From the NCBI GenBank assembly GCA_047967505.1, contig CM106538.1: a DNA stretch of 64,000 nt; one strand, written 5' to 3'. The stretch is from Dipteris shenzhenensis (lineage: Eukaryota). Below the pieces are notes generated by a model. That model worked only from the letters and a program-made list of their open reading frames with translations, did not search any database and was not told where the DNA came from. Shown here piece by piece: positions 1 through 64,000 of the stretch. The translations under genes and the position numbers were made by a program. Position 1 is the first letter of the stretch, and every line of letters starts with the position of its first letter.

Positions 1-723
1 AGGATATATTATTTAGAGATTATTTTGTATGGGGAGGTTTATTCCCATAAGGGAGTTCTAACTACCGTGCAAGAGATGACACAAAAAGGATCAAATCCCA
101 TGAGGGAACTTGAAGTCCCATATGGCAAATAGAAATGCCTAAAAAGGGATATGGATAGAATATATTATTTAGGGATTTTTTGTATTGGGAGGGCTTAATA
201 TTTTATTTATTTACCCCTTTCAAACGTTTTCAATGCTTGCAATACTATAAAGAACATACCTATACAAATTATATCACCAAGCCAAAGAACTAAAAAGTGT
301 AAGTACTTGATGAGGAGCTTGTGAATTGATTCAATATTTTAAATAAATCATTCTAGTTAGTTAACCATAATAGTTGTATTTTTTCTTAGTTATTTTATAA
401 GGGATTGGTTCTTATAAAAAATCCCATCAACAATATCATGTATTAACATACAGCAATGCTTGGATTCCAGAAACCTATATTTTCGTTATAGGATATCCAG
501 GAGTTATGACGTTAAGTGTCCTATGATTAGGTCCCTTCTTCTAAATCTAATAGGTATCATTTCCCTTCTCACTTTCCATTAGTTTTGTGATTGTTGTTGT
601 TTGAAGTAATATTTAAAAGTGCCTCAATTTGGCCTTGTATTGTTTTTTGGCTCAAAGAGCCTAGGACTAGATTTAAACCAAGAAAGACACATAGGATCCT
701 CTCCAAAATGACAACCTAAAGGC

Positions 724-1000
724 CACTACAAGAAAAATAGGTAGAAATGGCAATAGGAAATGGCATACAATTTTCATTTTTGCAATTTCTTATGTATGAA
801 AAGGCAGCCATTTGTCAAAGTGCCATATATTTGAAGAAATGGCAGCTAGAAATGGCAACCAATTCTTGAACTGCCATTTCTTGGGAGGAAATAGCAATAG
901 GAAATGGCAAGCTTTTCTTGTTTGCCATTTTTAAGGAATAAATGACAACACAAAATTGCAACAATTTCTTAACTTCCATTTCTTATGATGAAATGGTAGA
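724..1000 (+). mobile_element. CACTA/EnSpm-like element left end with subterminal repeats
   Basis: CACTACAAGAAAAA at 724, followed by many AAATGGCA / TGCCATTT motifs in both orientations. No matching right end found. Confidence 0.65.
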
Positions 1001-2550
1001 TGTTCTTCTAGCACGTGTCTATGTCTGATGGATATGATACTCTATGTAGGATCTAATGAAAGTAGGATTCTTGTTCTTGCAAATTTTGATGTGGATCAGC
1101 TTTCATTTTCATGGTTCGGCATGTGCAAGTGCAAATAATGTGCATCAATGTGCTTCTAGCATATGTGTGTGTGTCCAATGGGTATGATACTTTGCAAGGA
1201 TTTAATGAGAGGAATATCCTTTCTCTTGCAAAGTATGATGTGGATTAGGTATCATTTTCATGGTCACACATAAGTATTTGTACAATTCTTACCATGCGTC
1301 ATGCAAGAGTGTTAAAAACATGCATAAGTTTGCTTCTAGCATATGTATGTAAGTATGATAGGCATGATAGTTTGCATAGGCCTCAATGAGAGTATGTTCC
1401 TTATTCTTGCAGAGTTTTATCTAGATTGGACATCATTTGCATGGTTGGGCATGTGTACATCATCCACACTTCTTACCATGCATCATGCATGAGTGTTAAT
1501 AAAAATGCATCAGCATTCTTCTAGCCTTTGTGTGTGTGTGTGTGTGTGTGTGTTGGAGGTGTGTTGCTTTGCATAGTCCTTAGTGAGAGTAGCATCATTC
1601 TTCTTGCAAATTATAATGTGTATCAGATAGCATCCGCATGGTTGGGCATACATATTTCCACAATTCTTACCATGCATTGTGCATGAGTGATAAAAATATA
1701 AACTAGTGTATTTCTAGCATATTTTTCTATGTCTGATGTGGGTATGATACTTGTATAGGGATTAGTTACAGTAATTTATTTTATCTTTCAAAGTTTCATG
1801 TGGATTGGGTATCATTTGCATGGTCAGGCATACGTACTTCCACAATTCTTACATGCATTGTGCATGAGTAATAAAAATATGCATCGGTGTGCATACATGT
1901 ATGTCTTTGATGGATAGAATAGTATGAACAGACCTTGAAGAGAGTAATTTCCATGTTCTTTTATGTGAATAGGGTATCATTTTCATGGTTGTACCTACAT
2001 AGTTTCACGTTTCTTTACTTAGCATGTGTTGTGCATGCATGCCAAAATATGCATCAATGTCCTTCTAGCATATTTATATGTGCTCAATGGATGTGATAGT
2101 TTTCACAAGGATTAATGAGAGTAATATCCTTGTGATTTAAAATTTTGATACGGAGTTGGTATCATTTATGTGTTTGAACACGTGTATCTCCACATTTCTT
2201 ACCATGCATCATGTATGAGTGTTTAAATATGCATCTGTGTGTGTCCAATGGATATGATACTTTGCATAGGACTTCAGTGAGAGAAATAACCTTGTGCTTA
2301 CAAAGTTTTATGTGGGTCATGTATCATTTGCATGGTTGGGCATGCATATTTTCAAATGGTTGGGCATGTGTGTCCGATGGATATGATATCTTTCCTAAGA
2401 CTTCATGAGAGTATAATCCTTATTCTTGCAAAGATTTTCAAAACATTTAATGGTCAGGAATGCATGTTTCCATAGTTCTTACCATGCATTGTGCATGAAT
2501 GTGCTTCTAGCAACTCTGTGTATCTCCCATGGGTATGATAATATGCATGT
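1000..2550. repeat. degenerate tandem array, ~180-bp unit, ~9 copies
   Basis: TTCTAGC anchors near 1006, 1154, 1334, 1519, 1712, 2063 and 2505; recurring GGTATCATTTGCATGGTT and TTCTTACCATGCAT motifs. Confidence 0.8.
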
Positions 2551-3179
2551 AGCACCTGTAACTATCAAGGTAAACATTACAGTTAAACATCAAAGGTATC
2601 AAATCAAAGTACTCAGAGAGATACTCAGAATGGAAATACATAGTGCATATAGGAAACACATAGATTGCAAAATGAATGTATGAATGAACACAAGAGTTCA
2701 GAAACTACCTTATGGACCCCTCGATATTGTTGGCAATCGACGAACAGGCTGGTAGTTGCCACGCTTGCACCACTCGGTATTCCCACCTAAACCCAGAGAT
2801 TGTTAATGCCTTAACACATGGCACTCATGGTGGACTATGCAAATCTACAATGCTCAATCGACTCATTATTAGAATTTAGATGCATGAAAAGTGCATAAAA
2901 TCATTCTGGCCAAGCCAAGGTAGAGAACTTGTGAAAGAAAAACTAATCTCTAAGAATTCCTCAATACAACAAGAGTTTAAGAACAATTGCTCAGTAGGAA
3001 TCATCTACTTTATTTCTTTGGGACCCTCACTGTCGACATAGTGAGGTCAGAACTAGGATCACTGACCTCGTTGGTGCTCGCTCCCTTTGATTCGCATAAT
3101 AGACATTGTTTCAGATGCTCCTTAGCTTGCTGTTCATGCCTGTGAATTCTTTGATTTTGGACTCCTTTCAATGTCCATC

Positions 3180-4560
3180 AACCACTATATTCGGTGTGGC
3201 TGGTTGTAATCCACATATCCTAGTTTGTTCCACTTCTCCCTCTCCATCCGCTCCATCACACCGCAAGGAAGATTGAGCATGGTGCACTCACGATGAGTGA
3301 GTGGATGCTGATAGACATGCAGAAATAGGGATGGGGAATATGCCAATGGCATAAAAGGAGTGTGGTTTTTGGAGTAGTGCTGGTGCAAAAACTGGTCCAC
3401 CTCATGCCACCAAGGTGAGCGAGGTGGCAGATGTAGTGCCAAGGAGTGTGCACTAAGCTCCAACCAAAATCACACTTGCTATAAGCCCCGTTGCAATTGC
3501 TGAATTTGATTAGCCTCCCATGTCTTCAAAAGTGTGGGTTGGAGCATGATACTTCGCCTCCCATTTCTTTGGATCAACTACCACATTGCGTTTTCTCTTT
3601 GTCTACTGCACCCCCGTTTTTGCCACCCTATTGTTGTAGTTTGGATCACAATTGCCCTTATTATTGGAAGCGTTGTAGATTGTCCGAAACTGCCACCCGT
3701 AGCACCAACCGCACTGCCCTCTGCATAGGGGTCCCACCTTCCTACATTTGGATAGTGGCAATTTTCCAAATCGATGGCATTGTGCCACCACTGAATGTGG
3801 CTCTCCCATTCCTTTATGCACTCACTGCAGGGAGCTTAGGAGGTCGTCCAACTAGTCCACATCAACTGATACATTACTAAAAAATTCCACCCGTAGATAA
3901 TGAACCAGTCCTATTGAAGTTCTTCTCCGCAGCGATGCTCTGAATGTACTCCTCATGGAGCGGCTAGATGGCCTCTGTTGATGCTTTTGCATCATGTACC
4001 CTCAACTCTAAGGTAGTAAGTCATGTCTCCATCTACCTCATGTGGCTTGTCTGAGTCTGCCAGAGCATAGCGTTCTCCCATCGAAGCATGGCTACCTCTG
4101 TTTGCATATTCTCAAACTATTGCTATCGGTACTAATGTGTAGACCCCACTGGTGTGCTATATCAATTATAAACCATGCACACACCTTCAACTGGGTAGCC
4201 TGTGTCACTGGTGGCTGAAGTGGGCACCAATGGCAACACCATTATCATGGAATCAGCTGTTTTCCTAAGAATTGCTGAAAGGGGAGAACTCAAACATATC
4301 ATTTGGGAAAAGGTCATCCCCACCCTCTCCTTTGCCACTATGGTCACTGGTTTGGTGCTTGAGCTGATCAATTGCAAGATCCTTTCCCTCCATTGCTCCA
4401 AGCTTGTACCTAAGGGAGAAGAAGAAGTAGGACCCAAAAGTGACTGTGAACTTACCCTTGTGCTAGGCCGAGTGGTTGTCGCAGTCATCACTACAACCAC
4501 AAAAGTTTCCATGACTATAGTCACAAGGTTAGGTGGGGAGCTCACCCCAAATTCTCCTGG
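3180..4560 (-). pseudogene. possible highly degenerate retroelement gag-like remnant
   Basis: Broken minus-strand ORFs with coding-like composition (e.g. PWWHEVDQF); no decisive motif. Confidence 0.25.
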
Positions 4561-5606
4561 AGGTCTTGAAACTATGGGTAGAGGCGTCGATGCTCTGCTG
4601 TTGTTATTGTTTCTACCTTCCTCCCTGCGTCTCTTTTTGTTTCTACCTTCCTTCCTATGCCTCTATTTGTTCCTCCCCTACGCTCCTGAACCACTTGTGT
4701 CAAATAATAGCTCTCCATGCGCACTTCATCTAGCTGCTACAACACATCCATGCAATATGCCATTGACTCCTATGGAAGAAACCTATTGACGACCGCAAAG
4801 AAGTGCACAAAGGAAGATTTTGTACATGAAGCTGAATACATATATTCTTGCTTGCATTTGCAATGCAGCTTATCAAAATATGTTAGGCTTTGTGGTTGTG
4901 GAGATGCATTGGTTGAAGGTTATCTCTCTAATTCAAATCATGCTACCTATTCTTTGGAGGCTAGAATCGCACTGATGCATATATGCGAAAGATTGAATTG
5001 AAAATGCATCTGAACAAAGTTAATCATCATTAAGAGATCACTTTAGTAATAATATTTTGTACATGTAGCAACTTTTGTGCTTACAATCACCTGCCATAGA
5101 CTAATGGCCATAAACCTCGAGACCCAATATATATATAGAAAGCCACAAATAAATATTGACAATCTAGTATAGCACTACATCAATGTTACCCACAAAAAAT
5201 GGATCAATGGCAAATAGTAATGTAGAAGGATGGTGGAGGATTACAAAACCCACATTATCTAGAGATTACCCATTCAAACAGGCACAAAATTTCATACCCT
5301 CTTTGCTGTAAGCATGGGTTAATATCATGTAGAAACATCTATTGCCTTGTAGTTCCATGAACTTGTTCCTTATCCCTTCATTTGTGACTATGCTTAAATA
5401 GCCATGCCTTCTACATGGGGGTCCTTTTACGAAACATAAATTTTTGTGAAGTAAAATGGCACTTTCCCTTGGTTTTGACAATGAAGAAAGTTACATAATG
5501 CATGTAGAATTTTGGAAAGCTGATGGTTTTCATAAAAACTTCACAAATGAGAACTATACAAAACATATATCAATTGTCATCTTTAACAAACTACACTCAT
5601 GTGACA

Positions 5607-5720
5607 TAAAAACCATGAAATCGACCTAGTAGTTGTACATTTCAAAAACCATGAAATTGACCATGTAGTTGAATATTTCAAAAACCATGAAATCGACCAA
5701 GTAGTTGAACATTTCAAAAT
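5607..5720. repeat. ~36-bp tandem repeat x3
   Basis: AAAAACCATGAAATyGACCwwGTAGTTGwAyATTTC repeated three times. Confidence 0.85.
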
Positions 5721-7884
5721 GTCGAATTCAAAGTGACTTCCATGAAATATGCATATCCATATGTGGGAAAGATACATTTGTGGGTGGGGATCTAGGACTC
5801 CATTTTCCATCAGCTAATAAAGCTTAAAAGGTTTTGGGAAATTTTTGGCCTTCCATATGTGGTAGCCTAAGTGAAGCCGACCGGCTTTTGAAGAAGCTCA
5901 TTTTTCCATGGGATCAGAGCCACGTGGTAGAGATCTAGAGATCCCAGTTTTGTTTCATCTAGATCAGCGCCCCTTTCCCTTTCTCTCTCTCCGGCCCCCT
6001 CCCTCCGACTGCCTCTCTTCCTTTCTCTCTCTTTCTTCCTCCTCTCCGGCAGGCCTATTGAATGATACATGTCATTCATCTTGTTTATCTTTCAATCTCC
6101 TTTCCCGCTCCCCTTCCTACAATACAACTCCATCTGCCCCTTCCAGCTGCACACAGACGATTTTTGCTTTTCATAGGAACAGATTATAGTACGTAGAATA
6201 TCCTGATTTTCACCTCAGCACTTGTCTGGGTACGGCCCCAAATGCAATTTATGTGGCTTCCAAGAAGTTAGATAGGTACCTACGCAATGCCAACACGCAC
6301 GTTGATCAAGTCGAAGAAATACTGTAAGGCAATCTTCTTTCTAGATTTTTTATATTTCTTATTTGTGTGACTTGTAACATGATTCCGTTCATTGTAGCAT
6401 GAACCATATCCTTATTTCCGTTCAATCTCCGATTCTAATTAGATCTACTCCCACACCTTTGCCATTTTGCGGTGGATGCCATAGCCTAGATGCTTGGAGG
6501 CAAAGCCATTGAGGGGCGTCCTGCTTGAAGTCACGTCTCGAGTGCTCATCAGGTATTTTGTTTGCCTATAGAAAAATTGATTTGGAAAGAAATTCCCTTA
6601 TGTAGGTAGACACGGATTGTGAGGAAAGGATCTTCTCTTTCTCTTACTCTTAACGCTTCTAATACGCTTGTGGAAAATGTTTCTGCACTCTTTGGAAGAC
6701 TACAAAAATGCCTGAACAAGCTGAACAAGTCTAGAGATGGCACACATTGTATGCGCCCTCTCTCAGAGGAAAGGTAATATGCTCCTCTTGATTCTATGCT
6801 TTGACTATGATCAGTCGCTAAGAAGGTTAAGATTCTTGATAGAATTCTTCGCACTTTTGCAAGGTACTGTCATGTTTGCATGTTCCAGTTCCATTGTTCA
6901 CCTGCCAAACAATCTTTAATGAACAGCCTGATGACCAAATGAAAAGATATTCCTAGTTTTCTGTATCTAGAAATATAGAATAAATTTTACCTTATTGGAA
7001 GGAGAACTATTTCTCACCAAATCAAAATGATCAGATCCTGTATGTCCTAATTTCTCAGCTGGGTGTTCATTTCAAGTCAACAATGCCAACTGTCGATTTT
7101 TGCCTCTATTACAGCATATGCTAAACGTGATATTAGTTGTCCCTATTGCTCTCTAAGTTTGTGTCAATCATCTGAGGCCTTTTGATTCCCTTGTAAACTA
7201 AGTCATTGTCTTGTTCCCCTGACTCTTCGCCTTGCATAGAGCTTTGTTTAACCTCAAGCTCTATTAGCTTGTGGATTTGCACACCTGCTTGTTTCAAATG
7301 GAGATTGATTGACAAGCACCCAATGAGGAAAGGTTTGAATGACTTCAACAGTCAATTGGCAATGGTCATCTGGTATTGATCGTTCTATTACAATAGTTGA
7401 TTTGCACGGGCAATGCATCCTTTGGTGGTAGAAGTGATGCATCCTCAACTGTGCATTTATTTGCAAGATATTTTAGGAAACTTAGCTACTAGTCCACAAC
7501 AATCTCCAAACTCAGAACGACCTTTCCCCATCTCCAGTCCCTCATATCTAGTACAAACAATAGAAGAGCAGTTGATTCCTTGGCAATATTTTGCACAAGT
7601 ATCCTCGATCACTTAACACTAAATTCATAGCATGACTTTGCCACTAAACTGTTCTTAAGATGATCTAGAAGGCATGATCTCTTTCTATTTGCTTCTCTTA
7701 TCTCTCTCATGGCATGAGGTCTTTTCTCTCTTTGTAACTTGGGCCATACCTCTTGATGCCCTCCTTGCATGGTGAATGGCACCGAAAGAAAGAAACTCTT
7801 GTGTGTTCTCTAGTAGATGTCTATCATGTTGCTATCAGCTGTGTTGGGTGCTTGTCGAAGGTCGAAGAATATTGAGGCTGAAGG

Positions 7885-8605
7885 CATAGTTAGGGGAAAC
7901 GGAAACGGGGAAATGGGGAAAAACGGAAACGTTTTGAGATTTTTGGGAGGGCTGAAACGGGGAAATGCCATGTCAGCAAGGGGGGGTTTTAGAAAAGGGG
8001 GGTTTGAGATGAGAACACCCACATTTAGAATGCTACAGCCTACAACCTACCTGTAACTTAAAATATAGTACATAATACTTACCACATCACTTAGAAGTTA
8101 GAACTCAGAACAAGTTACAAATTAGAACTTGGAAGTTAACTTAGAAGGTTGAAAGAGAGGGCTGAAAGAGGGGGCTGAAGGAGGGTTGAAGCTTGAAAGA
8201 GAGCTGAAGGAGTGGAGTTTGAGCTTTGAAGGAGGGCTGAAGGGAAGTAGATGATGATGGAGGGTTGAAGCAGCGTCCATGAGAGAAAGGAGTACAAAGG
8301 AGTGAATGGGGCTCAAGGAGGGCTGGAAAACCTTGAGTATGGAGAGAGTATGAGGCTGAAGGAGTGAAACATTGCACAGGAGGCCAAAATCGAAATCAAA
8401 ATGACCAAAATCGGCGGATTTTTGAGACCCTAGACACTTTGTTGTCTGAAACGGGCCGTTTTTGTGTCCTGATACGTGTTTCAGACTGGCTGAAACGTTT
8501 CAGCCAGCCGTTTCAGGGTCCTGAAATGCGTTTCAGGATCCAGGCTTCCCTGAAACGGTGTTTCAGGCCTGGCTGGGCTTTGAAACACGCTTCAGGGTAA
8601 CTGTG
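7885..8605. mobile_element. non-autonomous DNA transposon (MITE-like) with short TIRs and 5-bp flanking duplication
   Basis: Starts CATAGTTA and ends TAACTGTG. GAAGG lies at 7880-7884 and 8606-8610. GAAACG/CGTTTC subterminal motifs occur at both ends. Confidence 0.65.
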
Positions 8606-9199
8606 GAAGGCATACATTTGAAAATTTGAGGAGACTAGATCAAAATCTTCATGCAGCCTATGTTTGCCATTTATGCTACTGCTCATATATGCGAGGACTG
8701 TGATAAGTTCCACGTCATGATAAAGAATGCTTAAGCATAAAATAAAGTTAGGATAGAGCTGATATGGAACGACCTTAGAGAATTTTTGCATGTGTTTGTG
8801 TTGGAGGAGTAGTGATTCTAAAAAATGCATGGTATGAGATCAAAATCTGCTCCATTGTGAGCATGAGATGTGTGCCATATGGGAAGATCATCATGGACTT
8901 GCCTGGCCCAACTCTATGCTGCTCTGCGGATAGCTTATAAGCTAACAAATGGGCATCTTGTTGGCAGATTTGCCAGTAGGAATGGTAGAGGAATGGTCAT
9001 GTAGGCTGAGTAGAAAAGCAGCACAGATTGGCAAAGAATGGGGCAGGTGGAAGCTCAGCAAATGGGACTATATACAGGCTGGAAGGGGACTTAAATATGG
9101 TATGACCTGGTTGGTCAAGATGGACCAGTTTTTGGGTTAGCAGCCAACAAGCCAGTCTATAGATTTGTAGACCAGAGAGTTTGTAGAAAGGCCCATTGG

Positions 9200-10620
9200 C
9201 CAGAAGATGGGCGTTGTCCACTATTGCAGATGGACGTGAAGTCCACACCCTTTGATGGGCAGATTAAGGGGGAGGTCTATGTTGAGCAGACTGTAATTTT
9301 TGAGGTAAAGGAGAAGCACTTGGTGTGCAAGTTGAAAAGGCATTGTACGGGATGAAACAGGCCTAAAGAGCTTGGTATCAAAGGATTGATTAGTTCTCTA
9401 CCAGGATTGGACTCACTTGGAGTTCATGAGACGCCAACCTCTACACATGCGTACAAGGTGATCTTGTCATGCTCATCATATTATACGTGAATTGTGAATG
9501 ACCTCAACCTCTTTCAAAATGATCAGAAAAGAATAGGAGATACACCGGTCACACTACAAAATGAATTTGAGATGACAGATCTTGGGGAGCTTCGTTACTT
9601 CTCAGCATGGAGATTCCTTATCCAGCATAGGTATTGTGTGGAACTTCTAAAGAGATTCTGGATGGCGAATTGCAGTCCAGCAGTTAATCCTATGGATCCA
9701 GGGGTCAGTGTTCCAAATATGACTCTTCTGCCATGGTGGACAGCACACAACATCACCAGTTTGGGATGTCTTCTCTATCTCACCAGCACACAACATCACC
9801 AGTCGGTGGGATGTCTTCTGTCATGGTGGACAGCACACATCACCAGTTGGTGGGATGTCTTCTCCTTCTCACCAACACAAGCCCAAACATATCTTTTGCG
9901 GTTAGGGTGTTGAGCAGGTTTTCACAAATCACCACCAGTCACATCGGTCTGTAGGTTTTAGCTTGAGTTTTTAGGGGACCTAATGTCATGTAGAACACCA
10001 AATTCAAATCGTATATTGATTGTTTTCTCCGATATCTAGAGGGAACACATGATTATGGTATCTGCTACTCCCAAGGGGCTCAGCTGGAAGGATCCACCAA
10101 CTCAAATTGGGGAGGAGACATTGATACTCAGGATTATGGTATCTTCTACTCCCAAGGGGTTGAGGTGGAAGGATACACTGACTCAGATTGGGGAGGAGAC
10201 GTTGATACTCGACAGTCTACTACAGTATCTAGCTTCTTGCTTGGCTCGTGATTCATTTCCTGGTCAAGTAAGAAACAGCAAACGGTGGCACTCTTTTCAA
10301 AAGAATCAGAGTACTGAACTGCGAGATTGGCATCGTGCGAAGCTGTCTGGCTCAGATAGTTGTTATCGATGGGGGACATGCACAGGATGACCCTACAGTA
10401 ATCCAGTGGGACAATGAAAGCTGCATTGCAATTGCATTATTATTATTATTATTGCTACACAATCCAGCATTCCATAATGGCACGAAACATATAAAGGTGG
10501 ACTGTCATTTCATCTGCAAGCTGATTGGAGCAGATGGTAGAGCTTGTTCATTATTCAACAAAGGAGAATGTAGCTAATCTCCTGACGAAGGCATTTTCTA
10601 GGAGCAGCTTGAATATCTTC
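9200..10620 (+). pseudogene. Ty1/Copia RT-RNase H remnant
   Basis: Frame-hopping motifs QMDVKS, LYGMKQA, EFEMTDLGELRYF, SWSSKKQQTVA, HNGTKHIKVDCHFI. Many stops and small internal duplications (9730-9880, 10070-10220). Confidence 0.9.
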
Positions 10621-10656
10621 TTTAGCTTGTGTATATTGGCCCACAGCCAGAGGGGT

Positions 10657-11150
10657 TGAAATAGGGCAGCGCCTCCCTGTGAGCTCCTTTGCCAGGACAT
10701 TAGGGCTGCCATGGTTTTTGTATTTAGGTGTTATTATGCCCTAGTTTTGGCAGGAACCTGAGAGGGAATCCTTTTTAGGGTTAGATTTAGTAGGGGCTGA
10801 AGACCCTGCTGTTTGCAGCAAGCTGCTGCAGACTGTGGCAGCCTTAGTAACTGCCCTGGGCTGCCTGGAGCAGTCCAAAAAAAGGCCCAGTAGTAGGGCC
10901 TTTTATAGGCCAGCAACCAGGTGTCACAGACCTAGTCTGTACCAGTTGACTAGCCAACCAGATTGGTCAGCTGACCGACTGGCTAAATCGGCTAGTTCTG
11001 GCCGGCTATATAACCCCTCCATTTGTGTCACTCCTACATTTAGCAGTCTCTCCTGCGAATTGTTTCATGCCTACCGTGTCTACCTAAGCCTCTCCTACAG
11101 GCTTGTGGAGCAGAATTTCTGGTGCAGCCTTCAGTTTTTGCTGGAACTTT
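10657..11150 (+). repeat. probable 3' LTR of the Copia remnant
   Basis: Follows RNase H and the purine tract AGAGGGG, starts with TG, contains TATATAA near 11006. The right boundary is approximate. Confidence 0.5.
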
Positions 11151-12316
11151 AAAGTGACTTTTTGATGCAACAATATATTTTCAGTTCTGAACACTATGTT
11201 TTTCTCAGTTATCTGCAAGTCGAATTTCTTTGTGTGCATAGTAGTGCAAATTATCTCCTAGGCAAATCTCTCTTCTACTTTCTACACTCTAAATTGAATT
11301 GTTTCTGACCAAATAGGCATGTGTATTCTTATACCAAGCTCTGGGAGCATGTTGAGACCCTTACGCCACATCTAACATTATGCACCAACCAAAGTGCTTT
11401 TCTCAGCTTATAGGTTGGTACTATTTGAATGTGCATATTTTTTATAGTAATTGCATTGTGTAGTTTTGTAGGATGTTATCGTGATCAAAACCTACCATTG
11501 GTGGACTTTGTTTTGAAAATTTGATCAAGTATTTATGTGTAACTTATAAGAATATTGTTGCTATCCTAACTTACTGATTTATGCTCTTCACAATGTGTTT
11601 CAATATGATTGAATTCCTTGAATTGATTATCTAGATCGACACTTGCTTTGGTTTAAATAGTGAAAATTTCTTGGATCTGTAAGTTTATACTTCTCAGCAT
11701 CATGCTCCATGTATGATATGAGATGCTCTCATCACAACATATCTGGTATGATGGGGTGCTCAAGATGTTGGTGGGAGTATGTGGGGGCTAGGGATTGCAA
11801 GGTGGTTGACTTGGAGAACAAGTGGAGGGCTATTTTGAGACAAACTATCACAATACTCCAAGGTTCTTGATTATGTATAGGGTTGTTTGAGTAATTGATA
11901 CTAGATCTTGTTGTTTTACTGATGGGGTCATTGGTGTAGGTGGAATAGAAGGCAATCACGCTCCTTCAAGGTCTCTATTGGTAGCGTAGAGTTGCTTTTT
12001 AAGCTATATATCTGAAGTCCCAGTTACAGGTTTGTCAATTCAACATGGTTTTTTGTAAGAAGAAATTTATATGGGATTTAGTCTTTTTGTTTTTTCGTAG
12101 CAGGTTGATTTTTTTGGAGAAGGTGGCAATCTGTATGGATCAAAGTGTCAACCTAGGGTTGGAAACCATAGTCTATCTCCTAGCCAGACAGTGAGATAGG
12201 AAGGACAACCATTCTTGAGATAGGATGGTAGTTTGAGTTCTTAGTTTAACTGCTTTAATTTCAAACGGTGTGGTTGTGGAATCTCTTAAGATAGAGATAA
12301 AGCTTTAGCAATGTAT

Positions 12317-12321
<5 letters not shown>

Positions 12322-12375
<54 letters not shown>
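12322..12375. repeat. (CT)n microsatellite
   Basis: Seen directly. Confidence 0.95.
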
Positions 12376-12519
12376 TGTCCCTTCTTTTGATTGTTCTGCA
12401 AACATTTTATGAGTCTCTTCTAATATTTAGTAGAGAAAGCATCTTGGTTTTTAATTGTCTTATGGGAAAGAAATATTTTGGGTGAAAGAATGACAAAACA
12501 TGATATACATGATGCAATA

Positions 12520-15350
12520 TTTCCATGAAGATTATGGCTTTGCTTTAATTCTTGACTTCTAGCTTATCAATGAGCTAGGGGTTGTAGGGCATCAGAGCTA
12601 AGTTGCAATTATTTAAACTTCTAGCTTATTAAAGAGCTAGGGGTTGCAAGGCATCATAGCTAAGTTGCAATCATTCAAGCAATTTAAAATAACATTGTCT
12701 TACATATTGTGATTTTCATGGGGATAATGTCTTGGCCTTTATGCTTGACTTCTAGGTTATCAATGAGCTAGAGTTTTGGGGTATTAGGATAAAGTTGCAA
12801 TCCTTTTACTCGCTACAATCTCTCCATGGGATTATGGCTTAGGCTTTATTTCTAAAAAAATATTGGCTGAAAAAATAACAAAAACATGATGTACATGGTG
12901 CAGCATTCTATGAGGTTGTGGCTTGTCTTTGATGCTTGACTTCTAGCTTAGCAATGAGCTAGGGGTTCTAGGGCATCAAAGCTAGGTGGAAATCATTCAA
13001 GTAATTTAAAATAACATTGTCTTACATATTGTGGTTTTCATGGGGTTATGACTTGGTCTTTATGCTTGACTTCTAGCTTATCAATGAGCTAGGAGTTGTG
13101 GAGCATTAGGGTAAAGTCGCAATCCTTCTACCTGCTACAATCTTTCCATGGGATTATGGCTTGGACTTTATTGAATGGGATTATGACTTGGCCTTTATGC
13201 TTGACTTCTAGCTTATCAATGAGCTAGGAGTTGTGGAGCATTAGGGTAAAGTTGCAATCCTTCTACTTGCTATAATCTTTCCATGGGATTATGGCTTGGA
13301 CTTTATTGAATGAATTTTTTAGGTTGAAATAATGACAAAAACATGATGCACAAGTGCAATACTTTCGTGAGGATTATGGCTTGGCTTTGATGCTTGACTT
13401 TTAGCTTATCAATGAGCTAGGGGTTGTAGGGCATCAGAGCTAAGTTGCAATAATTCAAGCAATTTAAAATAACATTGTCTTATATATTGTGATTTTCATG
13501 GGGATTATGGCTTGGCCTTTATGCTTGACTTCTAGCTTATCAATGAGCTAGGGCATTAGGATAAAGTTGCAATCCTTCTACTTGCTATAGTCTCTCCATG
13601 AACATTATGGCATGGACTTTATTGAATGAACTTTTTGGGATGAAATAATAGAAATGTAATGCTTCCATGAGGGTTATGGCTTGGATTTGATGCTTGACTT
13701 CTAGCTTATCAATGAGCTAGGGGTTGCAGGGCATTAGAGCTAAGTTGTAATCATTCAAACAATTTAAAATTACATTTTCTTACATATTGTGATTTTCATG
13801 GGGATTATGGCTTGGCCTTTATGCGTGACTTCTAGCTTATCAACGAGATGGAGTTTTGGGGCATTAGGGTAAAGTTGCAAAATCCTTCTACTCGCTATAA
13901 TCTCTCCATGGGATTATGGATTGGGCTTTTTTTTTTTTTAATATTGGGTGAAAAAATGACAAGAACATGATATACATGGTGCAGTATTCCATGAGGTTGT
14001 GGCTTTTCTTTAATGCTTAACTAATAGATTAGCAATGAGCTAGGGGTTGTAGGGCATTAAAGCTAGGTGGAAATCATTCAAGTAATTTAAATTAGCATTG
14101 TCTTACATATTGTAAATTTCATGGGAATTATGGCTTAGCCTTTATGCTTGACTTCTAGCTTATGAATGAGCTAGGAGTTGTGGGGCATTAGGGTAAATTT
14201 GTAATCCTTCTACTTGCTACAAGATCTCCATGGGGATTGTGGCTTTATGCTTGCGTCTTTGCTCAGTAGCAAGCTATGAATTTTGGGGCATTACGATGAA
14301 GTTGTAATCCCTTCAAGTATTAAAATATATTTGTCTTGCGTGTTGTAATCTTGCCATGGAGGTAATGGCTTAGCTTTTATGCTCAGCTTCTAGCTCATTA
14401 ATGAGCTAGGGGTTGAAGGGCATCAAGGCAAAGTTACAATCATTGCACGTTAGTTAAAATATCTTTGTCTTACATATTACAATCTTCTCTATCATGGCTT
14501 GGTGTCTATGCTTGACTTCTAGCTTATTAATAAGCTTGGAGCTATAGAGCATCAGGTCAAAGTTGCAATCCTTCTACTTCTACAATATTCCCATGGGGAT
14601 TATAGCTTAGTCTTTATTCTTGAATTTTGTCTCAGCATCGAGCTATGAGTTGTGGGACATCAAGGCAAAAGTTACAATTCCTTGAAATTTAGCAACTTAT
14701 TCGAACTTGATCATTCAAAACAAATGGTGTATCTCTACACCATCCTTACATATGGAATATAACAAGCTCTTGGATTACTTTATTTAAGTGAGTATTGAGT
14801 CAACTAGATCATTGTTGAGTGAAGCTTATCACTTTTTGACTATTTGTTTTTTTATTTTCACTTCATCTTGGTACAATACAGACTTGGCTTTTATGCTTGA
14901 CTTCTAGCTTATCAATGAGTTAGGGTTATAGGGCATCAGAGCCAAGTTGCAATCACTTCAAGCAAGCTATCTTTGTCTTACATATTGCAAATTCTTTGCA
15001 ATTATAGCTTGGCCTTTACGCTTGACTTCCAAGCTTATCAGTAAGCTCGGAGTTGTGGGGCATCATGGTAAAGATTCAATCCTTCTACTTGCTAAAATCA
15101 TTCCATAGGGATTATGATTTGGCCTTCATTCTTGACTTTTGGTTCAGCATTGAGCTTGGAGTTGTGGGGCATCAGGACTAATCTGCAACCCTGACTTATA
15201 TGTAGAATTCAACAAACTCTTAAACTACTTTGTTTTTGGAGTTATTTGAGTAGAAATGACCTTTGAGTTGTGGCATTAGTGGTAAGCTGCAATCGCTTGA
15301 ATTGTGAGGCATCATGATGAAGCTAGGATCATCCATGGAAATGTTGTTTG
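12520..15350. repeat. degenerate tandem array with alternating ~130 / ~190-bp units
   Basis: About 18 copies of the core ATGCTTGACTTCTAGCTTATCAATGAGCTAGG followed by two alternating tails. Confidence 0.85.
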
Positions 15351-15428
15351 AAGTCATTCTTCTTATAGTTTCATGAATGAAATGATTGAATGAATGTCTA
15401 ATTATGGTATTCTTGCTATGTATTACAG

Positions 15429-16620
15429 GTTGCTATTAGTAAGATATCATGGAACCTGAGAGGACGTAAAAGTGATGACAGTAGAAGATATGTCACTATG
15501 TTATTAGCATCCAAATGGAATTGCAACGTTTTTCATAGTATATTTCATGGCTTGGGGACTAGGATGCGAGCACACCTCCTTGGTCAAAAGAGTGGAGATA
15601 TTAGAAAATGTGATGGCCCTAATGTCCAATCAGCATTGTTTCTCTTACTAGGGAAAGGCCTTCTTTGTAGTTGGAGAGAATGCAACATGCTAATCCATCC
15701 ACCATTCCTTCAATGTCACAAGGTCAACAGAATGAGGAGGTATTTACAATTTCAAGGAGGCAGGGTCCATCCGTTTTTCTACTCATGAGATTGAAGATCC
15801 ATCCTCCAATAACCTCATGGGTACATCAGAACTTCGAAGAGTTGGTTGCTCACATAGAGGGCTTGTGCATCAACCACCATCAATTGAGAAGTCATTTAAA
15901 GGTCAATTGATCGAGCAAGCAAAAGAGGAAGTTATGGATGCAATATGCCGAACAGGATCTCCTTTAAGCATGGGAAATAGCCCACATTGGAAGAGAACAT
16001 TTCCTACAATTTGCTAAAGTTGGGTCCAGGTTGTAAAATGCCATCTTACAAGTTAGTGCACGCAAGTATGCTTGATAAACTCTATGAGAAGTATCAAGGT
16101 CGTGTACAAGCTGTTGTGTATGAAGGCATATAAAAAACTAGATGTACCATTGTGTGTGATGGTTGGAAAAATGTTGCTCATCGTTCGTTATTGAATTTTA
16201 TGGTTGTTACTCCACAAAGTGAGGGATTCTTTAAATTAGTTAATCGCACGAGAAAGAAGAAAATAGGTGCTTCATTGCATCTTCATTAGGTGAGGTCATT
16301 GAGAATGTGGGTTCTAACGATGTGCTTCAAGTTGTAATGGACAATGCAAAGAGTTGTAGGAAAGCTGGGAAGATAGTTCATCGTAGACATAAGCATATAA
16401 GGTCTGCTGGATGCTCTTGCCATTGTCTCAATCTTGTATTGGAGGATTGGTACAAAAGCCTTGACATTACTTTCTTTAAAGCTGCCATCGATGAGGGAAA
16501 AAGAGTTAAGACTTTTTTTATTAATCATGAACACGTCCTTGGGGCATTTAAGAATAGGCAAGAAAATAACAAGACGAACATGGTGATGAATAAGTATAGA
16601 ATGTGGTTCAAGTAGTTGAG
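15429..16620 (+). pseudogene. hAT transposase pseudogene (BED-like finger + DUF659-type core)
   Basis: KWNC..F...TRMRAHLLG....IRKC; TIVCDGWKNVAHRSLLNFMV; VLQVVMDNAKSC; CSCHCLNLVLED. Frameshifts and stops present; C-terminal part missing. Confidence 0.85.
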
Positions 16621-17481
16621 GGAGAAGAAGTGGAAGAAAACTTTGATGATGAAATTAGTTCACTGCTTAGCAATGCCGTTTAGAATTTGTAATTTTTTTT
16701 CTTTGGATGTTAATTTTCTATATTGGAGTGAATTTTAAATTTCTATTTTGAACTAAGAGAATAAACTCAATGATATTGTACATGATTGGATCTTTCTACA
16801 TGATTTTGTGCTTGTAGTATAGGATGCCTAATAATTTATTTGATTCTTAAATCATGAGTTACTTCTTACTTGTTATGGAGATTTAATTTGAAGAATCACT
16901 CCACCTTGTGCACATGGCATTAAATGGCAATATATGTGTATAAGAAATGAATGTAAGCAAAGGCTTGGACAAGCAGACAAGGAGAATGCAATACGCATAT
17001 TGCGTATGGTGACACTTAGGGAGATTGGGTTACTAAATCAATCACAAATGGAGGAAATAATAAACAGCTAAGCAAACTTGCATCTCTTCAAAGATAAAAT
17101 TATAGCTATAACCCAAAGAGAATTCATAAAAGAGGATTTAAAAGAACTTTAAGAAAAGCTTGATTGAAAGAGAATCAAGTCATGAATTGGATTGAAAGTT
17201 TTATTGGATGCAGCATCAACACATATGAGGAATCATTAGCGGCGAGAAAGAACTCAATAAATGCTTTTAACTTGTATTTGTGGGATTTAGCATGGAATAA
17301 TATGAAAGCAAAAACAAAGACAACTAAGAAAAGATTACCGAACATTGATGCAACACTTGTTGCAAAAGCCAAGATGGCTTATTCTAAGTCTCAAAGAATA
17401 AATGATAGCATTGGAGATGAGGAAAATAGCCTAAAGTAGAAGTTACATGCATCTTATTGTCACTTTGAGAATTGCCATATA

Positions 17482-18480
17482 ATGGTATTTCTTATAGAAA
17501 AGGAGATTATAAAGGGAGATAAGCTTGGTGAGGGAGCATATGGAAATTCTTATAAAGTTAAAATCATAGGAAATCCATGGCTTATGTATTTTACTTGGTG
17601 TGCAGAAAAACAATTCAAGGGTCAACCAACAAGGCAAGCTAGTGAAGCAAGACAAAAACAATCGATGCATCCTGTTCTTGTCCATGTGATTGCAGCCACT
17701 AGTGTAAGACCTTTTGGGAATATTACACCATTATTTAATGGAGGTTTAATGGAGGAAGATTACACCAATTTATGCTTAAACTTTCATTCAACAAGGGGAG
17801 TTACACTAGATACATCCATAGAAAAGGAATTGAAAAAAGAAAGTTTGAAAGGTTTCAAGGGAAGCTTCTTGAATTGGAGATTGCACCAAAGGACCTTGAA
17901 CAAATTTGCAATTTTGGTAAGGCTTTACCAAGCTACTTGCATGACCTTGTACAAGGAATGCATATACTACATGACAGACAATGGATGCATACTGATTTGC
18001 ATGCAAGCAACATCGTCCTCGACTTCACTTCTAGTGGGGACTCTAGAATAGGCATCATAGATTGGGGAAGGTCACTTGATGTCACAGAGGATAGAGTGGC
18101 ATTTGATGTGATGAGAAAGAATTAAAAAGAGAGAGATGAAACTTTCCAAGCTCGAGTTGCAATAGAAGTACAAAAGAGGTGTGGAATAAAGGGGATAACC
18201 CCAGAACTACATAATCCATTGAAAATTGTACGCTATTCTCGAGCAACAGATGTCTATGCATTAGGTTGGATTCTAAAAGAGATGTCTCTTTTATGAGGAT
18301 TCTAGATACCTTCTTGAAAAGGTGTCTAGACTTCTAGATATCCAGCTTATAAAGAAGGTCAAAGAATGGATTATAGACAATGTGATGAATGGAGATCCAC
18401 GTGTTCGTTACTCTTTAGAACACGTGGACAACTTCTTTGCAGGTCTTGGTTTCAAAGGGTTTCTTGCCATACGTCCTTGA
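17482..18480 (+). pseudogene. intronless protein kinase pseudogene (HxDLH type)
   Basis: LGEGAYG loop, AEK, WMHTDLHASNI, IIDWG, ITPELH, DVYALGWILKEM and DPRVR in the correct order across frameshifts. Confidence 0.85.
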
Positions 18481-18822
18481 CATGAAGATCCGGCAATGGT
18501 TTTGGGAGCAAATACTTGTAACTGAATTATTTTGTATCATGAAAAGCATTCCTTGAGATCTTATCATATCTGATATTATAGATCTTTGGTATTTTTTCAT
18601 TTTGGTTGGATTGACATGTTTATTGAGTTTTTGAAATACTTATTTATATAAGTATTAAAATAATAAGGCAAATAGTATTATGCTTCAATTGGAAAGAATA
18701 TTTTTGTGATAAAATATTTCTTATGTTTCTAAGTATCATTAATTTTTCCTTGTTCATGTATCTATTTCTTGGGCATCCTTAAAACTGTGTATCTATACCT
18801 TGAATATCAACAAATATGTATG

Positions 18823-18824
<2 letters not shown>

Positions 18825-18872
<48 letters not shown>

Positions 18873-19020
18873 TGTGTGTGTGTGTGTGTTCTCTCTCTCT
18901 CTCTCTCTCTCTCCCTCCCTCCCTCCCTCCCTCCCCCCCCCCCCTCTCTCTCTCTCTCTGTCTCTTTGTATGTGTGTGCGCATGCGCGAGTGCATATAAC
19001 TCTCTCATCCCCCTTCCCCC

Positions 19021-19060
<40 letters not shown>
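18825..19060. repeat. compound (CT)n/(GT)n/poly-C microsatellite
   Basis: Seen directly. Confidence 0.95.
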
Positions 19061-19063
<3 letters not shown>

Positions 19064-19479
19064 GTCTTTGGCAATTGTACATGGCATGTGCTTTGTAAAC
19101 TCAAAAGCCTTGCATTCTATTTTTGCATGATGGGTTTTGCAATCATTGGCCAATTAACAATGACGGTTTAAGGTTTGTGCTCCAGTTTTGTGTAAGAAGA
19201 AGAAACCATTAAGAACAACAATACTTCTACGAAAGACGAACAAGCAATGCATTCAAGTCCATGCTAATCACACATTTTGTTGGTGAATTGAACCCAACAT
19301 TACAAAGGACACAATACTCCAAATTTCTCCACAATATTGGTGGCCTCCTCTGTCGATGCACACCTCCACAATCGACACAGGCATTTGTGCTTGTCTTGGA
19401 AGCTCCTATGCATGTACTAGGAGGTGTGGATTTGTAGTCTTTGCTTCCAATGGAAAAGGCAAGACCTTTCCTGGCCATG

Positions 19480-20470
19480 CATCACGTTCTATGGTCCATT
19501 ATTGAAGACTGTTCGTACTGCCCTCCAGTTTGTGTCTGCCTCGTCCACCCCATGAAGCCTTTAAAGTCTGCAGTGGGGTGCCCACACTTCTCCATGACAT
19601 CATTTAGCTTCGACCAGAAAATGATCTGAGCCTCAGTATCCTCTTTCATCTTGCACATGGCAACATTCATCAACTCTTGGACGCTGCATAATACAACTAA
19701 AGCTAGGCATAAGCATCATCCTTTCGGTGCTAGAGGGAATGTAGGAATAATAGCATTTGCCTTACCTCGTGAGCAGCCATCGTTGTCCACCCACATACGC
19801 GCCATACATGGTCAAAACATATCCAGCTATTTTGTAGATCTCCACCACCAGTGCGGCGCATGCAGTTCACTAGATCTACCCCCGAAGCACGGCCTATTGT
19901 CGACATCTTGAAGATAAAGCATCTACTTTCATCATCGATTGCTTGAGCAGGGAAGAGGCTCCCATGGAAAAATCTGTTAGCACATCTTTGCTTCAGCTTC
20001 AAGAGCCTAGACTCCATGCCTTCATCACTTTTAGTGAGCACCACAGATGCTTGAACTTGAGCCAAGTTGTCCATTCGACTACGCATTATGTTGCTTCTAA
20101 GAATGCAAAGAAAACACATTTGTGTGTAGTTGCCATTGGGTTGGCCCTACATGGTTTACATGTGCCTTTGGACAAGAGGCTCCAACTCCTCAAGCATTGC
20201 CATCAACTCATTATCCCCATAAGGGAGACACCCGGATCGTGGATGAGGGCGCTTGAGTTTTTTTTTTTTGCGACTACCATTTGTAGGTGTCTGGGACCTA
20301 CTGCACTAAAGTCCTTCACCATCTCTTCGACTGTGCACCTAAAGTCTTTTACGTGGGATCTACAAGTACCTCTTTGCACCTCGTAATTATGCATGCCCAT
20401 GTGGAAAAAGAGTCTCATAATTTTGGGCCCCGCCATCACGTAGTACGCCACACATTCGCATTGCTTCAAA
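19480..20470 (-). pseudogene. MULE-like DDE transposase pseudogene
   Basis: CECVAYYV...FFHMGMHNY (C/H finger-like), FIFKMS, SWICFDHVWRVCGWTTMAAH, FWSKLNDVM...FKGFMG. Resembles a MULE-related family recalled from moss/fern genomes; frameshifted. Confidence 0.55.
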
Positions 20471-21224
20471 AGAATGGGGGGACAGCCGAAATGTTGTTCA
20501 TTTTTCCTACAGCAGATGAGAGAAGATTATAACATGCAATAGTGTAACATCTAATTCAGGTATGTAACATTGGTACCCGTTTTAAGATTCCCTAAAAAAT
20601 TCATTAAAATTATAACTTTTTCAAAAAAAGGTCATATTTTGCTTAGTGAATTTTTCAAAACACTTAAAATCCTATCAATTTTGGTACATAATGTCCGCAA
20701 ATTATGAAGGACCTCGACTACAGAGGACAATGTCAATGTATTTAGAAAAATCAAGAAGTCTGTAATTTTTTTCATTACTTTGACCTTTTATTTTCAATAG
20801 AAAAACTACATGATACAACTTTCGATCTTACGTATAGAAACATAACCTTATCAAAATTCTTAAGTTAAACTTAGTAGTATCACATAAAGTACTGAAAGAG
20901 TTAAAAAAATCATCAAATTAATGAGAAAAAAATGCCTCCTTCAAAACATTCAACGCATATGGTCTCAAATGTCTTAAGAACGCTTGCCTATTGAAACAAT
21001 TCAAAATCACAAAATTGTCAATATAATTCCATAATTGGAGTCTACTCAATTCTCCCATATGTGTCATCTATATCATCTTCATAACCATCCCCAACAACAA
21101 ATTAATGGTAACAGCTAAATGTTCAAAACATTCAAAGCATAAGGATTCTAATATGTCTTAAGAACACTTGTCTATTGAAACCATTCAAATACAAAAAACT
21201 GGCAATACAATTCCATACTAGAGT

Positions 21225-23705
21225 CTACTCAATTCTCCCATATGTGTCATCTACCTCATCTTCATCACCCTCCCCAGTATGGGTTTCCTGTATGGGTTTC
21301 TCAATCACTTTCTCTTTCACAACCTCCTTCTCCCATGTATCAGCTAGCTCGCTTGCCTCCATAAAACCGGGTTTCAATATCTCAGGAGGTTGGGGTTCCC
21401 ATGATGAGGCTACCACTGAATCTGCATCGAACTTCCCACCTTTCAAACCAAGCTCGTGATGCTCATCAGGCAAGTGATGAATAGCAGTCACTCTCTTCTT
21501 TATGTAATCACATTGAATAGGATCTTTTTCAACTGCAATTACATTTCGACCCTTTTTTAAGGCACATGTTGTGACTGTGCCTGAACCAGCAAATAGATCG
21601 AGTACCCACTCATGCTCATTTGAAAATAGATCTATGAGCTGATTAATTAGGAGTTGTGGTTTTTGATAAGGATTTACTATCTCCCCATTCTTATCCATGG
21701 TCACATGCCTGAGCTTCTTCGTCACAACTAGAATAATGAAATGATCAGGAGTAAATGGAGCAGATGAGGGAAAATTGATGTGACCAATATTTTTTTTTCC
21801 ATCCACAGACCAATACCCAACTGAAATGTTTTCTATAGCAGATGTGAATTGATGTCCTTTCATTTGTCTCACATTGGGTTTCATCCTATGACATGCAATA
21901 AAAATAAGTTTTAAATTTATCAAAAGAAAATACAATTATAACATAATAACTGACCCAAAAAAATCTTTGCATTTCATTGCTGCACTCACCAATAACGGTG
22001 GTCACGTCCAGCACATTTATAATTGATGACACTCATCATCACTGCCCCAGACTGCAAGTCTGAATGAAAAATTACAACACACCAAAGCGTTGCTGACATA
22101 ATTGACATGAATTGGTCAAGAAGACTCATTAGTTCCTTTGCTTTGTAAGGGACCTCATCAATGGTGGATCTGGGAATATTAAATCCATATGGTATGTCTG
22201 CAATGACCAACGTGTACTCATTCTTTAGAACTATCTTCGATAATTCATTGCAATCTCCGTTGAGCACATGATAAAAGTTTGGTGGATGGTTTTCCCCCCT
22301 ATCAAACTCTAACATGTCATCACTAAGAGTGATAGATTGTTGTTGAGTTTGACGCTCTTTTTCTTTTGCAGCCCGGTCAATCAATTGCTTAAAGCTTGCA
22401 GGCATCATACTACTCTTAGATCCCTTCTTGCCTCTTTTCTGAAGGTGGTTGTCAAAATAACAGCTCAATATTTTAAACATTCAAATCTACAATTCGAAAG
22501 AAAAAATTCCATTAGAATATGTATACCAAATTTGACATACCATGCTTTTGAATACATTGAAATATGGAGCCAAGCTCTCCATCCTGCTGCTCTCTAGATA
22601 CTCCTCCCGAATAGCATTCCAATCTGGCATGTTCGATTGCCGGATCATTGCTTCCTGCATTCTCATGTATATTTTATGCCTGCATTGAAAACACATGTAA
22701 AATTCTTCTCACTTTTACACTTGAAACAAAGTCTATTGAAACATTATCTGTAAAGAGATTAATGTAAAATCAAGGAGAGACATGATGCAAAAGAGAGAAG
22801 TTTATGAATTTGCACATTTCATCCAAAGAGAGATCCCCAAACACCACTCTACCAAGCACAGACTTAATTAGAATCTCATCTTTAATTCCCTACATGCTCT
22901 TCCATGCTGTGGCTCAAATTTCTTCAGGTAATGCCTTCAACATCTGGGTTTCTTTCTTGACTCCTTTAGGTATGAGTTTTTCCTACCCTTTGATTTCAAA
23001 ATTCTCCCACTTGGAAAAAATTGCATTTATCAAATCCCAAACTTCTCCACTACGAAATGAAATTTGAAACATCCCGTCCCATGATCCGAAGCTGTCACTT
23101 AGCCTTGACGGATCTTTAATTGTTGCAGAAATCCTAGTCTCATTTAACAAAGACAAGCGAAACTCTGGAGTGATCAAAGAATGATCCTCATTGAGTTTCG
23201 TAATGAACTCATTGTGATAGAAACGAACCCGTTCTATCCAAGACATATACTCATTGTCATTATTGTGATCAAAAGCCAGTAAGTTTGCCTTCAAATCAGT
23301 CAAACCAGCATAAACTGTACAATTACATGTCTTGTAATGAGAGTTGCACAAAACTCAATATTCACCTACCTTTTTACCTCTACTGAATGGGAGCCTCCAA
23401 GAATAAAGTAGTTATAATCATTTGCTTTCCGACGATCAAAAGATGCCTTGTCTAGACAATCTTTTGGATCCACGAGCACAATGTAGTTCACAACTTGTGC
23501 ATGCGGATTGTCTTTCATTCGTGACTTCAAATTCTCAATATGGAAAGGATGTATTTTTTGCACCTCAAATGGCCGAAGGCCAATCCTAGGATCAATAGGA
23601 GGTCTGATAACATGATCAATGTGCAAGAAGAAAGTCTGTCAATCCACAAGGTTATCTCGTTGTACCTTTGCTCGAACTCTATTTTGTTGTGTATCTGAGG
23701 TGCCA
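21225..23705 (-). pseudogene. spliced ParB/Srx-like + beta-class N6/N4 DNA methyltransferase gene (3' part)
   Basis: GDC...LVIADIPY (motif IV, 22187-22198), YWMKPN, QKPQLLINQLI, VLDLFAGSGT (motif I, 21579-21593), AVEKD. GT-AG introns at 21886-21989, 22487-22540 and ~22680-22815. Upstream exon has FILGGSHS...VYAGL. Stops and one frameshift in the N-terminal exons. Confidence 0.85.
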
Positions 23706-24479
23706 GAGGTTCTAGGGTTTAGAAGGAGTTCTAGGGTTTAGAAGAAGTCCAGGGTTAGAAGGAGGTTCCAAGGTTCAGAAGGAGTCTAGGGTTAGAAGGA
23801 GGATCCAAGGTTCAGGGTAGAGTACATGGTGAAGAAATCGTCTCCCTCATAGATCATGGAGTTTAAGGGTTGAGGAACAAAGGGTTTAGGGGGAGCATAG
23901 GAGTGGGAGAGGAAGAAGGTGTAAGAGCATGGGGGAAAGAAGAGAGAGGAGGGAGGAGGAGGAGGGAGGAGGAGGAGAGAGGAGGAGGAGGAGGAGGGAG
24001 GAAGAGGAGGAGGAGGGAGGAGGAGGAGGAAGGAGGAGGAGGGAGGAGTAGAGGGAGAGGATGGGTTGCAAGGTTGGAGGTGAGGGGAGGAGGAGTTGCA
24101 AGGTTAGGACATGCTTTTGGATGTGGAGTGCAAAGAAGCATGGACACTTGGGACAAATGCTTGGAATACCAAAGTAGACTCAACACAATGCCCCAAAGAG
24201 TGTGGGCTTCATTCCATTATGGGGTATTTATACAAGTTGGAGAGCTTCTCTCTCTGCATGTAGGAATTGTAACACATTCTCTCTCTACATGTAGAAGTCG
24301 TAACACAAAGTTGTAACACATTCTCTTTCTACACGTAGAAGTCGTATGTAGAAGTTGTAACACATTGTCTTTCTACATGTAGAAGTTGTAACACAAAGTT
24401 GTAACACATTCTCTTTCTACATGTAGAAGTTGTAACACATTCTCTTTCTACATAAGTCCATGTTGGCACAGAGTCAACA
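23706..24479 (-). repeat. 3' LTR of Ty3 element (outer ~340 bp missing)
   Basis: Matches 39730-40578; starts TGTTGACTC on the minus strand. Confidence 0.9.
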
Positions 24480-25234
24480 TACTCCCGGATCCATTTTATT
24501 ACCCATCCTCGGGTTATGGCTTATTTTGATTTCAGAGTTGGGATGCCATGTGCGTAATCCAGTCATTCCTGCTGTAATGCTTGTGCACCATACGGTTTGT
24601 GGTCTGTAGGCAAGAAGCTTATCTCCTCTTAAGGAGGGGTAGACGGCTGTGAATTTCAAAGGGGATCTCATTGTTGAGGTTGCGGACTCTGCCATCGAAT
24701 CTTCTTGGGAAGAGGTTTGGCGGGGGTCTCATTGTTGAGGCTGGCATTTCTTGCTATCTTGCATACATGTTGGATTCGATTGCACTTGTATCATTGAGCT
24801 TGTAGATAATTAGTATGCAAGTCTAATATTTTTGCATATAGGAGACGGTTGTGATGTTTGGCGGGGGTCTCGTTGCGGAGGCTGCAGACTCTTTTGCCAA
24901 TTCATCTTGAGTTTTGGCATAGCTTCTTGTCCTGCTTGTGAATTCATTGCATGCTTTGAGAGTATAGAATGAAAGTGTGTGATATTGTTATTGATGCGAT
25001 CTATTATGTGCCTATGCAAAATCGTGTGAGTGCATGTGATGTGTCTAACTATATGCTTATTTGTGGGATTTAATAGGGAAATAAGACTCAAACATCCCTA
25101 ATACGAAATTGATTCGGTCTTCCTAAATGTGCAAAAACGTGCATATGCTAGTGAGTGTGCGTGTAACAATCTAGTGCAAATTATATGTGCAAAAACGTGC
25201 ATATGCTAGTGAGTGCTTGTGATACAATCTAATC

Positions 25235-26370
25235 CTAACTAAGGAAGACTTGGTTTCCCAAATCTTCATTTTTGTCGGGGATGGCTTGCGTGTTGATGGA
25301 GTAGTGCTTCAGTCGGCTCCCGTTTACTGTTGTGTTGAATTGGGCTCCATCCAATGTTCCTAGCAGCACAGCTCCGATGGGATTCATCTTTCGTACTCGA
25401 TAGGGTCCTTGACCTAGATACTTCAGTTTTCCCTTGTGTACTTTGGCATTGTATAATAGGACTAAGTCGCCTTCCTTGATGTCTTTAGCTTTTAGATTTC
25501 TATCAAACCATGCCTTTCTTCTACGTTTTTCTGTTGTCATGGCATGGTAGGTGACTAGTCTTGTCTCTGTATGCTTCTCCAACTGATAGAGCCTTTCTTT
25601 CAAGGATTCATGGTTGCCCATGCGTTCCTGTACTGTGATGCGTAGACTTGGTATTACAGATTCGAGTGGGACCATAGCTTCAAGGCCATACACCAATTGA
25701 AAAGGTGTGTTCCCTGTACTGACCTTGAATGTGGTTCGGTATGCCCATAAGGCAGCATTCAGTTTCTCTGCCCAATCAGAATGCTGTGGTTCTACTACCT
25801 TGGTGAGGATAATGCATATTATTTTGTTGGTGGAGTCCACTGTCCATTCCCTTGGGGGTAGTAGGGTGTGCTTTTTTTATGGATTACCACGAAGCCAGAC
25901 AAGAGTTCTTGGATTACCTCATTGACAAAATGTGTGCCTCTATCCGACACAATTTCAATGGGGCATCCGAATTGGGTGATCAGATTTTCATATAAGAATC
26001 TTGCTGTGCTTCTGGCATCTGCCTTTCTGACTGCTTTAGCTTCAGCCCATTTTGTAAAGTAATCAGTGGCCACAATGATGTAGCATGCCTGTGTTCCTTT
26101 TGCTGCTGGATGTATGGGACCCACATAGTCAATCCCCCATTTTTTAAATGTTTTTTGTGCAACAACTGGTGTTAGGGGATTGAAGTCTTTGTGTTGTGGT
26201 TTAATAGTCCGTTGGCATACATCACAGCCTTTTACATATTCATAGGCATCTGCCCACAATGTTGGCCACCACTAGCTTGTGAGGAGAACTTTTCTTGCGG
26301 TGGCTTCCCCTTGGAAGTGTTCTCCTGCAATGCCTTCATGGACTTCACTCAGGATTGGCATGATCTCTTG
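25235..26370 (-). pseudogene. Ty3 integrase (H2C2 + rve + C-terminal GPY)
   Basis: YVKGCDVCQR, KWGIDYVGP, VATDYFTKWAEA, IVSDRGTHF, STPYYPQGNG, WAYRT, GPYRV, VNGSRLKHY; frameshifted near 25840. Confidence 0.92.
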
Positions 26371-27721
26371 TTGCGTTTAGGTACAATGACAATGGGTGAA
26401 ACCCAATCAGTATGCTCTATCTCGTAGATGAATCCAGCATCTAGGAGTTTTTCTAGCTCGTCATAAACCATGGTGCCTTAGGATTTGTGTGATACGGTCC
26501 ACATACCTTAGGGTGAGCACCTTCCCTTATAGGTATCATGTGTAGTGCCACTTTTGGTGAAATTCCTTTCATCTCTTTGTATGACCATGCTAGGCAGTCA
26601 CGGTATTCCATTAGGAGTTCTTTGAGTTTGGTTTCATCTTTTTGACGAAGCTGTTTCCTAATGAAAACCAAATTTTCTTTCTCCCCTTCAAGGGCGAGGT
26701 TTATTGTGCATGTTTTTGCTGGTCCCTCATAGATTAGAGTTTCTCCAATGCTATCGATTTCTTGAACTTCAGATTCTTTGAGTGGTCTTGGCATTGCTAT
26801 TGGCGCACTGGCACTTGTATAATTCTTGAAGTATTCCGGCACTTCTCGAAGATCGGCCTCTAATGGAGCTGAACTAGCCTGACATGTGTCATGTGTACTG
26901 GGTAGCATAGTTGCATTTATTAATTTGTTAGCTCTTCTTGACTTTCTTTTTCTGAAGTCTCTTGATCGAGCTTCATCCGCACATGTGGCTTATATTTCCG
27001 AAACTTCTTACGTTGGGAACTGTGGGGTAACTTTTCCACTGGTAAGGTGTTTCCAAGTAAGGGTTCATTTGCTGTGCATACTCCCTCCAGTCCCTCAAAG
27101 GACCATTCAAGAGGCAATGATTTTGATTTTGAGAGAGCTGACTTTGCAAGGTACAATTCGACTGGACTCGTTCGAATTCATTGAAGTGCTCGGCCTTGGC
27201 TTTTCTGCAATTTCCTCCTTCAGCTTTCTTGCAGGATCTTTTGCTGTTATTCAACTTTGGAGGTTCAACTTTTGGGAGCTCGACTACCATTAGGGCATGC
27301 AGAATGGCTAAGTCATTGTCAAAGACTTGACCTTCAATTTCAACATTTGTAGCCTCTGTTTCAAGGTCCCAAGGAAAATATGAGTCATCATTGGTATGGG
27401 TACCTTCTTCAGGTTCATTATCCCACCACTCGAGGTCAGCCATAAAGAATGGCATCTCTAGATCGATTGGTTCTTCATGTTGTGTGGGAGAGGAGAGCAC
27501 ACACAAAGGGATAGGGAGACACCAAAAAGTGGTGGAGCAAAAGCTACTCCAGCTTATTCCTCTTTCATATATATATGAGTATACATGGGCACTGTACAAG
27601 TGGGTGGGCACACTGCCCTTTACCCCAACAACCTCCCACTTAAAGGCAGTGTGCCTTTAAGGGAGTATAGTACACATATAATACAATCAGCCATAGGCTG
27701 AAAAACAAGATGACCAGACCA

Positions 27722-29443
27722 TCATCCTATGCCCATCGGCACTTTACAATGTGCAAAGTGCATAGAGGATAAGCTACTAGTAGACATCAGGTTTGCAGGA
27801 TAGAAAATGACAAGCTGTAGATGCCTGTCAACCAAGATCTCATGCCATATCTCACTGGGAGAGTGAACTCTCACCACCACGTGCTCCTGTGCTAAGTCCA
27901 TAGCACTCGAACTATCACTGTGCAGAGAAAATGTCTCTGTACCACCTGTGACCATAAGCACATAACCTACAATAGACCTCTGCTGGTCTACCCAACCTGC
28001 ATCACCTGCATGCTGCTCCTGGAAGCATAAGGACCTGATGTCCACAACCGCTTCCCTACTGTCAAAATCTGCCATAATCATGCTACCAACTCCCACTGCA
28101 ACGGAAGCAAGAACCGGAAGTGTAGCCCCAATGGCAAACATGTGAGAACCAAGTCTCAACACAGTCATGGATGCATGGAGTACTATGGCTGCCATATCAA
28201 CCATAACTTGCTGCTCAACTGATCTGTGATCGTCAAACCTGCAGTGTTTCAAGTATGGAGCCAATACAAGCAATGGAGTACTCAGTAACTTCCCCCTCTC
28301 CATACTAAAACAACCAAGTATCTGACAAACATCATCAAGACCATGCAGCTCCCACTGCAAAGCATCCCTGTCCATAAGGAACCATATGGCAAGCAACCTC
28401 AGAAGGATAGCGACCTCCTGAATACTGAGACCATAACCTGTCTCACTGCGCATCACATCCTGAGCTCTCATAACGGTATCAAACCTATGAAGCCAAGCTC
28501 CAGGGGATTGCTTCTGGCCATGGAGGCACTTACGAAGCAAACACATCAATGATTTCTGCCCATGCGCAATATGACCCGAGTCAATAACTGCAGAAACCAC
28601 ATCTGTCCTGGCATAACCAGCCAATGGATCATACCGGGCATCATTAGCCAAGGTTTCCTCCTCACCATGCATAGCCTCATCCTCATCTGCAAGAGACACT
28701 CCGCATCCTGGGAGTAAACTATAACTGTCCATAGAAGATGCATCAACAATCTCCATAGGAGTATAAACCTGTGGAATGCTCGAGACATCTGATCGTCTCT
28801 GACCAAAATCAGGAAGTAATCGTGGCTGTCCCAACTTTATAACCTGCTCACTGTGGGAAAAACCTCCCACTCCAAGGGATATGGGCTGCCCCTGCAAAGA
28901 ATTCGGAGGTATCAGTGCACTTACACCCTCCTGGAACACCACTCTCCTGCTATCCACAGTCCTGGGCTGTCTAAACATAGCATCCTCTCTGAAATAGACA
29001 TTATGGCTGCGTATCAACTCTCTAGTTGAAGAATCCCATAACCTGTAGTCCTCACTGGACTCACTGTATCCAAGGAAGATACATCTCCTCGATCGGGAAC
29101 CATGAGCATAAGCCTCGCAACCAAACACACGTAAATGCTCATAACATGGTGCCCTGCCTGTCAAGAAGTCAAATGGCACTCTACCATTCAGAGATCTCCT
29201 GGGTGACCTGTTAAGCAAGTATGCAGCTGTCTTACATGCCTCAGCCCAATAGCATTCGGTAAGACCTGCATATCGTAGCATGCTACCAATCCTGTCCAAT
29301 AGAATCCGATTTATGCCTTCTGCCAAGGCATCATGAGCAGAAAGATGAGGAGTGGTCAACACCCTCCTGATACCAAGTGTATCACATAGATGCTGAAATC
29401 TAGAAGAGGTAAACTCTGCATCACCATCAGTCATCAAGCTCAA
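27722..29443 (-). CDS. Copia integrase C-part plus collapsed RT/RNase H remnant
   Basis: TDGDAEF, AEGINRILLD, YWAEACKTAAYLLNRSP, LRVFGC, CIFLGYS, CLLRKCLHGQKQSPGAW; no YVDD motif. Confidence 0.8.
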   Translation of the reverse strand: MSLMTDGDAEFTSSRFQHLCDTLGIRRVLTTPHLSAHDALAEGINRILLDRIGSMLRYAGLTECYWAEACKTAAYLLNRSPRRSLNGRVPFDFLTGRAPCYEHLRVFGCEAYAHGSRSRRCIFLGYSESSEDYRLWDSSTRELIRSHNVYFREDAMFRQPRTVDSRRVVFQEGVSALIPPNSLQGQPISLGVGGFSHSEQVIKLGQPRLLPDFGQRRSDVSSIPQVYTPMEIVDASSMDSYSLLPGCGVSLADEDEAMHGEEETLANDARYDPLAGYARTDVVSAVIDSGHIAHGQKSLMCLLRKCLHGQKQSPGAWLHRFDTVMRAQDVMRSETGYGLSIQEVAILLRLLAIWFLMDRDALQWELHGLDDVCQILGCFSMERGKLLSTPLLVLAPYLKHCRFDDHRSVEQQVMVDMAAIVLHASMTVLRLGSHMFAIGATLPVLASVAVGVGSMIMADFDSREAVVDIRSLCFQEQHAGDAGWVDQQRSIVGYVLMVTGGTETFSLHSDSSSAMDLAQEHVVVRVHSPSEIWHEILVDRHLQLVIFYPANLMSTSSLSSMHFAHCKVPMGIG

Positions 29444-30867
29444 TAGCCCTTTCCTGACTGATTTTCAGCATTACCCAAGAAGCGCTGAAATGTATCATAT
29501 ACATCATGCTTCTGCCGAATCGGATATACCCATATGTACTTTGTAGCAGCATCAATAAATGTCACAAAGTAAGAGGCGCCACCCAGTGAAACGGTAGGCA
29601 TAGGCCCACAAACTGCACTATGAACCAACTGCAATGGCTCAAGATACCTCTCACTAACTGTCTTCCTCACAAAGGAGGATCCTGACTGCTGACCATCATC
29701 ACAATCATGACATAAAATTTGAGAGACATCCATAACAGGAATGTATCTCAATGTTGTAAGGGCTTCCATACCTGTAGTAGACATATGTCCAAGTCTGGCA
29801 TACCATAAACTAGCTGATGGCTGCTTACTAATCATAAGCATCTTATCCTGGACACCTGATACATGCAATGCATAAGAGAATCCAACCCGTGATCCCCTAG
29901 CCATAACCAGATTGCCTCTAGCAATCTTCCATGCATGATCACCCAAAGAGACATGATAACCTGCCTCAACCAACTGTCCAGTACTGATCTTGCTCGTAGC
30001 AAGTCCTGGTATATGTCTAACCCTATGTAGAACAAGAATAGAGCCACTAGGCATAACAAGGTGGATATCCCCATAACCATAGACATCCATAGAATGATCA
30101 ATGCCCATCAAACCACTCTCCACAATGCATTCCTGATATGCACTGAACCATGACCTATGAGGGGTCATATGACATGAAGCACATGGATCTAATATCCAAT
30201 CACCGAGAATGGGTACATCAGTGGCCAAGAAGGAGGTGTCAGACATAGACAAAAGAATGCCTTCATCACTGCTATTGTCAGTGGAAACCCTGGCATCCAC
30301 GCCTTGAAGCTCAACATGCTTCTTCTCCTTCTTCATGTCATTCTTAACCTTGCTCTTCTTCTTGTATTTTCTCAGCCATTTCCAGCAATACTTTTTCATG
30401 TGGCCATACTTTCCACAATAGAAACATCTAGCACAAGTCCGAGAGCCAGACTTGCTCCTGGAATTCCCCCTTGAACATGACTTGTTTCTACCAATAGATC
30501 TACCTCTGGAGTGCATATCAAGGCTATATTTCAGCCCATCATGCTGTAACATAACACTATCATGGTCATACATCCGGCATATATGAGTATAGAACTCATA
30601 TGCATGGTAGTCTACACCCTGTACACCATCCTGTACCTGCAAGTAGACTGACTTCAAGAGTGATGACTGAATGATAGAGCATGCTTGCTCATCCATGTCA
30701 TCCCAATCACTCTGTTTAATGCTATTAGGCTTGACACCTTTGCATTGAATGGGCTTATGCTGCCTCTTCTGCACTAACACATCATAAATCTGCTCTTTCC
30801 AATACTGGAAGTTTGAACCATCCAACCTCTCAATATCAAAGAGGGCACTACCAGCTGTAGATGCCAT
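29440..30867 (-). CDS. Copia gag-protease-integrase N-part
   Basis: IERLDGSNFQYWK, knuckle CFYCGKYGHMKKYC, protease WILDPCASCHMT, LWYARLGH, LVHSAVCGP, YFVTFID. The open frame extends to 31050; likely start at MASTAGS. Confidence 0.88.
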   Translation of the reverse strand: MASTAGSALFDIERLDGSNFQYWKEQIYDVLVQKRQHKPIQCKGVKPNSIKQSDWDDMDEQACSIIQSSLLKSVYLQVQDGVQGVDYHAYEFYTHICRMYDHDSVMLQHDGLKYSLDMHSRGRSIGRNKSCSRGNSRSKSGSRTCARCFYCGKYGHMKKYCWKWLRKYKKKSKVKNDMKKEKKHVELQGVDARVSTDNSSDEGILLSMSDTSFLATDVPILGDWILDPCASCHMTPHRSWFSAYQECIVESGLMGIDHSMDVYGYGDIHLVMPSGSILVLHRVRHIPGLATSKISTGQLVEAGYHVSLGDHAWKIARGNLVMARGSRVGFSYALHVSGVQDKMLMISKQPSASLWYARLGHMSTTGMEALTTLRYIPVMDVSQILCHDCDDGQQSGSSFVRKTVSERYLEPLQLVHSAVCGPMPTVSLGGASYFVTFIDAATKYIWVYPIRQKHDVYDTFQRFLGNAENQSGKGY

Positions 30868-33300
30868 ATCTGTGGCACAATAGGTCACAACCAAAGAGCA
30901 GTATAGTGCAATAGGCAACCCAAATGACCAAAAAATATAGTGTTGTCCAGACCAATCAAGTCTCCAAATATACTGGCTGATCCAATGCTCAAAAGCACTC
31001 AGCCATAAAGAGGCATAAACAAGAATATATGCAGCCCAGTAACTTGCCAATGCCTAGCAATCCAAGTAAGAAATGCACTGAACCAAATGAGCAATGCCTG
31101 CTCAACCAATGGCAATAGGAGCCCAGCTCAACTATCTATAAACATCAGTGCAGCATCCACCAATGCAAATCCATAATGCATCGAAATGGCATTTACTGCA
31201 TCACCAATGCATCACCTCAAGCGCGCAATTGTTTGGCAACAAAATCAAGCATTCACCACTTGCCAAATGTGCCAAAGTGACTTGCCAAAATGCCAATAAT
31301 GCCCTTGGACTGAAGTGAGATTCCAATCACTTTCTGTAATTTACTGTGAGTTCCCAATTCACTGTTGTGCAAGAGAAATTCCTACAACAATACCTCACAG
31401 CCACTTTGGGCAAAATAACACGCTGTCCCTGTTTTTGAACAGCGATATCTTTTCACTGAAAGATCGGATGCCAAAGCTGTAAACAGCAAAGTTGTAGCTG
31501 GTAGAAAGATCTACAACTTATCAGTTGACCTCAAGAGCCAAATCCTTGTGGATTCTCAGATATTCTCACCTGAAAAACAGCTTCCTGCACATTGGTCACA
31601 AATACACAGCAGACTGCAACTTTTTGTGGCTTGCAGAGGCTGTAACTCCTGCAGCTTATACCGGATCAACTTGCTTCCAAAAGCAAAGTTGTAGTATGTT
31701 CTGTGAACTACAACTTTCCAGTTCGGCACAAAGTGCAATTCCGCACCAGGAAAGAGATATTCAGTCCTGAAAATGACTGTTTTGTCATAAAAACAGCAAC
31801 AGCAGCTTCCTTGAATGTTTGCTGCCCTTTACAGCACTCATCTGCTCCGGCAAAAACAGCCCCAAAAAATGGTCAAAATACATCCAGCAGATCACCCCGT
31901 ATGTCAACTGCAACACCAGCAAAATGGCAAGTACAATGCCCAACCAAATCAGCCCCAAGAATGCTCATAGATCAGCAATTAAATAGCCCAAAAGCACTGG
32001 CAAAACAGCCCCAAAATGTGCTCCAAATGATGCTAATCTGACAGGATCTCAATACATCACCGTACCACTGTATGTATCCAACATAGGCAAATAACCATGC
32101 ATCCAACAAACTGTCAATGCATCTCAACCAGGCATGTACCATTGTCAAAGCATGTGTCACTGCCACTGCCAAAGTGATGTATCTGCAAAAAAGATATGCA
32201 ACCCACTGACTAAATGTAACGGAATGTTCACAAGGACTAAGATGCACCAGAGTATGTCCGTACAAGGACCCAAATGCACAGGAAAACACGAGCTAACAAA
32301 GCTCAACTGCAACCAAAAGAAGCTGCATAGTGCACAAGCACATATCCCACACAATGTCCACAAGGCGTACTTCTGCAAAATGTCCCGCAAAGAGACCAAA
32401 ATCAGCCAATGCTCAGCTCCAAGACCTCAAATGCAACACCGGCTATCTCCCAAGCATTCAACTGCATCAAACATGCAATCCAGAGGCTCCCCAACAGCTC
32501 CCAGATGAGCTAGAGACAATGGCAAAGAACTATGCCAAGACTGGAACATCTCCAAAAACTGAGGCAGCTCCAGCTTCATCAATGTGAAGCCTCCACAGGA
32601 ATACATGCTCCAAGTGCCCTCTCGGCCCAGCCACGTTCAAGATGGTGACTCAATAGAGCAAACAGCTCTACAATGGCTCCTCGGCATCGTCAACTCTTCT
32701 CTCCATGTAGCTTGCATCGTCCAACGCCATCTCATTTTTGGCACCCTGAAAGCAACCATGACTCACAATCGCCACGAATGGGCTCACAAGCCAAGCGAAG
32801 TCCCATGATCCAAACAGAACAAGCAATAAGAGTGCCTCTCTAAGTCACAACACAATAGTTAGGCTCCCAGCCACTGAGACACTTCAGCGCCTCAAACTTC
32901 AAACAAGCGCCCATGCGACTCAGTCGATCTCAAAGGAGTTTGCAGTAGCAAACATGCCTAGAGTAGCAACCAAGGCTTCAGCTTCTCCAACGAGCTGCAA
33001 GAAAGCGGCCGCCATGACGATTCCTAAGCCGGCCTCTATGCAACAGTAGCTCCATTGATGGAACTACAACGAGCACCTAACGCAAGACTCCCGGCTCAAC
33101 CCACAGTGCACCTTCAACGCCTTCATAGCATCTTCAATGTCAATGCTTCTCTACCATGACGAACGAGCTCCACGAGCTCCACCATCGCCATAGCCACCAC
33201 TCCTAACAAATAGCTCCTTCCATGCCCGTGCTCTACGGCCATCAGCCTCCCGACAGCTCCATTGCTAAGCTCAGAGAGCTCCTCGTAGATCGAACGCCAT

Positions 33301-33314
33301 GGGCTCTGATACCA
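33301..33314 (-). other. primer binding site (tRNA-iMet)
   Basis: TGGTATCAGAGCCC on the minus strand next to the Copia 5' LTR. Confidence 0.93.
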
Positions 33315-33464
33315 GTTGTGGGAGAGGAGAGCACACACAAAGGGATAGGGAGACACCAAAAAGTGGTGGTGCAAAAGCTACTCCAGCTTATTCCTCTTTC
33401 ATATATATATGAGTATACATGGGCACTGTACAAGTGGGTGGGCACACTGCCCTTTACCCCAACA

Positions 33465-36100
33465 TGTTGGAGTGGAGGATCTACTTGTTGCACCTTAGCA
33501 TCGATCTGTGAGAAGTTGGGGTCTGATGAATGGCAGTTGTCGATGGTTGCCAATGTTTGTATCCAGTTATTGACATTGCTTTGTGAGTCACCTGCTATGG
33601 CATGCTGTTGCAAGGGAGCTGATTTGCTTGAGATTGTTGTTGAAGATGTGTCATCCAACGCTCTATTAATAGCTCCTATCCCCACATTCACCCTAACTAC
33701 AGTGTCTTGATTCTGGATTGTCAGTCTATCAATTCCCCAGTCATGGAGGACTGATGCTTCCCATAACCAAGGACGTCCCAGTAAGATTTGATAGGATTTT
33801 TTAGGGAGATCCAAGATTGTGAATTGAAGGGAAAAGTGGACTCCTGCAATCTTTGTAGACACGCCATTCACTATCCCCAAGGGTTTAGCGTGTGAATCAT
33901 CGACAAGGTGTATGTTGAAATTAGCCTTTTGCATCGGTGGGAGACCCCATTCTTTGTAGAGCTCCTTTGATAGGACATTTACACCTGCTCCACCATCCAC
34001 TATGGCTTGGACTTCATTATATGCCTTGTGGATCAAAGGCATAGTAATGTTGCGTATGTCATCTCTCTCACCCATCCGCACAGGGATATCTTCAATGTCG
34101 TTCATAGGTGGAGGCGCATTTGCGAGTTCAATCCATCCTTTGAAACTCTCCCAGAGATTGGGACAATTCCGTAAGAGGATTCCGATGGGAATTGACACAG
34201 GGCAACTCAGGATGCTAGAGAGTGCGGCTCCTTCAAGTTCACGTGGCGGTACATTATGCTCTAGAGTCTGTTGTTGGAACAAAGGCTCGAGTACAGTATT
34301 AATACTTTGTGGGGCCAAGTCATGGATTGGGTCTTGAGCTTGTTTCTTAGCCTCAAATTGAGCTTGTTCATTTTGTACCCATTGTTGAAGTGCTTGAAAA
34401 CGAGCCTTCTCCACCTCTGCATTTGGATATGGAGCTTCTTTTATTTGAGGCTCGGGAGTTGATGTGGATGAGCTCGGCTGCTCATTGCTTGGTGGAAGTG
34501 GAGGCACTTGTGCTTTCTTTTTAAGAAGCCTCTTTGGTTGGATTGGAATGTTAGGGTCCTTGGTGGTCTCTTTCTGTTGGCGTGTAATTACATTTACAGG
34601 TTGTGATTTTACACTTGCCGGATCCAGACTTTGATGGTCCACCCTAATGATGCCAATTGGGATGTCAGGCTTAACCTGTGTTTGTTCTGGGATCTTATTT
34701 TTCATGGGACAATCCATACAGGCATGTCCTATGCCATAATCTTTGTAGAGTGGTTGGAAAGTAGCGGGGCTACCATGATGAGGGCACTCTGCGATCCGGT
34801 GATTTTCGCCACAACCGTAGCACTTGATTGGTGCTCGAAATGTATTGGCTCGTACTTGATTTGCATAAACTAGTATTAGACCCTCTGCACCTTCTACATA
34901 GTACACTGGGTGCTCTGCTTCATACTCAAATGGCGAGTCTACTTCCTCAGCTTGTAATTGATGTATTGGAACTGCTTGAGGAGCTAGATTTGGTGCTCTT
35001 GGGTATGGTCGTGGATTTGGATTCCTGAGTAGTTGTGGGACTTGTGTCCGAACGGGTATAGGATTTAGCCTTGGAGCTGGGGGCGCTTGTGCAAGTGCCA
35101 ATTTCCTATACATTGGTATGGGTGCCACTTGGTATTGTTGAGGTCGAGGCGGGTTGTTGCGCATGTTGAGGATGCAACTGTTCTCATCATGGCCGACGAC
35201 GACGCAGATATGGCACCACAACCTTGGTGGTGGATTTGCTTGTGCAGTGATCCTAGCTCTTAGGACCGGACACTCATTTGCTGTATGATTGGCCATGCAA
35301 TGTGGACACTAGACATTTTCTCACCGTGGATATGTCTGAGTTGGTGGCTAAGACAAGTGAAGTTTTTGTTCCATGGCCCTACATCATGTCTTCTTTCAGC
35401 TTCATGGTCATGGCCTCTAGGCGATCTTCATTTGATGTTTCAGCAATGTCCTTTGATTTATCCTTTTTCGAGTGCTTATCTCGTGTATTAGATCTACCGT
35501 CATCACTGCTAGTGTTTGAGTCGATCATGCCATCCTCGATGTCAATGGCTGCCGCATGAGCAGCACTGAACGTTTCATAGCTACTTATCTATTTCATATC
35601 CTTTCGAATTTTCTTCTTAGACCTGCTATGAACCATGCCGTGAGGTACTTTGCATCTGGGCGTGGGTCACATTTGGTGATTAATCTCTTCATCTTACCCA
35701 GGTACGTGTGTACATCCTCTCGCCAGCCTTGTTCGAGCTTGCTTAGTTGGAGAGCGAGATCATCTTGTAGCCTCTCTGTTTGAAAGCATCGTTTGAATTC
35801 TGTTTGAAGTAGGTCCCATGTGGCGCGTTCTTCCATGAGAAGGTCTAGGTACCATTCAAACGCTTCATCAGTTAAGGCCATGGGAAACCAAGCCACCTTG
35901 GTTTCATGGGATTGATCTCCACCTACGCGGCATGCGGCATCAAAATGTTAGAGGAATCGGGCTGGATCTCCCCAACCATTATATTTGGGAAGTTCCAGTT
36001 TTCCCAAGGGGCATCGGCCTTGATTGTTGTTATTTCTTCGATTGAAGAAATTGTCAGCCTCGGCATCGAGGTCGATATCCCCATGATTGTCATGATGGCG
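33465..36100 (-). pseudogene. Ty3 gag-protease (continues at 27477-26400 beyond the Copia insertion)
   Basis: WFPMALTDEAFEWY...TWDLLQTEFKRCF; knuckles CHICVVVGHDENSC and CYGCGENHRIAEC; protease AIVDGGAGVNVL...LLGRPWL. Confidence 0.9.
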
Positions 36101-36659
36101 TCCAGCCATGTTGGGTCTGGAGGAGTTAAAGGGAGTGGTTGAATCTCAGGGGGGGATCTGAGGTAGAGGATTGGCGGGAGCGGTTGTTGTAGCAGAGTTA
36201 TATGCGGATGTGGCGAGTGTTGGAGTTGAAGGCATTGGTTGAAACGTAGCTGCATGCAGATTGGGCAAAATTTGCAAAGGTGTCTCTGCCACAAGTGCGG
36301 GTGTGGATGTAGCTTTGTTAGGAGCATTAGAGTGGTGTTAGTTTGTGTAGGGACTATCATGTTAATAATGTGCCTAAGATTGTCCTATGTGTGTAGGAAA
36401 ATGTGCCGGTGCAGATGGATCGTTAATCGGAGGTCACGGCGTGAAAATATGAGCAAATTTGTGCGAAACAAGGCCCACACGGGGGCGCAAATGAGCGAGT
36501 GCTAGGGATGCCGAAATGGTGTGCAATGGGCTGGAAAAATACCCCATAGCATGGTGTTTCCGTGTGTGAAATCTGGGTTCAAACGGATGAGTTACGAGGG
36601 GTTAAAGTAGGGGTCAAATTTGCTTTGTGGGGGGGGTGTCCCAACTGAGGGGTTTGAAC

Positions 36660-37422
36660 CAAGTTAATCTATTTAGGTTAACTATCCTATTTGTCTAATT
36701 AGATGCCTAATCAGTTAGGCTACCCTAACCTAGTTAGGGTTAAACTGACCACAGTTAGTTCAACTAACCTAGTTAGGGTAACTAACCAACAGTTAAACTA
36801 ACCTACCTAAGGTAAAAACTTACCTAACGTAGGTTAATACTAACCGAACCCAAGTTAATACTAACCTAGGTTAAAATTAACCTAACCTAGCCTAGTTTAA
36901 CTAACTTAACCTAACTGTAGCTAAAACTAACCTAACTAAGGTTAACTTAAACCTAGGGTTAGCTTTAGGTTAGCTTTTTTTTTTTGTGACTCCTGTGGGG
37001 GGCTTCCTGACGGCGGCGGCCGGGGGGGGGGGGGGTGTTTTTTCAAACAGAGGGGAGGGGAGGGAGGTGGAGGGAGGGGAGGGTGGAGGGGCGGGTGAGG
37101 GAGGTGGAGGGGAGGAGAGTGTGGAGTGGGGAGTGAGGGAGGTGGGCGGGAGGTAGAGGGCGGAGGGCAGGGGAGGAGCGCTGCGGGCAGAGAGCATTGG
37201 CGGAGGGGCGCCAGCAGGCACGCCGCAGGCGGAGGCATGCCAAGGGAGGCGCATGAGCGGGGAGCGTTGGGTGAGCGCTGTCGCTGGCGGGGCGAGGTGC
37301 TACCGACGCGTCGCTTAGGGGCTGGCGCTGCGTGCGGGCGCTGCCCTTGGGTAGCAAGGGCCTTAAGGCCCTTGCTTAGATGCTAGGCTAGGTAGGTTAG
37401 GGAGCGGCCAATGAGGGGGGCT

Positions 37423-37453
<31 letters not shown>

Positions 37454-37489
37454 GAGAGAGAGAGTGAGAGAGAGAGTGAGAGAGAGAAG

Positions 37490-37526
<37 letters not shown>

Positions 37527-37591
37527 TGAGAGAGAGAAATAGAGAAGAGAGTGAGAGAGTGAGAGTGTAAGAGAGAGAAAGGGGGAGGGAA

Positions 37592-37641
<50 letters not shown>

Positions 37642-37716
37642 TGAGAGAAAAAGAAAGAGAGAGGAAGATGGAAAGAGAGAGAGACAGAGAAGAGGAAGAG
37701 AGAGAAGAGGGAGGGG

Positions 37717-37778
<62 letters not shown>

Positions 37779-38720
37779 GGAGGGATGGAGAGATAGAAAA
37801 AGAGAGAAAGAAAGAGAGAGGGGGAGGGAAAAGAGGTAGAAAGAGAGAGAAAGAGAGAGGGGGGAGGGAAAGAGAGGGAGAAAGAGAGAGAAAGAGGGAG
37901 AGGGGGAGGGAAAGAGAGGGAGAAAGAGAGAAAGGGGGAGGGGGTGGTGGTGGAGGGGGGTGGTGGAGGGGGAGGGGGGGAGGGGAAGGGGGGAAGGGGG
38001 GAGGGGGAGATGGAGATGGAGGGGGGGTGGGGGAGGGGGAAGGGGTGGTGGAGATGGAGGGAGAAGGGGGGAGGGGTGGTGGAGATGGAGGGGGGCAGGG
38101 GAAGGGGGGAGGGGGGGAAGGGGAGATGGAGATGGAGGGGGGGGGGAGGGGGTGGTGGAGATGGAGGGAGAAGGGGGGAGGGGGTGAGGGCATGGTGGAG
38201 ATGGAGGGAAGAGGGGGGAGGGGGTGGTGGAGATGGAGGGGGGGAGGGGGGAGGGGAAGGGGGTGGTGGAAATGGGAGGGAAAAGAGAGAGAGAGAGAGA
38301 AAGGGGGAGGGAAAGAGGGAGGGGGGGTGGTGGAGATGGAGGGGGGAGGGGGTGGTGGAAATGGAGGGGGGAGGGGGAAGGGGGTTGGTGGAAATGGGGG
38401 GGAAGGGGGTGGTGGAGATGGAGGGGGAGGTGGTGGTGGAGATGGAGGGGGAAGGGGGAGGGGTGGTGGAAATGGAGGGGGGAGGGGGAGGGGGAGGAGA
38501 TGGTGGAGATTCAGGGGGGAGGGGGGTGGTGGAGATGGAGGGGGGGAGGGAGAGGCGGTGGTGGAGATGGAGATGGAGGGGGGACGGGGGGAGGGGAGAT
38601 GGAGATGGAGATGGAGGGGGGAGGGGGTGGTGGAGATGGAGGGAGAAGGGGGGAGGGGGTGGTGGAGATGGAGGGAGGAGGGGGGAGGTGGAGATGGAGG
38701 GGGGGAGGGGGGAGGGGGAA
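36660..38720. repeat. low-complexity blocks in the Ty3 leader: AACCT-rich, GC-rich, (GA)n and GGTGGTGGAGATGGAGGG repeats
   Basis: Seen directly. Confidence 0.9.
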
Positions 38721-39368
38721 AAAAAGAGAGAAGAAATAAAAAACTTGACAGACGGAAATTGAAAGGGAGGGAGAGGTGGTCACCTAAATGCTCTCCAAGT
38801 CTTTCTCGATGTCACGGGATTGTTGAAGAACAGTGGACGGTGGGTGGATGGCTAGGTTATCGCTACGAGATGGGCTCGAAGTCACTTACAATGTGAGGAT
38901 GGGAGTAAGGTGGTGGTCGATGGAGAGGGAGGAGTGTCTTGCGTAGGGCTCAGAATGAAGAGGAGGATGGAGGCACAATGTGAAAGATGAGAATGAGGGG
39001 GTGGAGTGGGTTTTTATAGGAAATGAGTTTAGGTTTAGGGCTAAACCCTAAACTTTTCCCGAGCCGTAACTTGTTATGGATAGCTCGGTTTGCTCTTCTG
39101 CAAAAAAGGTGAAATGATTGAAATTGCAAGCTCTATGCATTCGTGTTCACTACCTAACCTAATTGTCAATCAAGTGGCTTCTATTCAAGAAATAAAGAAA
39201 ATTTCTTAAGGTAGTAACCCAAGGTTGATGCTTGGGGTTGATATGTTTGGCTAGAATTGGGAAAAATTTTACTCTCCTTGCCCTTGAGTGTTATTTTCGT
39301 AAAAGTTCAAAGTAGTTTGTTTTTCTACACATACCTGCGTATGTTTACTCTTACTTGAGATGCTAATC

Positions 39369-39386
39369 TCCCCGGCAATGGTGCCA
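39369..39386 (-). other. primer binding site, tRNA-Asp type
   Basis: TGGCACCATTGCCGGGGA on the minus strand, close to the Athila consensus TGGCGCCGTTGCCGGGGA. Confidence 0.85.
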
Positions 39387-39388
39387 AA

Positions 39389-40578
39389 TGTTGGCTCTTT
39401 CCTACTGCTTTCATAGGAAGAGCTGGGTTTTCTCAGTATGCACGGTTTCGAGGCTTTTTGTCACCTACAGATATATTAGAGTTGTCGATTGCAGTATACG
39501 TGTAGCTTAGGACCTCGAGTCGTGTTCCGATGAGAGATGTAGGCTTAAGTGTGGTAAGCGGACATAGTGCATGCATGTGTAAAGGGAACATGAATCATCA
39601 TGGTTGAGGTAATGAAGGCTTTCACCTTCATTGGGGGTTGTAGGGTTTAGGAGGAGTTTAAGGGTTAGAAGGAGGTTCCAGGGTTAGAAGGAGGTTCCAG
39701 GGTTCAAAAGGAGGTTCCAGGGTTAGAAGGAGGTTCTAGGGTTTAGAAGGAGTTCCAGGGTTTAGAAGGAGTCCAGGGTTAGAAGGAGGTTCCAAGGTTC
39801 AAAAGGAGTCCAGGGTTAGAAGGAGAATCCAAGGTTCAGGGTAGAGTACATGGTGGAGAACTCGTCTCCCTTGTAGATCATGGAGTTTAAGGGTTGAGGA
39901 ACAAAGGGTTTAGGGGGAACATAGATGTGGGAGAGGAAGAAGGTGTAAGAGCATGGGGGAAAGAAGAGAGAGGAGGGAGGAGGAGGAGAGAGGAGGAGGA
40001 GGAGGAGGGAGGAAGAGGAGGAGGAGGGAGGAGAAGGAGGAAGGAGGAGGAGGGAGGAGGGAGAGGGATAGGATGGGTTGCAAGGTTGGAGGTGAGGGGA
40101 GGAGGAGTTGCAAGGTCAGGACATGCTTTTGGACGTGGAGTGCAAAGAAGCATGGACACTTGAGACAAATGCTTGGAATACCAAAGTAGACTCAACACAA
40201 TGCCCCAAAGAGTGTGGGATTCATTCCATTATGGGATATTTATACAAGTTGGAGAGCTTCTCTCTCTGCATGTAGGAATTGTAACACATTCTCTCTCTAC
40301 ATGTAGAAGTCGTATGTAGAAGTTGTAACACATTCTCTTTCTACATGTAGAAGTCGTATGTAGAAGTTGTAACACAAAGTTGTAACACATTCTCTTTCTA
40401 CATGTAGAAGTTGTAACACATTCTCTTTCTACATGTAGAAGTCGTATGTAGAAGTTGTAACACAAAGTTGTAACACATTCTCTTTCTACATGTAGAAGTC
40501 GTATGTAGAAGTTGTAACACAAAGTTGTAACACATTCTCTTTCTACATGTAGAAGTCCATGTTGGCACAGAGTCAACA
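39389..40578 (-). repeat. 5' LTR of Ty3 element (1190 bp) with internal minisatellites
   Basis: TG...CA termini; ~19-bp AGGGTTAGAAGGAGGTTCC repeats and TGTAGAAGTTGTAACACATTCTCTTTCTACA repeats. Confidence 0.92.
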
Positions 40579-41240
40579 ATAACCCTCCTCTGTATGCTCC
40601 TCAGAATCACTATTGGAAGTTGATACCTCCATCTTCTCGATTATTTCATCAACCTCCACAATTTGATTTGTCAAGTGATAAATAAGATCCTGGACACACA
40701 AAACAAAATTGAATCTCTCATAGTATTCAAAAGAAATTACATAAACAAAGAAAATTAGAAAATACTTATGGATAGTAACTAACCTTCCCTTCCTCTTTGA
40801 TTTGTTTTGATTGTTCTGCTATAGTAGGCGGAGTAACAGCTTTCAAAGAGAACTTCTCTTCCATAACAATACAAACAATAGGTTTCTTATTGTTATCAAT
40901 CCCAAGCATTTCAACACATTCCTCGTTGGACTCACTTCTTGTGATATCTTTAATCTTTATTATTGGCTTAAAAATTGATCTTCCAGTGGGAAGTGTCTTT
41001 GGAAGCAATAGAGTCATCTCTTCTGTATCAGTGTCAACTTTGATGGTCCATTTTGAACCAATGTTATTGTGTACTTCCGCTATGTCCCATAATCTTTGAA
41101 TTTGCAATGAACCTTCATCAAACAGAGCAAGAACATCATAAATCTGTTGAAGTTGTTGCACCTCAAGACTTGGATCCTTGGCACTTTTTCCAAAGACATG
41201 GATTCCTCTGAAAGTTTGTTTGTTCAACATGATACCTACA
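40579..41240 (-). pseudogene. probable 5' exons of the ParB-methyltransferase gene
   Basis: Open exon ~41236-40781 ending at GK|GTTAGT, then exon ILFYHLTNQIVEVDE...EEGY (~40690-40579) running into the LTR on the same strand as the MTase. Confidence 0.55.
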
Positions 41241-41606
41241 AAAGACATAAACAATGTCAAAATATTATGATATCATGGAGAGAATATCTCAAGTTGAAAA
41301 AAACAAAAGCTAGTACAACAAGCTTGATGGTTTCTAAAAAGACTTTGAGCTTCTAACATCTACATTCTTCATGGAAAACGATGTAGACATGCTTATTACT
41401 AGAACATGATTTCGGACTAGAGAATAAAAAACAAAAAAGCATGAAAAGTAACAACACTACAATGCAAAAACGACAAAATTATGACCAAAATGCCTCTCTC
41501 TTAAATTTAATTTAAAAACACTAAAAAACAACTCCATAATTCGAAGAGAAAATTCTACTTTTCAATACAAATCAACCAAAAAATAAACAAAATTTATCGA
41601 CAAATC

Positions 41607-41653
<47 letters not shown>

Positions 41654-41756
41654 CCTCTCCATCTCTCTCTTGCTCCCTCACACCCTCTTTCTCTCTCCCC
41701 TCTCACTATCTCCCCATCTCTCTCTCCCTCTCTTTCTCTTTCTTCCTATTTCTCTA

Positions 41757-41856
41757 NNNNNNNNNNNNNNNNNNNNNNNNNNNNNNNNNNNNNNNNNNNN
41801 NNNNNNNNNNNNNNNNNNNNNNNNNNNNNNNNNNNNNNNNNNNNNNNNNNNNNNNN
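41757..41856. other. assembly gap (100 N)
   Basis: N run. Confidence 1.
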
Positions 41857-42147
41857 TAATCGAAGAAGAGGAGGAGAAGGAAAACGAGAATAATGCCTCT
41901 AGCAAGCATAGCAAAAGTGTGAGCACACCCTCTTCCCGAGGGCTACGCGGCAAAGGCAGAGGTTGACGTGCACCAAAGCGAGGCCAAAGAGGAGTCCAAG
42001 GACAATGACGAGGAGGGTGTTCTTGGAGAGATGGCACTAAGAGCCTCCTGCAATAAGACAATCGTGCGGGAGTGCATCGAGGACTAGCTACAATCATTCA
42101 CTGTGAGTAGTTCGGTCTTTTGAAGGTCTATAATCTCAAGGCATGGA

Positions 42148-43790
42148 GTGAGAACGAATGTTTGGGCTAAATTTAAAATTTCCTTTGTAGGTGGAAAAAA
42201 CTATCCCTTTGTCCCCGATCCCCTTGTGTTGATTGCTCCCAATGCCCACTATCCGGCAGATCACATCTCGCACCCAAGAGATGCAGGAAACATTCTTCTC
42301 AAGTGGGTACTTACCGGGTTTGGGTGTCTTCATCGTGTCCACCGCCACACCAAGATGCAAAAGAGAGATGTGGATGAGGATGTGAAAAGGGAGTGTAATG
42401 CGCACTGGCTCCGGAAGCACGAAGAATTTGAGGAAGAAATTAGGCACACAGAGTGGGCATTCTTGTCAAATTCCTTATTTTATATTTGGGATGGGAACCA
42501 TCACCACACAGGTTGGATGACCAAGATAAGGACATGTAAGTATTGTAGTCCATTCATTTGGGTGATTCAACATTAGTAGCCACGTTTCATTTGTTTACTC
42601 ATGAATTCTTTTTTTTCTTTCGAGTGCTAGCATAATGATGACGAGCGCTAGCATATATGCGTCCAATGCTGTTTAATGGAGGTGCCCTCGGAAGATGAAG
42701 GAGAGTTGTTGTTTGCTTGTCTTTAGCTGCCTCACCCTCGCTGAAGGATTGTTTAATATGTTGCTTTCGACTCCAGGCTAGCACAGATGGTTGCACCACC
42801 ACTTTTTCGGACCTCATTTGCGAGGCCAGAGTATTGGGTGCTATATCAAATGTGGCAATCCATCGAAGATTGTCAACTGAGCAGAAATAGTGGCTGGACG
42901 CCCATGAAGAAGGCAGCTACTATGAAAGTGCATTGGTACAAAAACCCTCTTCCAGTCATGGCACAGGTGATGTGGATTGTAAGGATTAATAATGGGACAC
43001 TTTTCCCTTTCCTTCTCTAGTTTTCGTAATATGTTTGTTGACAAGGCAACAAATGCATGTGCAGGACACGTATGACAAACACTTGCATCCAGTCATGTAT
43101 AGCCGTCACAGCGAGTTGTTGGATGATGACTTTCGAAAGAAATGGAGAGAAGCGTACTATAGTGTGAACGACAAGCTCTTGAAGCATACGCGTCGACTCC
43201 TAAAGTTGGCTAACCCTGCACTAGGGGCAATATGGTACAAGTATGTAAATTGTGGGGATTACATGTGGAATGACAACGATTAGATGACAGAGACTAACCT
43301 GGCAGGCTTGTCCTTTTGAATGTGCCAGTTTTATGTCTGTAAAAGTGGCAAACCGAGCCCTGAGCCATTTGTCGGGCGAGTGCGAGGATTGGGCCACGAT
43401 ACATGATTCGAACACATCAATGTGTGAGGAGTTCCAGTTGGATCAAAAGTGCTCGGAGGAAGTGTACAAGAAGTGCCCGCTATTCTTGGATTACTCTGAA
43501 GGGGAGCACCCACGAGAGGAGAAAGAAATGTACATGACGTACAACAAACTAAGGGGGCCCAAAGAACCACTGAAGCCTGCAATGACGGTATGTACAAACT
43601 CAAGTGTCCCCCAAAAGATTTCTCTTCCAAGTTATTTTATGTACTTACAAAGGACTCTATGCTACAGGAAAGTGAAGCAAGCAAGGCGGGGGTGCCTGCA
43701 TCTACTAGAGCGGGCAAGAAAGCGGCTGAAAGAACAAGGGAGCAAAAAAAAAGATCGGGAGGCCAAATAAACCCTTTGGGCGAATTTCTT
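42148..43790 (+). pseudogene. multi-exon gene with ParB/Srx-like WDGNH motif
   Basis: FYIWDGNHHHTGW at ~42478-42516, donor GTAAGT at 42536, further exon-like frames at ~42776-42966, 43066-43283 and 43333-43770; stops and frameshifts. Confidence 0.55.
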
Positions 43791-44181
43791 GGGCGAATTT
43801 CTTGCCCTTTGCAAAACAAAAAGTATTGAATTTAAAATAATGACATGTGGCTTCACGAGAGGGCAGATTTCCCTTTTATGTCACAATGCTACCTGCCTAA
43901 CAAGACAACAAGGTGAAAATTTCACTAAGCAACCCTTAAATCCCCTATGAGGTTATCCTTCTATCATAGCATTCATTTAAGGCCCTTGTACGATTCAAAC
44001 TTGGCCTTTGGGGTGTCAAAAACACTCCAACCACTAACCCAATTTTAAGCATGTAAACTGACGCAATCTTAAGCATGTAAACTAACCAAATTAAGTGCGT
44101 AAACCATCCTTAAGTTGGCTTTTTAGTCTCAATTCCAAACATGAAAAATCATCCATAGTGCCACAGGACGAGTGTTCCCTG

Positions 44182-45799
44182 ATGGAGGACCAGTTAATTT
44201 GCCAAACCATCTGCTGCTGCTGCAAGTGCATCCTCGCAGCGTCTCATCACCCCAGCTTCACCCAATGGCTCAGATTCCTCAGACGACGCATTCACCAGCA
44301 CCCCGAGCTCAAATTCCAAGAGTTCGACACCAGCGCCTTGATCAGATCAGAGCTCGATCGACTTCACGTCCCTTACCGATCTCCCTTTGCTGAGACTGGA
44401 GTGGTAGCCACCATTGGCACCGGGAATCCCCCCTTCGTTGCACTCCGAGCCGATATGGATGCTTTAGCTTTGCAGGTCAGGATTTTTCTCCGTACCCATG
44501 AGGTCAGAGTTGAACGCTTCTTCCGCTAAGCTTGCAGAGCTTTTGCCATTTTGCAGGAGCTTGTGGAATGGGAGCACAAGAGCAAAAGGAATGGAAAGAT
44601 GCACGCTTGCGGCCATGACGCGCATGTGGCAATGTTGCTGGGAGCAGCGAAACTGCTACAGGAACGGGCGCATCTTTTACAGGTATGTGTCAGGTCCTCG
44701 ATTTGCTGCTGACGGATTCAGAAGATTGCGATGTATGGCAAGAAATTTGGAACAAGATTGCAAGGAAACTGAAGTAATGTTCGGCAAGAAATCTTCTGTT
44801 TGACCGATCCTTCTTTAAAAAGCAGGGAACGGTGCTGCTTCTATTTCAGCCAGCAGAGGAAGGAGGTGCGGGAGCGAAACGCATGGTGGAGGAAGGCGCA
44901 CTGGGCAACGCGGAGGCGATCTTCGCACTGCATGTCGCAAACGAACTGCCTACGGGAAAATGGGCCTCCAAGCCAGCACACATGCTAGCAGGGGGTGGCA
45001 AGTTTGAAGCAACAATCGAAGGCAAAGGTGGGCATGCAGGGTTGCCACACAAGGCAGTAGATCCCATCGTTGCTGCAGCGTCCGTCGTCTCCAGCTTGCA
45101 GACCATCATCTCCAGGGAAGCCGACCCCCTTGACGGTCAGGTTTGCTCTCTCGCACCCAGAAGCAAGGATCGGGCGTAGCCACATTTGCTTGCTTCATGA
45201 TCCATTCTGTGGTTTGACAGGTGATTTCAGTGTGCTACATCAAGGGGGGTGAGGCTTACAACGTGTTGCCAAGCTCTGTAGTCTTGGGAGGAACCTATCG
45301 AGTGATGGAGAATCAAAATCTGATCAAGCTGAAGCACAGAATCGAAGAGGTAATACACTGTGTAGGACATGTCGGTTGTCAAATGCCGAATGCTGGCATC
45401 TTACTCATGTAAAGTTGACATACGCAGGTTATCAAAGCTCAAGCCGTAGTACATGGGTGCAAAGCCGTCGTGGATTTTGACGAGGAGAACCGGCCAGTGT
45501 ACCCTGCTTTGCTAAATGACGAGAAATCATATGAATTTGCCCGAAAAGTAGCCATTGATCTTCTGGGTGAGAGCAATGTGATCCGTTTGCCTAAGCCGCA
45601 GATGGCTTCTGAAGATTTTCCATTCTACTTAGAGAGAGTGCCAGGTGCTTTTGCCCTGGTAGGATCTGCACCGGCAACCACCACCACGGAAGTGCACAGC
45701 GTGCACTCTCCATATTTTGTTCTGGATGAGGATGTGTTGCCAGTGGGAGCAGCTCTTCACACTGCTACAGCAGAACGGTACCTTGCTGAACATCAGTAG
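44182..45799 (+). CDS. IAA-amino acid hydrolase ILR1-like (M20D amidohydrolase), 5 exons, ~411 aa
   Basis: Exons 44182-44475, 44557-44682, 44826-45140, 45221-45349 and 45428-45799 splice in frame with GT-AG. Motifs [49 protein letters not shown]. Start codon uncertain. Confidence 0.95.
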
Positions 45800-47080
45800 A
45801 TTCTTCGCTTCACAATCTGTCACCTCTGTAGTCTGGGCAGCCACAACAGATTCAATATACTGCTCTTCCAAATGATAGCTTGTTCATGTCTTTAAAAATA
45901 CCTGCTTAATTATCAAGGTATGTATATGTACATTTATGCAGTTGTGTCCATATATTGGGTTGCCTCAATCAAGAATCCACACGGTATGTATCCTACCTGT
46001 AAAGCAAAAAGCAATTGGGGGTTTGGATTCTCTACTGGCCCTACTACTTGAAGCAATTCTGAGAGGAAGATGGAAATGAGAAAGCTTTGTCTCCACAATC
46101 TGATTCTGATACTTAATTGCTAATGCTGCAAGTCTGCTCATCATCTTCCATGTTGCTTCCTGGTTGGTAAGTTAGAATGCAGCAGAGCATTGAAAGAACT
46201 CCTGACTTTGAATCATACTTTAGGGTTTGGAGTCAAACTTCTGCTTTGTCCTCTCTGATGTACCAGAGCTGAAGATTAGTAGCGATGGAACTGCAATTCT
46301 TGAAGGCTTGTGTGAGCTGCAGCACAGTGGACTCCCCAATTGTCATCCTGCAGGCCATGTATCAATGTTCCCAGTTTTTCCTGAGAAACAAGCTAAACAG
46401 AGACTTGTGATGGAGGCAACTCTCGCTCCAAGTTGATTGTTTTCACCCCATCCAATATTCCACTGGCTCTCTCTTTGTCAGAACACAATTTGCAGTGATT
46501 CTGTGACTCCTAATTCAACTTTTCATGTGCATCCTTTGACAAACAGCGGTCCTTTGACATCGATAAATATTTGAACTACTTATGCATTACTTAAGATTTG
46601 GACACTACAGACATTTATTTCTGAGCATTTCATTGCTCTCGTTTGGTCTTTGCTCAATTGCAACAGTTGTAAAGAAGTAGTTAAGAAATAGCAATAAGAA
46701 CCTTCGATGAATCTAGACAGAACAAATAAGTAAACTCTAAGAAGCTTAAAGGTACTCATGCTCATACTAAAGCACATCTTTGACGGAAAGGAGGTACTCA
46801 TGCTCATACTAAAGCACATCTTTGACGGAAAGGCTTGTTAACAATTACTATAAAAGAAGCATCTTTGAGCACATTGATGGGAGTGCATACTCAGACCATA
46901 CAAAACTTTCATGGCTTCTTAGTGTCTCTTTAAAAACTGAGAAATTGATCTACTTGCTTGTAGAAAGTAATAGTATGCAAGAAAGGAAGGAGATAAGAGA
47001 GAGAGGAGCATGATGACAGGAGAGCTTTAGGATTCAGGCATCAAAGGAAAGCTCATAGCATGAGAGATGATGCACACAAT

Positions 47081-47123
<43 letters not shown>

Positions 47124-47744
47124 GTTGACACTTGTCTTTAGTTGAAAATAAAAAATTACAATGGACGAAGGTGTTACTGTTGAACAAAATTGGCAAAACT
47201 GGGGCTAAAATGAAGAGAAATAATTTCTTCCAAAGGTTGCTAAATACCTTCAAAGAAGAGAATATATACTGTAAACACAGTCAAAGTCTTTTCCATGCAT
47301 ATATATATAGTCAAAGTCTTTTCCATGCATATAGATACTGTAAACACAGTCTTTTCCATGCATATACAAAGAAGAGAATATATACTGAAGTCTGTAGTCA
47401 AAGTCTTTTCCATGCATATATAAGGTTGCTAAATACCTACTTTGACTACAGACTTCAGTATATATTCTCTTCTTTGAAGGTATTTAGCAACCTTATATAT
47501 GCATGGAAAAGACTTTGACTACAGACTTCAGTATATATTCTCTTCTTTGAAGGTATTTAACAACCTTATGCATGGAAAAGACTTTGACTGTGTGTACAGT
47601 ATATATACTCTTCTTTGAAGGTATTTAGCAACCTTTGGAAGAAATTATTTCTCTTCATTTTAGTCCCAGTTTTGCCAATTTTGTTCAACAGTAACACCTT
47701 CGTCCATTGTAATTTTTTATTTTCAACTAAAGACAAGTGTCACC
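47124..47744. mobile_element. foldback/MITE-like element with ~175-bp TIRs, TA-flanked
   Basis: 47126-47300 is a near-perfect reverse complement of 47567-47742; TA at 47122-47123 and 47745-47746; the interior is made of duplicated TIR sub-motifs. Confidence 0.88.
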
Positions 47745-48874
47745 TACTCATATACTTCTTCATAGGAAGACTTGTATATCTCATTCTTTTGTGTTCCATT
47801 TTGATACAGTCCTTGTCATACATGAAAAGAGAAGCATAGTAAAATGAGATCTCTAAAGAGAATGCAAAACAAATCTACTTTTACTCAGTAATAACCATTT
47901 GAATGAAGACATCCAAAACCATGTGGAGCTCCCCTTTCATGACCATATTGCAAGTTTCACAATTTCAGTGCAAAGGAATGAGCTTGTAGCTTCCTAGAGT
48001 CTACTAGAAAGCTATGTTAAGCTCCACTTTCATGATCACATAGCAAAATTCATAATTTCTATGTTTGAGAATGAAACTATAGTTTTCAAAATCCAACTCA
48101 AGAGTCCTTGCTTTGCATGCCTCAATCATATTCAAGACTCACCCTTCTTCTTTAAACAATCTCTACACAAGTATCCAAAACCATAACTCTAGAAACTTCC
48201 ATGGATTGTGAACAAGAAGGGGGGCATGCTAACCGTCGCAATGGTTAGCATTTCATATGTTGTAATAGCAAGCAAGAGATGTAGGAGAGAGCGTGAGGAT
48301 TAGCATATGCCATTTGCCTTGGAGCCATATGGGCCCAAGTGGTTGTAATATGAGAATGAGAGAGGTACAAGATAGTACAAAGGTTAGCCCTCCCTTCAAA
48401 AGGTGGAATGCATTTAAGGCTAAAAGTTTGACTTTGGTGTACTTGCAACTTTGAAAATAGAATCTCTCTCTTTCTCCACATTCTCTTGCATTGAGTCTTC
48501 TTGTTTCCTTTTGCTAGTTGCCTTGTGATTGCCACTATCCCCCTCTTCCACTCCCTCTCTCCTTTCATTATCATTCCCTTCTTCCCTTCCCCTTCCTCTC
48601 TTCCCCTTCGCACTTTTCTCACTTGTGGAATCGCTTGCACACAACCCAATAGACGCTTGGGTGACACAAGCATGAGGCTTGCACACACAAAGCTCCCACA
48701 AGAAGTTTCTTGAGAGTAGAGGCTTCAACGACATTCTTCCAAGATCCCCATGACACGTGAGTCACTGGCGGACTACCCAGAGACATGTATCTCTCTAAAT
48801 CCCATGAAGTGTATTTTTTCTATGAAATTTGGAATAGTAATAGGCCATCTCATTTTCCAAAGGAGGGACCATAA

Positions 48875-49515
48875 TGTAGAGGTCTAAGATCATCCAACAA
48901 TCGACCTATTTGAAGGAACATGGTGGAAAGAGGGAGAGAGAGAGAGGGTAGGCTAGGGAGAGAGGAAGTGATACTCAAAAGGAGACATAATGAAATGGAA
49001 ATGAAATTTCTAGAGCAATGAACAAAAATGAGAGTACTCACATGTAGACCAAAGAGCTTGTAGCTTGATACTTGATTGATTTGACACTAGACAAGTACAG
49101 CTCTTGTATAAGAGCACACACACACATATGAACACCTATGCATATGGGATAACTCCCAATATGACATGTGGCATCCATAGAGCATACTAGACTAGAACAT
49201 ACAATAGAACACACTAGAACACACATTTTTGACTCACTTTGGCTTCATATTCCAACACCCCCCCATGAAGGCAAGGTGAGAGACTACTGGAATGGAACCA
49301 AGAACAGAACATGACAATGACGGTCATAAAAAATGTGCATGCCGGTCTAGAACTAGACATGGCGCCCACACAATCTCAGAGGCAAGTGAGCATGGCTTAG
49401 AGGCTAGTGAGCATAACATAGAAAGCTCATCTAGCATGGCTCAGAGGCTCATCATGCATGGACACACTAGACTAGAACACACATTTTTGACTCACTTTGG
49501 CTTCATATTCCAACA
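48875..49515 (-). mobile_element. deleted LTR-element remnant
   Basis: CACATTTTTGACTCACTTTGGCTTCATATTCCAACA occurs twice (~49221 and ~49480); the first copy is followed by CCCCCCC (minus-strand PPT). No TSD found. Confidence 0.5.
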
Positions 49516-49839
49516 CTATGTTGATAAGGACCTAAAGTAGGAGAAATTTCATGAGCTAAGAATTTGATGTTGCATTCCATAGGAGTGGGAATGGCTTATA
49601 GTCATGTAGATGAGAGTGAACCTTTTTAGTATATTTGTCGATAATAATTTATGTATCATTTATTCATATTACCATCCCAAGAAAATAATGGCGTTCTACT
49701 ATATCCCTTATGTTAAACTTGATGTGAGTTGACTATTGGCTTATAAAATGAGGTGTCTGTTAGAACATGTGATTATCTAGTAATTAACGTAAAGACCTAT
49801 AATTATAATATCTTTAGTTGTCTTTTGGATGTAAAGAGA

Positions 49840-50360
49840 CAAATCTAAGTTTGATGGTTCAAAACCTAGAGCAAAAAAGTGATTGTGAATTCTTGAATCC
49901 CCTAAAAAGATTCTGCAATTTGCATAGTTTCTATTCCATGCCAATGAGAACATACCGTGTAGGTTGAGTCATATAGATTTTCTCATTGAGTTATGCATTC
50001 ATGAAAACATTTTTAACATCCATCTTATGTACATGCCAATCAAAGTGTGAAACAAGGGCATGGATAGTTTGATCATTGCCATTGTTGGAACTAGTGCAAT
50101 GGTCTCTTCATAACTTGTTGCATATCCCTTGGCAAATTTGTACTTGTCCATTGCTCCATCTGAGTTAAGCTTGAATTTGGAAACCCATTATTGACCTAAG
50201 GGCTTATCCTCAATAAGGAGATTTGTCAAAGTCCATAAATAGTTCTTGATAAGAGTATTATACTCTTCATCCATTGCTTATTGCCATTCTGGAACTTGCA
50301 TTACTTCTTATAAAGATGTTGGGTCTTCTAATTTCATTATTTTTGCCATAATTGCAACCA
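49840..50360 (-). pseudogene. Copia RT fragment
   Basis: AMDEEYNTL, WVSKFKLNSDGAMDKYK, AKGY and MDVKNVF on the minus strand. Confidence 0.8.
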
Positions 50361-50549
50361 TACTTTTGTAGGTCCATCCTTCACGTGCTTTTCAATGATG
50401 AGTAGATCTTGTAACATTGCTAGTGGAACTCTTTGGTACATTATTGATAATGAGTAGCATCACCCATCTACGACAGGTTAGAGACCTGCTTCGTTGGGTC
50501 TCAACATAGGATCTCAAAAGAGGCCTTGCTAATTTGAGAATGGGCATCT

Positions 50550-51130
50550 CTTTTTTATATCCAAAGTTGTGTTGCCACATGCTTTCAAGATGGCAACAAA
50601 GGTAAAGCTACTTGGAGACAAACCTTGCTCCTACATTTGCACTTAAAGGCCAAAAGCTTCCTCACTTTCTTCTTATTTGACATACCCCAAGATAATTGTA
50701 CTCCATGTAAGCACATTACGATGATGCAATTCATTAAAGACACTCAATGCTCCCACATTTTGTGTACATGTCCACCAAAGTGGTTCTCAGAGATAACTCA
50801 AACTCAAAGCCAATCTCAAGAACTTTAGAGTTGTTTTGTAAACTTCCTTTCAACTCGCTTCCCCTATTGCATCACTACAAGGCTATTGCAAGCCTTTAAT
50901 GCACAAATGAATGTTTGGGCATTCAGTTCGATGCCCTCCCACTACATCCAAGGATACAAATACAAAGCCAACACATCCAAGAAGGCACATTAAGATAGGG
51001 AAATTGCTCAAAAAACCTTGGTGCAACATCCATGTCCCCACATTTTATATGGCAACAAAGGTAAAGCTACTTGGTGATAGACGTTACTCTTTCATTTGTA
51101 CATAAAGGCTAAAAGCTTCCTCTTTTTCTG
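50550..51130 (-). pseudogene. PLS-class PPR gene fragment
   Basis: TTLVDMYTKCGSIE / VFNELHHRNVLTWSTIILGY..EEAFGL.VQM.EQGLSPSSFTFVAILKACG, plus a second repeat EAFSLYVQMKE..LSPSSFTFVAI; stops present. Confidence 0.85.
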
Positions 51131-51645
51131 CTTATTCTACTTACAACACTTATTTCATTAATTTTGGACTTGTCAATGTACAAATTCGTTTTTACATATA
51201 CTTTTGGACTAGTTTTAAGATAAAATTTAAGAAAAACCCAATCTTCAAAGCACAAATAAAAACATAAAAACATGCATTTTTTTAAATATTTTTAAAGGAG
51301 ATGAAACTAAAATTATAAAATTTAACACAGCCTAGATAAGTTACACGAAAAAATAAGATTTAGCAGTTGTAAACTCTCTTAATATTTATAATGGTGTTAA
51401 TAGACACCTTCAAAAGTTACAGTATTAAGGAAACTCTCACAATATTTATAAAAGTGTTGACAATCACCAAAAGTTACAATAAGCCTGAGATAAGTTACAC
51501 AAAAAAATAAGATTCAGCAATTGTAAACTCTCTTAATATTTATAATGGTGTTTAGGACACACTTTCAAAAGTTACAAGTGGAAGTAGCAAACTCTCACAA
51601 TATTTATAAAGGTGTTGGAAAACACCAAAAGTTACAATAAGCCTC

Positions 51646-52090
51646 TCATTGGAAGGCAAATCTATTTTCTCTCTCTATCCTAAATTCAACCCATTCAAGA
51701 GCTGAGCTCATCTCATCCTCATCGATGTAGTTAAAATTACATAAGAAAAGTAAGAATTGATGAATTTTCTCATGTATAACACTTTGTTTATTCCTAATGG
51801 CTTGTACTTCCTGGGGTGGAAAACGAGCCACAGACGAAGATATCTCACTTTGAAAGTCTGTCAGCTCTCTCCTATATGACTACAATTAATCTATTTCGCT
51901 AGTAGCCATACTTATTTTTCTTTTCTCCTTCTCTAAGCCCTTTTGACAAGCAAATTCATCCCTCTTGTACTAGGTTAACAGAGCTGGATTTCGCTCTCTC
52001 TCCTCTCTCTTTCCCTGGTTCTCGGCAATCCATAGTTTGGTGCTACTAATGGCTTGCTCGACAGAATTGATTACTTCAAAAAGATCCATG
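51646..52090 (-). pseudogene. small coiled-coil-like ORF remnant of unknown function
   Basis: MDLFEVINSVEQAI...ERENRFAFQ with internal stops; TATAAA ~200 bp upstream. Confidence 0.3.
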
Positions 52091-53023
52091 GAAACGAGAG
52101 GAGGAAGGTAACAAGAGCGAGGAAGGTAACTAGAGGAGGTAAGGCAAGATGGAAGGAGTATGCTTGAGGAGAGGAGGTAAGGCTGTGGGCAAGATGGAAG
52201 GAGTAAGCTTGAGGAGAGGAGTAAGGTAAGAAGAGCAAAGTGGAAGAAGTGTTTGTTGCGGGCGAGATATAGAAGATGAATGACTACAGAGGGATTTATA
52301 AAATTGCAGACTCATAATGTGAGATGAAAGATTTAGAATAAAGAATTGGGAGAGGCTGAGATGACTAGATTGTCTGAAGTAACAGATGCAAGACCATAAT
52401 GCGAGACATGTGAGACATGTAAGACATTGAGTACATTGAAATCTATAAAATAAAGTGATGGAACACAAGAATGATATAATTATTAGAATCTCATCATGAG
52501 ATATTTTTTTAATATAATAAGTTAGACTGAGATATTTTTTATATATAATAAGTTAGACTTGCAGATGCAAGACCGTAATGCAAGACATGTGAGATGATAG
52601 ATTTTGAGTACATTGAAATCTATAAAATAAAGTGATGGAACACAAGAATGATATAATTATTAGATTCTCATCATGAGATATTTATTGTATATAATAAGTT
52701 AGACTTCGAAAAAAGTAAAACTGATTTAATAAATTTAAGGAGGTGAGTTGTCCAACATTGAGTGAGGTACAAAATGAAAGACTGTAAATATGAGAGACAC
52801 ATGAGATGATAGATTTTGAATCGGTCTAAGAATTGATTAGTGCCCCACATCGTCTCCGACTCTCTGCCAAGTAGCCAAAGCATGTGACAAGGCTATGTGG
52901 TTCGGTTCTCCTGATCGCCCAATTGGCTTCATGAATACCTATCTCTCTACAAACTACGTCCTGTGATGGACTTTTAAAATCAAATTGTCTTCTTTTTCCA
53001 AAGAGAAGAACGAATAGAAATAG

Positions 53024-53076
<53 letters not shown>

Positions 53077-56000
53077 TCACGAGAGAGCGACCTCTGCATC
53101 AACGTCCTGCCAGAAAATTCAAGGTGTCTATGTAAACAGTCTTTCATAATATAAAACAAATATATCATTAAATCATTCTCTCTTTAATATAGGTTTTCTT
53201 ATTTATTCTAGTGTCTATAGTAGTGTAATATACATGTGTCTTTTCAATATTGCAATCGTGTGATCGCTATTTGAATAGTTAATTTCTTAATAGAAACCTT
53301 AATTCAGAATTTGTGATAGGAAGGAAGTCATGTGACCGCTATGTGTAAGTCTTGGGACAATCTATGAGAGACGAAGACCCTGGAACTATCGAAGTAAAGA
53401 TGTGCATTGAAGGACACCATTACAGATGCCTTAATACACTATGGATCAACGGAGGTGAACCTAATAATTAAGGAACCCATGATAGATTTGGGCTTGGAAA
53501 AGATGTTATAAAGTTATTAGGTTAATTGGCTTGCCAACAAAAGTAGAAATTACTTGCCCTCCCAAGTGTGTGTACACATGTGGCCTATCCCATGAGTGAG
53601 GGTTTTTCATTGCACGGTTGACCATACTCACCCACGAATGTAACTTTAACCATATGTTTTCTTAACCATGGTGAAATGGAGCCAATTTTATCCCCAAAAA
53701 TGGAGGGGGGAAACAGGGAAGTGCATGAAAATGGGCTTTTCCTATCCTACACATCAGTGCTAGAAAAAAACCTCCCTTTAGTGTATTTTGCACCGGTTAA
53801 ATTTGGGAAAAACCGGCATAAGTTGTGCCAAGGAGGTCATTTATAAAGGCTAAATTTTATGGCAAAATGTATTTTAAAGGTATTTGAAATGTTCACCTTG
53901 AAAATCTAGGCTATGATTAAAGGTCCCTTTAGAATACCGGTTTAGTTTAAGTAGGGACTTTAAAAATTAATCATTATATTATATAATATAATATAAAATA
54001 GATAATATTTAAAGTCTAAATAGTAGATCGATTGATAGCTGTAGATCTAATTGAGTGGTAGCCGTAGATCAAGCCACCTGTGACCCTATCTTCTCTTAGA
54101 AGTTAGGGCTATTGGCTACCAAAAACTTTCTTGCTCAGCCGCACTATGGAAAGTTGCAAACTTCAAGACTCGATGTGACCTTTCTTGAAGCTTTCACTGT
54201 TCAAAATGCAGCCGCAAACTCCCAAACTCAAGTCTCAAGAGTCATAGTATCTCGATTCTCTATTCTCCACACTCGTACTCCAGAGTCTAGAGCTTCTACA
54301 TTAGTAGATAGTAGTAAGTACAAGGTTCTACAAGCTTGCAAATTCGGATTCTGGACTCCCAACTCCCGACTCCCAACTTCCAAGCATTCAAGTATCAACT
54401 TTCAACTATCTCGCCAGGTATTTTGAAGCTTGCACTGTGCAGTTCTTTGAAGTTTGAACGTTTCATTTCTGGTTGCTTCAACAAATACGCGTATAGGGCA
54501 ACCAACTCTAGAGTTCTCAGAATTGTCAAATCATTAACTATAGGTACTAGGTAGACCATAGAACTTGCTTGTCCCTTGCTTAATGCTCATCTCCCAAAGT
54601 TCAAACTTCAAACTTGCCTACTGCCTCACTGCATAAAAGGCTCTAGACTCATCGTAGAGATACTCGGCCAAACTTCAAAGAATATGCCTTGTGAATTATG
54701 ATCAATCATTGATCTACAAGGGATGCCAGGCTCTAGCAGCTTGGTGCTGTGAATATTGCAGCACATGAAGCGGGGACTCTCGAGTCAGCATTGAGCAAAA
54801 GTTGCAGCCCACTGCCCATCTGCATGGATCACCAATTCACAAATCACCACCACCCGCAAATCTGAGTGTGAGCCTTGAGAAGCTTTGCCAATATGGCGGC
54901 CACTCAGAATTACAATCACACAGGCTATTACAAGACTATGGTGTCGCAGCATCTCTCCAAAGTACAGTAGCATGGAGCCTCCAACGCACCATCGATTGCT
55001 TGAATTCGCTCATCCACAGCCGTTTTTCATCATCTCCCCAGTGCGGAAAGTCCTTCCTCCACCTTGAGCTTGCAAGAGACGTTGCGATGGCCGCCATATG
55101 GAGTCTGGACGTGGTGGCAAAGGTAAAGATGGTTGGGGAGATTGTTGATGACAGCCATGAAAGTTGGGTCGGCAAAGGCGATGGTGGAGACTGTTGAAAG
55201 TTGAAACATATTGCATGGTTCAGAAATGCGAAATATGTTGTATTTTCTAGCTTGCAAAACTCTATCTCATTGACAGGTTCTACGTCCGCCGCAATTATCA
55301 AGCAATGGATTCTTATGGTTGTAGATTCCAGAGTTCACTAGTGCAAGAGCTTAGAGCACTGCTGCGGGCTGAAAGTAGCTCAAGCCTCAACTTTCGCTCA
55401 GCGATTGGCAAGTAGCAGCTCAAGACTCAGAGGGAATTTGCACACAATGCAAATGTGGTGCATTGGAATTTGGTAGCCCAAGGCTAGTACCTTGCAAAAT
55501 ACAAGCTAATAGCTACCTCCCATGGCCAAAATGCAAGCTAATAGCTACCTCCCATGCTAAGAGGGCATTTGCACACAATGCACATGCGGTGCATTGGAAT
55601 TTGGTAGCCCAGGGCTAGTACCTTGCAAAGTGCAAGCTAATAGCTACCTCCCATGCTAAGACTGCTTGCCTTAGGGATCCAATGGAAAAACTATAATTGG
55701 TATGTTGTAGGTGCACCAAATTAGACAAGCTATTGAGTGAACCAAATTAGAAAAGCTATTGGCATAAATTAATGTGCTGGAGTCAATAAAGCTATTTTGA
55801 TAGCAGAGTCCATTAGTTTGCAGAACAATGACTAATATTTTCCATACTAATCAAGGAGATTCCTTCCAATACAAAGTATCATAACGGAAGTCGATGGCGA
55901 TAATTAGTTGACAACCTATAGTTCATGTGGAAGTAAAGGGACAAAGTGTTGCCTAGAAGACTTAATATAAAGTGCCCATGTGCCTCTATTGCTCTTTTGA

Positions 56001-56193
56001 AAATCATACTCAATTGTACACTCAATGCCACACTCAATGAACACTAAATGCCACACTCAATTGTAACCTTATTTCTTGAATATGATTTTCTGTTTGAAAG
56101 AAAGAAATATATGCCTATGCTTCTTTAGTCTATGCTTCTATGTTATTTATGCTTTATGCTTTTATATTTCTATAGTCTTAGTATGTATTAAGC

Positions 56194-56890
56194 AATCAAG
56201 TCATGCAATGTATAGTATGTAAGAAATCTAGCCTCAGGATCACTCCAGTCTCTTGACACAGTCTGCAATTCCCCTGGCAGAATGCTTACAGAATCAAGTC
56301 GTGCAATGTATAGAATGTAAGCAATCTAGCCTCGGGAGCACTCTGGTCTCTTGACATGGTTTGCAATTCCCCTGGCAGAATGCTTACAGAATCAAGTCGT
56401 GCAATGTATAGTATGTAAGCAATCTAGCCTCGGGAGCACTCTGGTCTCTTGACACGGTCTGCAATTCCCCTAGCAGAATGCTTGCAGAATCAAGTCGTGC
56501 AATGTATAGTATGTAAGCAATATCTAGCCACGAGAGCACTCCGATCTCTTGACACGGTCTGCAATTCCCTTGGCAGAATGCTTACAGAATCAAGTCATGC
56601 AATGTATAGTATGTAAGCAATCTAGCCTCGGGAGCACTCCGGTCTCTTGACATGGCCTGCAATTCCCTTGGCAGAATGCTTACAGAATCAAGTCATGCAA
56701 TGTATAGTATTTAAGCAATCTAGCCTCGGAAGCACTCCAGTCTCTTGACACGGTTTGCAATTTCCTTGGCAGAATGCTTAGAGAATCAAGTTGTGCAATG
56801 TATAGTATGTAAGCAATCTAGCCTCGGGATCACTTTGGTCTCTTGACACGGTCTGCAATTCCCTTGGTAGAATTCTTAGAGAATCAAGTC
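56194..56890. repeat. 98-bp tandem minisatellite, 7 copies
   Basis: AATCAAGT anchors at about 56194, 56292, 56390, 56488, 56588, 56686, 56783 and 56882. Confidence 0.95.
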
Positions 56891-56981
56891 AATAATTGGA
56901 AATACATCTACATGCTCACAAGAATCAAACCATTTAGTTGTGTGTGAGAAAGAGAGGGAGGGATAGAGAGAGAGAGAGGGA

Positions 56982-59128
56982 GTGAGGGATGACACTCTTA
57001 TTGGGTTTTGTGGAAAGAAAGGAGAATATCATCAATGCTCATCAAATGACTCCATTGTTGTTGGTGAAGGCTCACAAAGATACCCGAATATTATAGATGC
57101 CTTTCAAAATCATATCATAGGTCATTATGCTAAACTTTTGATTGTTAATCCTCTTCATGATCTTCTTCCACGATTGGCTTTAATTGTGCATTGCACATGC
57201 AATCGTTTTGATAGTGATTTTGTAAGGAACCAATGGAATCTTTTGGAGACCATGTGGAATGCAAACCTGAAAGATAAAGTTGGATCCATAATTAGACATG
57301 CTTCAGATGGAGATAGTAGAAGACGAAAGTTGATGCTTGAAGACTAGTTGGAGAAAAGCGAACAACCTTTTGCTATCAATTGGTGTGGATGGAATTTGAG
57401 AGAAAAAATTGTAGGAGGAAATGTGTATGGCCTTCATGATCAAGACTTTGTACACTATGGAAAGAAACTTATAAGCCCACTTGATAGTCCTACTCGACAA
57501 CTAGAAATTGGATGTGTTTGGATCACACTAAATCATGTATCTATTATTTACAATTCTTTTTCAATTGAGGAGCACAAGCTACGAGATGGAGATATTCAAA
57601 GGAATGATCGACAAAATTGGGGAGCAACTCAAAGGATTACAAGTAGACAAGTACAGAAATGTTTGAGAAAACTTCAAAAAAAAGAAAGAAGTATGAAGGG
57701 GACTGAGGCCTATTTGATGATTGTTGCTGATTATATTGATATTTTCTTGTCACCATATTTGATCTTGAAGGAGCGTGTGGTGCTTGTACCAAGATAGTTT
57801 TCTTTTTCAAAATTTGGCGACTATGGATTCATCACCATCCAACCTACACCTTGAAGAAAATTTTCATCAATAAGGAGGCTTATACGGACTGCATACTTTC
57901 TTGTCATTTTGTTGTATTGCTCATAAAGATGTTTCAAGATTTTTATCCTAATTTGAAGTGTCCATTACATCTTACCGGTTCTGATGCTGCTGAAATCTAT
58001 TTTAGTAAAGTTGGAGGCATGATTGGGCAAGAAAGAGCATTTGATCTTGGAGATCTTCTACATAACATTGGTAGCTTGAATAAAATTGCCATGCATGAGT
58101 GTGCTCAAAATGGTCTAATTTTCTCTAGGGCTCATAAAAAGCAAGAGCATATATGGAAACATTTGAACAAACAAGAAGGGATGATTGAAGAAAATCTAGG
58201 TGACTATGAGAGTGTTTCTTCTGATGAAAAGATGATTGATGCATTGAAGGAGGGCTTACAACAAGCTCACATACTATGCGAGTCTTTGGATTTGAAACCT
58301 AGCAAGGCTGAAGACTTGAAATGGTGGTTTCAACCTTGGCTGGATGCAGGGTCTACATGGTGTAAGCTAGATGCTGAAATGGGAGAAGCTGATGAGAATG
58401 ATGACTTTGTGGAGCCATGTGGTGAAGAAGAATCTATGGACGAGAATAGCAATGAAAGCAAAGAGGTTATTGCACTTAGTGAGATTAGACATGAAATTGA
58501 TGACATTTTGAAGGAAACAAGAAACACGCTCCCTAAGAAAAACATTAGCCCCATTGTAGAGGTGGAAGAAAAGTTTATTTTCAAGTCAACATTGGTGAGC
58601 CAACTCAATGGATGTCCAACCTTGTCAAAAGATAGACTCACAAGGGTAAAGCAAGATGTTTACTTCAACCATGAAGCAAAAGCACAATCATCAAATGGAA
58701 ATTTATTTGGCATAGGTTGTGACTGTGACTGTGCTGTATACTTTCATGATGACACAAAAGGAAAAGGAAATCAACACATGAAAAGAAATGGCAAAGCTAC
58801 AATCATGAGAAAGATGGATGCAACTCATGGTACATGGTACTTAGGAAGAGTTCAAAAGATGAGGAAGAAAGTCGGAGGGAGGTACGTGGATTATAAGCGT
58901 GGCTTTGATTTAGTAGATAGGCCCCAAGGTTTGGAAGTTCAGCTTGGATGGTATCAAAGGGCAAAAGGAGCACAAATGTTCACTTATGGTTTGATAGACT
59001 TAAACATGGTGGACATTGAAACAATTATTGCATTAGAAAATTTGACATATATTGTAAGAACAGACAAGTACCAGCTAGATGAGAATGACTACAAAGTTTT
59101 TAATGACTTCTTGAAAAGTGCTAGGTAA
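56982..59128 (+). pseudogene. DDE transposase-like gene, P-element-related
   Basis: ASDGDSRRRK, DQDFVHYGKK, DRQN, TGSDAAEIYFSKVGG. In-frame stop at 57345 and frameshift near 57790; the 5' end is lost at the (GA)n tract. Confidence 0.6.
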
Positions 59129-61139
59129 GTTTACTTTGCATTTTTCATGCAAGGTGAAACTTTCCAAAATGTCTTATAATGAGCTAGATCATCTAAGGAT
59201 CACATCCTTGGCTAATTTTGGTTTCAGATAATGATACGTCACATGTATCGCATAAGGAGTTGGGCTAGTTCTTGAGGCAAAATTCTACATTTTTTGTAAG
59301 TCAAATACCTTAAGATAAACTTGAATACAAACTTTTCTTGAGATATAATTCTATATTTTTTGTAAGTTAAGTAATTTAGATAAACTTGAGTGCAAATGTT
59401 TTCTAGCTTTATCTACTTACATTAATCATGCAAAATTCTTGATTCTTGTTGGTGAATAAACAGGGCAATACTAGATGGAGGGTCAAATTTGGAAGCCAAG
59501 TGGCTTGTTTTAGGGCCCTCCCTTGGCTATAATCTTTACACTATAAACAAGACAATTCCACATCCTCCATGTTATCCACAGCTGAGGTCATTCAAGGATC
59601 CATCAATGAGGAGGAGAAATCTGTGTAACAACCTTTAGTCTAGCTATCTCTAGCTAATTTTTTGCCACATCTAAGTCTAAGGTTTTGATTAAACTCTTGA
59701 TGACAAAAGTCTTGGTTGTAACTTGTATCTATTTTTAGATATCAATATGCTTGTACTTAGGATCTCTACCTTTTCATTTGGTACTTTTGATGAAATTTGG
59801 CTATAGCTTGTGACCCTCGGTTGTGTGCTAGAGTCTAAATATCAAATTGAGCATCTACAAAATAGAATTTATCTACCAAATTGTGCAATCAATGCAAGTG
59901 TGATATGGATCTCATCGAGAAGCTTGAAACATCCCAAACCTCTAACTAAACCTTCGTGTGAAATTCCATATTGTGCAGCAAAAGATGGATTATGAAACTC
60001 TAAAGGACTACTAAAGGAAGAATAGACTATATCCAAGAAACTATGCATCCAATATACAGGTGGTCTATGGCTTCCCTTAAAGATCCACGCATTCCAATTC
60101 TATTTGCCAAAATAGCTCATTATTTTATTTACATATGGTCTCAAAATTGTGAGGGGAAGCATGGGTCCTTCAAAAGTTTGAATTGAAATATAGTAGAAAT
60201 GGAATAAAGGGTGCTTTCCAAACTGAAAAATTGTCAGATGCATTAATAAATAAGATCTAAATTCAATAAAGAAGCTATAATATTTCAACGTTCTACAAAT
60301 TTTCGTTTTATATCATATGCATCTAGCATATGATTTGGAAGTTAGGATATTCAAAAATTTAGAAAAAACTGATGCAAATACATAAATATGAAAGCATGTA
60401 ACTTAAAGAAAAGTAAAGCGACATAAATTGAGAAAAATATACGGATTGAGTGATAATAAGCTTAATAACTTTGTGCACTTAACATGATTAAGTTGAATGC
60501 CTTTATGATGAGATGATAAACACTATCTTTTCCTAATATAGATAGTGGCATATAGGCAACATGATGCTAGTGCATGTATCATATTGAATATAAACACTTG
60601 CACTACATCAACATAATGCTACCACATGCATCATATTTAATATAAAAACTCCCATTAGATCAACACAAGGTTAAAGTTTGGGCCATCTTCTTATAAGTTT
60701 GTGCCATTTTATTCATAGTTCAATTCAAGTTACTTCATGCAAATCTCTAGTAGGTAGTGACAGTTTGGGAGCATGCAAGGGAAACAAAATTGGATAAGGT
60801 GGAGTAAATACATGAGATTTTGGGAATTGAAAAAATCAAAAGTTGAAAGTACATTCTATTAGGTACTAGTATGGGTGTAAAGCATGCATCTCTACAACAT
60901 ACAAATTAAATGGTTTTATTCAATTATACAATACAATTTCTCAAAAGTAGCATCTATTTCAACTTACACTGAAATGTACAAGAGGAGGGAAAAAAATATA
61001 GGCTTCTCAAATTTTAAATTTATTGAAGGGATATAATTATTGACCCAAAAATTCACAGTAGGGGTATATAAATAGATAAAATGTGGTTATAGAGGGGTAC
61101 CTTTCGAACGCACATTGTATAGCTGGCTTATGTAAGGTG

Positions 61140-61540
61140 GACCCCCCGAGCCCCACCTCCCCCACTCCCACTCCCTCTCCCACTCTCACTCCCATCCTCC
61201 CACCCCCACCTCCCCCATTCCCACTCCCACGCCCATCCTCCCACCCCCACCTCCCCCATTCCCACTCCCTCTCCCACTCCCACCCCCACCCCACCCCCAT
61301 CTCCCCCATTCCCACTCCCTCTCCCACTCCCATTCTCCCACCCCCACCCCCACCTCCCCCACTCGCTCTCCCACTCCCACTCCCATCCTCCCACCCCCAC
61401 CTCCCCCATTCCCACTCCCTCTCCCACTCCCACGCCCACCTCCCCTCCTACTCCCACTCCCACTCTCCCTTTCTCCCACTCCCACCCTCCTACCTCCCAC
61501 TCCCATTCCCACATTCCTACTATCAATTCCACTCCCACTT
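61140..61540. repeat. C-rich CCCACT-type minisatellite
   Basis: Seen directly. Confidence 0.9.
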
Positions 61541-61594
61541 ATGAATCCTAATGAAAACTATTACTTAAATAAATGATATTACTAAAATCACTCA

Positions 61595-62420
61595 TAGGGT
61601 TTAAGGTTTAGGGTTTGGTGGTTTGGGTTTAGGGTTCGGGGGTTTGGGTTTAGGGTTTGGGGGTTAGGCTTTAGGGTTTAGGGTTTGCGAGTTAAGGTTT
61701 AGGGTTTGGTGGTTTGGGTTTACGGGGTTTAAGATTTAGGGGTTAGGGTTTAGGATAGAGGCATTAGGGGTTAGGCTTTATGGGTTGGGGTTAGGGAATC
61801 AGGGTTTAGGGTTTAATGTGTAGGATTTAGGGTTTAGGGTTTAAGGCTTAGGAGTTAGAGGTCTAAGATTAGGATTGAGGGTTTAGGAATTAGGGGTTAG
61901 GGTTTAGGTTTAGGGTTTGGAGGTTAGGGTATAGGGTTTAAGATTTAGCGTTTAGGTTTAGGGTTTAGGGTTAGAGGTCTAGGATTAGGATTGAGGGTTT
62001 AGGAATTAGGGGTTAGGGTTTTGGGATTAGGGATTAGGGGTTAGGGTTTACGGATTAGGATTTAGGGGTTTAGGATTTAGGTTTAGGGATTAGGGTTTAG
62101 GGTTTAAGAGTTAGGGTTTAGGAATTAGGGCTTTGGGATTAGGGTTTTGGGATTAGGGATTAGGGGTTAGGGTTTATGAATTAAGATTTAGGTTTAGGGA
62201 TTAGGGTTTAGGGCTTAGGATTTAAGGGTTAGGGCTTAGGAATTAGGGATTAGGGTTTAGGAATTAGGGATTAGGATATAGAATTTAGGGTTTTGAGGGC
62301 TAGGATTAGGATTTATGGTTTAGAAATTAGGACTTAGGGTTTAGGGATTAGGGTTTATTGTTTCGAGGGCCAAATTTAGGGTTTAGGGTTTGGAAATTGG
62401 GGGTTAGGGTTTAGGGTTTA
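61595..62420 (+). repeat. interstitial degenerate telomere-like array (TTTAGGG/TTAGGG/TTAGGA variants)
   Basis: Seen directly, ~820 bp. Confidence 0.92.
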
Positions 62421-62515
62421 ATTAATTTTTTAAACAAGATGTAGATTTCTAAATAATTAATAAAGTAGATTATTGAGAAGAGTAGTACTAATGTTCTTTA
62501 TAATGGTTGTTACAG

Positions 62516-63057
62516 CTTGTTTGCAAAGGAAACTCACAAAGGAGATGGCTACAAAATTTATTCCAGGGATGGAGGTGATTCTATATTGCAAAAGAGAAAA
62601 GGGCACTGGAGGAGAAAAGGGCATGGTGCAACACATGCTGGACGCTTTGGAGCATCATGTTAATAGAAACTTACATTTCTTCACGGTTTAGGGTGCAATG
62701 GCATGCCACAAGCATACAAAGAGTAGAATCATTCAACCAGATAGGATGAATGTGGAAGCAGAGCTTAAACCATTAATGAGAGTGTGGTGTTGTTTTAAAG
62801 AGGAATGCAAATCAGTAAGAACAGTGTTCATTGACGTTTCGCCTTACACCGGTTGTGTTAATCCAACGGAAAATTGCATTTTCCCTACAAAATTTGATAT
62901 AGATTGTGGTGATTCTATTTTGCTTTATGAGTTATTGCCATACCTACAAATGCTAGATGATGCAATAGATGTGCGCAATGCCATCTCTTCTAACAGATTT
63001 GGTCAAGCTCCGACTGTCGCGAAGGGCATGATATGTTCTATTATTTTCAACCAGTGA
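62516..63057 (+). pseudogene. NIF/FCP1-SCP-like HAD phosphatase domain, degenerate
   Basis: LKPLMRVW, TVFIDVSPY, NPTENCIFPTKF, LLPYLQML...DVRNAISSNRFGQ; stop at 62689; N-terminal DxDxT not seen. Confidence 0.7.
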
Positions 63058-63666
63058 TCCTTGAATTCAAAGAAAAAAACAAAGAAGTCCTCGAAAGGAT
63101 GAATGTCGAATCTCATATGTCTACTGGTAGTTCAAAAAAAGACACAGAGAAAGGTATTGCTTCACCTATAACCAAAACTAGAGTGAGAGGGACTTGTCCT
63201 ACTACAAGAAGGATGGTGCATGCTCAACATGTTACATTGAATGAAGAGAAAGAATGCATGCTAGGAAAAATTCCAAAATGGGGCCGTTGAAAGATAGTGA
63301 GGCAAAACGCTATGCTATGGTTCTTGGATGCAAGGAAAGGGGAATCACTACCGATGCTGCAAGGGCATTCTTAGCCAACTTGATTCGATTTTATTGCATA
63401 GACAACCCTTAGTGAATTTGAGTGATCTTGTTAATTAGAGTTGCAGACACAAATGCTCAGCTAAAACATTTGTACCTTCATTCTGATTTATATTTGGACA
63501 CTATTTGGTTAGATTCAATTTGCAAAACATTATGTTTCAATTTGTTTTGTGAAAGAATTAATAGACATTGAGTTAGTACCTTGTGCAAAAAATGCTCTGC
63601 ACTTTGTGATGTGAGTTTGTATTCCTCCACTAAAAGAATGATTCTTTGATTTTAAACATATGATAG

Positions 63667-63986
63667 GTGTTGCAGATTGTCCTGAAAAGTTGAAGAGCTA
63701 TCTTATTACAAATTTTGATCCTACATCCAATGGTTTATGGAAACATGAATTGCCCATACCCATTGAGCACGTGCTTGAAATGAATGGCATCCATTATGAA
63801 GTAAAGAAATCAACAATACTTGGGGTAGGATATGGTCTTTTTGTACACATGAGCATCAAGAAGAAACAAGATTTGATGGTATATAATGGTCCAAAGTATG
63901 ATTATGATACTTGGAGATCTCTCCTTAAGTTTTTCCCAAGTATGAAGACTTATGGAATGTTTGAAGATCCATTCTTGAGCCATTGA
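63667..63986 (+). pseudogene. SET-domain N-terminal part (runs to window edge)
   Basis: YEVKKSTILGVGYGLFVHMSIKKKQDLMVYNG matches the SET motif S.i.G.G.GLF....I......Y.G. Confidence 0.6.
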
Positions 63987-64000
63987 CAGATGTGAAATGT

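What the first reader, a model, noticed from the sequence alone, without database searches (positions are those of the whole stretch)
16900..43900. Candidate large cargo-carrying DNA transposon: kinase, MULE-like transposase, ParB-MTase and divergent ParB-like gene
Removing the Ty3 insertion (23706-40578) leaves a compact ~10-kb cluster: HxDLH kinase (+), MULE-like transposase (-), ParB-MTase (-) and a head-to-head WDGNH ParB-like gene (+). None looks like a normal plant housekeeping gene, and all are similarly decayed. Inference: one mobile unit with DNA-modifying and signalling cargo, possibly for self-marking or evading silencing. Termini were not identified, and a 100-N gap lies between the divergent genes.
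Basis: inference. Interest (0 to 1): 0.72.

Follow-up and report, generated by a model that had tools for sequence, protein, structure and literature searches.

The report
Dead ParB-methylase gene among transposon debris
A broken plant copy of a DNA-binding (ParB) plus DNA-methylase gene, a kind known as cargo of giant algal transposons, lies among decayed mobile-element remnants, but nothing shows that the four neighbouring genes ever moved as one unit.

Summary
Partly confirmed. The nested LTR retrotransposon (23706-40578), the 100-N gap, a decayed protein kinase (17.4-18.5 kb, +) and a ParB-like/beta-class N6/N4 DNA methyltransferase pseudogene (21228-23716, -) are real.

The methylase belongs to a large eukaryotic family. 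An AlphaFold model of that family's N-terminal module matches ParB/Noc structures. Papers on brown and red algae describe proteins of this kind as accessory genes of giant DNA transposons.

Two of the four genes have no statistical support:
- The "MULE-like transposase" (19.2-20.5 kb) matches no profile or homologue. It shows only a D...CxxH-type motif seen by eye.
- The "WDGNH ParB-like" gene (42.1-43.8 kb) aligns to the ParB box over 12 columns only.

No termini or target-site duplications were found. In 12 related metagenomic loci the ParB-methylase occurs without any of the other three genes. In three of those copies the repeat unit ends 834 nt past the stop codon.

The window's genome is not held and no sequencing run was listed, so genome-wide linkage could not be tested.

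Most likely this is a dead copy of a mobile ParB-methylase gene lying among unrelated transposon remnants. The single four-gene element has odds of about 0.1.

The parts
12559..14923 (.). Array of 15 sites of a 20-nt palindrome (CTAGCTTATCAATGAGCTAG type) inside a 62-190-nt tandem array. Whether it belongs to the cluster is unknown. It is listed as a possible parS-like array by analogy only.
   Evidence: 24 strand-matches at 15 positions, all between 12559 and 14923; 0.10 expected by chance. Searches (D7, D10) show the tandem structure. The pattern is absent from the 15 related loci.
16134..16612 (+). Fragment of a hAT-type gene (DUF659 domain). No hAT dimerisation domain was found. This is an unrelated transposon remnant at the left edge.
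   Evidence: Pfam DUF659 E 1.1e-16 and 7.9e-8 for the upstream piece.
17440..18477 (+). Decayed eukaryotic-type protein kinase domain. By eye it shows a G-loop, an HTDLHASN catalytic loop, DWG, TPE and subdomains IX and XI. It has one in-frame stop (18123-18125) and frame changes near 17.74 and 18.28 kb.
   Evidence: Pkinase 32.7 bits against a 31.7 cut-off when read through with X; 28.9 bits for the single ORF; weak PDB kinase matches, E 0.002-0.05.
18733..19171 (.). CT/GA-rich microsatellite between the kinase and the DDE-like ORFs.
   Evidence: ORF translations; inverted matches to the GA-rich tract of the LTR element.
19230..20526 (-). Four ORF pieces in three frames. By eye they carry a transposase-like signature (CFDHV ... 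FKGFM / VDEADTNWRAVRTVF ... CLFHWKQ).
   Evidence: Sequences. No Pfam hit, no homologue among longer proteins, no Atlas hit, no PHROGs or PADLOC hit.
21228..23716 (-). ParB-like plus beta-class N6/N4 DNA methyltransferase pseudogene. ParB-like and HTH part at 22773-23716, linker at 22490-22708, MTase at 21228-22480 (motif IV ADIPYG, motif I FAGSGT). It has at least one frameshift with a stop at 23354-23369 and three in-frame stops at 22794-22985, all in stretches that are continuous in relatives.
   Evidence: homology; RsrI, MboIIA, CcrM; ParB/Noc fold of family member P0062.
23706..40578 (-). Ty3-order LTR retrotransposon (gag at 35.6-35.9 kb, protease at 33.2-35.3 kb, integrase at 25.8-26.3 kb). 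It carries a nested Copia-like element (27483-33464) and sits at the 5' edge of the ParB-like coding region.
   Evidence: Family homology runs up to 23701-23716.
40769..41272 (-). Open 168-aa ORF upstream of the ParB-MTase once the LTR element is removed. It has no relatives. It could be a 5' exon or a chance ORF.
41757..41856 (.). 100-N scaffold gap. It is CT-rich on its left and GA-rich on its right.
42124..43829 (+). ORF series that includes the FYIWDGNHHH motif. There is no supported homology to ParB or to anything else.
44095..45799 (+). Host gene for an M20 peptidase (IAA-amino-acid-hydrolase-like; that name is my recall). It sets the right-hand limit of any element.
   Evidence: Pfam Peptidase_M20 and M20_dimer.

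Best explanation
The window is plant nuclear DNA crowded with decayed mobile elements. Its core feature is a dead copy of a ParB-like plus beta-class amino-DNA-methyltransferase gene (21228-23716, minus strand).

In working copies of this family I infer the following mechanism. The N-terminal ParB-type module (nucleotide-binding fold plus helix-turn-helix) binds specific DNA sites. The C-terminal methylase (D-I-P-Y catalytic motif placed before the FxGxG SAM motif) puts N6-methyladenine or N4-methylcytosine on nearby DNA. The gene would thereby mark the DNA that carries it. That is the role proposed for the same protein type in giant algal DNA transposons.

This copy cannot work. It has at least four disabling lesions and a nested LTR retrotransposon at its 5' edge, inserted roughly 1.5-9 million years ago.

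The neighbours are most likely separate remnants brought together by repeated insertion and decay, not parts of one element. They are a decayed kinase, a transposase-like ORF series, a hAT fragment and the WDGNH ORFs. The true extent of the unit that once carried the ParB-methylase is unresolved.

Shown: the gene's identity, its fold class, its decay, and multi-copy relatives with a sharp repeat boundary. Inferred: mobility in this genome, self-marking, and the independence of the neighbours.
For: - Identity: Pfam N6_N4_Mtase E 2.5e-13; closest solved relatives are RsrI, MboIIA and CcrM.
- Homology: colinear with P0001 over aa 123-646. All but 1 of 230 tblastn segments from 150 family representatives fall at 21.0-23.7 kb on the minus strand.
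- Family size: 156 cluster representatives at E<=1e-10, many of them fragments.
- Fold: AlphaFold model of member P0062, pLDDT 86.3. Foldseek matches Noc 7nfu at E 1.1e-5 and ParB 6sdk at 2.1e-5, with 13 matches at E<=1e-3.
- Decay: stops and a frameshift lie in stretches that are continuous in relatives.
- Relatives: 12 loci with copies 88-98% identical. L002, L005 and L012 stop matching each other at the same base, 834 nt past the stop codon, and have different flanks beyond it.
- Neighbours: 0 of 12 loci and 0 of 28 long family members show a kinase or transposase partner. No TIR above chance between the proposed ends. A hAT fragment and two LTR elements show the region is mixed transposon debris.
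Against: - The related loci are short (1.1-7.9 kb) and distant (34-45% protein identity), so their lack of partners is weak evidence for this genome.
- The transposase-like ORFs lie on the same strand only 702 nt downstream of the methylase, and the literature links such methylases with DDE transposases.
- One 19-nt inverted pair with 1 mismatch (20639-20657 and 43914-43932) brackets the ParB-MTase through the WDGNH ORFs. Its score was reached in only 2 of 100 Markov resamples. It has no TSD and was the best of three region pairs examined.
- A palindrome array at 12.5-14.9 kb resembles the arrays reported next to ParB-type cargo genes in Bostrychia.
- Mobility in this genome was not tested.
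- Names and taxa of family members could not be retrieved.
Confidence: 0.6

Rival explanations
1. Kinase, MULE-like transposase, ParB-MTase and WDGNH gene are one cargo-carrying DNA transposon of about 10 kb, perhaps extending left to the palindrome array. It was later split by the LTR insertion.
For: - The four lie together in 10.1 kb, and all carry stops or frame breaks.
- There is precedent for ParB and methylase cargo in Mutator, Plavaka, Zisupton and Sola1 elements of algae.
- A transposase-like motif is seen by eye in the frames printed.
- The palindrome array is at 12559-14923.
Against: - There is no TIR above chance between 11-17.5 kb and 43.3-44.3 kb (best score 11; shuffle maxima 10-14), and no TSD.
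- The MULE-like and WDGNH genes have no profile or homologue support.
- 0 of 12 related loci and 0 of 28 long family members show the partners.
- The repeat unit of relatives ends 834 nt after the methylase.
- A scaffold gap separates the WDGNH ORFs from the rest.
- 'Kinase' occurs nowhere in the main text of either algal paper.
Confidence: 0.12
2. A two-gene remnant. The ParB-MTase and the downstream DDE-like ORFs (19.2-23.7 kb, same strand) come from one DNA transposon. The kinase, the hAT fragment and the WDGNH ORFs are unrelated.
For: - Same strand, 702 nt apart.
- Published pairings of this protein type with DDE transposases.
- A D...C-x-F-H style motif seen by eye.
Against: - There is no statistical support that the ORFs encode a transposase.
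- In relatives the unit ends before any such gene.
- No termini were found.
Confidence: 0.2
3. The ParB-MTase is a host (domesticated) gene family of non-flowering plants. This locus is a duplicated pseudogene and not transposon cargo.
For: - The closest homologue is an annotated 670-aa gene model.
- Relatives keep introns and long open frames.
- Marchantia uses prokaryote-type N4C methylases as host genes (passages of 10.1101/2021.02.12.428880).
Against: - There are many fragmentary and near-identical copies.
- Copies share a sharp boundary and have different flanks beyond it.
- One family model is chimaeric with a Copia piece (P0048).
Confidence: 0.1
4. The kinase, ParB-like and methylase genes are relics of an integrated large DNA virus.
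For: Large DNA viruses and phages encode ParB-methylase fusions and kinases (PMC12704722 passages). There are weak phage-kinase and defence-kinase profile matches.
Against: - The scan of viral contigs gave only 3 relatives among 84 pattern matches, each covering 41-55 residues of the SAM-binding motif.
- No capsid, polymerase or packaging gene appeared among the 73 ORFs scanned with Pfam.
- Relatives have spliceosomal-type introns.
Confidence: 0.04

Closest known systems
ParB-like plus DNA methyltransferase accessory protein of the 21.5-kb Sola1-1_Ec32 transposon of Ectocarpus (PMC12477816; passages read)
   Same: Two-domain design: a ParB-like DNA-binding part followed by an N4C/N6A-type DNA methyltransferase. 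It is a eukaryotic, multi-copy family. The proposed role is binding and marking its own element.
   Different: The Ectocarpus protein is 1104 aa and sits opposite a Sola1 transposase inside defined termini. Here the family is about 650-700 aa, the copy is dead, no Sola1 or other transposase is demonstrated and no termini were found.
PAG2 (N6-adenine methylase + SET) and PAG3 (ParB + 2OG oxygenase) cargo genes of giant Plavaka, Mutator and Zisupton elements of red algae (10.1101/2025.02.11.637652; section 8 read)
   Same: ParB-type and adenine-methylase-type functions carried as transposon cargo. Tandem arrays of inverted repeats lie next to the ParB gene, and the window has a palindrome array 6 kb away.
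   Different: In red algae the two functions sit on separate proteins fused to SET or 2OG domains. Here they are fused in one protein with neither domain.
Phage and prophage ParB-CTPase-fold proteins fused to N6_N4 methyltransferase (PMC12704722; passages read)
   Same: Same domain pair and order. The fold matches ParB/Noc and the methylase matches Pfam PF01555.
   Different: The plant family is eukaryotic, and its relatives have introns. Pfam and PDB sequence searches do not recognise its ParB part. The GxxR arginine box reads GG(N/S)HS.
MpDN4MT1a/b, sperm N4-cytosine methyltransferases of Marchantia (10.1101/2021.02.12.428880; passages read)
   Same: A prokaryote-type beta-class amino-methyltransferase in a land plant.
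   Different: The Marchantia enzymes carry a TSPPY motif and no ParB part is mentioned (0 occurrences of 'ParB'). Here motif IV is D-I-P-Y (D-I-P-H in P0001), which points more to adenine. Specificity was not tested.

Membership tests
Eukaryotic ParB-like + N6/N4 DNA methyltransferase (transposon accessory type) | Beta-class amino-methyltransferase domain with the catalytic (D/S)PP(Y/F)-type motif before the FxGxG SAM motif | tested here: met
   PF01555 E 2.5e-13. ADIPYG at 21989-22480 and FAGSGT at 21228-21935. RsrI, MboIIA and CcrM are the closest solved structures.
Eukaryotic ParB-like + N6/N4 DNA methyltransferase (transposon accessory type) | N-terminal ParB-type fold with HTH | tested here: met
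   Window ORFs match the family profile (E 1.3e-37, 2.4e-6). The model of family member P0062 (pLDDT 86.3) matches Noc and ParB at E 1e-5 over about 280-296 columns. This was not shown on the window's own broken copy, and not by sequence profiles.
Eukaryotic ParB-like + N6/N4 DNA methyltransferase (transposon accessory type) | Lies inside a DNA transposon with a transposase, termini and TSD | tested here: inconclusive
   No TIR above chance at the proposed ends and no TSD. One borderline 19-nt inverted pair (2 of 100 resamples). The transposase is unproven.
Eukaryotic ParB-like + N6/N4 DNA methyltransferase (transposon accessory type) | Dispersed multi-copy family | not testable with these tools
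   No genome is held and no run was listed. Met in relatives only: 12 loci, 88-98% identical copies with a shared 3' boundary.
MULE / Mutator transposase | Match to the MULE/DDE catalytic domain profile | tested here: not met
   No Pfam family at E<=5 for the four ORFs, nor at E<=10 for three read-through frames, apart from a chance zinc-finger hit. Only a D...CxxH-like motif seen by eye; from recall, that motif is shared by several superfamilies.
MULE / Mutator transposase | Long TIRs and a 9-10-bp TSD | tested here: not met
Eukaryotic protein kinase (ePK) | Pfam Pkinase at or above the gathering score, with a catalytic loop and a DFG-type motif | tested here: met
   32.7 bits against a 31.7 cut-off when one stop is read as X. 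HTDLHASN and DWG are in the frame printed. The single ORF alone scores 28.9 bits, below the cut-off.
ParB/Srx-like domain (WDGNH gene) | Significant profile or fold match to ParB | tested here: not met
   - No Pfam, PHROGs or PADLOC match.
- No match to the family profile.
- hhalign: 12 columns, probability 0.17%.
- Atlas: the best clusters have no common family; a ParB_N-bearing cluster (11% of members) scored 0.88 at low recognition.
- The AlphaFold model is unusable, pLDDT 47.4.
Ty3-type LTR retrotransposon | Two LTRs flanking gag, protease ... integrase in that order | tested here: met
   No RT profile hit was seen among ORFs of 85 aa or more, and no TSD was identified.

The most novel reading that the evidence does not exclude
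Seed-plant-like genomes carry, or once carried, a lineage of cargo DNA transposons that mark themselves. Such an element would have a ParB-methylase that loads on an element-borne array of 20-nt palindromes (like the 15 sites at 12.5-14.9 kb) and writes 6mA or 4mC in cis. It would travel with a DDE transposase and a non-RD protein kinase as a signalling or regulatory partner. This would extend the algal 'ParB-methylase cargo' idea to land plants and add a kinase to it.
Probability: 0.1. Interest if true: 0.7.

Novelty: new member of a known kind. Interest (0 to 1): 0.35.

Why it matters
ParB-methylase cargo genes have been proposed to let giant transposons bind and epigenetically mark their own DNA. 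In the papers I read they are described only for brown, red and green algae.

A member in a plant genome with a gymnosperm-type closest homologue widens that range. My search for ParB together with gymnosperm, fern or Ginkgo listed no paper holding 'ParB' among the 12 shown of 1,718. It suggests that large non-flowering-plant genomes hold, or once held, an adenine or N4-cytosine marking system outside the usual 5mC machinery.

This locus is dead, so its value is as a pointer to intact copies elsewhere, not as a working system.

Tried and rejected
DATA THAT WERE NOT AVAILABLE
- Whole-genome co-occurrence: no genome is held.
- Sequencing runs: none was listed for 15300-23700, so no reads could be laid. 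No RNA holder was listed.
- Earlier findings of this scan: nothing by place, sequence or words.
- Names and taxa of family members: the listing of cluster members answered that the database is switched off.

SEARCHES THAT FOUND NOTHING
- Homologues of the MULE-like ORF and the WDGNH ORF: none. Only proteins longer than the query were searched, so near-length relatives remain unsearched.
- Atlas: a weak lead for WDGNH and no usable hit for the MULE-like ORF.
- PHROGs and PADLOC: nothing for the MULE-like ORFs, the WDGNH ORFs or ORF 40769-41272. They gave only generic kinase and methylase hits.
- Family proteins against 40579-44000 at relaxed thresholds: only chance-level matches, the best at E 0.005 over 27 residues.
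- PDB sequence-profile search with the ParB-region alignment: no ParB; the best hit was a MarR regulator at E 0.1.
- Viral contigs: only motif-level matches.
- The palindrome pattern and the relatives' terminal sequence turned up nowhere new in the fetched loci.

TESTS THAT GAVE NO USABLE RESULT
- Virtual removal of the LTR element gave no continuous frame joining ORF 40769-41272 to the ParB part.
- Single-sequence AlphaFold of the WDGNH ORF was unusable, pLDDT 47.4.
- My first TIR script printed nothing and was rewritten.
- Three alignments were too divergent for the metagenome scan. A narrower one worked.

CANDIDATE CONSIDERED AND SET ASIDE
- The inverted pair 20639-20657 / 43914-43932 was considered as a candidate TIR. 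It has no TSD, no further similarity inward, and a borderline score after looking at three region pairs.

Full report
WHAT IS IN THE SEQUENCE

The window is plant-like DNA of about 35-50% G+C. It holds an M20-peptidase host gene at 44.1-45.8 kb and a long (TAGGGTT)n tract at 61.6-62.4 kb.

- LTRs lie at 23706-24479 and 39730-40578. They are 96.3% identical over 762 aligned bases, K2P 0.038.
- With substitution rates I recall for plants (1.3e-8 to 2.2e-9 per site per year), this gives roughly 1.5-9 million years.
- Inside, on the minus strand, are gag, protease and integrase ORFs, plus a nested Copia-like element bounded by 148-nt repeats that are 99% alike.
- I could not identify a target-site duplication.
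- The 100-N gap is at 41757-41856.

THE FOUR GENES

1. Kinase (+, 17440-18477).
   - The single ORF with the catalytic loop scores just under Pfam's cut-off (28.9 against 31.7 bits).
   - Read through one stop as X, the frame scores 32.7 bits (E 6.8e-8), and PK_Tyr_Ser-Thr scores 26.9 against 23.1.
   - By eye it has a G-loop, HTDLHASN, DWG, TPE and the later subdomains, spread over two frames with one in-frame stop.
   - It is a decayed eukaryotic-type, non-RD kinase. Its subfamily is unknown: PDB matches are weak and generic.

2. ParB-MTase (-, 21228-23716). This is the solid part of the finding.
   - The C-terminal ORF matches N6_N4_Mtase at E 2.5e-13.
   - The one homologue found in the word-indexed search is a 670-aa protein that its source names Gb_37443, at 47% identity. 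I read 'Gb_' as Ginkgo from memory.
   - The window is colinear with that protein over aa 123-646.
   - The full HMMER scan found 156 cluster representatives at E<=1e-10 and 24 at E<=1e-30. Many are fragments. Several are full-length at 650-700 aa, and one 1825-aa protein contains two units.
   - Of 230 tblastn segments from the 150 listed proteins, all but one fall at 21.0-23.7 kb on the minus strand. The exception is a chimaeric model whose other part hits the Copia element.
   - The methylase is beta-class, with ADIPYG before FAGSGT. RsrI, MboIIA and CcrM are the closest solved structures.
   - Neither Pfam nor a PDB profile search recognises the N-terminal part as ParB.
   - An AlphaFold model of family member P0062, built on a 35-row alignment (pLDDT 86.3), does match. 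Noc and ParB score about E 1e-5 over about 280-296 columns, and KorB and sulfiredoxin follow lower down.
   - The window's ORFs at 22773-23638 match a profile of this module at E 1.3e-37, 2.4e-6 and 1.9e-5.
   - The copy is dead. A frameshift with a stop lies between GGSHSVEVKR and the next conserved strand. Three in-frame stops lie at 22794-22985. All are in stretches that relatives read without interruption. Other frame changes coincide with introns of relatives and need not be defects.
   - Family homology runs up to 23701-23716, that is, to the LTR edge. The retrotransposon therefore sits at or inside the 5' part of the gene.

3. 'MULE-like transposase' (-, 19230-20526).
   - It consists of four ORF pieces in three frames.
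   - Nothing supports the label. There is no Pfam family at E<=5 for the pieces or at E<=10 for the three read-through frames.
   - It has no homologue among longer proteins, no Atlas hit and no PHROGs or PADLOC hit.
   - In the frames printed I can see 'CFDHV', then 'FKGFM / VDEADTNWRAVRTVF' followed by 'CLFHWKQ'. This looks like the second catalytic Asp and the C-x-x-H motif that, from recall, several cut-and-paste superfamilies share.
   - That is a lead, not a test.

4. 'WDGNH ParB-like' gene (+, 42124-43829).
   - The ORFs and the motif FYIWDGNHHH exist.
   - hhalign places this motif on the family's Y-x-V-I-G-G-N-H-S box, but over 12 columns only, at probability 0.17%.
   - The family profile, Pfam, PHROGs and PADLOC find nothing. 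No homologue was found among longer proteins.
   - The Atlas gives only low-recognition leads, and the single-sequence model is unusable (pLDDT 47.4).
   - I treat it as an unidentified, possibly non-coding stretch directly upstream of the M20-peptidase gene.

IS IT ONE MOBILE UNIT?

The direct test, copies elsewhere in the genome, was impossible.

Indirect tests on the window:
- No inverted repeat between 11-17.5 kb and 43.3-44.3 kb exceeds shuffles. The best score was 11, against shuffle maxima of 10-14.
- The best inverted pair anywhere across the split cluster is 19 nt with one mismatch (20639-20657 and 43914-43932). It brackets the ParB-MTase through the WDGNH ORFs but excludes the kinase and the DDE-like ORFs. 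Its score was reached in 2 of 100 resamples. It has no TSD and no further inward similarity, and it was the best of three region pairs examined.
- A DUF659 hAT fragment at 16134-16612 and the two LTR elements show that unrelated elements have piled up here. Adjacency alone is therefore weak evidence.

Evidence from relatives:
- 0 of 28 long family members carry a kinase or transposase domain. 17 of the 28 show N6_N4_Mtase. One adds a SAM domain and one a C-5 methylase.
- A metagenome scan gave 12 related loci of 1.1-7.9 kb, out of 271 pattern matches.
- Only the ParB-MTase parts of the window match those loci. All 10 window ORFs with hits lie at 21228-23638.
- The loci are 88-98% identical copies, plus a subfamily at 72-74%.
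- L002, L005 and L012 stop matching each other at the same base, 834 nt past the stop codon. That point comes just after a GAAACGGG...CCCGTTTC hairpin. Beyond it lie unrelated sequences whose ORFs look like retroelement gag zinc knuckles and an integrase tail by eye; Pfam matched none of the flank ORFs it scanned.
- So in that organism the gene belongs to a repeated unit of at least 4.6 kb, with one terminus close behind the methylase and no transposase or kinase in the visible part.
- These relatives share only 34-45% protein identity with the window's gene and the contigs are short, so this lowers the four-gene reading but does not exclude it.

COMPARISON WITH WHAT IS KNOWN

- The Ectocarpus transposon survey describes a 1104-aa ParB-like plus N4C/N6A methyltransferase protein in the 21.5-kb Sola1-1_Ec32 element. 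[quoted passage not shown]
- The Bostrychia genome paper describes ParB-2OG (PAG3) and N6-methylase-SET (PAG2) cargo genes in Plavaka, Mutator, Zisupton and Fanzor-bearing elements, with arrays of inverted repeats beside the ParB gene (section 8).
- ParB-N6_N4 methylase fusions are enriched in phages (passages).
- A 2015 review of eukaryotic adenine methylases says land plants show few N6A methylases. It lists ParB-linked versions only in chlorophytes and chytrids (section 8 and passages).
- A search for ParB with gymnosperm, fern or Ginkgo listed no paper holding 'ParB' among the 12 shown of 1,718.
- The gene type is therefore known. Its presence in a plant genome of this sort appears unreported in the library I could search.
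- 'Kinase' occurs nowhere in the main text of either algal paper.

AN OBSERVATION OUTSIDE THE STATED COORDINATES

- 15 sites of a 20-nt palindrome (24 strand-matches; 0.10 expected by chance) fill 12559-14923 and occur nowhere else in the window.
- By analogy with the red-algal arrays this could be a binding array for the ParB module.
- Against that, it lies 6 kb from the gene, with the hAT fragment, the kinase and the DDE-like ORFs in between.
- The pattern is absent from the related loci.

VERDICT

- The ParB-methylase is real and belongs to a family best explained as mobile cargo.
- The claim of a single four-gene cargo transposon rests on adjacency only. It is weakened by the lack of support for two of its genes, the lack of termini, and the compact unit seen in relatives.
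- This is a new member of a known kind. The locus itself is dead.
- Supplementary files of the cited papers, which may hold element maps and protein sequences, were not read.

Noticed in passing
window 12559-14923: Tandem array carrying 15 sites of a 20-nt palindrome (CTAGCTTATCAATGAGCTAG type). None occurs elsewhere in the window, and 0.10 matches are expected by chance. It could be a satellite, MITE-like debris or a protein-binding array.
   Followed up: partly
window 61595-62420: About 118 copies of TAGGGTT, a telomere-type repeat lying inside the window, next to C-rich and CCCACT-type low-complexity arrays at 61.1-61.5 kb.
   Followed up: no
window 56967-59125: ORFs on the plus strand, including a 462-aa open frame at 57740-59125, have no Pfam match. 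The frame at 56967-57800 reads like a DNA-transposase fragment by eye (ASDGDSRRRK ...). A 98-nt satellite with 7 copies lies at 56194-56890, just upstream.
   Followed up: no
window 47122-47746: 180-nt inverted repeat, 98% complementary, with 265 nt between the arms and a nested perfect 72-nt pair. It looks like a MITE or a hairpin-forming element downstream of the peptidase gene.
   Followed up: no
window 27483-33464: A Copia-like element nested inside the Ty3-order element. Its 148-nt terminal repeats are 99% alike, so it is younger than its host element (96.3%).
   Followed up: partly
L002 3640-3765, L005 2058-2183, L012 4131-4256: Related ParB-MTase copies share a repeat terminus preceded by an 8-bp-stem hairpin (GAAACGGG...CCCGTTTC) about 18 nt from the end. 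AT-rich subterminal short repeats lie upstream. The 5' end of the unit is not on any contig, so the element class is open.
   Followed up: partly
P0005 (1825 aa), P0048 (429 aa), P0087 (533 aa): Unusual family members. P0005 has two tandem ParB-MTase units. P0048 is a model chimaeric with a Copia-like piece. P0087 has a SAM (sterile alpha motif) domain in front of the ParB-middle module.
   Followed up: no
window 41600-41900: The scaffold gap is flanked by CT-rich sequence on the left and GA-rich sequence on the right. This strand switch could mean an inverted join or simply two different low-complexity tracts.
   Followed up: no
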